Assembly: GCA_964016885.1 (NCBI GenBank)
Contig: OZ024740.1
Location: 227,416,001 to 227,480,000, forward strand
Source of the DNA: Eledone cirrhosa
Taxonomy: Eukaryota
Length of the DNA: 64,000 bases
Direction: 5' to 3'
Below, piece after piece: positions 1 to 64,000 of the stretch. The notes beneath the pieces are model-generated. The model was given only the letters and a program-made list of their open reading frames with translations. It made no database searches and had not been told where the DNA came from. Numbering within the stretch: the first letter of the stretch is position 1; every line of letters begins with the position of its first letter. Made by a program: the position numbers and the translations under genes.

Positions 1-101
1 CTGTCATAGGCATCAAGTAGAATATCTTTAAATCTGTTACTGGCTGAGGGGTCTTTCAGCTTCCAGATCTTTCTTCTCCAAGTTGCCTTCTGTTTCCAAG
101 T
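1..101 (-). mobile_element. RTE LINE fragment (5'-truncated copy running off the left edge)
   Basis: Reverse complement closely matches about 62940-63030 of the long RTE copy (..TGGAGAAGAAAGATCTGGAAGCTGAAA..AGTAACAGATTTAAAGATATT..); abuts a (TA)n tract. Confidence 0.85.
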
Positions 102-116
102 TCATATATATGTATA

Positions 117-174
<58 letters not shown>

Positions 175-1394
175 AGTGTGTGTATATATGTATTGTATAT
201 ATATGTGTGTGTGTGTGTGTCTGTGTATGTATGCATATATGTAAGTATAAATACTGTCTTTAAGCTATTTCAGCATTGTCATTACTATATTAAGCATTAA
301 TGAGTATGTATTTGAGATATGTGTTGGTATATATGTGGGTGTGCCTGTGCGTGGGTGTCTGTGTTACAAATGAATATACCTTAGGGATCAACATATTAAA
401 CCTCATATCTATTCTTAATTAATTAGCAATAAAGATTTTGACTTCCAATTAGCCATAATTTCTGTGGGGTGAATTAAATTTTGACAACTGGCACTGCATA
501 GGTGACATGCTAAAATATCTGCTTTCTGTGTAGTATGTCTGTGTGTGTGTGTATGTCTGCATATAATGCATGTGTATATATATATATATATATACACATG
601 CATTATATGCAGACATACACACACATGATAATAATAAAAAGGACGAGGTGTTAGATCTTCATTACATTTATTGAAGTGTGACACACGTTTCACGATTGTT
701 CAGCTCAAGGTTCAATCTGTATCGATCGGGCTTGACTCTGAAATCCATATGTGTATATATATAATCCAAATGTATATATATATACAAAAAAAAATATATA
801 TATATATGCCACCTTCAACACACCATCCATATGGTGCTGACTCTCTCATACTGGCTCTTTCACTTACCCGCCACACACTCCTTTTACCTCCATCCCCTAC
901 CCTCTATCTGACCACTGACCATGACACACCCACCCAATAGTTTGAAAGAGAGAATTTATCCATATAATAAAAAAAATTCGCAGAACACCAGTACATTTTT
1001 TTTTTTTTAGATCCCACTTTCGGAAACACTGGTCACTGGTTTAGATACACTACAGTTCAAACCCAACTGAATTCACCTTTGACTTGGAGGTTTATATAAT
1101 AAATACCTGCTTCATACTTGGGTTCATTCAGTTGACTCTACTTCTTTTGCCTTATAAAAATCCTGCTAATACAGTATCAAATAAGAAATCATTATTATAT
1201 CCTTACAGGGTCGATAAAATAAAGTACCAGTAATGGGTAATAGCTGGCCTTGTGCCAAACGTAGAAACAATTATTATATTCCCCAGAAGAGTGTACATGA
1301 TAGTGGCTTTGGTACCAGTTCTCTGAACTGAAATCATTCAAACTATACATTGACACATTCCCTCTACATTTTCATTGCCCTCACTTTTCCTCTT

Positions 1395-1668
1395 TCAAGT
1401 GTGTTGGACTTACAATTATAACGTCATGGGTTTGGTTCCTGGACTGAGTTGTGTGTTGTGTTCTTGAGCAAAACACTTTATTCACATTGCTACAGAACAC
1501 GCCACTTAAAATGAGTATCAGCAGTAGCTGAGGGTTTAATCCTGCAATGAACTGGCATCCTATCCAGGAGAAGACATGTACTCTCACTCACTTAATTCCA
1601 TGGAAAATGGAATAAGCACTTGCCTGATGAGCCTCTGGGCTCGAGACAGACTTTTAGACTTTCCCTTT
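1395..1668 (+). mobile_element. tRNA-derived SINE with CORE-like central domain
   Basis: Degenerate B box (GGTTTGGTTCC), then TTGTGTTCTTGAGCAAAACACTTTATTCACATTGCT; 3' tail GCCTGATGAGCC..GAGACAGACTTT shared with the minus-strand copy at 52430-52705. Confidence 0.75.
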
Positions 1669-2492
1669 TTGGTACCAGTTCCGTGAACTGAAACCATCTC
1701 AGCTATATACAGCATACTGGATTAAGTCCTTTTGAGGCTCTAAGCCCTTACAAGGCTATGATACTCCCCATATATAAATCCTACAAAATGATGTAATTGT
1801 AGTTAGTTGAAGCTAGAATATCTTTGAGAATAGATTGGATCAGGGCTGACCTGGGGCTAAAAAACTAGACAAGATGGTTATGGCTTGAATGTCTTTGATT
1901 ATTGATCTGATCAATCAGAAGTGACAAGCCATTGTACACCCCCTGTACTTCTTGCAGCTTCAATTGTGGTCAAGAACACCTAATATTAAATTCTAAGTGA
2001 TAATCTTAATAAAAACCCTAATTCATGAATTGAACTAAAGACAAGCAAGTAGACTAGTGCACTTAACATCTAACCAACAGTTATATTAGCTGTGTTATTG
2101 TCCTATGAGGCAGTGGTATGGTGAAATTTAGGAGTTTTAAACAAGAATGAATTTACTCTTTATTACAAATGCAATTTTAATTGATTAAAACTTGTTTGAG
2201 GCTCACTACACTAAATATGTTAACCTCTTCTTAATTACCTATGAACTTCTGCAGGCTTTGGCAAAGTGTTTCAGCTTACATGTGTAAGTGGTTCAGCATT
2301 CCACAGATATGTGTGCCATTAATGTAATTCTCAGGAGGACTCAGCATGATACAATGTGTGGCAAGGCTAGCCCTTTGAATTACAGGTACAGTCCATCCGA
2401 TGGGCTTCCGAACAGTTTCTGTCTGCCCAGTTTCTCTCATTAGACATGAGCCAACCCAATGCTATGATAAACGACACTTACTTAATGTGCCA

Positions 2493-3060
2493 TCACAAAA
2501 AATACCACTCACCCTGTAAGGGATCGTGCTGGTAACACAACAACAAAATACCACCCACCCTGTAAGAGGATCGGGCTGGTAACACAAAAAAGTACCACCC
2601 ACCCTGTAAGGGGGTTGTGCTGGTAACACAACAAAAAAGCCTCCACTCTATCCTGTAAAGTGATAGGGATGGTGCCATAACAAAAAGCACCTAGTCCACC
2701 CTGTTAGGTGGTCGTAGTAGTGCCATGACAAAAAGCACCCAGTCGACTCTGTAAAGTGGTTGTACTAGTGCCATAACAAAAAAACACCCAATCCACACTG
2801 TAGAGTGGTTGTGGTGGTGCCATGACAAAAAAACACCCAGTCCACCTTGTAAAGTGGTTGTGGTGGTGCCACAATAAAAGCACCCAGTATACACTGTAAT
2901 GTGGTTGGCATTAGGAAGGGCATCTAGCCATAAAAAAACAAGCCAAAATCAGATCTGTATGAGTAAGATATGGTCACGTGATCTGGCTAGACACATAACA
3001 TGACAGCTTGTTTAACCCCTGCAAGCATGGAAGATGGACATTAAATGATGATGATGATGC
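2493..3060 (+). repeat. Tandem array of about 45-bp units from an RTE 3' UTR, followed by the RTE 3' tail and (GAT)n
   Basis: About 9 diverged units of AAAAGCACCCAGTCCACACTGTAAAGTGGTTGTGGTGGTGCCATGAC, then TTAGGAAGGGCATC and GCATGGAAGATGGACATTAAATGATGATG; same motifs follow the RTE ORF at 9420-9690. Confidence 0.8.
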
Positions 3061-3669
3061 TAGTGGTTGTGGTGATAATGATGATGATGATGGTGGTGAT
3101 GGTGCTAGTGGTGGTGATGATGATCATGATCATGATGATGGTGATCTTAGCTTAATACATTTGTAGGATAACTATACATTCCATCCTACAACACTTATGT
3201 CTTTTTCTTTCCCAATATTTCTACTTTATTTCTTTTAATATGGAAATGAAATACCAACTTGGAATACCTTACAAACATCAGACAAACTCAGCGTCTTTTC
3301 TTCTGTCTATTGATCACATGATATGTTGTCTACTCTCTCTCTCTAAATATATATACATATATATGTGTGTGTGTATGTGTGTGTATGTGTGTGTGTGTGT
3401 GTATTAGAATTAGGATTTAGCTTCATACATAGCTGTATGTATTGAAATTTCGTATTTCTAAAGAAATACGGTATGTTTATAGATAATCATTTAAAAAGCC
3501 ATATCTATGCAAAGCACCAGTGCTATCGCCTTCTGGTGGTGTCCAGCAGAAGCAAAGGGGACAATTGTCAATGCATTTTAACCTTAACTGATTCTCATCA
3601 GGACAATCCCTCCCACTCTTATGACTGCTGGACTTGAAAACAGGCAAGAATATGTGTGTATATATATAT

Positions 3670-3677
3670 TATTGTTA

Positions 3678-3712
<35 letters not shown>

Positions 3713-4218
3713 GTTCTTTGAGTCTCAGTCATTGATGTTATTTAACTGGAAAGTTTGTTGAAATGAATATCAACCCACTACCTGCAGCCTCAGATATTCA
3801 GGACGTATCGGAGGGTTCTTGCTGTTCCCAGCAAGCATGCCTTTTGAAGTGTTCCAAAAAGTGGGGCGGGGCCAATTTTCTTTAACCATCCCTGGAAACT
3901 TTTTGAGATAGTACCTAGTGCGCCTACGACAATCGGGACCACTTTGACTTCATGGCAGTTCCAAATCCTTTTTACCTCCCACTTTAAGTACTGGTATCGG
4001 TTAATTTTCTCCCTCTCCTTCTCTCTCCCCCCTCTTCTTCTCTTGCACTCTCGTGTCGAATGGGCAGGCCACATCCACAATCAGACACAATCTTTTTTCC
4101 TTGTCCAAAACCACCAGGTCAGGTCTATTGTGTTCCAGTTTCTTGTCCATCTGTATCCTAAAATCCCACAGCACCTTCACCTGATCGTTTTCTATCACCG
4201 ACTCTGGCTTATGCTCAT
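3670..4218 (-). mobile_element. R4/Dong-like non-LTR retrotransposon 3' fragment (restriction-like endonuclease), frameshifted
   Basis: ORFs 4001-4198 and 3790-4080: VLWDFRIQMDKKLEHNRPDLVVLDK..IVDVACPFD..EKINRYQYLKWEVKRIW..VVPIVVGALG..LQKACLLGTAR; ends in (AAT)n. Confidence 0.9.
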
Positions 4219-4223
4219 TATTA

Positions 4224-4428
4224 TTGGATTGGCAGTATTGGTAGAGGGTCGGATGCCATGCTTTCCAGCATAGTTACGTCCCTTTACGATCTGAGTTCAA
4301 ATCCCGCCGAGGTTGACTTTGCCTTTCATCCTTACGGGGTCGATAAAATAAAGTACCAGTAATGCACTGGGTAATTGCTGGCCTTGTGCCTAAAGTAGAA
4401 ACAATTATTATTATTATTATTATTATTA
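4224..4428 (+). mobile_element. tRNA-derived SINE (about 190 bp) with Meta-like central domain and (ATT)n tail; commonest SINE in the window
   Basis: A-box-like TGGCAGTATTGG, B box GAGTTCAAATCCC, GCCTTTCATCCTTACGGGGTCGATAAAATAAAGTACCAG, tail GGCCTTGTGCCTAAAGTAGAAACAATTATT. Other copies near 1200, 6985-7162(-), 12097-12274(-), 19015-19198(-), 31602-31790, 32900-33240, 33622-33835(-), 45593-45782, 49348-49530(-), 50068-50255(-). Confidence 0.9.
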
Positions 4429-4431
4429 CAT

Positions 4432-4645
4432 ATTAAAAGTTTAAGCAATAAATTTCTGCTTCCACCCTAAGATGAGCCTGATAGGGTGAAAGCAGAAATT
4501 TATTGCTTAAACTTTTAATCTGTACTAATAATAAATATTTGCTCTACAAGTTTATATATATTTATATATATATATATATATAATATATATACAACCCTTT
4601 ATCGAGTCCTCTTTGGATTTGAGTCTTTGTATTTATTATTACTAT
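4432..4645 (+). mobile_element. Fold-back element family A: 38-bp inverted arms plus 3' tail ending TTACTATATA
   Basis: Arms 4432-4469 / 4482-4519 (1 mismatch), 12-nt loop; tail ATCGAGYCCTCTTTGGATTT..TTATTATTACTATATA recurs near 31395-31445, 32588-32631(-), 49801-49855. Confidence 0.75.
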
Positions 4646-7239
4646 ATATGTGTGTGGGTGTGTGTGTGTATCAGCATCTCCTCTCCCTTTCTCTCTAAAG
4701 CAATATATATTTAATTCTCTGTCTACCTCTCCTGCTACATTATTGTCATTTCATACCTTCTTTTTTTCTTTCCTATCACTCTTCCTCTTTTTCCATTTAT
4801 GAAGACAAACACAATTCATGAACACATACACACACAATTTTATAATATATTATTTATCCTTATTCTTCATATATCTGTGGGAGGGAGAGAGAAATATCCT
4901 TTACTTAGTATGTGTGTGTGTTTATGTTATTCACAATTCACTTTACAAATTTAATATTCAATCTTTCAAAAATATGGATTTGTTATCAATTTTTGGCAAA
5001 AAAAGAACAATATAAGTATAAATCTTCTTCTAGTATTCTGGTTTTCATGACATTTGAAATCTTAAAAATTCATCTCTTATTTGGCTACCTTGTGAACTAA
5101 CATTTGAATTTCATAATGTACTTTTACTATCATTTGCTTAATGGAAAAATTTAATATAATTTTAACCCAAATTCTTTGCAATAAAATGTCAAAATTTTGA
5201 CACATTCAATGTAGAATGGAATCTACATCAAAAGTTACAGACACATTTGGACAAGGAAAGCAATGTGGGAGTAGAAGTAAAATTCACTGGAGTAAAATTA
5301 TATGACAAGTTGCTACAGACACATTGAAGCTTGGCATCTGTAATCCCACCCTCTGTGAGTAGATGAAATTATATTGTCGTTAAATATGGATGTCTTATTG
5401 ACATTGTGTACATCTTCACTGTCAGAAACAGAAACAGGAAATCAAATTTTAAATTTGCAGCAAAGAAATAAAACACTATGTAATATTTTATGCTCGGTAT
5501 AATATGTTATGCCCATGGGGAGTTTAGTATTCAGTGTGTTGGGTTCACAGTCATGAGTTCGATTCCAGGTAGCAAGTTGTGTTTTTAAACAAGATATTTC
5601 ACATTGCTCTTGTCCACTGAACTAGCAAAAACTGAGTTGCACCTGTTACTCAAATATTTAGCCACTATGTCACACAGACTCTCCCTGAGAACTACATTAA
5701 AGGTGCACATGCCAGTAGAATGCCCAGCCACTTGCACATTAAATTTCATGAACAGATTGTTCCATTCTTTGAACAACTGGAACACTTGTCGACAGAATTG
5801 ACGATGATCCAACACTCACACACAAGCCTAGTATTGGTGCTAAGAAACTCTCAGGAGAGCTGGACAACAAAAGGTCTTCAGAGAATAAACCCCACCTCAA
5901 GTGAGTGTTTTGGCCCTTAACTTCTTACACTCTAAGGGGGCCGGACCACATCCAGGTCATGACTCTTGAGTGCCCTTCTACAGATATTTAGCCATTCAGA
6001 TATCAGCGACTTGCTGTGTATTTAAACTGTATGGAAATTTTGTGGACAGGATCTAGCTGAAACTCTTCTCCATTGCCTCTGTTTTCAAATTTATATTTAA
6101 ATGCTTTTTGAGTTTGGAAAAAATAACATTGGTAGTCATGGTAGCAGTGAGACGTCAACACTACAAACCATAACTCACTCAGATTTACAAAATTGAAATA
6201 CTAAGAGAAGTGTAATGAATAGTTAATAGGAGTGACACTGTATTTTAAATGTGAACAACTGGAGTTTTTTTTGTTTTGTTTTTATTAGTTAAGTTAGGAG
6301 GGAATGGACACTGCTTGTGGCCTTCACAGTTCATCTGAAACAGGAATGATTGGTGTTGTTGATGTTTTAAGACTATTGCTAGTTGTCTCTTTTTGAAAAA
6401 ACATAAACATGGAGCAGGTTCCAGAAGGCCAAATGTTCTGAGCAGGAAGGACTGGGAATAATAATTTGTTGAGGGCTTGGCAGGGCTGGACACAAAATGT
6501 GCAATAAGAAGAGGAGAGGCAAGGAAATCATGAGTGCCTAACAGTATAGAGCATGTGACTAGCCAGCTCCAAGGTTCAAAGAAAGGAGATAGTATGTATG
6601 TAGGCCAGAGACTGAAAAATGTCTATGAATGACTTTATGCCAATTAGTTCATCACTGTTCAACATCCATTTTTCCATGCTATCATGGGTTAGACAAGTTG
6701 TACTGTTGTGAGAAATGCCAGGTTAGGTGACCATGACTTGCTCATACAGAAGTGATTTTGGCTTGGTTTCTACAGATGGATGACCTTCCTAATGCCATTC
6801 ATATTACAGTATGGACTGGGTGCTTTTTGTTGTGGCACCAAAATGACCAATTTCCAGTGTGGACTGGGGGCACAGAGATACAACAAAAGTCTTATTAGGT
6901 TCAAGCTTGAAAAACAAGCAACTGAGGATTAATTTTGTGGTGAACTAGCATCTTATCTAGTCTTGTACTCTGTTATATAATTGTTTATACTTTTGGCACA
7001 AGGCCAGCAATTATCTCGGTGTATTACTGGTACTTTATTTTATCAATCCCGTAAGGATGAAAGGCAAAGTTAACCTTGGTGGAATTTGAACTCAGACCAT
7101 AAAGGGCCGTAACTCTTTGCTGCAAAGCATGGCATCCAACACTCTACTGATACTGCCAATCAACAATGCCACATATACATATATTTTTTATCTATATAGA
7201 TTAAACTTAATTATAGTATATATATAATTATAGTATATA

Positions 7240-9690
7240 TATAAAAAATAACTTACTAGAGGCGACGGATGAGGTCTGTGGCTGGAGTAAGACCACATGC
7301 AGGAGGAGAATGACTTGGTGGTGGAACAATAAGGTAGATGAGGCAGTTAAGGCCAAGAGACAGGCATGGAAAGAATGGAAGAATGGGGGGAGCAGGGTGC
7401 ATTACATAGAGACCAAGAGGGAAGCTAGGCGACAAGTATACATAGCTAGGAGGGAAGCATAGGATAGAAAATTCAAGCATGTTTTGCAACGTGAGGACCA
7501 GAAACAGCAGGTGTTCAAGATTGCGAGGCAGTGCGTCAGAGAGAATTGTGATGTCATTGGAGAGAAGTGTATCCGGAATGATAAAGGTGAGCTTGCCCTC
7601 ACAAGTGCTGAGAAGAAAGATGCATGGAAGAGTCATTATGATAGATTACTAAATGAAAAGAATGCATGTGAAGAAGAGACCCTACCCCAAGTAGACCCTA
7701 TAGAGGGGCCAGCAGTACAAGTCAGCAGCAACGTAGTAAGTAAGGCAATCAAAGATATGAAGATGGGGAAGGCAACCGGTCCATCGAGTATAGCTGCCGA
7801 GATGCTGAAGGCATCTGGGTCTGTAGGTCACACTATAACCACACGTATTGTTAACCAGGTAATACTAGAAGGTGTCATACCAAAAGATTGGTGCAGTAGC
7901 ATCATTGTCAACTGCTACAAAGGTAAAGGTGATGCACTCGATAGAGGAAACTATAGAGGTATAAAGCTGATGAACCAGGTCATGAAAGTAACAGAAAGAG
8001 TTATAGCACAGTTCATTAGGGACCGGGTGAAACTAGATGAGATGCAATTTGGGTTTGTACCAGGGAAAGGCACCACTGATGCCCTCTTCCTTGTGAGGCA
8101 GTTACAGGAAAAGTACCTAGCTAAAAGTAAGCCACTCTACCTGGCATTTGTCGATCTTGAGAAAGCCTTTGACAGAGTTCCACGTGCTCTAATCTGGTGG
8201 GCTCTTAGAAAACTAGGAGTAGATGAATGGTTTGTGAAAGCTGTACAAGCCATGTATAGGGGAGCAGTCAGCAAAGTTAGGATTAGCAATGAGTATAGCG
8301 AGGAATTTAGCGTACAGGTTGGGGTCCACCAGGGCTCTGTTCTTAGCCCCCTCCTGTTCATCATAGTCCTGCAGGCAATAACAGAGGAGTTTAAGACTGG
8401 ATGCCCATGGGAACTCCTGTATGCAGATGACCTCGCACTTATAGCTGAATCTATGGTAGAACTGGAGAAGAAATTCCAAACTTGGAAGCAGGGACTAGAA
8501 AGAAAGGGTCTCAAAGTCAACATGACAAAGACTAAGGTCCTTGTAAGTAGACGAGAAGAGAGAACCCAGATCCCCTCAGGGAAATGGCCTTGCTCAGTAT
8601 GTAGGAAAGGTGTAGGTAGGAACTCCATTCTCTGCCCCAAATGCAAACAATGGGTACACAAGAGATGTAGCGGGATCTCAGGAAGCTTAATTAAGAATGT
8701 AGGATTCACATGCAGCAGCTGCGCTGGGACAGCAAGCAGCAAACAGCCACAGGAAACAAGTACCACCAAACTCTGGGATGGCTCTGTAGAAACAGTAGAC
8801 AGCTTCTGCTACCTAGGTGACCGAATTAGCAGTGGAGGTGGGTGTTCAGAAAGTACAATAACTAGGGTAAGAACGGAATGGAAGAAGTTTAGGGAACTAC
8901 TACCACTGCTAGCTGCAAAAGGCTTCTCCCTCAAAATGAAAGGCAGACTGTATGATGCATGTATCCGAACAGCGATGTTGCATGGTAGTGAGACCTGGGC
9001 GCTGAAAGTGGAAGACTTACGTAGATTAGAGAGAAACGAAGCCTGCATGCTCCGATGGATGTGTAATAGTAATATACGCGACCGACAAAGCATAAATGAA
9101 TTGAGAGAGAGACTGAGCATAAGAGGAATCAAATGCTGTGTGCAGGAGGGGCGGTTGCATTGGTATGGACATGTGATGCGTATGAAGGATGACAGCTGCA
9201 TAAAAAGGTGCAGAGTACTAGAAGTCGATGGAAACCGCGGAGTGGGGAGACCCAAGATGACCTGGGATGAGGTGATGAAAGCCGACCTTACCCAATTACA
9301 CCTCTCAAAGGTGATGACACACGACCATGACCTCTGGCATCACGCAGTAATACAGAGTACCTAATCTCCCATAGGTACAAGCTGAAGCATATAGACAATA
9401 TGCCCCCACACCCCCCACTGCAAGGTGGTCGTGGAGGTGCCACGGCAAAAAAGCACCCAGCCCACACTGTAAAGTGGACGTGTAGGCGCCACGGATAAAA
9501 GCACCCTGCACTCACTGTAAATGAGGTTGGTGTTAGGAAGGGCATCCAGCTGTAAAAATCAAGCCAAATCAGTTCCTGTATGAGCAAGGCATGCTCAGCC
9601 GACCAGACACTGCCCACAAGAGGACAATCCGTCTAACCCATGCTAGCATGGAAGAACGAACATAAAACGGTGATGAAGATGATGATGATA
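7240..9690 (+). mobile_element. RTE-clade LINE, 5'-truncated, with 3' UTR and (GAT)n tail
   Basis: Highly similar to 63081-64000 over the shared part; begins abruptly at a TA tract; premature TAG near 7460 where the other copy has GAG. Confidence 0.95.
7484..9364 (+). CDS. Non-LTR (RTE) reverse transcriptase, N-terminally truncated, with internal C4HC3 finger
   Basis: KATGP, YKGKGD..NYRGIKL, QFGF, FVDLEKAFD, GVHQGSVLSPLLF, LYADD, GLKVNMTKT, FCYLG, RLHWYGHVMR, GRPKMTW. Confidence 0.95.
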   Translation: MQREDQKQQVFKIARQCVRENCDVIGEKCIRNDKGELALTSAEKKDAWKSHYDRLLNEKNACEEETLPQVDPIEGPAVQVSSNVVSKAIKDMKMGKATGPSSIAAEMLKASGSVGHTITTRIVNQVILEGVIPKDWCSSIIVNCYKGKGDALDRGNYRGIKLMNQVMKVTERVIAQFIRDRVKLDEMQFGFVPGKGTTDALFLVRQLQEKYLAKSKPLYLAFVDLEKAFDRVPRALIWWALRKLGVDEWFVKAVQAMYRGAVSKVRISNEYSEEFSVQVGVHQGSVLSPLLFIIVLQAITEEFKTGCPWELLYADDLALIAESMVELEKKFQTWKQGLERKGLKVNMTKTKVLVSRREERTQIPSGKWPCSVCRKGVGRNSILCPKCKQWVHKRCSGISGSLIKNVGFTCSSCAGTASSKQPQETSTTKLWDGSVETVDSFCYLGDRISSGGGCSESTITRVRTEWKKFRELLPLLAAKGFSLKMKGRLYDACIRTAMLHGSETWALKVEDLRRLERNEACMLRWMCNSNIRDRQSINELRERLSIRGIKCCVQEGRLHWYGHVMRMKDDSCIKRCRVLEVDGNRGVGRPKMTWDEVMKADLTQLHLSKVMTHDHDLWHHAVIQST

Positions 9691-11668
9691 TCATCATCAT
9701 CATCATCATCGTTTAACATCTATCTTCCATGCTAGCATGGGTTTAGATGGGAATTGTCCCACTTCAGACAAGATTGGTTGTCTTGCTCGTGTAGGACTGT
9801 CTGGCAGGTTTTCTACGGCTGGATGCCCTTCCTAACACCAACCACGTTTACAGTGTGGACTAGGAGGTTTTTACCGTGTTACCTACATGGCCACATTACA
9901 GCGTGGACTGTGTGTTTTTTTGTCGTGACACCTACACGACCTCATTTATTTAGGACTGGATGTTGTGGTACCAACATAACTTTATAGCAAAAGGGGTGGT
10001 GTCGATGGGGGTGGGGCTAGGGGTTGTTTGATGGGGGGTGTATTTTTGGTTAAGAGGTGGCTACTGACTGTAGGTTTCGCTTTGTACTTAGGCAAGGCAG
10101 GTCTTCTGTATTACTGCGTATCACCAAAGATCTCGGTCCAGTGATATTGTCTTGGAGAGTGTGTAAGTGTGTAAGGTCAGAATTTATCAAATCGTCCCAA
10201 GTTTTTCTGGGTCTGCCTACTCCATAGCTTCCCTCTATTTTGATTGCCCTGCACTTTTTATACAGCTGTCATCTTTCATGCGCATCACATGACCATACCA
10301 ATGTAGTTTTCTCTTGAGTAAACAGCATCTGATCCCTCTTATTCCTAATTTCTCACTTAGTTCATTTATGCTTTGCCGTTCACGTATATTACTATTACAC
10401 ATCCAACGGAGCATGCAAGCTTCATTCCTCTCCAGTCTGCGCAGATTCTCTGCACACAATGCCCATGTCTCACTGCCATGTAACATTGTTGTTCGTATGC
10501 AGGCATCATACAGTCTGCCTTTCATTTATAGAGAGAAACCTTTAGCGGCCAATAGTGGTATAAGCTCTCTGTACTTTTTCCATCCCGTTCTGACTCTAGC
10601 TACTGTACTTTCAGAGCACCCACCACCACTGCTGATTTTGTCAACCAGGTAACGGAAGGTGTCCACTATTTCTATAGAACCATCTGGGCAATGGAAGGAA
10701 CTAGTATCCTGTGGGCACTTGCTACTACTTATTGCACCTGAGCACCTGCCACATATAAAATATATGTTCTTAGTTAGCTTACCTGTGATCCCACTACATC
10801 TTTTATGTCCCCATACTTTGCATTTGGGACATAAAATGGAGTTTCTGCCTACTTCTTTCCTACACACTGAGCATGGCCATTTCCCAGAGGAGACCAGTGC
10901 CCTATTTTCCTTCCTACATACTAGAACTTTAGTCGTAGACAAGTTAATTTTAAGGCCTTTTGATTCTAGGCCATGCTTCCATGTTTGGAATTTCTTCTCT
11001 AGTTCAGCCATTGATTCAGCTATGAGCGTTAGATCAACTGCATATAGAAGTTCCCATGGGCAGCCGATCTTGAACTCCTCTGTTATAGCCTGAAGGGCAA
11101 TAATAAATAGGAGGGGGCTAAGGAGAGAGCCCTGATGAGCACCAACTTTTACGCTAAATTCTTCACTATATTCATTGTTAATTCTAACCTTGCTGACTGT
11201 TTCTTTATACATGGCTTGTATAGCTCTCACAAGCCATTCATCAACACCTAGTTTTCTGAGAGCCCACCAGATAATGGAGCAGGGGACTCTGTCAAAGGTT
11301 TTCTCCAAGTCAACAAAAGCTAAGTATAGGGGTTTACTTTTAGCTAGATACTTCTCCTGTAGTTGTTGTACAAGGAAAAGAGCGTCTGTGGTACTTTTAC
11401 CTGACACTAACCCAAACTGCATTTCATCTAGATCAATTCACTCTCTGATTAGTTGCGCTATAACTTTTTCTGTGACCTTCATGACCTGGTCAATTAATTT
11501 AATGCCTCTAGTTTCCCCTATCTAGGGCATCTCCTTTACCCTTGTAGCAGTTAATGGTGATACTGCTACGCCAGTCGTTTGGTATGACCCATTCTGTATG
11601 ACTTGGATTACTATCCGGGTGACCATAGTGTGTCCCACCATTCCAGATGCTTTCAGCATTTCAGCAAC
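9691..11668 (-). mobile_element. Second RTE LINE subfamily, 5'-truncated and disrupted
   Basis: ORFs 10526-11422 and 10235-10525 give RT motifs (FVDLEKTFD, GAHQGSLLSPLLF, LYAVD instead of YADD) with stop/frameshifts; 3' UTR ends in (ATC)n at 9691. Confidence 0.93.
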
Positions 11669-14600
11669 TATATATATATATACACATATATATATATATA
11701 TATATATTCCTATATATATCAAGTCATGTGTTACTTTTCTACATTCCATATATATATATGTATATATAGGAGGGGCATCCAGCCGTAGAAAACCTGCCAG
11801 ATAGTCCTATACGAGCGAGACATGGTCACCTGACCAATCTTGTTTCAAGTGGGACAATTCCCGTCTAACCCATGCTAGCGTGGAAGATAGATGTTAAACG
11901 ATGATGATGATGATGATGCTGATATATATATATGATGATGATGATGATGATGATATATATATATATATGCATATATATATATATACAAATGGAAGTTTAG
12001 TAAAATCGAAGTTTTGGCTGTGGCCAAGCTAATGATATACAATTAGGAATGTGCAGTAAAGCACTCAATAAGGTTGTGTCACCTTAGAGAAATAACTGTT
12101 TCTACTTTTGGCACAAGGCCAGCAATTATCCAGTGCATTACTGGTACTTTATTTTATCGACCCCGTAAGGATGAAAGGCAAAGTCAACCTCGGCGGGATT
12201 TGAACTCAGATCGTAAAGGGACGTAACTATGCTGGAAAGCATGGCGTCCGACCCTCTACCGATACTGCCAATCCACGAGAAATAACATACGTTAGATAGC
12301 GTGACAAATTGAAAACTGCGGCAGGCGAGCCTAGCCACATAATACCAAATCAACGAAAAAACCATCAGGTCAGTAAAAAAAAAATATATATATATAGAGA
12401 GAGAGGTAGAACACTGGAAGGTAGTATCTGTAGTGGTAGAGCACTCAGTCCATGGGACGAGTTTGGTAGAAGTGGTAACACAACAGTTAGTTCACCATAC
12501 CGAGAACAATTGTTTCACCTTATGCAGATCTTCAGCTCGAATTTCACTATCATGGCATTGGTCAACTCAATGCTATAATAAAAGATATTTACTCAGAGTG
12601 CCATTTGGTAGTGACAACATGGTTTGCTAAGTGAACTCCTCAACCACACAGCTATGCCTATGTTTGATTCCTTCCCATGGATCCATGCATCTTTCATGTT
12701 CCATCATAATAGTACAGTCAGTTCACAGACAAGGTGTTATCTATTTGTCAATGTAATCAATATATAGCAATTAACTAGACGGCTAGATGCACTGTTGACC
12801 TTTCTTATGTAGCACATTATAGTAACAACCCACTTTTAAACTGATCCTCAAAAATTAATTACTGGTGACTGACAGAAATATTGCTATATATTTGCTTATA
12901 GAAAAGCAAAGTGTTACATGTCAGATAATGTTTAGCACTTTGCCTTTCTTCTCACTGTAACTTATATAACTTTTCATAGTTATGTTTGGGGGAGTAATAA
13001 TGTCTATAGGCATGGTATAGCTATGTGTCTAACTACTTACACATATACAGATGTCTAACATCTGTATATGTGTAAGTAATTGTGCCTGTAGATGTGTATG
13101 TACCTATAGTGTGTGTATGTGAGTATATATTTGTGCGTGTGAGTCCACATATGTTTATACCTTCTTAACTCTTTCATTTGTTTTAAATAAAATTCCATGT
13201 TGGTGTGAATTCTTGTGTTATACTCACATACATATGCACACATACATGTACATATATACTCTCACATACATATAGATATGTGTATGTATGCTTATATATA
13301 TATATATATATATGAATGTGTATCCAACATACCCTTGTCTTCATACATGAAAATGTGATTCTCAGACTAAGAAGTTCATACTAATTAGATTTATTCAAAG
13401 ACCGCGGAAGCTAGACTGAAAGGTCAGAAATATGAAGTTACTATAATTTATTCTATTCATACCTCTAGCTCTTTCCTCAGTACTTTGTAACCCCCTATCT
13501 CAAACACAATCTTATCTCCTTCTCCCTCTGTCTGCCTCTCTTTCTCTCTCACTCTTTCACTCTCTATATACCTGCTTGTCTTTCTCTCCCCTTTTCTCTT
13601 TCTCACATATATGCATACTTTCCCAAAATATATGTCGGAAGAAGAAAAATTTCACATAAATCCTCAACAAATAATAAATTTTTGTTGATCTATTTTGCAT
13701 TTTTGATTTTTTGTTGTTTTTTTTTTGTTGTTTTTAATCTTCTTTAAAGTCTTCAGAAGATAAGTTTAAGAACAACTTTTGTATGTGATAAATCAAATCA
13801 TATATACGAAGATATGTTATATTGTAGATACATCTAATTCATGCCAGGCCAATTTTGAAGTTGATTTCACAGAGTAACTAGAATATTGGATCCTTCAGCT
13901 ATTAGTATTTTGAGTTTAAACTCTATGAACTCTATTTTGCCCAATTCTTTCAAGATTGATAAATAAAATGCACCAGTCTAGTGCTGATGCAACACTTTCT
14001 CCTTCCAGCAGTCTCATCCTGGATGTTTCATGTTGGGAGAGTATTTGTGTACTTCTTATGATTGCATGGGTACCTAAATCCCTTAGAAAAACCATGGTAC
14101 ATACTATCAACTCATATTCGATTCTGAGTGATAGTCAAAGTTTATAGTTCAGCTTAACAATGAGTGCCGATGTAGCTTTGTTTGTAAAGTCTGCAAAAGA
14201 CATGTAGGATTCTGGCAGGCTTAAACAACCATCCATTGATTTCAATTAATCAAAAGTTATGGTCAAGGGTGACGATAGCTGCACAGATAGAACTTGGTTT
14301 TGCAGCATCACAACACAGATAATTTGTTTGTGCTTTTCTCTTATCTAGGTATGATTGCATGTTTGTTCTTCTATGCGACTCTTCTGCACTTTAACAGCTT
14401 TTATCTTTAATCCCATTGTGTCACACATACTCTTTTCACCCAGTAAATAGTGGGGGAAACTATTTATCCTCCGGTCATCAAACCATGAGGTAGGTTGTAC
14501 TTGGTTATATGATACCAGTAACAGGTAGAATTTGACCTTACCTCACCAGGCCTGATCAATTTATCACTCTCAATATAAAAATATGAAATGCTTGAAACAT

Positions 14601-14950
14601 ACTTTTTATATACAGGTTATATCAAAAAGGGTATATTTCAAAAGGCTATATCTTTTTTTTTTTTAAATGACCATATAATCATGCCGTAACTTGTACAATA
14701 CTTATCTGAATATAAAGTTTTATTCTCTTTTTCTAACTTTTATAAATATTTATAATATTATTTACATATTGAGCATTTTTTTAAATTGTAAATAAAATCA
14801 CTTAATTCGTTTTTATACACACTGTATGTTCACCTTCTTCACTAGAATTACTGTATATATTCATAGATAAGTCACAATTCTTTTACAAACTTATCTACCA
14901 AACTTGCTCTTGCAACTTATCTATTGCTGTGACTTATATATAAGTATAAG

Positions 14951-15018
<68 letters not shown>

Positions 15019-15724
15019 ATATATTCTGTTTCAGCAAATAAAATTTGATTAAAAGCTTGCAATTTCTTTTTTTATTATCCTCATTTATTGAATCTATGAA
15101 TCCATATATATTTCATATTATCATATATTGTTTAGTCATAACGTATAATGAAATAAATATAGATTCATAAATTTCAATGCTGTTTATAACTTAACATAAA
15201 ATGGGGAACAGACATAAGTTTGTCTTCTCCTTCATAATGATGATTCAAATGAACCAATCAGAATAAAGATTTTGAAATGGAAATGTAATATCATGGCTTA
15301 AATAGCTTTTTCCGTTATTAAATGAAAAACAAGAAACATTTCAATATTACTTGATATATTTTTAGGGCCTCAACTTCCAGATAGCACCAGTTTTTTTTTG
15401 TTTTGTTTTAATAGGAAAATATATAAAATCCACATAATTTCTTTAGCAAATAATAAATAATGATAGAAACAATTTTAATTAATAAATTTAGCATTAAAAT
15501 ATAAATATAGAGAGTTTGAATAGATTCTATATCAAGATCTTTCCAATATGGCACTTGATGGATCATCTTATCACTGCAGGAAATGTTTTTCTTACTTTTC
15601 CATTTCTTTGTTTAATGTTTTGTTTTTGGTTCTTTTCTTATGTGTTTTCAATTGTTTTTAATGTTGTTGTTGATGTTATGTAATATTTTTTTAGTTTAGT
15701 ATTTTTAACTGATATCTTCATAAT

Positions 15725-16470
15725 ACACAGACATACACACACATACACACACATACATACACACATACATACACACATGCACACACACATATACACACAT
15801 ACATACACACATGCACACACATATACACACATACATACACACATGCACACACACACACACACATACACATGCACACATACATACACACATGCACACACAC
15901 ACACACACATACACATGCACACATACATACACACATGCACACACACATATACACACATACATACACACATGCACACACATATACACACATACATACACAC
16001 ATGCACACACACACACATACACATGCACACATACATACACACATGCACACACACATATACACACATACATACACACATGCACACACATATACACACATAC
16101 ATACACACATGCACACACACACACACACATACACATGCACACATACATACACACATGCACACACACACACATACACACGCACACATACATACACACATGC
16201 ACACACACATATACACACATACATACACACATGCACACACATATACACACATACATACACACATGCACACACACACACACACACATACACATGCACACAT
16301 ACATACACACATGCACACACACACACACACACATACATACTCACAGATGCACGCATACATGCATACACATGCACACACACACACACACACATACTCACAC
16401 ATGCACACACACATGCATACACACACATACGCATACACACGCATATATACACACACACACAAATGTGTGA
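15725..16470. repeat. Compound (CA)n/CATA/CATG micro-/minisatellite
   Basis: Repeated ACACACATGCACACACATATACACACATACAT blocks. Confidence 0.95.
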
Positions 16471-17416
16471 TATAAATAGATAGATAAATAGATTTCATCT
16501 TTTAAAAATACTTTGGTTAGAGGTATGCTTCTTTGCAAACAAGTGTCAACCAGTCAGTTAAATAGTGGATCAAGTAGCAGTTATGAGTAGCAGTCAAAAT
16601 CTTTACAGGCGGCAGTAAATGTATAAATGATTCTACTTGGATATACTTGACTATTGTAGCCTGGTAACTTAGTTATGTCACTATCTCTCAATATCTGTGT
16701 CTCATGTCTCAGTCTGTTTATATCTCTATCTAACCATTTATCAATCTATCTATCAATATATCAATTTATCTCTCAATCTATCTCTCCTATCTAATAACAC
16801 TATCGACAAAGAAATATTTTGATAAACTTCCTCAGCTGGAAAATTACCCGATAAGGAAATATATTTATAACTAATCTGACAGATTGACATTTCATTCAAG
16901 AGAGAGAAAGAGAGCGAGATCGAGTTTCTTTTACTTTCTGACTCAATACTAGTGTGTTAATGTTTTGCCATTTGTTTTTTATGCTTTTCTCTTTTGTTGT
17001 TGTTTTTACATCTGATTGTATTTTGTTGTGTTTTTGTTTTTGTTTTTTGTTGTTGTTTTTTGTTTTGTTTTTTGTTTTTTTTGTTTTTTGCAGAGGTCTT
17101 TCCCTTTCAAGATTTTGCTTGCTTTTTTATTACTTTTATCTTTGGTATTTCTTATAAGACAGCGTAAGTTACGCGATCAATAGTTCCTTCCTCTTTCATT
17201 CCCATTTCAATTAAAACATAAATCTATTTGTTTTTCCTACTCTACAACATGCAAATGTAGAGTTGGACATTAGTTCAAAAATTGACATTATATATTCATG
17301 AACTGCTCAAAAGATTGATGCTGCCTATATGAAGAATTTTAATAAATACTTCTACTTCTTCTTCTTCTTCTTCTTCTTCGTCTTCGTCTTCTTCTTCTTC
17401 TTCTCCTCCTCCTAAA

Positions 17417-17448
<32 letters not shown>

Positions 17449-17553
17449 CTTCTTCTCTTCCTCCTCCTCCTCCTCCTCATCATCATCATCATCATCATCA
17501 TCTTCATCATCTTCATCGTTGTCTTTGTCTTCATCTTCTTTGCTAACTTATTC

Positions 17554-17730
17554 CTAAGAGGGTTGTAGGGGCAGAGTCCTCAAACACTCATTCCTGTAGG
17601 TCCTGTCAGAAGCAATCATTTCCAACTGATTTGGCTGGATCCCCAAGTGAGAGCAACCAAGCTCATGGATGTTATCAAACCATCTTGCTCGAGGTCTACC
17701 TTTGGGTCTCCTGCGAGTTGGTTTTGCCCA
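17554..17730 (-). mobile_element. LINE 3' end fragment (RTE-like) next to a (TTC/TCA)n tract
   Basis: Translation AKPTRRRPKGRPRARWFDNI..IASDR resembles the GRP..W C-terminus of RTE/L2-type ORF2. Confidence 0.65.
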
Positions 17731-19680
17731 ACAATAAATACACAAATGAAAATTCTACAAAATAATCTTCCCCATAGCAACTCCATATATTTATATATAT
17801 ATATATAATAGAAATGTTGGGCTACTATTAAGTAAGCTAATTAAATTTTATTTTCCAGTTTGGAAATTATCTATGCTTCATCTTAATTAAGTAATTTATT
17901 TTATTACTTATTGTTGTAGAAATTTACTACCATCTACCATTAAAGCCATTAGAGAAAGATACAATACTGGGAAAGAATAATTTAGTTTTTCATTGTACAA
18001 GAAATAACCTGAAACATTTGTCAAAACCTACAGAACCAAAAGTCTTGTGAAAACTGTTGGAGTCTAACATTGGGTCTTATATATGGTACTTGAAATTCTA
18101 GGTATCACCCTAAACATTAAATTGTTATAAGCTAAATACATGTCTATCATCAGTAATAAAGCTGTACAGTAGACTGGGATATTATGTAGGGAAGAAAACA
18201 AGCTGGACAAAGCATTAAGTTAGCATTATGTTAACAAGGTAACAACAAATTTACCAGGGAACAGAATGGCTTTGTACAATACAGAAAATGTATTAAAAAT
18301 ACATCGTTATATCTACATAGGACTGGAATGAAATGTTTATATGATTCAATATCCTGGTTTTTAGAATAGATGTGTCATACACCTAAAAGGACAGGCATCA
18401 GAAAGAATATCTGGCCATAAAACATTGGAACATTATGTAGAGAATTAAACAAACTGGACACAGCTGTAAACATTGTCATGAACTGTGCCTTAAACAGATA
18501 ATCCAGTGAGAGTACATATTTGTGGTCAATTGACCTGGTAGAAATAGCAGCCAAACCTTCCTCAAATCACATCCTCAAATATAGAAACAAACCATTGATA
18601 AGATAATCATAGACATCCCTAAAAGTATGGAATAAAATACCTTTTATCATACATTTGTCTGTTCGATCAAGGCTGACCTGAGGTTAAACAATAACAACAA
18701 CAACAACCTTATCAATAATCCCAACACATCAAGTCATAAAGCACTTGTGAAAGGTGGCTTCACTGAGAAGTTCAAACAGCATCTGTCTGTCTGAAATTTT
18801 ACCAAATAACATAAACCAAACAACATGATCGATAACCAAATTTTTATTCAAATCGTAATGACAATAATAATGGTTACAAACATTGGCAGCAGACCAAACA
18901 TCTTTAAAGTCATCTTCAGTTTCTTCAGTACTTGACTGGTGCATTCATTGATCTCAGAAGGATGAAAGGCAAAGTCAACCTCAGAAAGATGTGAACAACA
19001 AGAAGAACAATATTAATTGTTTCTACTTTTGGCACAAGGCCAGCAATTATCCAGTACATTACTGGTACTTTATTTTATCGACCCCCGTAAGGATGAAAGG
19101 CAAAGTTAACCTCGGCGGGATTTGAACTCAGAATGGCAAGGGCCGTAACACTATGCTGCAAAGCATGGCGTCCGACCCTCTACCGATACTGCCAATCCAA
19201 TAATGATTTCTATCTCTTTTCTAACTCTTTTGATATCAACTGGCCTGGAACTGCCCTTAGTTCTAGGGCGTTCCTTTTTAAGTATTTGTATTTATCTAAA
19301 ACCTTCCATTATAATTTCAAATAGGAACCTTTGTTAAGTTTTGTTCCAAACACCAGCTTAATAACATTCATCATGTTCTCAGTCCTTGGGGTGCTACTCT
19401 AGACACTTTCACAGTCAGTCATCACCACTGGTCTCTACTCTCCATCGTGTGTAGAAGGGTCTTAGTGTTGAGACCAGTCAACTCTTTGATGTTGTCAGAC
19501 AAGGATTTCTTCTTTGCTCTTCCTCAGAGATTATATTATTTAATAAGTTATATCACTAAATCCCTTAAATTCTTGATTATTTTCAAAATGATTTGAACTC
19601 AAAATGAAAAGAAACAATATTTGTGTATATGTATAACATATATGTATAACATGTATGTATATATATATATATATGTGTGT

Positions 19681-19766
<86 letters not shown>

Positions 19767-20240
19767 TGCGTATGTGTGTGTGTATGTATATATACAGTCC
19801 ATACTGTAAGGTGGTCGTGCTGGGGACACAAGAAAAATGCTGAGTTCATCCAATAAGGTGGTCATTTGATTCCATGATAAAAAGCACCCAGTCTACAGTG
19901 TTACATGGCAGGTATTAGGAGGTGCATTCAGCCATAGAAACCAACCAACCCAAAATACAGATTTATATAAGCATGACATGATCTCTAGACCTGAGTTGTC
20001 TCACAACCCGACAACTCATCGGACTCATGCAACCATGGAAAGTAGATGTTAAACAATGAAAATGATGATATGTATATAAAAATATTTGAAGCATCATTTC
20101 ATGTAAATCACGTGTGTTGCATGAGCATGGCCATTTTCTTCTCTTTCATTGCAGCATATTCAGAAAGGAATCTAAGTCCTTGGCAAGCCTAAAAATTCAT
20201 TTTTGTGCCACACATATATGAGAAAAAAAAAACAAGGCAT

Positions 20241-20564
20241 CTATCTATCTAATTAAGGCGGGTAAAATTCCTTAGATCCATGGACGAGTTCTCTCCAGCG
20301 GTCTCTGTCCCTCATTAACGCTGCCATGTCCTGCGTCTCCAACAGACCAGTGTCTGTCCTTAGGGCATCAACATACGTTAACCTTGGTCTTCCTCTTCTA
20401 GTGTGTCCATGTAGCGGTTCCCAAAGGAGCACTGAGTGCTATGTCAACTCTGGATGTCGGTGAGCATGTCCAGCTAACCTCAGTCTCCTCTGTGTCACTT
20501 TTGAGCTGACTTTTGGGAGGCTCCCATACAGCTCTGAGTTTTTCATCCTCAGTGTATACTGATT
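20241..20564 (-). mobile_element. LINE 3' fragment with (GATA)n tail and 14-bp target-site duplication
   Basis: Minus strand reads LYGSLPKVSSKVTQRRLRLAGHAHRH..LLWEPLHGHTRRGRPRLTYVD; AAAAAACAAGGCAT at 20227-20240 and 20565-20578. Confidence 0.85.
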
Positions 20565-20832
20565 AAAAAACAAGGCATAACAATTCTCAAAAACGAGATG
20601 CAGCCATTCTTTATATATTTGTGAGTGTGTGTGTATGTGTATGGATATATGTGTGTATCATCATCATCATTTTTACGTCCATTTTTCCTTGTTTGCATGG
20701 GTTGGACAGGTCCATCTCGGCACAACATTTCGCCACTCGCCACCTTCTTTCTTCATCTGCTCTCTAAGTCTCATATTTATACATTTGTGTACCTAGGAAA
20801 GTATTATACATATATATATATATATATATATA

Positions 20833-21138
<306 letters not shown>

Positions 21139-21412
21139 ATATATTCAAGGGCGGTGCCCCAGCATGGCCTCAGCTGGATGGCTGGAACAGGTAAAAGAGT
21201 AAAAGAGTATATATGATGAAGATGTGGTCACATGACATGATGTGTCTAGTAATGTGACAATCTGTCTAACCCACCAAATCATGGAAAAATAGACATTAAA
21301 TGATGATAATGATGATATATACAATATACATTTCATATATATATATATATATTATACAATATATATACACATATTCAATATACATATATATACTATACAT
21401 ATATATATATAA

Positions 21413-21465
<53 letters not shown>

Positions 21466-21699
21466 CATACACATACACACACACACATATATATATATAT
21501 ATGTATCATCATCATCATCATTTTACATCTGCTTTTCCCTGCTTGCAAGGGTGGGACAGGAACTGATTCTGGCTTGATTTCTACAGCTGGATGCCCTTCC
21601 TAACACCAACCTCATTTACAGTGAGTGCTGGGTGCTTTTTTGCCATGGCACCTCCACGACCACTTTGCAGTGGAATGATAGGGACCCCAGTCCCTATCA

Positions 21700-21842
21700 T
21701 CTCATTTCTACAGCTGAGTGAACTGGAGCAATGTGAAATAAAGTGTCTTGCTCAAGGAAACAACACATCACCCGGTCTGAGAATTGAACTCACAACCTTT
21801 CGATTGCAAGGCCAATGCTCTAACCACTAAGCCATGTGCCTC
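21700..21842 (-). mobile_element. tRNA-derived CORE-like SINE
   Basis: Minus strand TGGCTTAGTGGTTAGAGC..GAGTTCAATTC..TTTCCTTGAGCAAGACACTTTATTTCACATTGCTCCAG. Confidence 0.85.
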
Positions 21843-21954
21843 CATTATATATATATAAAGTCTGCAGTGCCGAGACTTAGGAGACCACAAATCAGGGTAG
21901 TACTCTTTGCATGGGAAGAAGCAGAGTGGGTTTATACCTTCCATTTTATATACA

Positions 21955-21989
<35 letters not shown>

Positions 21990-22369
21990 TGTTTACATAC
22001 AGACATCCAATACATACATAGTCTACATACATGCAAGCATTCAATCCAGATTTTGCCAACAGCATAAATATAACATTTATTCCACAATCTTGCAATGGTT
22101 ATTTGCAGCCCAGATTAGCGATTATCTGCTCATAATTTACAAGTGCTTCCAAATACTGTTGAATTCCTATTTAGGTTGGAGTTTGATGATAACAAATGGA
22201 AATCTTATTTATTTATAGCTTACAGATAATGCAAAGAATCCCTTCATTTTTCTTTTTTGTTTGTTTTTGGTGTCGTTTTTGTATAGTTATGTTATGTTTT
22301 TTTCTGCAACACAATGCTACACTCACTTTCCGTAATTTTCCTGCAACTACATGTATATAAATATGTACA

Positions 22370-22436
<67 letters not shown>

Positions 22437-22506
22437 TTAACTGTATTCCACACAGACATCAATATACATATATTATATACATATTTCACTGCCTCTCTCT
22501 CTCATG

Positions 22507-22581
<75 letters not shown>

Positions 22582-22724
22582 TTGTGTGTGTCTGTGTGTG
22601 TCTGTGTGTGCATGTATGTGTGTGTGCGTGTATGTATTGGATGAGAGAGAGAGATGAAGAGATAGAGAAAAGCCATATAGTCATGTTTATCTGATATAAA
22701 GAGATTTATAGTTGATATTTGGAC

Positions 22725-22765
<41 letters not shown>

Positions 22766-22834
22766 TGACAAGGTACTTAAGAAGTGTTAGAAAAATATAT
22801 TTGAAATCAGTGTGTTCCAACACAAATAACCTTA

Positions 22835-23365
22835 ATAATTGTTTCAACTTTAGAGAAAGGGCCAACAATTTGAAGGGGAGGGGAAATTCAATTAAATGAA
22901 CCCCAGTGTATAACTGGTGCTTTAGTTTATCAATCCTGTAAGGATGAAAGACAAAGCTAATCTTTGCTGGATTTGAACTCAGAACATAAAGGGCTGTAAC
23001 TATATGACACAAAGCATGTTATCCAATGATCTACCAATACTACCCACCCACCACCCTAATAATTGTTTCTACTATTGGCACAACGCCAGCAATTATCCCA
23101 GTGTATTACTGGTACTTTATTTTATCAACCACATGAGGATGAAAGGCAAAGTTAACCTCAGTGGGATTTGAACCACCCTAATAATTGTTTCTACGTTTGG
23201 CACAAGGCCAACAATTACCCAGTGTATTACTGGTACTTTATTTTATCGACCCCTGTGAGGATGAAAGGCAAAGTTAACCTCGGTGGGATTCGAACTCAGA
23301 ATGGAAAGGGCCGTAACTCTTCGCGTCAAAGCATGGCGTCCGACCCCCTACCAATCCACCGCCTA
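22835..23365 (-). mobile_element. Cluster of three tandem Meta-like SINE copies
   Basis: Three successive TAATTGTTTC..GGCCARCAATT..GGATGAAAGRCAAAG blocks. Confidence 0.85.
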
Positions 23366-25941
23366 GTAGATCACTATATATAGTAGTTGAGAAAATGAAG
23401 TAAAGTACTTGTGGAGACAAAAGAAGTTGATACATGTCTGTGTTTGTGCATGAACATACAAATGTGTAAAAACAGATATATTATCTATCCTGTGTTCATG
23501 TAGTTATTTTTTGTCAACTGGTCAAGCTTGTATATACATTAATCATTATCAACATGAAATAAGCCAGAAAGAATTCATGGATATAGTGTGCTACTTAAAA
23601 TTTTCATCAGATAGATTGCATAGAAATATCTAGTGGACAATAGATTCTAAAGAATTGTCAGGCCAGGTAATATCTCATCATTTAAATATACCTGACAACT
23701 GTAATTTTGGACATGTTTTTGTCCTGTACATGGGCAATGTAGTGAAAGGATGGTAACTCACTTTCATTTTTCTTAGTTGTATCTTTTGAGTTGCAAGACT
23801 ATATTTTTACAATATATATATTGTCATGTGCTTAGACAGGAAGAGAGGCAACTCATTTTTATTGTATTGTTTTTAGGTGTTTCTTTTGAAATGCAATACA
23901 ATATTTTTACAATATATAATTAGAAGCAGGGCTAATATTTTTTCAATGAATATACTCGTTCCAATTTTGTTCTAATTAATATGAGTTATCCAGAAATCAA
24001 GTAGATAAGGGTTTTCATTTCATATGTGAGCAATTGATATTGGAAGGTTAATTAGATATTACAGTTCCACCCTTTTAGCAAGTATCTTCTTAATAGGTTA
24101 CTTATCTAAAAAGAAAATCTTCAGAATTATCTATTTCATCTGGCTCCATATATCTAATTTTATGGTGGTATAGGTTTCTAGAACATTAGTGTCTACTTGT
24201 AAAAATGTCAGCATCTTTCCAACGACTCAGAACACTTAATTCTGTGAAGTGTTATGCTGTTCAGAATGATAGCGTTTTATGCCATGCACAACTGACACTG
24301 TTCTATGCCATTGATATATGAACAGCAATATTCTTGGGTCTGCCACTCAATGTTATTTTCCTTTAGTTACTAAACATATTTGGATAATATTGTTGATGAA
24401 CTTGATGAACTATCTTAAGGAAGCAATGTGTTTTCATATATTTGCTTAAATCGTGTATCCACCATCCCAGTATAGTTTTTGGTGTCAATCGTTCTACTCT
24501 TATGTTTGGAGTAAAATTTCGCTTTGTATATCACTGATATACAAACATTGTATTACAATATTGTGTTACAACATTCACTGATTAAGCAATCTTCTTTGTT
24601 TGTACATTTGAAATTATCATGCATTGCTGTTTTTTTGTTTGTGTGTTGTTATAGTTCTCATGTTTGGAGAGCTGCTATCGATCACTTTTAAGTAGCTACC
24701 TCTATTGAAGGTACTTCTATAACAGTGCTACCTGAAACAGCATGACAAAGTTGGCTCTTTTGATTATAAATATAATCTACCAAACTAGCTTCTACACAGC
24801 TTTCATCTCTCCAATTCTGCTCATAATATTTGAATTGACAGGAAGTTATGATAAAAGACATTTTCCCATGATCTCACACAGTGAGATTGAACCCAGATCT
24901 CCATGCACACACATTTATATATATATATATTTATATATATATATACAGAGAGAGAGAGAGAGAGGAAGTCTGCAAGGCTGAGACCAAGGAGACCACTAAT
25001 TATGGGAGCACTCAATGGGGAGATGCAGAGTGGGTATAGAGATATGTAAAATCCCAACCACAGTGCCAAGCAGTTTTGGCTTCGACACCTCCCAAAACTG
25101 CTTGTCGCTGCAGTCAGAATTTTACATTTCTATCTATTTCTCTCTCTTTATCTCTCTTTCTCTCTCTCTATATATATATATATTTATATACATACACAGA
25201 CATACTTATATGAACATCTACATCCATATACATATATATATATATATATACACACAACCATATACATTTATGTAAATCCATACATATGAACATACAGAAA
25301 TATACGTAGACACAGACACACACACATAAATACATATGTATACACATGCACACATTAATATACATACATTTACTCACAGGCATGTACACACACATTATGT
25401 ATGTGTGTATGTATGTACATATGCACGCATACATACAAACACAAACATACACATGCGGTCCAAGAATAAAAGTGCAAAAACTGAATGAAGTCATGTCTCC
25501 ATGTCTCTATTTCTCAGCACCACACAGCAAGTTCTTCTGTGAGTGTTCTTCTGCAAGAATAAAATGTCTTAACTTGTACTGCCTCAAACCTTCTGCAGTA
25601 TTAATTCCTCATAACTTACTTGCCAGAAGCCGTCAGCAACTCTTCCTTTATGTCTACAGCACATTGAGTTGTTGTTTTTTTCCTTCCTTTCTTAGAGAGC
25701 TTCAATAATTTATATCTACTTGAAAAGCATTTTACAACCTTATATTTTACTGGGACACAGAGTTATGGGAGTGAGGGGGGAAGTGAGCGTATTACCTTTT
25801 TTATATATCCTTATATTAAATGTTATTTTCGATTTAGGTTTTTTTCCTAATAATGTGCATGTGTGGGGGTGCACTGTATTTGTGACTTAAGCATTGCATT
25901 TTTCAAAAATCACGTTTACTCTCTCACTTGTGATATACATC

Positions 25942-25995
<54 letters not shown>

Positions 25996-26095
25996 CACAC
26001 ATACACACACATATATATATATATATATTTGTATATGTGTATTACATACGCATACATATATATGCATGCTCACACAGACACACACACACACATAT

Positions 26096-26132
<37 letters not shown>

Positions 26133-26260
26133 TTCACACACACACACATATATATATATACATATAACATTTTTTCTATCTCTCTATCCTAAATTTTCTC
26201 ACTGTCTGTATTTTATCTCACTCTTTACTTAACTTTCTACTCCATAATCTTGTATAATTA

Positions 26261-26310
<50 letters not shown>

Positions 26311-26333
26311 TATATATATACATATATATATAC

Positions 26334-26429
<96 letters not shown>

Positions 26430-26646
26430 ATATGTATATATATATATATATTATGGAATACTGTTAGCTTCTCACTACAACAATTTCTATACTTTTCATT
26501 TATATATATATATATATTTATATATTTATATATTTATATATATATATTTATGTGTATATATACACGTACATATATATTTATAAATATATATATATATTTA
26601 TAAATATATATATATATTTATATATATATATATACACATATATATT

Positions 26647-26704
<58 letters not shown>

Positions 26705-26925
26705 TATATATATATATATATATATGCGTGTGTGCATGTGTGTGTAAATAAATATATATATCCCATAATTCTCGATTTTCTCGTCTTCCCTTTCCTGCTA
26801 CATTTTCTTTTCACACATTTTCACATATATATATTTCTTATTTTTCCACCATTTCTTTTTGTTGCAATGCATTCTGCCAACCTCTCCTCTACCTATCTCT
26901 CACTACCTGCAAATATTTCTCTCTA

Positions 26926-26960
<35 letters not shown>

Positions 26961-27029
26961 CTTCTTTTTTTTTACCATATTCTACACATACATAAAGCAA
27001 AGATGATATATACATTATGCATACATATA

Positions 27030-27106
<77 letters not shown>

Positions 27107-27224
27107 AGAGATTGATAGATATACACATATATAAACATATATATATATACACATATAAAAACACATATATATATATATAGAGAGAGAGGGTCATATTTGT
27201 ATATATATATAAATATATATATAC

Positions 27225-27259
<35 letters not shown>

Positions 27260-27288
27260 CATATTTGTATATATATAAATGTATATAC

Positions 27289-27319
<31 letters not shown>

Positions 27320-28071
27320 CATATTTGTATATATATATATATATATTTATATGTGAGGGTTGGGGGCAGATTTGGACTAACTTTCTACACCTATTTTTCT
27401 CTCTATCTATCAAGTTAATTTCTTCTGCTAACTTCTGGTGAAATATTACTTTGCATTGGCAAAGAAGTCACTTGGGTATCATAGCAATATAACACTTGTG
27501 CTTAACACTTGACTACCAGAATTGCAGCTGTCAGAGAAAAATATATTATAAAAATCATAGCAAAATGTGATTCATTTCTGTAGAGTAAGAGTTGTTTCTC
27601 TTCTGCTTTTCCTTTCTTTCCTACTAAATTTTCTGAACACTCCAAGACATCTTCCACATTTTTAGTTTAAAGATTTTAAAATGAAAACCAAATAAATAAT
27701 TTTAAAATGTACAATACAAAAGAAAAAAGAAATATAGTTTTTCAACTGCAAGTAGTAGTAGGCAAATAAGTTAAAAAATTTGTCCGAAATAGAAGTGACT
27801 AGGGAGGGGAGATAAATATAATGTTACAAAAAATAGAGAAATCAGAAGATATCTTTGCTTCTCAAATGCCCTTAAAAGTAAACAAAATTATAGTAAAACC
27901 TTGAACTGGAAAAAATAGATACTTTTTCCCTTCTTTTCCTCCTCTTGTTTCTCCTAAAATCACTAGTAGCTACTTCATTTCAGCTGTTTTTTTAGTTATA
28001 AACAATTTTGCTATATTTTATTAATGGCTGACTTGTCAGGTAGAGATTATCTCCCTTAGGTGTCTTTGTAA

Positions 28072-28297
28072 AAAGCGTCCAGTTCACATGTAGGTGTTAC
28101 GACAAAAAGTGCCCAGTCCACACTGTAATGTGGTCGTGTAGGTGTCACCAGAAAATGCACTCAGTTCACACTGTAAAGTGGTCATGTAGGTGTCACAACA
28201 AAAAGCACCCAGTACACACTGTAAAGTGGTCGTGTAGGTGTCAACAAAATGCACCCAGCCCACACTGTAAAGTGGTAGTGTAGGTGTCACGACAAAA
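28072..28297 (+). repeat. Five tandem 44-45-bp units (RTE 3' UTR-derived)
   Basis: Unit AAAAGCACCCAGTCCACACTGTAAAGTGGTCGTGTAGGTGTCACGAC, same as at 2.5-2.9 kb and 9.45 kb. Confidence 0.85.
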
Positions 28298-28433
28298 TTA
28301 TTATTATTATCGTTATTTTATTCTTTTTTTTTTTGTTATTTGTTTGTTAATTTCTTTCTACTCGGTTTCAGTGTAACCCCTCACTGTCCCTGTGTATTGT
28401 ATTGTCCCCTTTTTGTCATCCCTTGTGACAAAT

Positions 28434-29550
28434 GGGATTGGCAGTATCGGTAGAACATCGGGCAACATACTTCGGAGCATAGAGTAACGGCCTTTTATGT
28501 TCTGAGTTCAAATCCCGCCAAGGTTACCTTCACCTTTCATCCTTGCAGGGTCGATAAAATAAAGCACCAGTAATATACTGGGGTCAATTTAATCGACTTC
28601 CCCTCCCCTTCAAATTGCTGGCCTTGTCCCTAAATCAGAAACCATTATTATTATTATTAGGGCGGTGGATTGGCAGTATCAGTAGAGGTTTGGACACCCT
28701 GCTTTCCAGCATAGTTACATCCCTTTACGATCTGAGTTCAAATCCCGCCGAGGTTAACTTTGCCTTTCATCCTTACGGGGTCGATAAAATAAAGTACCAG
28801 TAATACACTGGGTAATTGCTGGCCTTGTGCCTAAAGTAGAAACAATTATTATTATTATTTGTTCTGGGTCTTTCCATTCTGAGGAGTTCACATCCTATTA
28901 AGATCAACTTTACCTTTCATTCTTCTTTTCTCAATAGAATATAGTACCAGTCACATACTAGAGTCAATGTAATTGACTTTTCCCTTCCCCATGACAATTG
29001 TTGACCTTATGCCTAAATTAGAAATCTTTATTATCATTATTTTATTACATTCTCTGTTTTTGGGGGTTTTTTTTACACACAGAAATGCCCATTTGTACCG
29101 TCCTGTATTGTCCTGTACTGTCCTTAATGTTTACTTTGTGTAAACCCTTGTGGTTAATAAAGAAAGCATCATTATTATTAATGTTATTATTAGGCAGTGG
29201 ATTCGCAATATCGGTAGAGCGTCAGACGCTATGCTTTGCACCATAGAGTTATTGCCCTTTACGGTGTCGATAAAATAAAGTAGCAGTAATGCATTGGGGT
29301 AATTGCTGGCCTTGTGCCAAAAGTAGAAACAATTATTATTACTGCTATTGTTGTTGTAATTGTTACAGACATACAGCTACCCAAACAATACCTGACAATG
29401 CTACCTGAATTCCAATGTTAAATCTACTGTAAGATAAAACTGAAGCTCTTTTAGTGTTAAACTAAAAACATGATTAAATTAAATACATTTACATATATTA
29501 AATTTAATTCGATTAAGTATTTTAGTTTACTTATTTGTTATTGTCATTAC

Positions 29551-29592
<42 letters not shown>

Positions 29593-29806
29593 CATTAGGG
29601 CGGTGGATTGGTAGTATCGGTAGAGGGTCGGACGCCATGCTTTGACGTATATAGTTACGGCCCTTGCCATTCTGAGTTCAAATCCCGCCAAGCTTAACTT
29701 TGCCTTTCATCCTTACGGGGTCAATAAAATAAAGTACCAGTAATGTACTGGGTAATTACTGGCCTTGTGCCAAAAGTAGAAACAATTATTATTATTATTA
29801 TTATTA
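28434..29806 (+). mobile_element. Cluster of about five Meta-like SINE copies chained through (ATT)n tails
   Basis: Copies start near 28434, 28660, 28865, 29191 and 29598. Confidence 0.85.
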
Positions 29807-30172
29807 CAGTTGCATTTATCTTGCTTTATGTTCATACGAGTTATCACCAAGTCACAACCAGTGACCTCAAGAGACAACAAGGTCCGCCATGTTCAAGAAA
29901 GAACATACATATTCACACATGCATCTTTAGTGTTTAGACTTGTGATGTACTTATATTGACAGAATCTTCCTTAGTATATGGGCAGTTCCCATTAGTACTA
30001 TCTTTTGTATTTCTCCTATACGCGGGTTTCCTGGGATTTGCGATAAGTAATCATTAGACCCCTTAGGTATCATTCCCAGAGCGCCTACAACCACTGGTAT
30101 TGTTTTAGTTCTCAATTTCCACATTTTTCCAATTTCTATCTCCAGGTCCTTATACTTGCTCAATTTTTCAAA
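29807..30172 (-). mobile_element. R4/Dong-like non-LTR 3' fragment within (ATT)n
   Basis: EKLSKYKDLEIEIGKMW..TIPVVVGALG..IQKIVLMGTAHILRKILS*, flanked on both sides by (ATT)n. Confidence 0.9.
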
Positions 30173-30207
30173 TGTTATTATTATTATTATTATTATTATT
30201 GTTGTTG

Positions 30208-30239
<32 letters not shown>

Positions 30240-30500
30240 GTTATTATTGTTATTATTATTATTATTGTTGTTGTTGTTGTTGTTGTTATATATAAATCTA
30301 TAAGCAATCTGATATTGATATAGTGATGGTGATGGTGACGTAGATCATTTCAATATTAATGGCTTCATTAATGACAGCGTAGATACCAATCATGAGAATG
30401 ATGACCGTGTTCATAATGATGATGATGATTGTGATGATGATGATGATGATGATGATGATGGTAACGAGGAGGATGATGATTGTGAGGGTGCTGGTGATGG

Positions 30501-30541
<41 letters not shown>

Positions 30542-30614
30542 GTGATTGTGATTAGGATGATGATGGCAATAATGATGATGATGGCGATTGTGATTAGGAT
30601 GATGATGATGATGG

Positions 30615-30650
<36 letters not shown>

Positions 30651-30692
30651 GGGTGATGACGGTGATTGTGGTGATGCTGATGTTGATGATTG

Positions 30693-30739
<47 letters not shown>

Positions 30740-31047
30740 GTGATTGTGATTAGGATGATGATGGCAATAATGATGATGATGGTGATGATGGTGATTGTGA
30801 TTAGGATGATGATGATGATGGTGATGATGGTGATGATGATGATGATGATGATGAGGGTGATGACGGTGATTGTGGTGATGCTGATGTTGATGATTGTGAT
30901 GATGATGATGATGATGATGATGATTGTGATGACGACGACAATGATGTTGGTGATGATAATGATGATGATTGTGATAATGATTATGATGATGATGATGATA
31001 ACAATGATGATTATGATGATAGTGATGATGATGATTATGATGAGAAA

Positions 31048-31079
<32 letters not shown>

Positions 31080-31110
31080 CAATGATTGTGATAATAATGA
31101 TGATGATGAT
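30173..31110. repeat. (ATT)n / (GAT)n trinucleotide low-complexity tract
   Basis: Direct inspection; internal duplicated blocks. Confidence 0.95.
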
Positions 31111-32109
31111 TTCATTTAACATGAGCTATATAATACCTACAGAATGAAACTGTATAGTAAACTCCATAACCATCACTTAGACATATCATGTTTCTATAAG
31201 AACAACAGGAATAGGGAGTAATAAACAATATAGTTTATTTGTCTCTTTCATCATTTCAATTTTAATCATTATGGAGGATTTTAAACTCTAAAATAAATCA
31301 ACATAGCTTACAAATGAATAGAAATATAAACTTTAATCTGTTATTTTAATAAATATTTGCTCTATGGTTCTTATATATTTGATATATATTTATCCTTATC
31401 GAGCCCTCTTTGGATTTTAGTCTTCAAATTTATTATTATTACTATATATCATCATCATCATCATCATCATCACCGTTTTACGTCCGTTCTTCCACGCTAG
31501 CATGGGTTAGACGGGTTGTCCTGTTGTGGGCAGTGTCTGGTCGGCTGACCATGCCTTGCTCATACAGGAACTGATCTGGCTTGATATATATATATAGTAA
31601 TGGGCGGTGGATTGGCAGTATCGGTAGAGGGTCGGACACCATGCTTTACAGCATAGTTACGTCCCTTTACAATCTGAGTTCAAATCCCATCGAGGTTGAA
31701 TTTGCCTTTCATCCTTATGGGGTCGATTAAATAAAGTACCAGTAATGCACTGGGTAATTGCTGGCCTTGTGCCTAAAGTAGAAACAACTACTATATAGTG
31801 GTTGTGGAGGTGCCACGGCAAAAAAGCACCCAGCACTCACTGTAAATGAGGTTGGTGTTAGGAAGGGCATCCAGCTGTAGAAACCAAGCCAGAATCAGTT
31901 CCCGCCCCACCCTTGCAAGCAGGGAAAAAGTGGACGTAAAATGAAATGATGAAATGATGAATGATGATATATATATATATATATTAAAATAACAGATTAA
32001 AGAATCGCTGCTTTCACCCTTAAAGGGATCTTCTGGGCTTGTGTGTGTGTATATATATATATATGTGTATGTGTATCTATATATACATACATATATATAT
32101 ATATATATG

Positions 32110-32572
32110 GACCGAGATCTTTGTCACTACGCAGTAATACAGAAAACCCACCTAGCCTAAGTACAAAGCGAAACCTACAGTCAGTAGGCACCTCTTAATC
32201 AAATATACACCTCCATCCCACTACCCCAACTCCCCCACCCCAACCCCCATCAACAATACCCCTACCTCTGTAAAGTTATGTTGGTACCACAACATCCAGT
32301 CCTAAATAAATGAGGTCGTGTAAGTGTTGCTACAAAAAAACACACAGTCCACGCTGTAATATGGCCGTGTAGGTAACACGGTAAAAACCTCCCAGTCCAC
32401 ACTGTAAACGCGGTTGGTGTTAGGAAGGACATCCAGCCTTAGAAAACCTACCAGACAGTCCTATACAAGCGAGACATGGTCACCCAACTAATCTTGCCTC
32501 AAGTGGGACAATTCCCGTCTAAACCCATGCTAGCGTGGAAGATAGACGTTAAACGATGAGGATGATGATGAT
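32110..32572 (+). mobile_element. RTE 3' end/3' UTR fragment (subfamily of 9691-11668)
   Basis: Matches the reverse complement of 9700-10140; ends GTTAAACGATGAGGATGATGATG. Confidence 0.85.
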
Positions 32573-34329
32573 ATATATATATATATAGTAATAATAATAA
32601 AATTGAAGACTAAAATCCAAAGAGGGCTCGATATTAGGTATTAACATGTGATTACACCGTATTTGACTAAATAGAATTAGTCTGTTATGCTCAACCATTG
32701 GCACATTAATTTGATATGCAGGTTATGTCATTGATTAAGTGACTGGAACACTCATTGGTGGAACCAACAAGTAAATAGAATCTTTAGATCCCATAACTCC
32801 TTGTGGAGTCATAGGAACACCGTCAAATGGTGTGTCTAGGGCACTTTTACACCTGGCAGAGCCCAACCCTCTCCAGGTCTGAACACAGCCAATTTTTTCT
32901 ATAGAGGAAGAATCGACCCCAGTTCTAGACTGGTACTTTTATCGATCTTGAAAGGATTAAAGGCAAAGTTGACCTCAGCGGAATTTCAACTCAGAGCTCG
33001 TAATGAGGTAGTACGAATACCGTAAAGCATTCTATATCACGTCTTAATGGCTCTGCCAATTTGCCGCCTAAATAGAATCATATGATGCCAAATTGACAGA
33101 GTTGTTAGACTATCAGGTAGAATGCTTTGCAGTATTTGTTCTGGCTTTCTACTCTCTGAGTTCATGTCCCACAGAGGTCAACTTTGTCTTTCATCCATTC
33201 AAAAAAAGTACCAGTCTAGTACTGGGGTCAATTCTTCCTCTATATTTCTTTCCCACTTCCATTCACTCACCCTCTATCCTTCTCTAGAAGAAATCAGGAG
33301 AGGAGATGGGCTCTGCCAGGTTTAAAAAATGCCCTTGAAATGCTCTATGTCAACATGGCACTCCTATGACTGCCTAAGGAGTTACGTGACCATACAATAC
33401 ATACTGTTTACACAGTGGAATAGGCAGTGCTCCTGAATCTCTTCAGGGCCTCTAAGTCTTGTGAGAGGAAGGGAAGAAGGTATACTCAAACCAAAGATTC
33501 AGTTCAAATGTTGCAACTGAATGAACTCCAGTAAAAATACCTAAGGGTCAAGTAGTAGTGTTAAACTTGCTGACAAATGGAATGAGAGAACTAGTATTTT
33601 TTTGTGTGATATAGCCTTAAAATAATAGTTTCTGATTTAGGCACAAGGCCAACAATTTGGGAGGAGAGGGAAAAGTCGATCAAATTAACACTAATGCATT
33701 ACTGGTACTTTATGTTATCAACCCCCATAAGGATGAAAGGCAAAGCTAACCTTGGCAGGATTTGAACTCAGAACGTAAAGGGCCAAAACTCTCTGTCGTG
33801 AAGTAGGGTCACCGACACTTTACCAATACTACCAATAATGTTGATGATGGTAGTGATAATGAGGATTTTAAGAGAATTTAATTTGTTTTTCAAATCTTCA
33901 ATGTCTTTCAATATTTCATTGTTTTTGTCTTGCTCTTTTTATAACAGTGCAGTCCAAATGTTTGGTACAGCATGGATGTAAAAACATTGCCAAAATGTTC
34001 TAGAGATTTAGCTTTGTATATAGTTTCGTTTTTTTTTATCATCATCATTATTATCATCATCATCATCATCATCATCATCATTATCATTATTATTATTTTA
34101 ACACTTTCACTCTCATCAGTTTCTAAATACTGCTAAAAACAACACCAATTTCAAATAGCTATTAAAAAAATAACTTCACTTATCAAGACCAAGATCACAA
34201 ACATAATGAAATATTCAATATTTCTTAATATTTGATAATGTTTTTTAGGTTAATAATGAAGATATTCCAAGCAACAAAATTTCACTTAAGAATTTGTTGT
34301 TTATTTCGATGAGAACATTTTTTTCTTAA

Positions 34330-37300
34330 TTAATATATGTATATGTGTAAAACTATGTATATCTATATGTATGTGTAGCTATAATTGTGTGAGTATATGT
34401 GTGTGTATGCATGTATATGTATCTATGTGTCAATTTGTGTGTGTGTATGCTTTTGTGGATATATATGTTCTAGACATACACAAAACTGAGCACGTATCAA
34501 GCACTTAAATGTTTTACAACCTAATATATATACATATATATGTATATATAGATATATATATATATATACAGTGTGTGTGTATGTGTATATATGTGTGTAT
34601 TTGTGTATAGATGTGTGGGCATATGTATGTGTATATATGTGTGTATTTGTGTGTAGATGTGAATGTGTATGGATGTGTATGTGTATATGAGTGATATGTG
34701 GGCATATGTATGTGTACATACATATGTATATATAGATATATATATATATATATACAGTGTGTGTGTATGTGTATATATGTGTGTATTTGTGTATAGATGT
34801 GTGGGCATATGTATGTGTATATATGTGTGTATTTGTGTACAGATCTGTGGGTATATGCTTATGTATGTGTATATATGAGTGTGTATTTGCATGTAAATGT
34901 GTGAGCATATGATGTATGTGCATATGTGTGTATATTTTTATGTTGATGTGCATGTATGCATATGCATATGTGTGTATTTGTGTGTAGATGTGAATGTGTA
35001 TGGATGTGTATCTGTATATGAGTGACATGTGGGCATATGTATGTGTACATATGTGTATGTAGTATATGTGTGTATTTGCATGTGTATGTGTATATGTGAG
35101 TGTGTATCTGCTATAGATGTGTAGGGTATATCTATGTGTATATGTGTGTATATTTTCAAGTCGATGTGCATGTATGTATATATGTGTGTATTTGCGTGTA
35201 GATAATGTGGGCATATGCATGTGTATATATGTGTGTATATTTTGATGTCAAAGTGTGAGTATGTTTGTGTATGTGTATATGTGTATATTAGCATCTAGAT
35301 GTGTGAGCATATGTATGTCTATATATGCAAGTATTTGCGTATAGATGTGTGAGCATATGTATGTGTATATATGCATGTATTTGTGTATAGATTTGTGGGC
35401 ATGTGTATATGTACATGTGTATATTTTTATGTCAATGTGTGTATGTGTACGTGTGTGTATTTGCGTGTAGATATGTGGGCATGTGTATGTGTATATGTGT
35501 GTATATTTTCATGCAGATGTGTGTGTATGTGTATATATATATATATATGTGTGTGTATTTGTGCATATATATATACATGTGTATGCGCACATATGTACGT
35601 GTATGTATACATATGTATATGCATGTGTATACATATGTATATGTGTATGTATGCATATGTATATGTTTATATATACATATGTATATGTTTATATATACAT
35701 ATGTATATGTGTATGTATACATATGTATATGTGTATATATACATATGTACATGTTTATATATACATATGTATATGTTCATATATACGTATGTATATGTTC
35801 ATATATACATATGTATATGTATATGTTTATATATACATATGTATATGTGTATGTATACATATGTATATGTTTATATATACATATGTATATGTTTATATAT
35901 ACATATGTATATGTTTATATATACATATGTATATGTTTATATATACATATGTATATGTTTATATATACATATGTATATGTATATGCATACATATGTATAT
36001 ATTTATATATACATATGTATATGTTTATATATACATATGTACATGTTTATATATACATATGTATATGTGTATGTATACATATGTATATGTGTATATATAC
36101 ATATGTACATGTTTATATATACATATGTATATGTTCATATATACGTATGTATATGTTCATATATACATATGTATATGTATATGTTTATATATACATATGT
36201 ATATGTGTATGTATACATATGTATATGTTTATATATACATATGTATATGTTTATATATACATATGATATATGTTTATATATATACATATGTATATGTGTA
36301 TGTATACATATGTATATATTTATATATACATATGATATATGTTTATATATGCATATGTATATGTATATGTATACATATGTATATGTTTATATATACATAT
36401 GTATATGTTTATATATACATATGTATATGTTTATATATACATATGTATATGTTCATATATACATATGTATATGTTTATATATACATATGTATATGTTTAT
36501 ATATACATATGTATATATTTATATATACATATGTACATGTTTATATATACAAATGTATATGTTCATATATACATATGTATATGTTCATATATACATATGT
36601 ATATGTTCATATATACATATGTATATGTGTATATATACATATGTATATGTTTATATATACATATGTATATGTGTATGTATACATATGTACATATTTATAT
36701 ATACATATCTATATGTGTATGTTTATATATACATATGTATATGTTTATATATACATATGTATATGTATATGTTTATATATACATATGTATATGTATATGT
36801 TTATATATACATATGTATATGTTTATATATACATATGTACATGTTTATATATACATATGTATATGTTTATATATACATATGTACAAGTTTATATATACAT
36901 ATGTACATGTTTATATATACATATGTATATGTGTATATATACATATGTATATGTTTATATATACATATGTACATGTTTATATATACATATGTATATGTTT
37001 ATATATACATATGTACAAGTTTATATATACATATGTACATGTTTATATATACATATGTATATGTGTATATATACATATGTATATGTTTATATATACATAT
37101 GTATATGTTCATATATACATATGTATATGTTTATATATACATATGTATATGTGTTTATATATACATATGTATATGCTTATATATGCATATGTATATGTTT
37201 ATGTATACATATGTATATGTTTATATATACATATGTATATGTTCATATATGCAGATGTATAGGTGTATATATACATATGTATATGTTTATATATACATAT

Positions 37301-37430
37301 GTATATGTGTATATATACATATGTATATGTTTATATATACATATGTATATGTGTATGTATACATATGTATATGTTTATGTATACATATGTATATATGTAT
37401 ATATATGCATATGTATATGTGTATGCACAA
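34330..37430. repeat. TA/TG-rich satellite; 35640-37400 is an array of about 22-bp units ATATACATATGTATATGTTTAT
   Basis: Direct inspection. Confidence 0.95.
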
Positions 37431-37567
37431 AAATATATATTTTTTTTGGCAAGTTTTCTTCTTGTAATTAATACTTCCTAGAACTAATTTTATTCTCTGT
37501 CAGATCTCATTATCCATTAATCGAAAACTAGAATATATTTCATGACATTATTGTAGTTTTTGTTGTT

Positions 37568-37583
37568 ACTACTACTACTACTC

Positions 37584-37623
<40 letters not shown>

Positions 37624-37771
37624 CAACACTATGACCACCACCACCACCAATAACAGCAACACTATGACTACCACCACCACCACTACTACTACTACTGCTG
37701 CTGCTGCTGTTACTACTACTGCCACCACCCTACCACTGCTACTACTATCTACTACCACCTCCACCATCACC

Positions 37772-37815
<44 letters not shown>

Positions 37816-37828
37816 CAATACTACTACC

Positions 37829-37861
<33 letters not shown>

Positions 37862-38180
37862 TCTTATACACTACTACCACTATAATACTACTACCACTAC
37901 TACCACTACTACTACTAATAAACTACTACCACCACTACTATCACTATAATAATACTACCACTTCTACTACCACCACTACTACCACTACCGCCACTACTAC
38001 TACTAATAAACTACTACCACCACCACTACTACCACTATAATACTACTACCACTACCACTACTACCACTACTACCACTATAATACTACTACCACTACTACC
38101 ACTACTACTACCACCACTACTAGTGGTGTTGTTGTTCCTAATGAAGACATGTCCACCGACCACCACCACTACCACCACCT
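37568..38180. repeat. (ACT/ACC)n trinucleotide tract
   Basis: Direct inspection. Confidence 0.95.
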
Positions 38181-38373
38181 GTTACTAAAGTTGTTTGTCA
38201 AAGTGGTGGAATATTTTCTGCTATCCATTACCTGACTGATATATTTCCAGTTAACCATAGTTTTGAAAGAACAGTGGTGGTGGTGGGGGGGGGGGGGGGG
38301 GGGGGATGGTAAATAAAAATTGTTCAATTATTCATAGTTTCATAGACTATATGAAGAAACACACATACGTATT

Positions 38374-38416
<43 letters not shown>

Positions 38417-38423
38417 TATATAT

Positions 38424-38889
38424 ATATTGTTATACTTTGGGAGGGTCATGTTGTCAATAAGAAACACACGCACCAGTTGCTTTCACTTCAATTTATTATA
38501 AATGAAATTTATAAATTTAAGAATTTATAAATTTCCGGTTGGTTGGTTGGTTCCACAACCGGACGGTTGTTCATATATTGTCAAAGTTCTTTCGTCACAC
38601 ATTCTGTGACCTCTTCAGTGAGAAAAGAATCTCCAGTCACTGAATAGGTCACAGAATGTGTGACGAAAGAACTTTGACAATATATGAACAACTGTCCGGT
38701 TGTGGAACCAACCAACTAATCGGAAATTTATAAATTCCTAAATTTATAAATTTAATTTATAATAAATGGAAGTGAAAGCAACTGGTGCGTGTGTTTCTTA
38801 TTGGCAACATGACCCTCCCAAAGTATAACAATATCGGTTTCAACACACATTTTCAGATAAAGAATCTTGCTAAACAAATTCAGAAACGA
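38424..38889 (+). mobile_element. Fold-back element family C, copy 1: 198-bp arms carrying a minimal hammerhead
   Basis: Arms 38424-38621 / 38637-38834, 15-nt loop, unique tail to 38889, (TA)n on both sides; homologous to 54552-55131. Confidence 0.92.
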
Positions 38890-38907
38890 AATATATATAT
38901 ATATATG

Positions 38908-39119
38908 AAGGCGTGTGGCTGAGTGGTTAGAGAATGGATTCGCAATCGTAAGGTTGTGAGTTCGATTCCTGGACCAGGCGATGCGTTATGTCCTTGAGCA
39001 AGACACTTTATTTCACGTTGCTCCTTCTACCTGGAGTTGCGACCGATAGATAGTATTAGCAATTGGAAAGACCAACGGAAACATTGTTCCCTCGGGTCCG
39101 ATTTGACGAAAGTCGATCG

Positions 39120-39121
<2 letters not shown>
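38908..39121 (+). mobile_element. tRNA-derived CORE-like SINE
   Basis: TGGCTGAGTGG A box, GAGTTCGATTCC B box, GTCCTTGAGCAAGACACTTTATTTCACGTTGCTCC; inverted homolog at 54105-54272. Confidence 0.88.
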
Positions 39122-39189
<68 letters not shown>

Positions 39190-39194
<5 letters not shown>

Positions 39195-41005
39195 CCTCAA
39201 TCTAGAGTCCGGCCTCTACTACTCGTACCACAAGCCGAACGAGTGCCTCAAGTACGTGAATACCAACTCCAACCATCCCGGGTCAGTCAGGAGGGCCATT
39301 GTTAATAGCGTATCCCGTAGGATTTCTTCTCTGTCAACTAGCCAGGAAACCTTCAATAGCGTAGCTAGCTACTATAATAATGCCCTTATAATGCAGGTTA
39401 CAAGGAAGGAATTAAGTTTATACCTAGTCTAATGAATTACGTTACCGCTGACAGTAACACTTCAGTGGGAATCAACGACGGGATCAACATGATTAGAACT
39501 TCATTACTCGTTCCTGATACAACACCACAGAGTAATCCTGGAGGAACTGCTATCCATGGCTTATCAGGAAGGGACCAGACCTCACCTACTTTGGAAAGCA
39601 GTGAAGTCAACGCGGTGGAGCCGCGGGGGACATGTGTGGGCCCGGGAGTGAGCGTGGAAGGTACTAACCACCTCCCTCGCTATGAGCGGGGACCACTCAG
39701 CTCGGGGAGCTCCGGTCGGCGTAACCAACCCAACAGGCAGCGACGAATTGGAGGGCATGGCTATTCCAGACGTCCACAACGGCTACATAACATACTCTGA
39801 CAGAACGGGTACATGGACTGGTGACTACAGCAAGAAGCGAACCCGTTCCCGTAATGTCATTTGGTTTACCCCCCCCCCCTTTTACGCCGGTTTACGCAAC
39901 AACATAGCGGCCTCTTTCTTCAGGGCTTTGGATAAGCACTTCCATAAGCAACACCGGTACCACACCATCTTCAACAGGCACATGGTTAAATTGTCCTACT
40001 CCACAACTAGAAACCTAGCACAAAACATAGAAGCCTTGAACCGCAGTAGATTAAAAAACGTCCGCAACTCCATGGGAAACAGCAACCGTGAGAAGACGCA
40101 CCACGCAAATACCTCTTCCTCTGTTGGTAACGTCTTGGACCGTGAAAGACCGGAGAATCACGCAACGCGTTCCGGTGATACAGGCGGCAACACCCCTCCG
40201 GGCTGTAATTGTAGAAACCCCGGTAGCTTCCCCCTGGAGGGTAGGTGTCTCGGCAGTGGCTTAGTATATGAATGTAGGGTGACTACCAGCAACCATGCCT
40301 TCACCTATATCGGATCCACGGCTAATAAGTTTAAGGAAAGCTGTACAATCACTACCACACCTTTAAGAGGGTTAAGAAGCACAGCACCGCCCTCTCAGAA
40401 CTAGTGTGGCGTCTCAAACGGGATAACTTGGAATACACCTTGTCAACAAAGAGGGTGGACATGACTCATGCGATTTGTGTGCCCCCGAGATTATGGAAAT
40501 AATCAAGAGGGGAGCTCGAGTTATCAATAAAAGGAGTAACCTCTTCAGCACCTGCCTTCACAGATCTTCTGGAACCTTCATCAAACTGTACAGACTAGCA
40601 ACGTAGTGGTGCTAGTTGAACACTTTTGTAATCTTGTCCGTGGAAGCCGGACATAGCCTCGCGGCAACCCCAGCATCAAGCGAGCCTTGGATATCTTGTT
40701 TGCACACCTGGAGACTCTATGTGTACTTGTTTCTTGTCATTTGTTCCCTATTCCTCTGTTTATATACCTACTACTGTTTTTTTTATGTATTTTGTCCCGT
40801 TCCTTTATTATTGTGTTCTCTATATGTGTTCTCGTTTCTTATCTGCTTGTTCCTGTCCCTACTTTCGCTTCCCGTAACTCTCTTCCATGGTCTAACAGCC
40901 CTTTTGATAGTATTGTTGCCACTGTGGTTAGGACTGAATGCTATGATCATTGCTGGCCTTGTGTCTTCCAATGATAGAGGAGCATTGTATTAACTAGGAA
41001 TGTTT
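39190..41005 (+). mobile_element. Penelope-like element, 5'-truncated: RT C-terminus/thumb, Cys-rich linker and GIY-YIG endonuclease, frameshifted
   Basis: VTLNLESGLYYSYHKPN..YVNTNSNHP..RRISSLS..YYNNAL; RSRNVIWFTPP..LDKHF..IFNRHMVKLSYS; CNCR..PLEGRCL..LVYECRV..YIGST..FKE. Sits between (TG)n and (TA)n. Confidence 0.9.
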
Positions 41006-41879
41006 ATATATATATAAATACCCATCTATGTTTCTATCCCATCTTCACCTCCTTGTTTCAACGGACTACTATTGTGGTTAGTTTAATTTTCATGGAAGCG
41101 TGGTTTTTTTCCTGTTGCCGCCGTCGCCCTGGTGGGGTCATCGCTGGTCTTGTTGTTGTTATTGGTGTTACCAATGGCTTAATACTGACATAGTGGATAC
41201 CACCACTACTGCGATGAACGGGATGGGTGATGGGCGGTGTTGGTGTTTGTTGTCATTGTTGTTGTTACTGTTTATGGTCATGGTGATTGATACCACCAAC
41301 TCTGTGTACCCACCTACCTCTAAACTCCTTTTTATTGCTTTGGCGTCATCGCTGTTTACGGTCAACAGGGTGGCACCGTCACTGTGACGACTACGACCTG
41401 TATACATGACGCAGGTCTGTGTTTTTGCTGCTATTGTCGTTTGTTGCTGTTGTCGTTTTAAGTGTTTTTACTGTAGCTGGTGTTTTAGTTGGTGTTGTCA
41501 ATAGGGTAATGGTATCAGCACGACTATTGCGACCAGTATTGATAACTTTGGTCGGCGGTTTGTTGTTATTGTCATTGTTGTTGTTGTAGTTGTCGTTGTT
41601 GTTGTTATTGTTGTTGTTGTCTATAGGTGGTCGTCAACTAAATGTATACCCCCACCCCCCACCCCCACCCCACCCGCCCTCAGAGCTCCTTGTTTTCCTT
41701 CAACTGTCTGCTGGGTTTTGGTTGCACACAGTTCTTTGTTCTTTTCGTCTTTTTTCGTTGATAGCTTTCTCTAACAAACGCGACGGCTGGTAAACCCTTC
41801 AAGGAACTCAATGTATGCTGGGCGCACAGGCATTAGGATGTGTGTTTTCCTGCCAGCGGCATATCAAATATATCGATCT

Positions 41880-41967
41880 TCATCTGACGAAACCGTTCTC
41901 ATAATCAACAGCAAATGCATAAAGGACATCTCGATTGCATGGAGAACCTTAGAAATAATTATTATGA
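41880..41967 (+). ncRNA. Degenerate minimal type I hammerhead ribozyme
   Basis: Stem I UCAU/AUGA, CUGACGA 41884-41890, stem II GUUCUC/GAGAAC with unpaired base, GAAA 41952-41955, palindromic stem III AUAAUUAU, predicted AUU site at 41963. Confidence 0.6.
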
Positions 41968-42152
41968 TTAAACGATATATGTAACCTCAGCATCTTATTT
42001 TGTTATATATATATATATATACTAACCCATACAATTACTAATACTCTTTTATTCCTAATTAAACCATTTTTCAACTGTGAACAATTTGTCAGCATTTTCT
42101 ATTCCCTTTACCAATATATAATAACTTGTGTGTTACACCTCTATTCTTTTAA

Positions 42153-42177
<25 letters not shown>

Positions 42178-42184
<7 letters not shown>

Positions 42185-42519
42185 AAGTTAAATAAAAGTC
42201 AAATGATTAAAATTTAGCTTCGTTTATTACTGCTATATATATTTCAGTGACAGCCATCTTTGGCTGTGACCTCTTCAGGCAGTTTGAATATGTACTTGTC
42301 TATACCATACTAATTCAAACTGCCTGAAGAGGTCACAGCCAAAGATGGCTGTCACTGAAATATATATAGCAGTAATAAACGAAGCTAAATTTTAATCATT
42401 TGACTTTTATTTAACTTTATTTTACACTACTCCGGAGTAACCAAACCAACCTGCGCACTTCGTCGAGTGCTCCAGCCTGCATACTGAGGTATTGGTATAC
42501 AACCAACATAAACTCAAAA

Positions 42520-42522
<3 letters not shown>
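42178..42522 (+). mobile_element. Fold-back element family D: 112-bp apparently perfect arms containing a complete hammerhead
   Basis: Arms 42178-42289 / 42313-42424, 23-nt loop, tail to 42521, (TA)n flanks. Confidence 0.92.
42319..42373 (+). ncRNA. Minimal type I hammerhead ribozyme (mirror copy on - strand at 42229-42283)
   Basis: Stem I ACUGC/GCAGU; CUGAAGA 42324-42330; 11-position stem II (G-U closing pair, C-C mismatch); GAAA 42357-42360; palindromic stem III AUAUAUAU; predicted cleavage after 42368. Confidence 0.85.
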
Positions 42523-42597
<75 letters not shown>

Positions 42598-42691
42598 AGT
42601 GTATGTATGTATGTATGTGTCTGTATATATATATATATATATATATATACAATATTAAATAAATGGAAAACTATATTTATAAAACCATATT

Positions 42692-42757
42692 TATTTCATT
42701 ATATATATTTCGGGGATATCATATTAACAATATGCTATGCCTTCATCAGACAAAATA
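42692..42757 (-). ncRNA. Minimal type I hammerhead ribozyme
   Basis: Minus strand: UAUUUUGU-CUGAUGA-AGGCAUAGCAUAUU-GUU-AAUAUGAUAUCCCC-GAAA-UAUAUA-UA-AUGAAAUA; 8-bp stem I with two G-U pairs; preceded by a CT-rich tract and followed by (TA)n. Confidence 0.75.
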
Positions 42758-43129
42758 CAATATAAACAGTTTTATAGATAAATATATTCGACATACCGTA
42801 ATAAACATCAACTTCATTTGAAGAGGTTTACGCTAGCAGTGAAAATACAGAGAGAAAGAAAGAGAGAAAGAAAGAGAGAAAGAAAAGAGGGAAAAACGAA
42901 AGAAAGAAAGACAAAACGAAGAAAAGGAAGAAAAAGAAGAAAAAGAAAAAGAAGAAATGCATGGAACAAAATAGAGAGATGGAAAAATAGATAAAGCGAA
43001 GAGCTTCATGTAAAGAGACAGAAAGATATATATATATAGAGAGAGAGAGGAAATAGAGATAGATACATATATATATATAGAAAATTAGGTAGTGGGAGGT
43101 CATTTTGAGTAAGTGTATCAATGATACAT

Positions 43130-43164
<35 letters not shown>

Positions 43165-44002
43165 GCTCAAGTATTAATGTAAGGGAGATATATAGAGAGA
43201 TATAGAGAGATATAGAGAGAGAAAAAAATTTAAAAATAGCCAGACATATTCGAGGCGTAGAAAACCCTATGTTTTAATGTATTAGTATTTATAAAACTTA
43301 CACTACATTGTAAATATCAGTATTCCTGAATGAAACAAGTATTCACAATGTGTGAAAATTCATTATCTTATGTTTAGTTTTAAAAAATTCATATGTCTAT
43401 GTGACAGCTACAAATCTCAATGTGAATCCAACTGATTCACTCCGCAAACTCTAAGTTATCGGAAAACATTCTCAATGTGGTATAAAAATTTGAGCGTATT
43501 ATTATTCTTGCGATTACTCTACAAGATTATCTATCAAGCAGAAATAGAGAGCAGATTTCAATATACTAAACGAAAATATATATTATATTATAAACAAAGA
43601 TAACAATAATAATAATAATAAGTAAAAATATATAAAAATATAGAATAGAAAACTAAAAAAATATTACGAAAGAATATTACATAATAAAAATATTGCATAT
43701 TAAAAATACTACGTATTAAAAAATATTACGTATTAAAAATTTACATATAAAAATATTAAAAATAAAATAAAAAAATAAAAATATTATAGAATACTACAAT
43801 ACTAAAAGAATAAAAATAAAAATAAAAATAAAAATGAAGATAAAAATAAACCACAAAGAACAACCCTACAAAGTTAATTGACAATATATTGCCAAGTTCA
43901 TTACAAGACAAAGCCAAAAATTATCTATCAAATCACATCTAGTGCTTTTATATCAGTTATAAATATTTACTAGTTGTAACCCAACAATTTTAAATATAAC
44001 TT

Positions 44003-44041
<39 letters not shown>

Positions 44042-44046
<5 letters not shown>

Positions 44047-44228
44047 AACCAGTAAGACCCCGACGGCTGAGCTCAAGCCGTTTCGACGGCTAATTCAGAA
44101 TTAGCTGTCGAAACGGCTTGAGCTCAGCCGTCGGGGTCATACTGGTTCCTATTACCCACTCTACTACCCCAAGTATTGAGTACTTTGGTGCGTTATGGTC
44201 CACCTGGTTCCTTACCACATTTCCTTCG

Positions 44229-44231
<3 letters not shown>
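44042..44231 (+). mobile_element. Fold-back element family B, copy 2
   Basis: Arms 44042-44096 / 44098-44152 (1-nt loop); GAAACGGCT-TGAGCTC-AGCCGTC stem III with GUC at 44130-44132; (TA)n flanks. Confidence 0.9.
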
Positions 44232-44308
<77 letters not shown>

Positions 44309-44628
44309 GTGTGTGTATGTAGTGTGCGGGAGAGACGACTGCGATGGTATGGACATGTGATGCGCATGGAGGATGCCAAGAAATGCCAGTAGAAGGAAGA
44401 CGCAGTAGAGGAAGACCACGAAAAACATGGACGGAGGTGGTGACAGCGCACCTCAGATCACTGAAGCTCACAGAGGAGATGACGAAGGACCGTGACAAGT
44501 GGAGAGATGCTGTGCTGAATAGGACCCGTCCCACCCTTGCAAGCAGGGAAAAGCGGACGTAAAATGATGATGATGAAAGATGATGATATATATATATGTG
44601 TATATGTATATATATGTGTATGTATGCA

Positions 44629-44818
<190 letters not shown>

Positions 44819-44875
44819 TAAAAAAATAATGAATAAAACAATGAAACAGTTCCTTATATTAAACAAAAAAAGTTC

Positions 44876-44951
<76 letters not shown>

Positions 44952-45106
44952 ATATATATATATATGTATATATATATGTATGTATATATATATATATATG
45001 TATATATATGCATGTATATATATATATATGTATATATATATATTTGTGTGTATATATATATGTATATAGATATAGATATATATATAATTGTATATATATA
45101 TATTTG

Positions 45107-45161
<55 letters not shown>

Positions 45162-45836
45162 TTGTATAGTTCATGTAGGAGTCATTAAAAAAAGCACCCA
45201 CTCCACTCTGTAAAGTAGTCATGTAGATGTTACAACATAAAGTCCCCAATACTCACTGTAAATGGGGTTGGCATTAGGAAGGGCATCTAGCTGTAGAAAC
45301 CAAGCCAAAATCAGTTCTGTGACAGAAACATGGGCGGAGGTGGTGAGGGCAGACGTCAGATTGCTGAAGCTCACAGAAGAGATGACAAAGGACCGGGGCA
45401 AGTGGAGAGATGCTGTGCTGAATAGGACCCGTCCCACCCTTGCAAGCAGGGAAAAGCGGACGTAAAATGGTGATGATGATGATGATGATGATATATATAT
45501 ATATATATATATATCCAAATAAGAGGCAGCGTTAATAACTCATATTAATACCCTGTATTTAACAAGCTCAAAGTTTAAATACCGAGCATTATGTGGATTG
45601 GCAGTATCGGTAGAGGGTCGGACGCCATGCTTTGACGCATAGAGTTACGGCCCTTGCCATTCTGAGTTCAAATCCCGCCGAGGTTAACTTTGCCTTTCAT
45701 GCTTACGGGATCGATAAAATAAAGTACCAGTAATGCACTGGGTAATTGCTGGCCTTGTGCCAAAAAGTAGAAACAATTATATAATAGCCCCAGCATGGCC
45801 TCAGCCGGATGGCTGAAACAGGTAAAAGAGTAAAAG

Positions 45837-46137
45837 AGTAATAAACACAGTAAATTCTATGTTTAAAATTACGAGAGTTAAGATACCACATTGGTTTGAC
45901 AGATTTAACCTGAAGCAAACGGAAAATACAGGATAAAGAGTAAAATGTACAGACTGTTTCAATAACTATTTCATCTCCCGGACAGATTAGAAATTTAATC
46001 TGTTTCGCTCTGAGAATTGTGTTTGTAACAGATAATCCGTAGGCATCATCAGCGTTTGCTTCAGGTTAAATCTGTCAAACCAACATGGTATCTTAACCCT
46101 CGTAATTTTAAACATACAATTTACTGTGTTTATTACT
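45837..46137 (-). mobile_element. Fold-back element family E: 85-bp arms enclosing a hammerhead core
   Basis: Arms 45837-45921 / 46053-46137. Spacer on the - strand reads CUGAUGA (46052-46046)..GAAA-CAGAUUA-AAUUUC-UAAUCUG-UC (GUC at 45983-45981). Confidence 0.85.
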
Positions 46138-48064
46138 ATATATATTATTATATATATATATATATATATTGAATTATTTTAGATATATATAATTTAGATT
46201 GGGATCCTTATATATTTGTTTTTGTTTTAAATATATAATTTGGATATATAACTTATAAGATTACCGGTTATAATTGAACCGTAAATCATTCATGCATTTA
46301 TATATTTTACTCATTTTGAGTATGTTTTAGGATTCAGAAAGTTAGATTTGTACATTTTTATTTTTTTATATATATTTAGGTATAAATGTTGCAAATGATA
46401 CTAGTCGAAAAATATTGGTCTTTCTTTCCACTGAACTGGATGTAAAACTACAATTATAACATTACTAATAATGATTGTAATTATTTATTTATTATATGTA
46501 TATCGTTTCACTAATACCTATAATACTCTCTATATATATTTGAACAAATCTGTTTATCTAGTATAAGAACATGCTCCTAGTTACATTTATAAGTAATTTG
46601 GATACTTAAATGACTCTCTATTATTATAATTGTTAGCTATTTTCTTAATGTTCTAAATTATATAACGATTATTACTTAATTTTATTTTATTTTATTTTAA
46701 TTAAATTCGGGTTACCTTCAGGTCATTGAAATCCTTAGCTCCTCTTTCTATCATCTTTGTGGATACTTTAGAAGTGTTGTTAGTCTACTATATAAATTTA
46801 AAAAAAACCCTCTTGCATTTTTAAACTATATTTTTTTATATTGGGCACTTTTATGATCGCAAACAATTCTTTATTTTTCCTTTTTCACTTTTTATTTTGA
46901 ATCTAGTCCTTATCCTTAGGATTCATGAAGTTATGACTTGTATATATATAGTATATATCTATTAAATAATCCTATTATAATAATTGATCTAAAACATTAA
47001 TTTTAACAACATTATCAGTAACTTATTTATTTTATTGTATTGTATTATATTATGTCTAATATAGAGGTATCATCTTAATCTTTAGACAATATAATCTTTG
47101 TGTATTTTTTGGATAAACGCATATATATAATTTAATAATCAAACTTTTTTAAGTTTAATTATAAGGCCTGTTGATCCTTTAGGCATTCAAATTGTTAATC
47201 TTAAAATTCTTTAAAAATTATAACTGTAATTATTTTCTAAATTATATAATGTAAACTATTTTCAATAAATAATTTAATATTATATAATAAATTTAGTAAA
47301 GTTTACCTTCGTGAGGATGTAAAAACATTATGTTTTCTTTCTCGAGTTTGTAAATCCTTTAAATTTGATTTCATAAAATTTGATTTTATAAATTAAATAT
47401 GATAGTATACTTTAATATTAATACAGATATTTATTAACTTTTATAACCTAAAATATTATTCATTACTCTGAACTAACTTAAATTAAATGATTTGAATGTT
47501 AACGGTCAACCAGATATGTTTGGATATATATTGTATATATAGATAATTATCTAAAGACTTGTTATTAACCTTCATATGAATACACCCAATTATATTTAAA
47601 ATTTTGATTGATGAATACTTTTAGATAATTCAATAATTCAATGAATTGAGGTTTTTTCTTTTTCCTAAAGCTAGGCCCAAACGTTGTTCTATATAAAAAT
47701 ATACAATTAATATCTCCCTATATTTTACACTTTAAAAATTATTCCTCTTTATCTCTCTCTCTGTAATCAACTCTCTTTTGCTTTCTATGCTCTTACTAGC
47801 TATATTATCCCCTCATCTGTTTCTTTCTCTATGCCTTTCTTTTCTCTCCTCTTTCTTCAGTAATTTAAATTATATGAATCTCTATTGCTGCTATATATTT
47901 TTTAAGCTTTCTCACACGCACCCTCTCTATTATATGTATTATATGTAGGTTTTTTTTCATGTTTCAATATTAAGGTATATAAATATTGAGTTTTGTCATA
48001 TATTACTCACTACCATGACTGAATCTTAACCATCTACTATGTCAGGGTATGTCATGCATCATCT

Positions 48065-48131
48065 TATTTTATCTGATGAGGACGTACTGTTGAAGTTAAC
48101 TCAGTACCTCTGAAATATGTATAATAAAATA
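48065..48131 (+). ncRNA. Minimal type I hammerhead ribozyme
   Basis: Stem I UAUUUUAU/AUAAAAUA (8 bp); CUGAUGA 48073-48079; stem II GGACGUACUG/CAGUACCUCU; GAAA 48112-48115; stem III AUAUGUAU; predicted AUA site at 48123. Confidence 0.82.
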
Positions 48132-49220
48132 TACTTGATCACAAGAATATCTATTTTGTTAATATTTTGAATTAATATATATATATATATATATAGTAAT
48201 AAACACAGTAAATTGTATGCTGGTGAATACAATGTAGGATTCACTAGTTTGAAAAAAAATAGAGAGAACTAGTTATGTCTGTTGTTTATATTAATAGTGA
48301 TTTATAAGTTTCTTATAAATCTGTCAGTTGTTTGTGAGTTGAACTCATGCAGTGTCAGTAGATAATCATCTCACTAAAATATTCCACCTATACTGACGAA
48401 ATGTATTTTCATGTCATGTAGAATATACAAACCAATGAGGTCACTAACCTCTGTTGAGTCGTTTACCTCCATTGTAGTCTCAAAGCGGATATTGGAATTT
48501 TTGTTGATCTAAACATATCCAGTCTTCTTTGCATATAAAATAAGGAAGCAGACAATAACAAAGGCAGAAGAAGGGAGAATAAGATGGTGAAAGAAAAGAT
48601 AAGAAGAAAATCGTGAAACTGTTACTTTCTGAAAAGGAATTTATTTCTTTAAATTTTATTGCAAATATTTATGGTTTCCATCCCCAAGTGACTAGACTCT
48701 CAAGAGGAAAATGTTTATTAATTCAATTCTATTATCCATATGGTTTCCCAAGAGACAAGCTTTTTAATGCAATTTACTACATAGTGAGCAGTATTTTATT
48801 ATCGTTAAGTTTCACATGTAATTAATATTGACCAAACTTATTCTTTTAGTTATGTTCTTTGCAAAATTCTTCTCCATTAAAATTTATAATTCATTATTTA
48901 TGATTTATTATTAATGATTATATTTCATTCTGAATCCTCTTGCATTATTCAATTACTAATTATATAGTTTATTTCAAAAATTAGTTGTGCTTTTTATTTA
49001 TGCTATTTTCATTATTTAAACCACATACTTTTATTCTTTACTGGTTTCAGTCATTGGACTGTAGCCACAGCGTGGCACTGTTTTCAAGTCATATAGACTC
49101 TAGTACTTATTTTAAAATCTGATGCCTGTTTCATTAATTTGTATTTGTTGAACTTTTGAATTATAAGACAAGCACAAACAACATTGGTTGTTAAGCAACG
49201 AAAATGTAAACACACACACT

Positions 49221-49253
<33 letters not shown>

Positions 49254-49539
49254 TAATAAATGGAAAATATCTTTATAATACCATAATTATTTTATTATAC
49301 GTATTTCAAGGACACAAAATTTTAGTGCGCTTGCATCAGATAAAATATAATTGTTTCTACTTTTGGCACAAGGCCAGCAATTACCCAGTGTATTACTGGT
49401 ACTTTATTTTATCGACCCCGTAAGGATGAAACGCAAAGTTAACCTCGGCGGGATTTGAACTCAGAATGGCAAGGGCCGTAACTCTATGCGTCAAAGCATG
49501 GAGTCCGACCCTCTACCGATACTGCCAATCAGTATTTTG

Positions 49540-49772
49540 TTAGAGATGCCTACTGACTGTAGTAGGTTTTACTTTGTATTTAGGTAAGGCGGGTCTTCTC
49601 TATTACTGAGTACCGCCAAAGGTCTCAGTCCAGTGACATTGTCTTGGAGAGGTGTAAGTGTGTGAGGTCGGAATTTATCAGCTCGTCCCAGGTTTTTCTG
49701 GCTCTGCCTACTCCGTAGCTACCGTCTATCTTTATTGCCCTGCACTTTGTTATACAGCTGTCGTCTTTCATG
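49540..49772 (-). mobile_element. RTE ORF2 C-terminal fragment
   Basis: [32 protein letters not shown]; nearly identical to 58060-58295. Confidence 0.88.
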
Positions 49773-49849
49773 CTATATATATATATATATATATATATAT
49801 TATCCTTATCGAGCCCTCTTCGGATTTTAGTCTTCACATTTATTACTAT

Positions 49850-49885
<36 letters not shown>

Positions 49886-50507
49886 CTATAATTTGAATGG
49901 TCATGCTAACAAAACTGTCATGTGTACTGATTGAGCTTTACTTCAGGTTTTATTATTAATTAGGTAACTAATCCATTCATTGATTGGTTAAATAACCAAT
50001 AGATTATTGACTTAATTTTCAGAGCTGCTTCATTATACATTCTGTGACCAACTAACCTATGAATATATAATGGTTTCTGATTTGGCACAAGACCAACAAT
50101 TAAATCAACCCCAATGCATTACTGGTACTTTATTTTATTGCCCCGTAAAGATGAAACACAAAGCCAATCTCAGTGAGATTTGAACACAGAATATAAAGAT
50201 ATGTAACTATATACTGCAAAGCATGTTGTCTGATGCTCTACCAATACTACCAGTTACCTGATTATTAATAAAAACTGAGATGGAACTCAATTGTTTTTTT
50301 ATTGACAGTATGACCATACCAAAGTATAACAATATCTATGTGATTGTCAACTGATGAGTTTACTTAACAACCTAACAACAACTTTGGAATACAGTGAATT
50401 ACATTTTTCAGTTATCAATGTCTGTGTATGGTTGTGGTGGTGGTGGTGATGGTGATGAATAGAACAACTAAATAAAGAAAAATATTTCTATCTATCTTGT
50501 TTTTCAG

Positions 50508-50638
50508 GACCACTAAATCGGCCAAAGGATTTCCGTATCGATCCCCATTTTGAAATGCAGCCCCACGAAGTACATTTTATCTGGGAAGCCGTAGATATGT
50601 CTGAACAACAAGTGCAAGGAGAATTCAAAGGATATAAA
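50508..50638 (+). CDS. Internal coding exon: fibronectin type III segment of an L1-family adhesion molecule (neuroglian/NrCAM-like)
   Basis: Acceptor TCTATCTTGTTTTTCAG|, donor AAA|GTATGT; 131 nt (phase 1 to 0), open: (G/R)PLNRPKDFRIDPHFEMQPHEVHFIWEAVDMSEQQVQGEFKGYK. The P..P..F..W..V....V.G.FKGYK pattern resembles, from memory, the third FnIII repeat of neuroglian/L1. Confidence 0.8.
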
Positions 50639-50795
50639 GTATGTATATCAATATCTTTTTTAGATACTTTATCATAATTAACAATCCAATACATTCTACC
50701 ATGATAAAATAGCCATGAGATCTGCTAATAGAATAAAGGTCAACAGTTATCTCTCTCATGGGGAATCAAATAGCATACATATATATATGTATATG

Positions 50796-50827
<32 letters not shown>

Positions 50828-51041
50828 ATATATATATATACACATACACACCACTTAAAAGCAATGGAAGGCCAAACTGGAAACTTTCTTTAATATTTTA
50901 AAGAAAGTTTCTTCTCTGGCCTTCAAGATACTAGATCTATGATGGATGATTTGCATAACAACGAGTGCTTTAATTTATTGCATCATCATTAACTAATGGA
51001 ATCACTAGTTCTACCAATTGGTAAACAACCTAAGATAAATG

Positions 51042-51078
<37 letters not shown>

Positions 51079-51314
51079 TTAATAGGCTGTTGGGATCACA
51101 ATATCACAAGGTGCTTCATGCAATGTATACAATGTATACAACATCATATCACTGGTTTGTCAAAGATGGAATGTCTTTGGTAATTGGTCCCTCTAATCAG
51201 AACTGAATTTTGAAAAATAATATCAATCTAAAATGTTTGCCTGTACATGTAGAAATAATGCTTTGATGCAAATATATATGCAATTATGTATGTATGTATG
51301 TATGTATGTGCTAC

Positions 51315-51850
51315 TGGTAACATGTAACCCAGTACAACCTCTCGCATGGTCGGGTCGTCGGCGACTAAACCGGCAACCCCACCAAGTTTACTTGGTGAGG
51401 AGGGTGATTTTTGACATCCTGCAGGACAAAAAACAAAACCTGACAAAGGGCGGAAGAGCTCATAAGAGTCAACGGCCATCCAAAAGTGTATATACATGGG
51501 TGCATGTGTATGTATATGCACAGGGACATAGAAATAGTCGGGCTGGACACTCGATTGCACGGTTAAACCACTGGGAGTGAAGGACCCCTATCCTTTCTCA
51601 GAGCATTCTTCTAGGAGAAGGCAACTCAGGAAACTGGGATAACTCCGATATAAAACCTGCGACTCAGTAGTCACCGATGATGTTGATCTTTTCTTCTTTT
51701 CGGGTTATAGCTACTGTCGCTCAGAGAGTGGGATTGGCTCAGTGCACAGTCTTTCCTCACTTTAAAAAATATCTTCACTCACAGGCATTGCACGATAGAA
51801 TTAATTAATAATTATTAATAATGGTATATCGTGCAATGGCCATATTTGAT
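51315..51850 (+). mobile_element. GC-richer repeat insertion, possibly the 5' UTR of an RTE-like LINE
   Basis: GC island between (TATG)n tracts; contains GGCGACTAAACCGGCAACCCC and TCTAGGAGAAGGCAACTC, reminiscent of RTE 5' regions; 12-bp stem CATTGCACGATA/TATCGTGCAATG near the end. Confidence 0.4.
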
Positions 51851-52429
51851 AACAAGAGGGCAGCCATCATGTATGCATGTGTGTGTGTGTATATGTATGT
51901 GTGTATGTATGTGTGTGTATATATATATATAAAGGGATTAATTTCAATGGACTTTCAATAATAAATACTCTATGGCAGAGGTGGTGAATTTATGGCAAGC
52001 ATGCCCAAGATGGTGCATAAAAACATTATATTAATATTCAGATGATACAATTTTTTCATTTGTGATTTTATAAAAAGAATTTATAACTTTTAATAGTTTA
52101 GGTGTCACTTCAGGTGTAATTGTGTGTGCTCTGTGATATACTACTTAAGAAAATGTTCACTAGTGAAAACTGAATAACTTTTCAAAGCAGCAATATGTAT
52201 ATTACTTTGATCTCTGAGTTTAATGGCATTGCCTATTATTAATACTCAGAGATCAAAGACAAGACCAATTTTTTTAAGAATTTTTTTACACAATTTGTTC
52301 TTTTTCACCATAAAACAATTTCTGAAATATAAAGGTAATTGAAATGATAATCTGCTGCTCAAGTGACACAAGAGGGAATTTTTCTAGATTATCACACTCT
52401 CAAAAAGGTTTGCCACCTTTCTAAATCTA

Positions 52430-52705
52430 ATAAGTCTAAAGTCTGTCTCAATCCAGGAGGCTCGTCAGGCCAGTGCTAATCTCAGTTTTATGGCATGAAG
52501 CGACTGAGAGTACAAGACTCCCCTGAAAAAGACAGCAGTCTATCGCAGGGTTAAACACACCAAGCTATTGCTGGTACTTATTTTCAACTGAGTATACTGG
52601 AGCAACGTGGAATGAAGTGTTTTGCTCAAGAACACAACCCAGCCCAAGAATCGAACCCACAACTTTATGATCGTAAGTTCAACCCCTTTACCACTAAGCC
52701 ACCTC
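52430..52705 (-). mobile_element. tRNA-derived CORE-like SINE
   Basis: Minus strand GTGGCTTAGTGGTAAAGG..GGGTTCGATTC..GTGTTCTTGAGCAAAACACTTCATTCCACGTTGCTCCAG. Confidence 0.85.
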
Positions 52706-53504
52706 TGTTATGTGAAAATAACAACACATTCAATGAAGAAGACTACTTGTATATCAAAGTTAATATCTAAATGTCTGATATGTTTCATTCATCTTTAGAA
52801 ATGAAACATTTTAAACATTTTTTTACATCTGCATCAGTGTTGAATGGTGTTAGGAAAGGCATCCATCCGTTGAAACCATGCTTTTCTAGTTCAAATCCAA
52901 TCTGATATTATATTCATATTCATGAATTAGAAACCAGATATTGATAGAAGGTCAAACTGATTGAAATGTAGTGTACATGTAACTATTAATATAATGTGAA
53001 AAAAATCATTGAAAATCTGTTTTGTGCTTCCTTTAAAGTACACTAAAACAGATTTGGAGTTGTTCTATAGAAACATAAATTGGATAGGTTTGCATCTTTG
53101 GGATTTTCCTATGGTTTATTTCTAAGAAATCTCAAATGAGAGGATTTATGACTATATACCATACATTTTCTTATAAAACAAGACAGGAATCTATTTTCTA
53201 AGTAAACTAAATAGAGCGATATATATTGCCTGTAGCAATTGATTTATCCCATTAGTGGAAAATATCTGAGAGTACAGAGAAGCAACACAGCAACTCAGTT
53301 TAGATTTCTGGTCTAGCTAAATTACTTTATTTATGTCATTAATGCCCTTAAGCTTCACACTCTCTTGATTCCCACTTCACTTCCCTATAAATCTCAGACA
53401 TTCAGCTTTACTAAGAAAATCAATATCTAAAGTCCACTGATACAGATGTACCAAAAACAGTCCAGTAAACTTACTAATTTCAAGTGAGTGATTTAGTACA
53501 AGGT

Positions 53505-53561
<57 letters not shown>

Positions 53562-54379
53562 CAAAAGTTATCTGTCTCTAATATTTAGACATCTCATGAA
53601 AGGATAAAATATATTAATAAATTAAACTTAATATTAAACTTAAGCCAAAATCCTGATTTGGGGAGGCATATAAGCTAGACAGACTAAAATGAATCAGTTT
53701 TACTTGTATAGTTCCCCAACCATGGTTCCTGGAATTGAAGAAATAATATTAATCATTTCAAAACATTGGAATAACAAATATTGGAAGAATCACAATTACT
53801 TTGTCAGGAGGACAATTCTTTGGAATAAGAGGATCAGTTGAATATATAGCATACATTCCATGTCATTGCTGTGACTGCATTGTGAATCAGGAAAAACTAG
53901 GCAGGAAGATGTAGACAGCAGAAGAAATTTATTGTGTGTTCAATCTTTAACATATGTTTCTGTACAATTACATAATAGTCTACATCCACTGACTACATTA
54001 TATACTGTTCATTTGTATGCATTATGTGTCTGTGATTGCACTTCATCAGAAAGAAGAAAAGAACAAAAATGTTAACAGGGAAGAAGAAAAATTGTTATAC
54101 TCCATGGTGTGGGTCTTTCCAATTGCTAATACTATCTATTGGTCGCAACTCCAGGTAGAAGGAGCAGCATGAAATAAAGTGTCCTGCTCAAGGACATAAT
54201 GCATTGCCCGGTCCGGGAATCGAAATCACAACCTCACCATTGCGAATCCAATTTTCTAACCACTCAGCCACACACTTTCACATTATATATATATTTCACA
54301 GTATATATATATGTATATATATATATATATTTCACAGTATATTTATATATATGTACATATATATATATATATATATATA

Positions 54380-55131
<752 letters not shown>

Positions 55132-55138
55132 ATATATA

Positions 55139-55421
55139 TTGTTATACTTGGGGAGGGTCATATTTGTGTAATATTGCCAGAATTAATAACAGAACACACT
55201 CACTGTTTGGTTGGTTTTCGCTTCTGTGTCTTTTATATCGGTTAATTTAATTTATTCGGTCCTCAATGTTGCCATTGACTGACCAACGGTCAAAAATACA
55301 GATACAATATAGACACAAACACATATATATAGTCTATCAAAGTTCTTTCGTTGCACATCTGCAACATCGTCAGTGGTGCTATTGTTTCATCCCGTTGCAT
55401 TGTATTTTCTACGCCATCTTT
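55139..55421 (-). mobile_element. Diverged family C relative with hammerhead at 55336-55377
   Basis: Minus strand starts AAGATGGCGTAG, contains CUGACGA-U-GUUGCA-GAUG-UGCAAC-GAAAGAACUUUGA, ends TGACCCTCCCAAGTATAACAAT. Confidence 0.8.
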
Positions 55422-55452
55422 CATATATATATATGTATATATATATGTATAT

Positions 55453-55529
<77 letters not shown>

Positions 55530-55999
55530 CACACATGCGCACACATACATACATATATTTATACATACATATATATGCACATACATACATATGTGCATAC
55601 ATATACTCACACACATAAACACATATATGTGTATACATACACGCACATACATATGTTAAAGAGACATAAAATATTTGTGGAAATCTCTTTCCCATTTTCA
55701 TAGGAGATTTTCATAACTATTCAGTCATTTAAAGAGAAAAGGGAAAAACTAACCTTTACCTAATCTGTTGTTAGTAAACTATTAAGTATACATCTGTCAA
55801 ACATTTACTTGTTATATAACAACCCACCTCTACCTCTCCCCGCCTCGCCCTACCCTGCCATGTCAACTTCGATAATAATAATATTACAATGACACAACAA
55901 ACTCAGGGCTTGACAGAAATTTACACACAGAAATTGCCATCCTACTATAAACTACAACCACAACCACTACTACCAGCACCATCTCCATTATCATTATCT

Positions 56000-56660
56000 C
56001 ATTTACATTGCCACCATCAATCACCACTACCACCACCACCTCTACCATACAAAACGATTTACATCGACAGCACCTACCACTGACACCGCCACCACCACCA
56101 ACACTACCACCACCCTACCAAACCATTTACATCAACAGCACCAACCAACTCCAGTACCACCACTGCCACCACCAACACTACCACCACTACCACCACCACC
56201 ACCATCACCAGGGCCACCACTACCACTACAACCACCACCACCGCAACCACCACCACCACTACCACCACTACCATCACCACCACTCCAACCACCACCACTG
56301 CCACCACCACCACCACTACCATCACCAACACTACCACCACCCTACCAAACCATTATCATCAACAGCACCCACCAACTCCAGTACCACCACTGCCACCACG
56401 AACACTACCACCACTACCACCACCACCACCACCACCACTGCCACCACTACCACTACAACCACCACCACCACAACCACCACCACCACCACTACCACCACTA
56501 CCATCACCACCACTCCAACCACCACCACCATGCCATTCCATTTACATCAACAGCACCCACCACTGCTACCACCAACACTGCACCACTACCACCACCAACA
56601 CCAACACCACCAACACCACCACCACCACCATCATACCATCCCATTTACATCAACAGTACC
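56000..56660. repeat. (ACC/ACT)n tract with internal duplicated blocks
   Basis: Direct inspection. Confidence 0.9.
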
Positions 56661-57303
56661 CACCATCCCCAGCTCCAGCTATCAGTGGGGGGGGGGGCTC
56701 ACTTATCCATTTGATCCACCCCACTGCCACCACTACCATCAGCATATCCCCTCCTCTACCATTCTAACCACTGCTATTCCAAGTCCCCAAAACCCACCAA
56801 AATTATTGGCTATACAACGCTACCTGCATATAATATATATATATATGTGTGTGTGTGTGTGAGTATGTGTGTGTGTGTATCTGAGAGTCTGTGTGTGTCT
56901 CTGTGTGTGTATCTGTGTGTGTCTCTGTGTGTATCTGTGTGTATATGTGTTGGTATAGGTGTATGTGTGTCTGTCTGTGTCTGTATTTACTTGATTGACA
57001 TAAAGTAGTGTTATTTTGATTGCTTCACATTTTCATATCATTTCTTTCTTTATTTCTTTGTTTGTTTACTTATTTATTTATCTGTTTGTATATTTATTTA
57101 CTTATTTCATGGAGATTATAAAGAGGAGAGGCGGGTATAAAGGGGAGGCAACCATAAACAGCTACCCTACCCTCATCTTCCACTCCTCCAATATCTATCT
57201 CTCCCTCTACCTCTATGCATGCATTCGCTCACAGAAAAAAAAACATCCACCCAACAAAACAACATATCCATGTATATATATGAGTATATATATATATATA
57301 TAT

Positions 57304-57512
57304 ATAGGAACAAGTATGACCCCCGACGGCAGAGCTCAAGCCGTTTCGACGGCTAATTCTGGACTCCAGAATTGAGTCCAGAATTAGCCGTCGAAACGGC
57401 TTGAGCTCTGCCGTCAGGGTCATACTTGTTCCTATTACCCACTCTACTACCCTAAATATTGAGTACTTTGGTGCATTATGGTCCATCTGGTTCCTTACCA
57501 CATTTCCTTCGT

Positions 57513-57514
<2 letters not shown>
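57304..57514 (+). mobile_element. Fold-back element family B, copy 3
   Basis: Arms 57304-57366 / 57374-57435, loop CAGAATT; (TA)n flanks. Confidence 0.9.
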
Positions 57515-57543
<29 letters not shown>

Positions 57544-57553
57544 GAAGTGTGAG

Positions 57554-57587
<34 letters not shown>

Positions 57588-57620
<33 letters not shown>

Positions 57621-58297
57621 GGTTTAGCGTCCGTGTTCCACGCTTGCATGGGTTTGGACGGGGGTTTTCCCACTTGAGGCAAGAGTGGTTGTCTTGCTCG
57701 CATAGGACTGTCTGGCGGGTTTTCTACAGTTGGATGCCCTTCCTAACACCAACCACATTTACAGTGTGGGGCTGGGAGGTTTTTACCGTGTTGCCTACAC
57801 GGCCACATTACAGCGTGGACTGTCTGGCGGGTTTTCTACAGCTGGATGCCCTTCCTAACACCAACCACATTTACAGTGTGGGTCTGGGAGGTTTTTACCG
57901 TGTTGCCTACACGGCCACATTACAGCGTGGACTGTGTGTTTTTTGTCGTGACACCTACACGATCTCATTTGTTTCGGCCTGGATGTTGTGGGACCAACAT
58001 AACTTTACATTGAAAGGGGCGGTGTGGGTGGGGTAGAGGTGGTGGGATGGGGGTGTGTTTTGATAGAGATGCCTACTGACTGTAGTAGGTTTTTACTTTG
58101 TATTTAGGTAAGGCGGGTCTTCTCTATTACTGAGTACCGCCAAAGGTCTCGGTCCAGTGACATTGTCTTGGAGAGGTGTAAGCGTGTGAGGTCGGAATTT
58201 ATCAGCTCGTCCCATGTTTTTCTGGGTCTGCCTACTCCGTGGCTACCGTCTATCTTTATTGCCCTGCACTTTGTTATACAGCTGTCGTCTTTCATGA
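57588..58297 (-). mobile_element. RTE 3' fragment with 3' UTR containing an internal tandem duplication of about 112 bp
   Basis: ORF 58104-58295 is the RTE C-terminus; GGACTGTCTGGCGGGTTTTCTACAG..CAGCGT occurs at about 57705 and 57817; (ATC)n tail. Confidence 0.88.
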
Positions 58298-58333
58298 CAT
58301 GTGTGTATATATATATATATATGTATGTATATG

Positions 58334-58456
<123 letters not shown>

Positions 58457-58460
58457 TGTT

Positions 58461-58665
58461 TGTTTAATATAGAAATGGCTTATACAGGACTAGAAGTGTT
58501 TCATTTGAAGGAAATCATCAGGAAAGCTTTCCTGATGATTTCCTTCAAATGAAACAGTTCTAGTCCTGTTGAAGCCATTTCTATATTAAACATTGTGTAT
58601 ACTCTACTATGTATTGAGTACCTTACTTATTACTTACTGTAGTTAACCCCCGATTGAACCTAGGA
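58461..58665 (+). mobile_element. Fold-back element family F: loop-less 66-bp-arm palindrome with degenerate hammerhead core
   Basis: Centre GGAAAG|CTTTCC at 58526/58527; arms 58461-58526 / 58527-58592; CUGAUGA 58532-58538, GAAAC 58551-58555, GUC 58563-58565. Confidence 0.8.
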
Positions 58666-58763
58666 TACACACACACACACACACAGATACACACACACAC
58701 ATATATATATATATATAAAATCATCATCATATATATATGCATATATATATATGCATATATATA

Positions 58764-58825
<62 letters not shown>

Positions 58826-59100
58826 TTAAAAAATAATGAATAAAACAATGAAACAGTTCCTTATATTAAACAAAAAAAGTTCATTATTTAACGATCGTTT
58901 CTAGGACATATATGTGTTAGAATTGGCATGTATATTTAACAGATCTATGTACAAAATTATACAAACTATCAAAATTAAATATACATACCAACACATATAT
59001 ATGCCGTCTTTCATTGCATCTCTTCTTTCCATGATATCCGGATTACATTGAGTTCTTCATACGGATTGGACACTACCGTAAACTCTTGGTAGATTTATCT

Positions 59101-59131
<31 letters not shown>

Positions 59132-59524
59132 GCTATCATCCTATAGATATCTATTTGCTTGAGTGTTATGTATACTGGTGCTGTTTCCCTGGTTGTCATA
59201 TTCCCAGGTTTATATTATTACCTAGAATTATTCCAACAATGTATTCTCTCTAAAGCATTCCCTTAGTAACAAAGACACAGCAATTGTTTACTATAATTTA
59301 TTGGTAATTATATTCGGCAACCATCATAGTATATAAAGAAATTATAAAAAAACAATGAATAAACCTATGTACAAAATACTCAACAATAATTATTTAAGCA
59401 GAGAGCAAAAATTGTACAAACTGTGTGTGTGTTTATGTATGTGTATGTGTGTGTATGTGTTTGTGTGTGTGTGTGGCATATACATATATATATGTCTATG
59501 TATGTATATAAACACACATATATA

Positions 59525-59594
<70 letters not shown>

Positions 59595-59662
59595 TGTATG
59601 TATGTACATAAACATATATATATATATATGCATATACATATATACATGTGTAATATATGTAC

Positions 59663-59733
<71 letters not shown>

Positions 59734-59878
59734 TATATATATATGCATATACATATTATACAAATGCATGAGTGTCTTTAGGTATATATATTTGTGTGTA
59801 TGTATGTGTGTATATGTATGTGTGCATGTATGCATATATATATATATCTTTATATATATGTTTGTATATATGTATGAA

Positions 59879-59944
<66 letters not shown>

Positions 59945-60312
59945 TGTATGTATGAATGTATGTATGAATGCATGTATGTATGTATGTAAATATGTATGTT
60001 TATATGTATGTATGTGTATATATATATATATATATGTATGCATGTATGTATGTTTATATGTATGTATGTAAATATGTATATATGTATGTATACACACGTC
60101 TCTGTTTACATTTATACATGGACATATTAATAGTCGTCAATCATTTTGATATTCATATATTTATGAGTTTATTCAGTAATATATGCCCCAGTGTTTGCAC
60201 TTTTTATTTATTTAAATGACGTATTAACAGGCACACATGTACTCATAGACAATTAGATGAACTAAGTGCAGGAAATGTAGATAGACAGACAGATAGACTG
60301 ACTGAGATAGAT

Positions 60313-61517
60313 ATATTTCTTTATTTGCCACAAGGGCGCACAAGAAAGGGGGACAAAACAAGGACACATGCCAGGGATTTTACATACAGTCGTGTAAAAA
60401 TATTGAAACAAACAAATTTAACAATCGAAATCCCCAATAGTGGGGATGCCCCACCAAATGGGTTGTTTAATACCCCCGTCGATAGAACAACCCTCAACTT
60501 CAGGAGCGTGTTGTGCAAGTGGCTCCTTTCTTCCTTTTGCTCTCTTCTTCAACCTACAGGTTTATATACAGACAGACAGATAGATATCTTTCTTTATTAA
60601 GATATCTTTCTTTATTAGATATCTTTCCAGACAGATAGATAGATAGATAGATAGATAGATGGATGGATTGATAGATAGATAGATAGATTTCTTTATTAGC
60701 CACAAGGGCGCAACAAGAAAGGGGACAATACAAAGACATGCCGGGGATTTTACATACAGTCGTGTAAAATATATAAAAACAAACAATTTCAACAATCGAA
60801 ATCCCCAATAGGGGGAAGGCGCCACAAATGGGTTGTTTAATACCCCGCCGATAGAACAACCCTCAACTCAAGGAGCGTGTTGTGCAAGTGCTCCCTTCTT
60901 CCTTTTGCTCTCTTCCTCAACCTACAGGCTTATAAACAGAGAAGGCCCAATCCCTCGGGCCATTTTCGCTTCATTCACCCACCTTTCAGTAAATTTACTG
61001 GGGTGCAGTGCCTCTCTCTCCACTCTGACTCTCCTTCTAAAGTGATACTTAAAGAAGGGAATCAATTGTTGTCTGGAGAGAAAGACATCTGTCCTCAGTC
61101 CTCTCAATCTCGTCCACCATATAACCTCTTTCACCATAGCCGCTGTACAGAGGAAAACCACCTTGTCAGCGAGACAAGTTGTGGGAAGGCCTGTCTCACA
61201 AACGGTGCCCACACCGGTTGGGGGTCGGTGAGGAATACCTGAAGATGCCGTAGCCTCAGCGCATGTTTGCGCATTATTAGCTACGGCATGCCTAGCCCTC
61301 CGTTGGAAGGGTGTTGACAGCAGACGGATCTCCTCACCAGTGGAGCCTGCTTCTTCCACAGGAACTGAAAGAGCATGCGTTCCATCTTGGTGAGGTATTC
61401 ACGGGGACAAGGCACAACAGTCAAGCGGTAGTAGATGACGGACGCTATGAAACTGTTTGCCACCTCCGCTCGACCTTTCAAAGACAGTTTGCACTCTGCC
61501 CACTTCTGGGTGAGCGC
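60313..61517 (-). mobile_element. Tx1/L1-like LINE 3' fragment with duplicated 3' UTR in (GATA)n
   Basis: KGRAEVANSFIASVIYYRL..ERMLFQFLWK..VRRSVCCQHPSNGGLGMP; 3' UTR present twice (about 60315-60565 and 60688-60930), each ending AATAAAGAAAT next to TATC repeats. Confidence 0.85.
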
Positions 61518-61519
61518 AA

Positions 61520-61790
61520 ATTTGTTCTTCTTCCTTGTGTCTCCTCTTCTTTCTGGACTAATTTTGTTTACTCCATCTTATTTTGTTTACTACAAGATGG
61601 AGTAAACAGAATAAGACCAGAAAGAAGAAGAGGCACAGAGAAGAACAAATAGTCACTGATAGGGTCACAGAATGTGTCACGAAAGAACTTTGACAAACTA
61701 ATTAATAACTAATAATAAAGCTGAAGTGAAAATCAAATAATGTGTGTGTTTTTATTTGAAAAATTGACAACATGGCTACTTTGCAAATAT
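61520..61790 (+). mobile_element. Older family C-related fold-back element with degenerate hammerhead
   Basis: Imperfect arms 61520-61579 / 61594-61650 pivoting at AAGATGG; then GTCA-CTGATAG-GGTCACAGAATGTGTCAC-GAAAGAACTTTGAC. Confidence 0.75.
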
Positions 61791-62102
61791 ATATATATAT
61801 ATACACACACTGATGTAGTATTAACTTGGATATTTACCATGCGACCCTCAGTTCCTACCTCACAATTTCCCTCCCCCCCACCCCCACACACCACCATAGT
61901 CTATTCGACCAATCAAACCTAGCATGCCATTTCCACTGCTGCTGCTGCTACTACCTGCCTAACTAACTCTCTCCTCCTCTGGCGCATCCCAACACACCCT
62001 GCCATTACCCCACCACCACTGTCCTTCTAGCCCTCAATTTTCCCACCGTTATGGATGGATGAGCTGGGAATACACGAGCAACTCTGAATCAATAGATGAA
62101 AT

Positions 62103-64000
62103 ATGAATCTGCGAGCTACCAAGCACCCACGTGAAGCGCCAACCCAGAGACCCTCCCCTACGAGTGTCGACAAATGCCCAAAACTCCGAGTTGGTACCAT
62201 CAATGTAGGCTCAATGAAAGGAAGAGCAGGAGAAATCGTAGAAATGCTAGAGCGAAAGGAAGTTGATGTATGCTGTGTGCAAGAGACTAGATGGAGAGGA
62301 GGGTCTGCTAGAGTCCTTGTAGGAAAAAGCCAGTGCTACAAATTTTTATGGGTGGGAAATGACGATGGGATGGGTGGTGTAGGTATACTATTAGCTGACA
62401 AGTGGGTAGATAAAGTAATCTCAGTGTACAGGGTAAATGCAAGAATCATTAAACTCAGACTAGTCCTGAATAAGACAATTACCACAATAATATCAGCTTA
62501 CGCACCCCAATCGGGGCTGCCAGACGAACTTAAGGATAGGTTTTACGAGTCCCTAATACACACTACTGCTCTAACAGACGACAAGGACTTCCTAATCATT
62601 GCAGGAGATTTTAACGGACACGTAGGTAAACACTGCGACGGCTTCAATAGAGTACATGGAGGCCATGGAGTTGGCACAAGGAATGAGGAAGGATTCAGAC
62701 TTCTAGAATTCTGCGACGCCAATGACATGTCGATATGTAACACAAACTTTAAAAAACCCGACAACCACCTGATCACCTATAGATCAGGGGAACACTCTAG
62801 TCAGTTAGATTTTATCCTCATCAGAGGACGTGACAGATGGACGGTCGTAAACACAAAAGCCTTCCCCAGTGAGGAATGTACATCCCAACATAGCTTAGTT
62901 GTCAGCGACCTCACGGTCAGAACTAGACGAGCCCTGAAACAGAGGCCAACCTGGAGAAGAAAGATCTGGAAGCTGAAAGTCCCCTCAACCAGTAACAGAT
63001 TTAAAGATATTTTACTCAACGCCTACGACAGTAAAGAAGAACAGATAGAGACATTTAACGTAGAAGAGAACTGGGAGTTCCTAAAAAATAACTTACTAGA
63101 GGCGACGGATGAGGTTTGTGGCTGGAGTAAGACCTCAAGCAGGAGGAGAGTGACTTGGTGGTGGAACAATAAGGTAGATGAAGCAGTCAAGGCCAAGAGA
63201 CAGGCATGGAAAGAATGGAAGAACGGGGGGAGCAGGGTACATTACATAGAGACCAAGAGGGAAGCTAGGCGACAAGTATACTTAGCTAGGAGGGAAGCAG
63301 AGGATAGAAAATTCAAGCATGTTTTACAACGTGAGGACCAGAAACAGGAGGTATTCAAGATTGCGAGGCAGTGTGTCAGAGATAGTTGTGATGTCATTGG
63401 AGAGAAGTGTATCCGGAATGATAAAGGTGAGCTTGCCCTCACAAGTGCTGAGAAGAAAGATGCATGGAAGAGTCATTATGATAGATTACTAAATGAGGAG
63501 AATGCATGGGAAGAAGAGACCCTACCCCACGTAGACCCTATAGAGGGACCAGCAGTACAAGTCAGCGGCAGCGTAGTAAGTAAGGCAATCAGAGATATGA
63601 AGATAGGGAAGGCAACCGGTCCATCGGGTATAGCTGCCGAGATGCTGAAGGCATCTGGGTCTGTAGGTCACACTATAACCACACGTATCGTTAACCAGGT
63701 AATACTAGAGGGGGCCATACCAAAAGATTGGTGCAGTAGCATCATTGTCAACTGCTACAAAGGTAAAGGCGATGCACTAGATAGAGGAAACTATAGAGGT
63801 ATAAAGTTGATGGACCAGGTCATGAAAGTAACAGAAAGAGTTATAGCACAGCTGATTAGGGACCGGGTGAATATAGACGAGATGCAATTTGGGTTTGTAC
63901 CAGGGAAAGGCACCACTGATGCGCTCTTCCTTGTGAGGCAATTACAGGAAAAGTACCTAGCTAAAAGTAAGCCACTCTACTTGGCATTTGTCGACCTTGA
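62103..64000 (+). CDS. RTE LINE ORF (APE endonuclease plus start of RT), open to the window end
   Basis: ATG at 62103: MNLRATKH..LRVGTINVGSM..DVCCVQETRW..GGVGILL..SAYAPQ..AGDFNGHVG..NTNFKK..SQLDFIL..SQHSLVV..WWN..QFGFVPG..LAFVDL. Same frame at both ends, and no stop-terminated ORF is listed in this frame. Confidence 0.9.
   Translation, partial: MNLRATKHPREAPTQRPSPTSVDKCPKLRVGTINVGSMKGRAGEIVEMLERKEVDVCCVQETRWRGGSARVLVGKSQCYKFLWVGNDDGMGGVGILLADKWVDKVISVYRVNARIIKLRLVLNKTITTIISAYAPQSGLPDELKDRFYESLIHTTALTDDKDFLIIAGDFNGHVGKHCDGFNRVHGGHGVGTRNEEGFRLLEFCDANDMSICNTNFKKPDNHLITYRSGEHSSQLDFILIRGRDRWTVVNTKAFPSEECTSQHSLVVSDLTVRTRRALKQRPTWRRKIWKLKVPSTSNRFKDILLNAYDSKEEQIETFNVEENWEFLKNNLLEATDEVCGWSKTSSRRRVTWWWNNKVDEAVKAKRQAWKEWKNGGSRVHYIETKREARRQVYLARREAEDRKFKHVLQREDQKQEVFKIARQCVRDSCDVIGEKCIRNDKGELALTSAEKKDAWKSHYDRLLNEENAWEEETLPHVDPIEGPAVQVSGSVVSKAIRDMKIGKATGPSGIAAEMLKASGSVGHTITTRIVNQVILEGAIPKDWCSSIIVNCYKGKGDALDRGNYRGIKLMDQVMKVTERVIAQLIRDRVNIDEMQFGFVPGKGTTDALFLVRQLQEKYLAKSKPLYLAFVDL

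Follow-up and report, generated by a model that had tools for sequence, protein, structure and literature searches.

Several features of the elements described here are already in print for Penelope-like elements (PLEs), namely hammerheads in their pseudo-LTRs (pLTRs), opposite-strand pairs, inverted copies, one-ended tails, (TA)n targeting, and two start sites for reverse transcription (RT). The available text of PMC8557442 sets out the features of the Hydra clade together with a small number of short (<3 kb) families, and that of PMC2377424 shows promoter activity of the pLTR for Drosophila Penelope. Minimal PLE hammerheads have been reported as opposite-strand pairs 100–700 bp apart, which were attributed to truncated PLEs (PMC4209133). 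In vitro, the purified protein of Anolis Poseidon (PAc) cuts and extends both strands of AT-rich DNA and initiates RT at two neighbouring internal positions of the RNA, one on each side of the tail, with no strand difference in start site in the accessible part of the report (PMC11167929). The origin of PLE inverted repeats and tails is treated as an open question in PMC8557442, and the published guess is self-priming (PMC3846280). Retrozymes have already been presented in print as PLE derivatives (bioRxiv 10.64898/2026.07.22.740005), and Penelope families and MITEs appear in a recent repeat annotation of octopus, whose main text does not use the word "hammerhead" (PMC13282606).

The window analyzed here, a stretch of 64,000 nucleotides from Eledone cirrhosa, is AT-rich and full of microsatellites and comes from an assembly of 3.0 Gb. 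We consider it probable that its fold-backs are the ribozyme-bearing pLTR ends of PLEs and of one or two of their non-coding satellites, and that they would have arisen by twin target-primed RT into (TA)n, the short copies being run-off products.

Fold-backs and hammerheads in the window

The original prediction, made from the letters of the window, had placed fold-backs at ten sites, and self-BLAST after masking of the window found a local inverted repeat at 10/10 of them, with arms of 41–252 nt at 85–100% identity. The roughly six unrelated families proposed at that stage are better described as seven groups, A to G, some of them related: G represents an older lineage of B, and the tail of A can be aligned with that of E (0/500 shuffles equally good). 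The proposed layout of inverted copy, loop, and sense copy with tail is seen in the inverted arms and the tail, but the tail can lie on either arm. In the list below, arms are named after the 3' end, P or D, at which they stop, the tail lying between the two.

4429..4644, + strand: family F, old copy; inverted P arm 4429-4469, sense arm from ~4483, then an 86-nt tail with an internal TA stretch; arms 41 nt, 95% identity
20835..21035, - strand: family A; D arm and tail from 20973 to 20835, inverted P arm 20975-21035, in (TA)n; arms 59 nt, 97% (self-BLAST start 20915)
38428..38891, + strand: family B; inverted P arm 38428-38621, sense D arm 38621-38891, 57-nt tail; arms 194 nt, 96%
39191..40620, + strand: PLE remnant of Hydra type, broken, with RT thumb, linker, and GIY-YIG; neighbours fold-backs
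42180..42521, + strand: family C; inverted P arm 42180-42289, sense D arm 42290-42521, 97-nt tail; arms 110 nt, 100%
44045..44229, + strand: family A; inverted P arm 44045-44096, sense D arm 44096-44229, 77-nt tail; 3' half of the hammerhead only; arms 52 nt, 96%
45515..46130, - strand: family D; inverted P arm 46053-46130, sense arm from 46054 to 45844, hammerhead core at 46052; arms 78 nt, 95% (self-BLAST start 45844)
54553..55127, - strand: family B; D arm and tail on the left from 54870 to 54553, P arm 54871-55127; arms 252 nt, 99% (self-BLAST start 54619)
57307..57512, + strand: family A; inverted P arm 57307-57365, D arm 57371-57512; arms 60 nt, 97%
58461..58668, + strand: family E; inverted P arm 58461-58526, D arm 58527-58668; arms 66 nt, 95%
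61520..61786, + strand: family G; 60-nt inverted arm over the 5' part only, then a degenerate hammerhead and the 3' end; arms 60 nt, 85%; not a P/D pair

The family F copy had been given too short an extent, as it continues to ~4644, beyond its internal TA stretch. The family D copy is interrupted by one or more SINE insertions at 45593-45843, and 45515-45592 is probably its displaced tail, a weak match that 8/500 shuffles equalled. The (TA)n setting claimed for most insertions applies to the three A copies, both B copies, and the C copy, all with TA on both sides, but not in the same way to the others: the E copy lies between TA on its left and (CA)n followed by TA on its right, (ATT)n borders F on the left, G is flanked by TA on its right side alone, and D has TA on both sides only when its probable displaced tail is counted. 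The remnant noted earlier at 39.2–41.0 kb is indeed a PLE, matching the family A protein at 36–45%, but it is the parent of no fold-back family; as a candidate parent (39.2–40.6 kb) it was discarded because the DNA of its 3' region matches none of the families.

Inverted repeats with TA at their ends might also be MITEs or other derivatives of DNA transposons, or fold-back assembly artefacts, an explanation that is hardly credible given the head-to-head arms, the asymmetric tail, the variable central junction, the hammerheads, and the contiguity with RT ORFs. In agreement with the original prediction, these are not MITEs, with an asymmetric tail, a variable junction, and a link to RT ORFs instead of terminal inverted repeats at both ends (any target-site duplication would be hidden within the (TA)n), nor are they products of assembly, since their arms have diverged by up to 15% and their ends recur in contigs from other samples.

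Hammerheads were searched for with our own type I descriptor and compared with shuffled sequence. In a genome sample of 80 evenly spaced 10-kb stretches (800 kb in total), it gave 72 matches versus 2, 5, and 3 after shuffling, a strong enrichment; in the window, it gave seven matches versus 0–1 in each of 20 shuffles, and the matches at 54049 and 47265 look like chance. The descriptor recovers the A, B, and C hammerheads and misses the E and F motifs, both of which were read by eye. In an Rfam scan of the window, no hammerhead was found among the best 150 of 363 rows at E<=1, and the rows listed were set aside as microRNA-like hairpin noise. Most of the hammerheads have folding energies that do not surpass those of shuffles, C being the exception (z -2.5). 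A type I hammerhead motif, which we treat as a predicted ribozyme, is present in the pLTR of PLE families A, B, C, and F.

The motifs differ in completeness between families. The C copy at 42180..42521 has a complete type I hammerhead in each arm, with cores at 42324 (+) and 42278 (-), as does the B copy at 54553..55127, at 54809 (-) and 54937 (+); the B copy at 38428..38891 carries a mutation in the hammerhead core of its sense arm. Family E at 58461 has a complete hammerhead by eye, CUGAUGA...GAAA...GUA site, with the site altered in this copy. In family F, the motif is a CAGA core variant by eye, and its 3' half has GAAA at 4488-4491 and a predicted cut after 4508. Family A had been thought to keep only a stem followed by GAAA, which understates what is there: the whole 3' half is kept (3' strand of stem II, GAAA, stem III with a palindromic loop, GUC site, and 3' strand of stem I), and the 5' half, with its U3:A8 core, adjoins it directly upstream in long copies. 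The full family A hammerhead combines a U3:A8 core, a long stem II (54-nt region), a palindromic stem III loop, and a GUC site.

Parent elements and abundance

The parent of family A is a 3,531-bp tandem unit with a 717-aa ORF from ATG, which begins 94 nt past the tail in the natural unit; longer family A copies extend upstream across a ~1.2-kb 3' UTR to the GIY-YIG C-terminus. The ORF carries RWR, DKT, and YRDD, a CxCX5C linker (CNCPDRSIC), CNLC (CxxC), and CKH (CxH), and has neither a CX2-5CxxC linker nor CCHH. It has no Pfam match at E<=0.1 and 2,049 homologues at ~40% identity. A protein search of the genome returned 52,004 candidates, and all 150 of the 150 scored were 99–100% identical with no stop inside the match, some of them sitting in arrays of 3,531-bp period, so that the parent is, judged from these matches, young and intact. 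Partial tandems forming pLTRs were also seen for family A. Family C joins a Hydra-type ORF at locus L063, with RWK, DKT, and YRDD in an N-terminal part only and the pLTR upstream of the ORF, and for family F a Hydra-type ORF, seen in its C-terminal part only (CNCRNRADC, CDLC, and CKH), ends 956–957 bp upstream at L175 and L185. On these motifs, families A, C, and F are assigned as the pLTR ends of Hydra-type PLEs. A further link of family F to an ORF at L279 and one of family E at L200 were rejected as chance neighbours.

Family B is contiguous with RT and GIY-YIG at locus L031, where the protein has an RVT_1 match (below cut-off) and a GIY-YIG match. Because it combines the linker CIDK-x-CITC (CX4CxxC) with two Cys between GIY and YIG and two His (CCHH), family B would be of Neptune or Nematis type. 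Family G has RT/EN 224 bp upstream at L284 and L300; by sequence it is assigned as an older branch of B, and both B and G as the ends of a Neptune/Nematis-type PLE. Five of the seven families (A, B, G, C, and F) are contiguous with the RT and GIY-YIG ORFs of autonomous PLEs; for D and E no such link was found.

Family D is 73% alike to D2, a young ORF-less 467-nt tandem unit with a type I hammerhead, found in up to four units in tandem, whose longest stop-free frame is 104 codons. As a predicted element, D2 fits the definition of a non-LTR retrozyme given in the available text of PMC7229834. The long form of family E is ~400 nt, non-coding, and bounded by (TG)n and (CA)n; no linked ORF was found in 25 loci and no tandem among the matches listed, and the family is probably non-coding. 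The view of the fold-backs as non-autonomous hairpin elements can be retained for D and probably E, but not for A, B, G, C, and F, which are short end copies of autonomous PLEs; in D and E, too, the hairpin is the product of insertion and not the unit. As had been predicted, the insertions are PLE-made, TA-targeted, and hammerhead-bearing.

The very high copy number anticipated for this class is confirmed for family A. Its insertions numbered 19 in the first 600 kb sampled and ~4 in the next 200 kb, from which roughly 90,000 are estimated genome-wide, mostly of ~140 nt: 19/31 family A arms in the 800 kb start 134–143 nt from D, and only 4/31 are longer. One exact family A 26-mer occurs 17,171 times in the genome. 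De novo, 83 short fold-backs were found in the 800 kb (~100 per Mb), 36 of them having TA directly at one end and again no further than 130 nt from the opposite end; 24/83 were flagged as known families, at least four of these spuriously, and many belong to further families.

Paired 3' ends and clustered 5' ends

Two peaks of 3' ends, P and D, were found in all six families tested, 57–97 nt apart with the tail between them. Non-tandem head-to-head insertions comprised 175 P+D, 3 D+D, and 2 P+P pairs and 24 with an unclassed end, 16 tandem copies being set aside, so that P+D accounts for 175/180 fully classed insertions; most loci in these tallies come from similarity searches rather than from random sampling, and family E ends were tallied with the microsatellite repeat trimmed off. 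The evenly spaced sample alone gave 20 P+D and no same-end pairs, and with tandems traced outward the count was 186 P+D versus 5 same-end. Long inverted family A copies likewise have one P and one D end, the long or tandem arm being either one. D2 obeys the same rule, inverted and in (TA)n, so PLE machinery likely moves it.

Target-primed insertion of this kind has a parallel in L1 twin priming, where two primings on opposite target strands give an inversion. In the mechanism that we propose, there would be two target-primed RT events, one per DNA strand of (TA)n, one starting at P and the other at D, and the 3' ends of the two cDNAs would be joined head-to-head via short palindromic microhomologies or small templated inserts. 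Both primings would, unlike in L1, occur at internal sites that are fixed, with the result that the arms in most cases overlap and form a hairpin. The junctions contain short palindromes, such as CATATG in C and AAAGCTTT in E, and small templated inserts, as expected from joining two cDNAs of the same sense.

The published alternative is a self-priming fold-back, in which cDNA or antisense RNA copies itself (PMC3846280), with endonuclease resolution leaving the tail (PMC8557442, in the parts of these papers available to us). Many junctions are near-perfect palindromes, CATATG in C among them, and the two arms of most pairs have ends that differ by less than 15 nt, both of which suit this explanation; a self-copy must, however, be contained in its template, and in 44/175 P+D pairs, one of them (L333) probably tandem, the tail-less arm exceeds the tailed arm by 15 nt or more on the 5' side, so that the two are mutually non-containing, with no overlap at all in 10 pairs. 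Because each arm holds sequence absent from the other, neither is a copy of the other, and simple fold-back copying is excluded for such pairs. In short-read contigs from a single study (X2 and X4 from one sample, X3 from another), there are loose ends at P, at D, and at the hot spot of 5' ends, strand-change joints also occur at this hot spot, and contigs of runs X2 and X4 share the same non-overlapping joint, 5225/5226 to 5319. Self-priming is improbable in view of these pairs. Summed over contigs, the depth of the 140-nt segment is some hundreds of times that of the ORF, a ratio that is not a copy number.

The original prediction held that non-autonomous hairpin masters are transcribed and copied whole by the PLE RT, which would account for the fixed outer ends and the very high copy number and for the absence of an ORF in D and E. 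The 64 short family A fold-backs, however, have 52 different junctions, and those that recur do so on different subfamily haplotypes; the hairpin is rebuilt at each insertion. Moreover, solo copies, which lack an inverted arm, share that first base, and long ORF-bearing copies have the same outer ends, all of which makes hairpin masters very improbable. A mismatch between arms, apparently inherited in ~16 family A copies and suggestive of two templates or of a hairpin master, was rejected: young copies share the same base in both arms, so the mismatch reflects a bias from querying with a base private to the window copy.

In family A, the arm ends on the 5' side spread over ~12 nt (3389-3400); their hot spot, at about A3394 of the unit, falls in the initiator-like word TTAGTC and lies 29 nt below a TATTTAAA box, and in family E the modal start is 30 nt below TATAAATA, a box present in 20/25 long copies. 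Family B 5' ends cluster directly above a AAGATGGCG motif, where the junction of the window copy at 54553..55127 also lies; the motif presumably resembles a YY1 site, and we take GCGCATGCGC to resemble an NRF1 site. The 5' ends of B, F, and D2 are clustered less tightly, D2 being without a hot spot.

Many of these ends carry an additional base. Family E solo copies joined to TA start with GGG in 5/6 cases, and that G occurs in 0/25 long copies. A non-template base precedes A3394 in 6,163 of the 17,171 26-mer matches of family A; the first 100 such bases were 45 G, 47 C, and 8 A, the C coming mostly from the partner arm or from a T>C allele. In the inspected set, 26/41 G and 6/25 C were unexplained by partner arm or allele, and the G excess of family A is moderate. 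Enrichment of the extra G is confined to the modal base, with none at neighbouring ends, and several family A insertions have this G on both arms, including the window copy at 57307..57512, where it precedes AGTCC at the start of both.

In the synthesis of retroviral strong-stop DNA, the RT copies up to the 5' cap, runs off there, and can add a base opposite the cap. Because the short arms stop ~30 nt below a TATA-like box and often have an extra G, they are likely the product of an RT running off the capped 5' end of the RNA. In very short copies, both RTs would begin in the 5' pLTR of the mRNA and proceed off the capped end in a strong-stop-like manner, which would yield both the tight 5' cluster and the extra G. 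We infer that the family A start site lies inside stem II of the hammerhead, so short copies would keep the 3' half of the ribozyme only; the 5' ribozyme of the mRNA would consequently be incomplete and unable to remove the cap, the 3' ribozyme being whole. An origin of short copies by deletion of the palindrome centre after insertion was rejected, as solo copies begin at the same base.

Alternatively, twin priming could operate with short arms that end by stalling of the RT in stem II or at a bound protein, in keeping with the position of the family A hot spot in the upper part of stem II and with the spread of its ends. Such stalling is unlikely, since the E and C hot spots lie at or upstream of the 5' edge of the ribozyme, outside any stem, and it would leave the TATA-like boxes at -29 (A) and -30 (E) and the restriction of the extra G to the modal base unaccounted for.

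Run-off from a capped end can be taken further into a more tentative proposal, to which we give somewhat less than an even chance. PLE integration would be an obligate two-enzyme event, in which a dimer primes both TA strands from two fixed RNA sites, and its commonest outcome would be an abortive strong-stop hairpin from the capped 5' end of the mRNA. The family A promoter would lie inside the hammerhead, so that transcription start switches the 5' ribozyme off, and autonomous PLEs and retrozymes would share this route, giving ~100,000 TA-embedded ribozyme hairpins and a large unannotated source of dsRNA.

Comparison with known systems

A search of the literature, mainly of open-access main texts, did not find P/D pairing, non-containing arms, run-off products, or a start site within the ribozyme, and related families or counts of P/D pairs may already be present in the supplements of PMC8557442 (family lists) and PMC11167929 (Fig. 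S2). P/D pairing together with non-containing arms provides a countable genomic test that favours twin priming over self-priming, and, if true, twin priming would account for the long-puzzling PLE inverted repeats. P/D pairing would also tie the two RT start sites seen in vitro (PMC11167929, in its available text) to two target strands. With its young, intact, and very high-copy Hydra-type parent, family A would offer a ready system for reconstitution. For annotation, many such fold-backs would be missed or labelled MITEs, and, if transcribed within host genes, they would form hairpin RNA.

In comparison with the Hydra clade as described in the available text of PMC8557442, the likeness lies in RW[K/R], DKT, the CxCX5C linker, CxxC and CxH around a conserved E/N, the C-terminal GIY-YIG, the hammerhead, and (TA)n, with not every motif seen in C and F; unlike in that report, family A has a 3.5-kb unit, ~90,000 insertions that are mostly ~140-nt products, and a U3:A8 hammerhead. 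With Penelope/Poseidon (PMC3846280, PMC8557442, and PMC2377424, as far as these texts were available), the families share the inverted 5' copy, the one-ended tail, partial tandems, and, here as a prediction, a promoter in the pLTR with Inr-like motifs, but the tail there is 30–40 bp, whereas here it is 57–97 nt and the ORF-less short form is dominant. The hammerheads resemble those of PMC4209133 in being type I, with a short or palindromic stem III, an extra base at the 5' end of stem II, and a U3-A8 variant, and the available text of that paper does not deal with fixed ends, with P/D pairing, or with transcription starting inside the ribozyme. For PAc, the two sites are not tied, in the accessible part of the study, to the two strands of one insertion, nor are the inverted repeats explained (PMC11167929). 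D2 is like the non-LTR retrozymes (PMC7229834; bioRxiv 10.64898/2026.07.22.740005, both in their available text) in its 467-nt ORF-less tandem unit and type I hammerhead, but differs from other retrozymes in its PLE-type P/D inverted structure in (TA)n, which, as read from sequence, we would regard as direct evidence of mobilisation by PLEs.

PLE ends and hammerhead-like motifs in the window

The TA flanks of Penelope-like elements (PLEs) are insertion sites for further PLEs, as is seen where a short family B end lies tail-to-tail with the family B fold-back at 54553..55127 (-), a TA tract separating the two; a PLE likewise sits within the TA flank of another at loci L031, L087 and L164. Additional short family F ends and hammerhead-like motifs are also present, and the motif at 55373 (-) is preceded by AAGATGGCG, resembling the family B arrangement.

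55103-55164, short family B P end (P and D being the two fixed 3' ends of each family)
31327-31442, 31977-32035, 32588-32633 and 49782-49852, short copies of the family F end, with either the tail alone or P alone
1624 (+), 42749 (-), 48073 (+), 52468 (-) and 55373 (-), hammerhead-like motifs of other PLE-type families, without inverted arm

In young family F copies elsewhere (L175:8140-8235, L185), the core of the predicted hammerhead reads CAGAAGA (U4 to A), and its site is CUU.

LINE and SINE-like copies

The window also contains LINE copies, which we take to be RTE-like, with a 633-codon open frame at 7463-9361 in the copy at 7245-9362 and a second open frame at 62100-63998.

7245-9362 and 10099-11666, LINE copies (AP endonuclease and RT), mutually inverted
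62100-64000, LINE copy (AP endonuclease and RT)
4220-4403 and about 12 other sites, SINE-like family
2600-3034, 9413-9941 and others, SINE-like family

Both of the two SINE-like families are abundant. Pairs of their copies form two inverted repeats, 9427-9941 and 32900-33244, neither of which is a PLE fold-back.

Related families across the genome

Further families with the TA, hairpin and tail signature, absent from the window, occur at L184:6332, L213:2678 and L219:8667; at L222:26 and L227:9500; at L387:3844 and L393:5358; and at L200:690-940, the last being continuous into a PLE ORF. A family D copy that carries a partial duplication of 187 bp recurs in near-identical form at L233-L255; it lies about 40-60 kb in from many chromosome ends (e.g. 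G000:C13:59351, C9:44156, C19:43429 and C18:43870270) and is a component of a subtelomeric repeat. Family A forms arrays of 4-5 near-identical 3.5-kb units at L152-L154 (G000:C1:437195001-437220000) and L159-L160; the L152-L154 arrays are bounded by one P end and one D end, and such arrays suggest a circular or multimeric RNA template.

What the first reader, a model, noticed from the sequence alone, without database searches (positions are those of the whole stretch)
42178..42522. Complete hammerhead duplicated on both strands and locked inside a 112-bp perfect hairpin
All core nucleotides are present at 42319-42373 and mirrored at 42229-42283. A read-through transcript from either strand would contain the ribozyme together with its exact antisense, so the long duplex should out-compete the ribozyme fold. 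Inference: fold-back acts as a built-in safety catch that lets self-cleaving elements persist in introns. The identical arms also suggest a recent insertion.
Basis: partly seen in the sequence, partly recalled or inferred. Interest (0 to 1): 0.7.

Follow-up and report, generated by a model that had tools for sequence, protein, structure and literature searches.

The report
Stub of a Penelope-type jumping gene
This mirror-image hairpin with a self-cutting-RNA motif in each arm is one stub of a jumping-gene family whose motif recurs over 5,700 times in this genome, in a layout already described for such elements, and it likely arises as a by-product of insertion rather than as a safety catch.

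Summary
In detail: 112-bp perfect arms (42178-42289 / 42313-42424), a 23-nt spacer, and a type I hammerhead motif in each arm. It is a 5'-truncated insertion of a Hydra-clade Penelope-like retroelement (PLE) in (TA)n. The 34-nt ribozyme core occurs 5,714 times in G000. A near-full-length relative (L031) carries it in 831-bp pLTRs around an RT + GIY-YIG frame with RWK, DKT and CxCX5C motifs. Inverted pLTRs, a one-sided tail and hammerheads on both strands are published, also for this clade. The duplex would mask the ribozyme (computed), but a selected safety catch is not supported: about 46 of 80 sampled loci have no antisense copy, ribozyme-less Naiad PLEs fold back too, the motif's 2-bp helix III is the weak dimer type, and no host intron was shown. 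What is useful: 70 of 72 two-armed copies pair one short with one long 3' end (tail ~97 nt), and 5' ends pile up 119 nt before the ribozyme. That fits priming on both target strands at two RT start sites. The scan noted this layout before on other DNA. Ordinary; interest low.

The parts
42154..42178 (.). (TA)n target microsatellite, left side
   Evidence: arms of the family end against (TA)n or (TC)n in nearly all loci
42178..42289 (-). inverted arm: pLTR positions q24-q135 (q = window position - 42289), ending at the family's short 3' end
42229..42283 (-). minimal type I hammerhead motif, inverted copy
42288..42312 (+). junction (AT shared by both arms at 42288-42289) and 23-nt spacer; the spacer is native pLTR sequence q1-q23 present only in the longer arm
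42313..42424 (+). sense arm, q24-q135
42319..42373 (+). minimal type I hammerhead motif; predicted cleavage between A42368 and G42369; palindromic 2-bp helix III
   Evidence: layout matches the Hydra-clade rows of File S2 of PMC8557442
42425..42521 (+). ~97-nt tail, ending at the family's long 3' end (q231-232); in full-length copies this is the sequence between the 5' pLTR and the ORF
42522..42594 (.). (TA)n target microsatellite, right side

Best explanation
The feature is a 345-bp, 5'-truncated head-to-head insertion of a Hydra-clade Penelope-like retroelement in a (TA)n microsatellite, and the hairpin likely arises because the element's enzyme copies its RNA from both strands of the cut target. 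Shown: family membership, 5,714 exact core matches, two fixed 3' ends about 97 nt apart, one short plus one long end in 70 of 72 two-armed copies, and variable junctions with a hot spot at q-89. Inferred: the GIY-YIG endonuclease nicks both (TA)n strands; one nick primes RT at the long start site, the other at the short one; both cDNAs stop early (often at q-89, likely the RNA's 5' end) and are joined by a few shared bases. Where the two cDNAs overlap, a hairpin results, and the hammerhead appears twice only because it lies 52 nt upstream of the short start site. The copy is a non-coding dead end; masking of the ribozyme would be a side effect. About 0.95 for the identity, about 0.65 for the two-primer step.
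For: L031 holds the same pLTR as an 831-bp direct repeat around a broken RT + GIY-YIG frame, with an inverted truncated copy upstream (GIY-YIG Pfam E 0.0011, below the curated cut-off). Hydra-clade motifs RWK, DKT, CxCX5C, CxxC..E and N..CxH are present. End classes in two-armed copies with both ends at canonical sites: 36 of 36 long+short in sample B, 20 of 21 in sample A, 14 of 15 in sample C; for sample B, p about 7e-12 if ends were drawn independently at the single-arm ratio 21:16. In 20 of 36 pairs the short arm reaches more than 5 nt further 5' than the long arm, and in 6 loci (5 after dropping a duplicate) the arms do not overlap at all, so neither arm is a plain copy of the other. In L031 and L184 the inverted arm carries the tail while the direct unit ends short. 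Arms differ from each other at 90 of 5,026 sites (1.8%) but at 195 and 180 from the majority letter (27 pairs): same source lineage. In vitro, a PLE protein cuts and extends both strands and starts RT at two internal sites that bound the tail (PMC11167929).
Against: Short self-primed fold-backs also occur: several single-arm copies carry 10-40 nt inverted remnants at q-89, and L037, L085 and L113 have inverted arms that stop at neither end. Unequal arms could come from deletions across the centre of an unstable palindrome after insertion. In the window copy the long arm contains the whole short arm and the junction has residual pairing, so fold-back cannot be excluded for this copy. Exceptions: L024 long+long, L140 short+short. 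Sample A required a full tail, so it cannot show short+short pairs. The unit (~4.1 kb) and tail (~97 nt) are longer than published Hydra elements (<3 kb) and PLE tails (30-40 nt). No tree was built.
Confidence: 0.85

Rival explanations
1. Same element, but the inverted arm is made by self-priming: the first cDNA folds back at its 3' end, copies itself, and is cut by the endonuclease at the short end; unequal arms come from later central deletions.
For: Residual pairing at the window junction. 201 exact zero-loop junctions at the native TCATATGA palindrome. Short fold-back remnants. Symmetric junctions inside stem II in L153 and L155. Self-priming was proposed in PMC3846280, endonuclease resolution in PMC8557442.
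Against: 20 of 36 short arms hold sequence missing from the long arm; non-overlapping arms exist; in L031 and L184 each arm holds sequence the other lacks; 21 single arms end at the short site.
Confidence: 0.25
2. Safety catch: an active ribozyme would cut host pre-mRNA, so fold-back copies are kept in introns because the antisense arm masks it.
For: Computed masking is complete on both strands. Tandem hammerhead repeats are depleted from introns in Xenopus (bioRxiv 10.64898/2026.07.22.740005). Two insertions (L161, L185) begin exactly at the predicted cut site, a weak hint of cleavage in vivo.
Against: About 46 of 80 loci with an exact core lack an antisense copy. Ribozyme-less Naiads fold back too. 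Monomeric minimal hammerheads did not cleave in vitro. 92 of 100 arms run through the whole ribozyme, so templates were mostly uncut. Intron location not shown.
Confidence: 0.05
3. A self-propagating non-autonomous hairpin element (MITE- or retrozyme-like) copied as one unit.
For: High copy number, and a modal form with both arms starting near q-89.
Against: Junctions differ from copy to copy, either arm may be the longer one, the repeats are not terminal, and the loci show no short head-to-tail arrays of the pLTR unit (L180 has two direct copies ~2.2 kb apart).
Confidence: 0.04
4. Assembly or amplification artefact (chimeric inverted repeat).
For: Perfect inverted repeats can be artefacts (own knowledge); public contigs did not bridge this locus.
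Against: The outer arm end falls on the family's fixed short end, as in dozens of other loci, and older pairs have diverged arms.
Confidence: 0.01

Closest known systems
Hydra-clade EN+ Penelope-like elements (PMC8557442), e.g. Penelope-13_HM and Hydra-1_Obim
   Same: C-terminal GIY-YIG, RWK/DKT/CxCX5C/CxxC/CxH motifs, (TA)n targets, hammerhead in the pLTR. Files S1 and S2 list Penelope-13_HM with an inverted 5'-truncated copy and the same hammerhead on both strands.
   Different: A different family: its stem II word and two peptide words do not occur in that supplement. Unit ~4.1 kb against <3 kb, with a low-complexity stretch between RT and EN; tail ~97 nt.
Inverted pLTR with one-sided tail (Pen2a_Av of Adineta vaga, PMC3846280; Fig. 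2 of PMC8557442)
   Same: Head-to-head arms, tail on one arm only, palindromes at the junction.
   Different: Tail three times longer; no target-site duplication discernible in (TA)n; the one-long-one-short rule is counted here (70 of 72).
Minimal hammerheads of metazoan PLEs (PMC4209133)
   Same: Type I, long helix II, short helix I, palindromic minimal helix III; that paper notes pairs 100-700 bp apart on opposite strands.
   Different: Cores here are under 100 bp apart; activity of this sequence untested.
Poseidon_Ac internal RT initiation (PMC11167929)
   Same: Two RT start sites bounding the tail, AT-rich targets, uncut RNA as main template.
   Different: Other clade; there the sites lie inside the ORF, here upstream of the first ATG of the RT frame; the paper saw no strand difference between start sites, while the genomic copies here pair one of each.

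Membership tests
EN+ Penelope-like element | RT followed by a C-terminal GIY-YIG endonuclease in one frame | tested here: met
   in relative L031 (broken by frameshifts): YRDD, then Y..YIG; Pfam GIY-YIG E 0.0011, under the cut-off; Pfam RT not hit. The window copy itself is non-coding.
EN+ Penelope-like element | pLTRs from partial tandems, inverted 5'-truncated copy, one-sided tail | tested here: met
Hydra clade | RWK motif and DKT in place of DKG | tested here: met
   RRMRWKAF, HADKTNN
Hydra clade | CxCX5C linker; CxxC and CxH around the conserved E and N | tested here: met
   CNCRNPESC; CKLCLNE; N..CRH
Hydra clade | (TA)n insertion and hammerhead in the pLTR | tested here: met
Hydra clade | generally short (<3 kb); a tendency in the paper, not a criterion | tested here: not met
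   unit 2708-6842 of L031, about 4.1 kb
Hydra clade | placement in the RT phylogeny | not tested
   no tree built; reference proteins were seen only cut, in the supplement
Type I hammerhead ribozyme | CUGANGA, GAAA, UH core with helices I-III | tested here: met
   helix III only 2 bp; no Rfam call
Type I hammerhead ribozyme | self-cleavage | not testable with these tools
   indirect only: 2 of 100 arms (one insertion) start at the cut site; 1 exact junction against 0, 0, 0 at three control sites
Non-LTR retrozyme | head-to-tail arrays of short hammerhead units | tested here: not met
   the window copy and the loci are single or head-to-head
MITE / fold-back DNA transposon | terminal inverted repeats with fixed internal structure | tested here: not met
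   97-nt tail outside one arm; variable junctions

The most novel reading that the evidence does not exclude
The family's thousands of stubs record a strict rule of Penelope integration: one complex primes the two target strands at two different fixed RNA sites 97 nt apart, one each, and runs off a fixed transcript start at q-89; rarely it uses the ribozyme's 3' cleavage product (L161, L185), which would show that this hammerhead cuts in vivo.
Probability: 0.45. Interest if true: 0.45.

Novelty: new member of a known kind. Interest (0 to 1): 0.2.

Why it matters
As a structure it is ordinary. Its value is as a fossil record: how PLEs make inverted ends and tails is called open in PMC8557442 and PMC11167929, and this young, high-copy family gives exact start sites (q135, q231-232), a candidate RNA 5' end (q-89) and a counted asymmetry that an in vitro assay can test. 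About a third of sampled loci would yield long perfect double-stranded RNA if read through, which could feed RNA editing or small-RNA pathways (inference, untested). If the safety-catch idea were true it would be a new form of selection on ribozymes in introns, but nothing here favours it.

Tried and rejected
Rfam: no hammerhead family at gathering score or E<=10; the miRNA hits reflect the long hairpin. Host gene: 150 open frames scanned with Pfam (most of the 163 that passed my filter; known LINE regions left out) gave LINE domains at 62100-63998 and two weak hits under cut-off, so intron status is unknown; short or unconserved exons would be missed. No RNA holder listed. Public DNA contigs of one sample did not bridge the locus, so presence or an empty site could not be told. 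Counting full-length copies by the pLTR-ORF junction failed: the pattern was specific to one copy (1 match; L184 differs). Pile-up of 5' ends at the ribozyme cut site: 2 of 100 arms; exact junctions 1 against 0, 0, 0: not significant. A genome-wide count of close inverted pairs was not obtained. Twin bulged hairpins behind both 3' ends (lead e1-8673755): a bulged hairpin starts 7 nt after the long end, no like one after the short end in one MFE fold: inconclusive. The stem II probability used a wrong pair and was redone. Homologue search gave four unnamed proteins at 25-37% identity. Lunse et al. (PMC5785218) is not held; cited only through PMC6765202.

Full report
Observation. The arms 42178-42289 and 42313-42424 are exact reverse complements over 112 bp around a 23-nt spacer; 97 further bases follow on the right, and (TA)n lies on both sides. 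Each arm holds a type I hammerhead motif at the coordinates given: 5-bp stem I, CUGAAGA, a long stem II with one mismatch, GAAA, and a 2-bp stem III inside the palindrome AUAUAUAU, with the cut predicted after A42368. Rfam does not call it. Below, q = window position - 42289, so the hammerhead from CUGC to GCAG is q31-q83.

Family. The 233 bases from the spacer to the right end match dispersed copies at 92-100% identity (40 of 171 candidates scored). The 34-nt core has 5,714 exact matches in the 3.0-Gb genome G000 and the reversed control none; a 32-nt word just downstream has 3,856. In L031 the same sequence ends an 831-bp direct repeat that flanks a frameshifted RT + GIY-YIG frame, and an inverted, 5'-truncated copy of the element is attached upstream. 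The frame has RWK, DKT, YRDD, CxCX5C, CxxC..E and N..CxH, the features that section 11 of PMC8557442 gives for the Hydra clade. That paper's Files S1 and S2 list a cephalopod member, Hydra-1_Obim, with another hammerhead sequence, and Penelope-13_HM with an inverted 5' copy and the hammerhead on both strands. Words from this family were not found in that supplement. The host looks like a cephalopod from genome size and repeat landscape; that is my inference, not tested. The window copy is a non-coding stub; its spacer is native pLTR and its tail is the sequence that lies between the 5' pLTR and the ORF in full-length copies.

Anatomy across copies. Sample B: the first 100 core matches on contig C1 gave 86 loci; 6 were the second arm of an insertion already held, leaving 80. 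41 were head-to-head by the script's rule (gap up to 130 nt); in 37 both outer ends fell on canonical sites, always one at q119-138 (short) and one at q228-239 (long); the other 4 had one non-canonical end or ran into the ORF. L074 duplicates L070, so 36 of 36. Sample A (29 loci, L017 dropped as a near-duplicate; a full tail was required): 20 long+short, 1 long+long. Sample C (35 further loci): 14 long+short, 1 short+short, 1 long+ORF. Total 70 of 72. Single arms end short or long at 21:16; some of them carry tiny inverted remnants. 5' ends vary but pile up at q-93 to q-83: 41 of 118 arms and 32 of 100 in the overlapping sample chosen by the downstream word. One exact zero-loop junction at the native TCATATGA occurs 201 times. 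The site is the 5' foot of a hairpin; a reverse transcriptase stalled by that hairpin should stop at its 3' foot, so an RNA 5' end is the likelier cause (inference).

Mechanism. PMC11167929 (main text read) shows that a PLE protein cuts and extends both strands of an AT-rich target, starts RT at two internal sites that bound the tail, and mostly uses uncut RNA. The copies here fit that: two fixed ends, each joined to (TA)n or (TC)n; short arms that reach further 5' than their long partner in 20 of 36 pairs; arms with no overlap in L049, L070/L074, L082, L101, L119; long copies in which each arm holds sequence the other lacks. The two arms of a copy share their variants (90 differences in 5,026 sites between arms, 195 and 180 against the majority letter, 142 shared non-majority sites, 27 pairs), so they come from the same source lineage. 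I put double priming at about 0.65. Self-primed fold-back (proposed in PMC3846280, passages) certainly adds short remnants and, with later central deletions, could explain the rest; for the window copy alone the two cannot be told apart.

The physics is right: every hammerhead pair drops to probability 0.00 once the antisense arm is present, on either strand and at the moment the motif is complete. The function is not supported. Both arms cover the hammerhead in 28 of 80 loci; a few more (L052-L054, L072, L082, L086) have an antisense copy further off or tail-to-tail; about 46 have none within the fetched 1-1.5 kb. Naiads make the same inverted structures without hammerheads (PMC8557442, passages). 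Minimal PLE hammerheads gave no monomer and low dimer cleavage (PMC4209133, parts 1-2 of 4; PMC6765202, passages), and that paper already noted pairs on opposite strands. 92 of 100 arms pass through the whole motif. In favour: tandem hammerhead repeats are under-represented in Xenopus introns (bioRxiv 10.64898/2026.07.22.740005, part 1 of 5 and passages), and L161 and L185 begin in both arms at G q80, the predicted cut, against no junction at three control sites; numbers this small prove nothing. No host exon was found, and the intron test needs an annotation I lacked.

Age. No difference over 112 paired sites bounds arm divergence below about 2.6% (95%); the sense part is identical to L001 and L003. 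The copy belongs to the youngest subfamily; identical arms are expected there and say nothing more.

Literature and novelty. Five searches found the layout, the tail and the two-strand hammerheads in print; they returned no paper that, by its listing, counts the long/short pairing, though 'tail at one end only' is stated. PMC13282606 was seen as passages only and added nothing. Supplements were read only for PMC8557442 (parts 1-2 of 59 and two searches); those of the other papers may hold such counts. The scan's own notes (unchecked) report the same layout, RNA-start hot spots and two-sided copying in other genomes and in another piece of this one; no note matched this sequence. Verdict: a new family of a known clade in a known layout; interest 0.2.

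Noticed in passing
window 48069-48127 (+): A second, unrelated type I hammerhead motif (CUGAUGA...GAAA), followed by (TA)n about 50 nt later; likely the stub of another PLE family.
   Followed up: no
window 39193-40591 (+): Decayed coding part of another Hydra-like PLE, 45-62% amino-acid identity to L031 in pieces.
   Followed up: partly
window 41700-42000: 3' end of a different high-copy repeat ending at (TA)n (1,243 candidates); its CTGACGAAAC is not a hammerhead remnant, other copies read CTGAGGAAAC.
   Followed up: partly
window 42010-42157: The left flank is itself a very high-copy repeat stub between two (TA)n runs (depth); three or more elements are stacked in neighbouring microsatellites.
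   Followed up: no
window 42356: A common family variant has C for T here (about 40% of contig depth), turning the G.U pair that closes stem II into G-C.
   Followed up: no
L161 (C1:66.44 Mb) and L185 (C13:8.73 Mb): Two insertions whose arms both start at the predicted ribozyme cut site.
   Followed up: partly
L153, L155: Both arms start at q43, inside stem II of the hammerhead.
   Followed up: no
window 7463-9364, 10235-11437, 61281-61577, 62100-63998: LINE-type RT or endonuclease frames.
   Followed up: no
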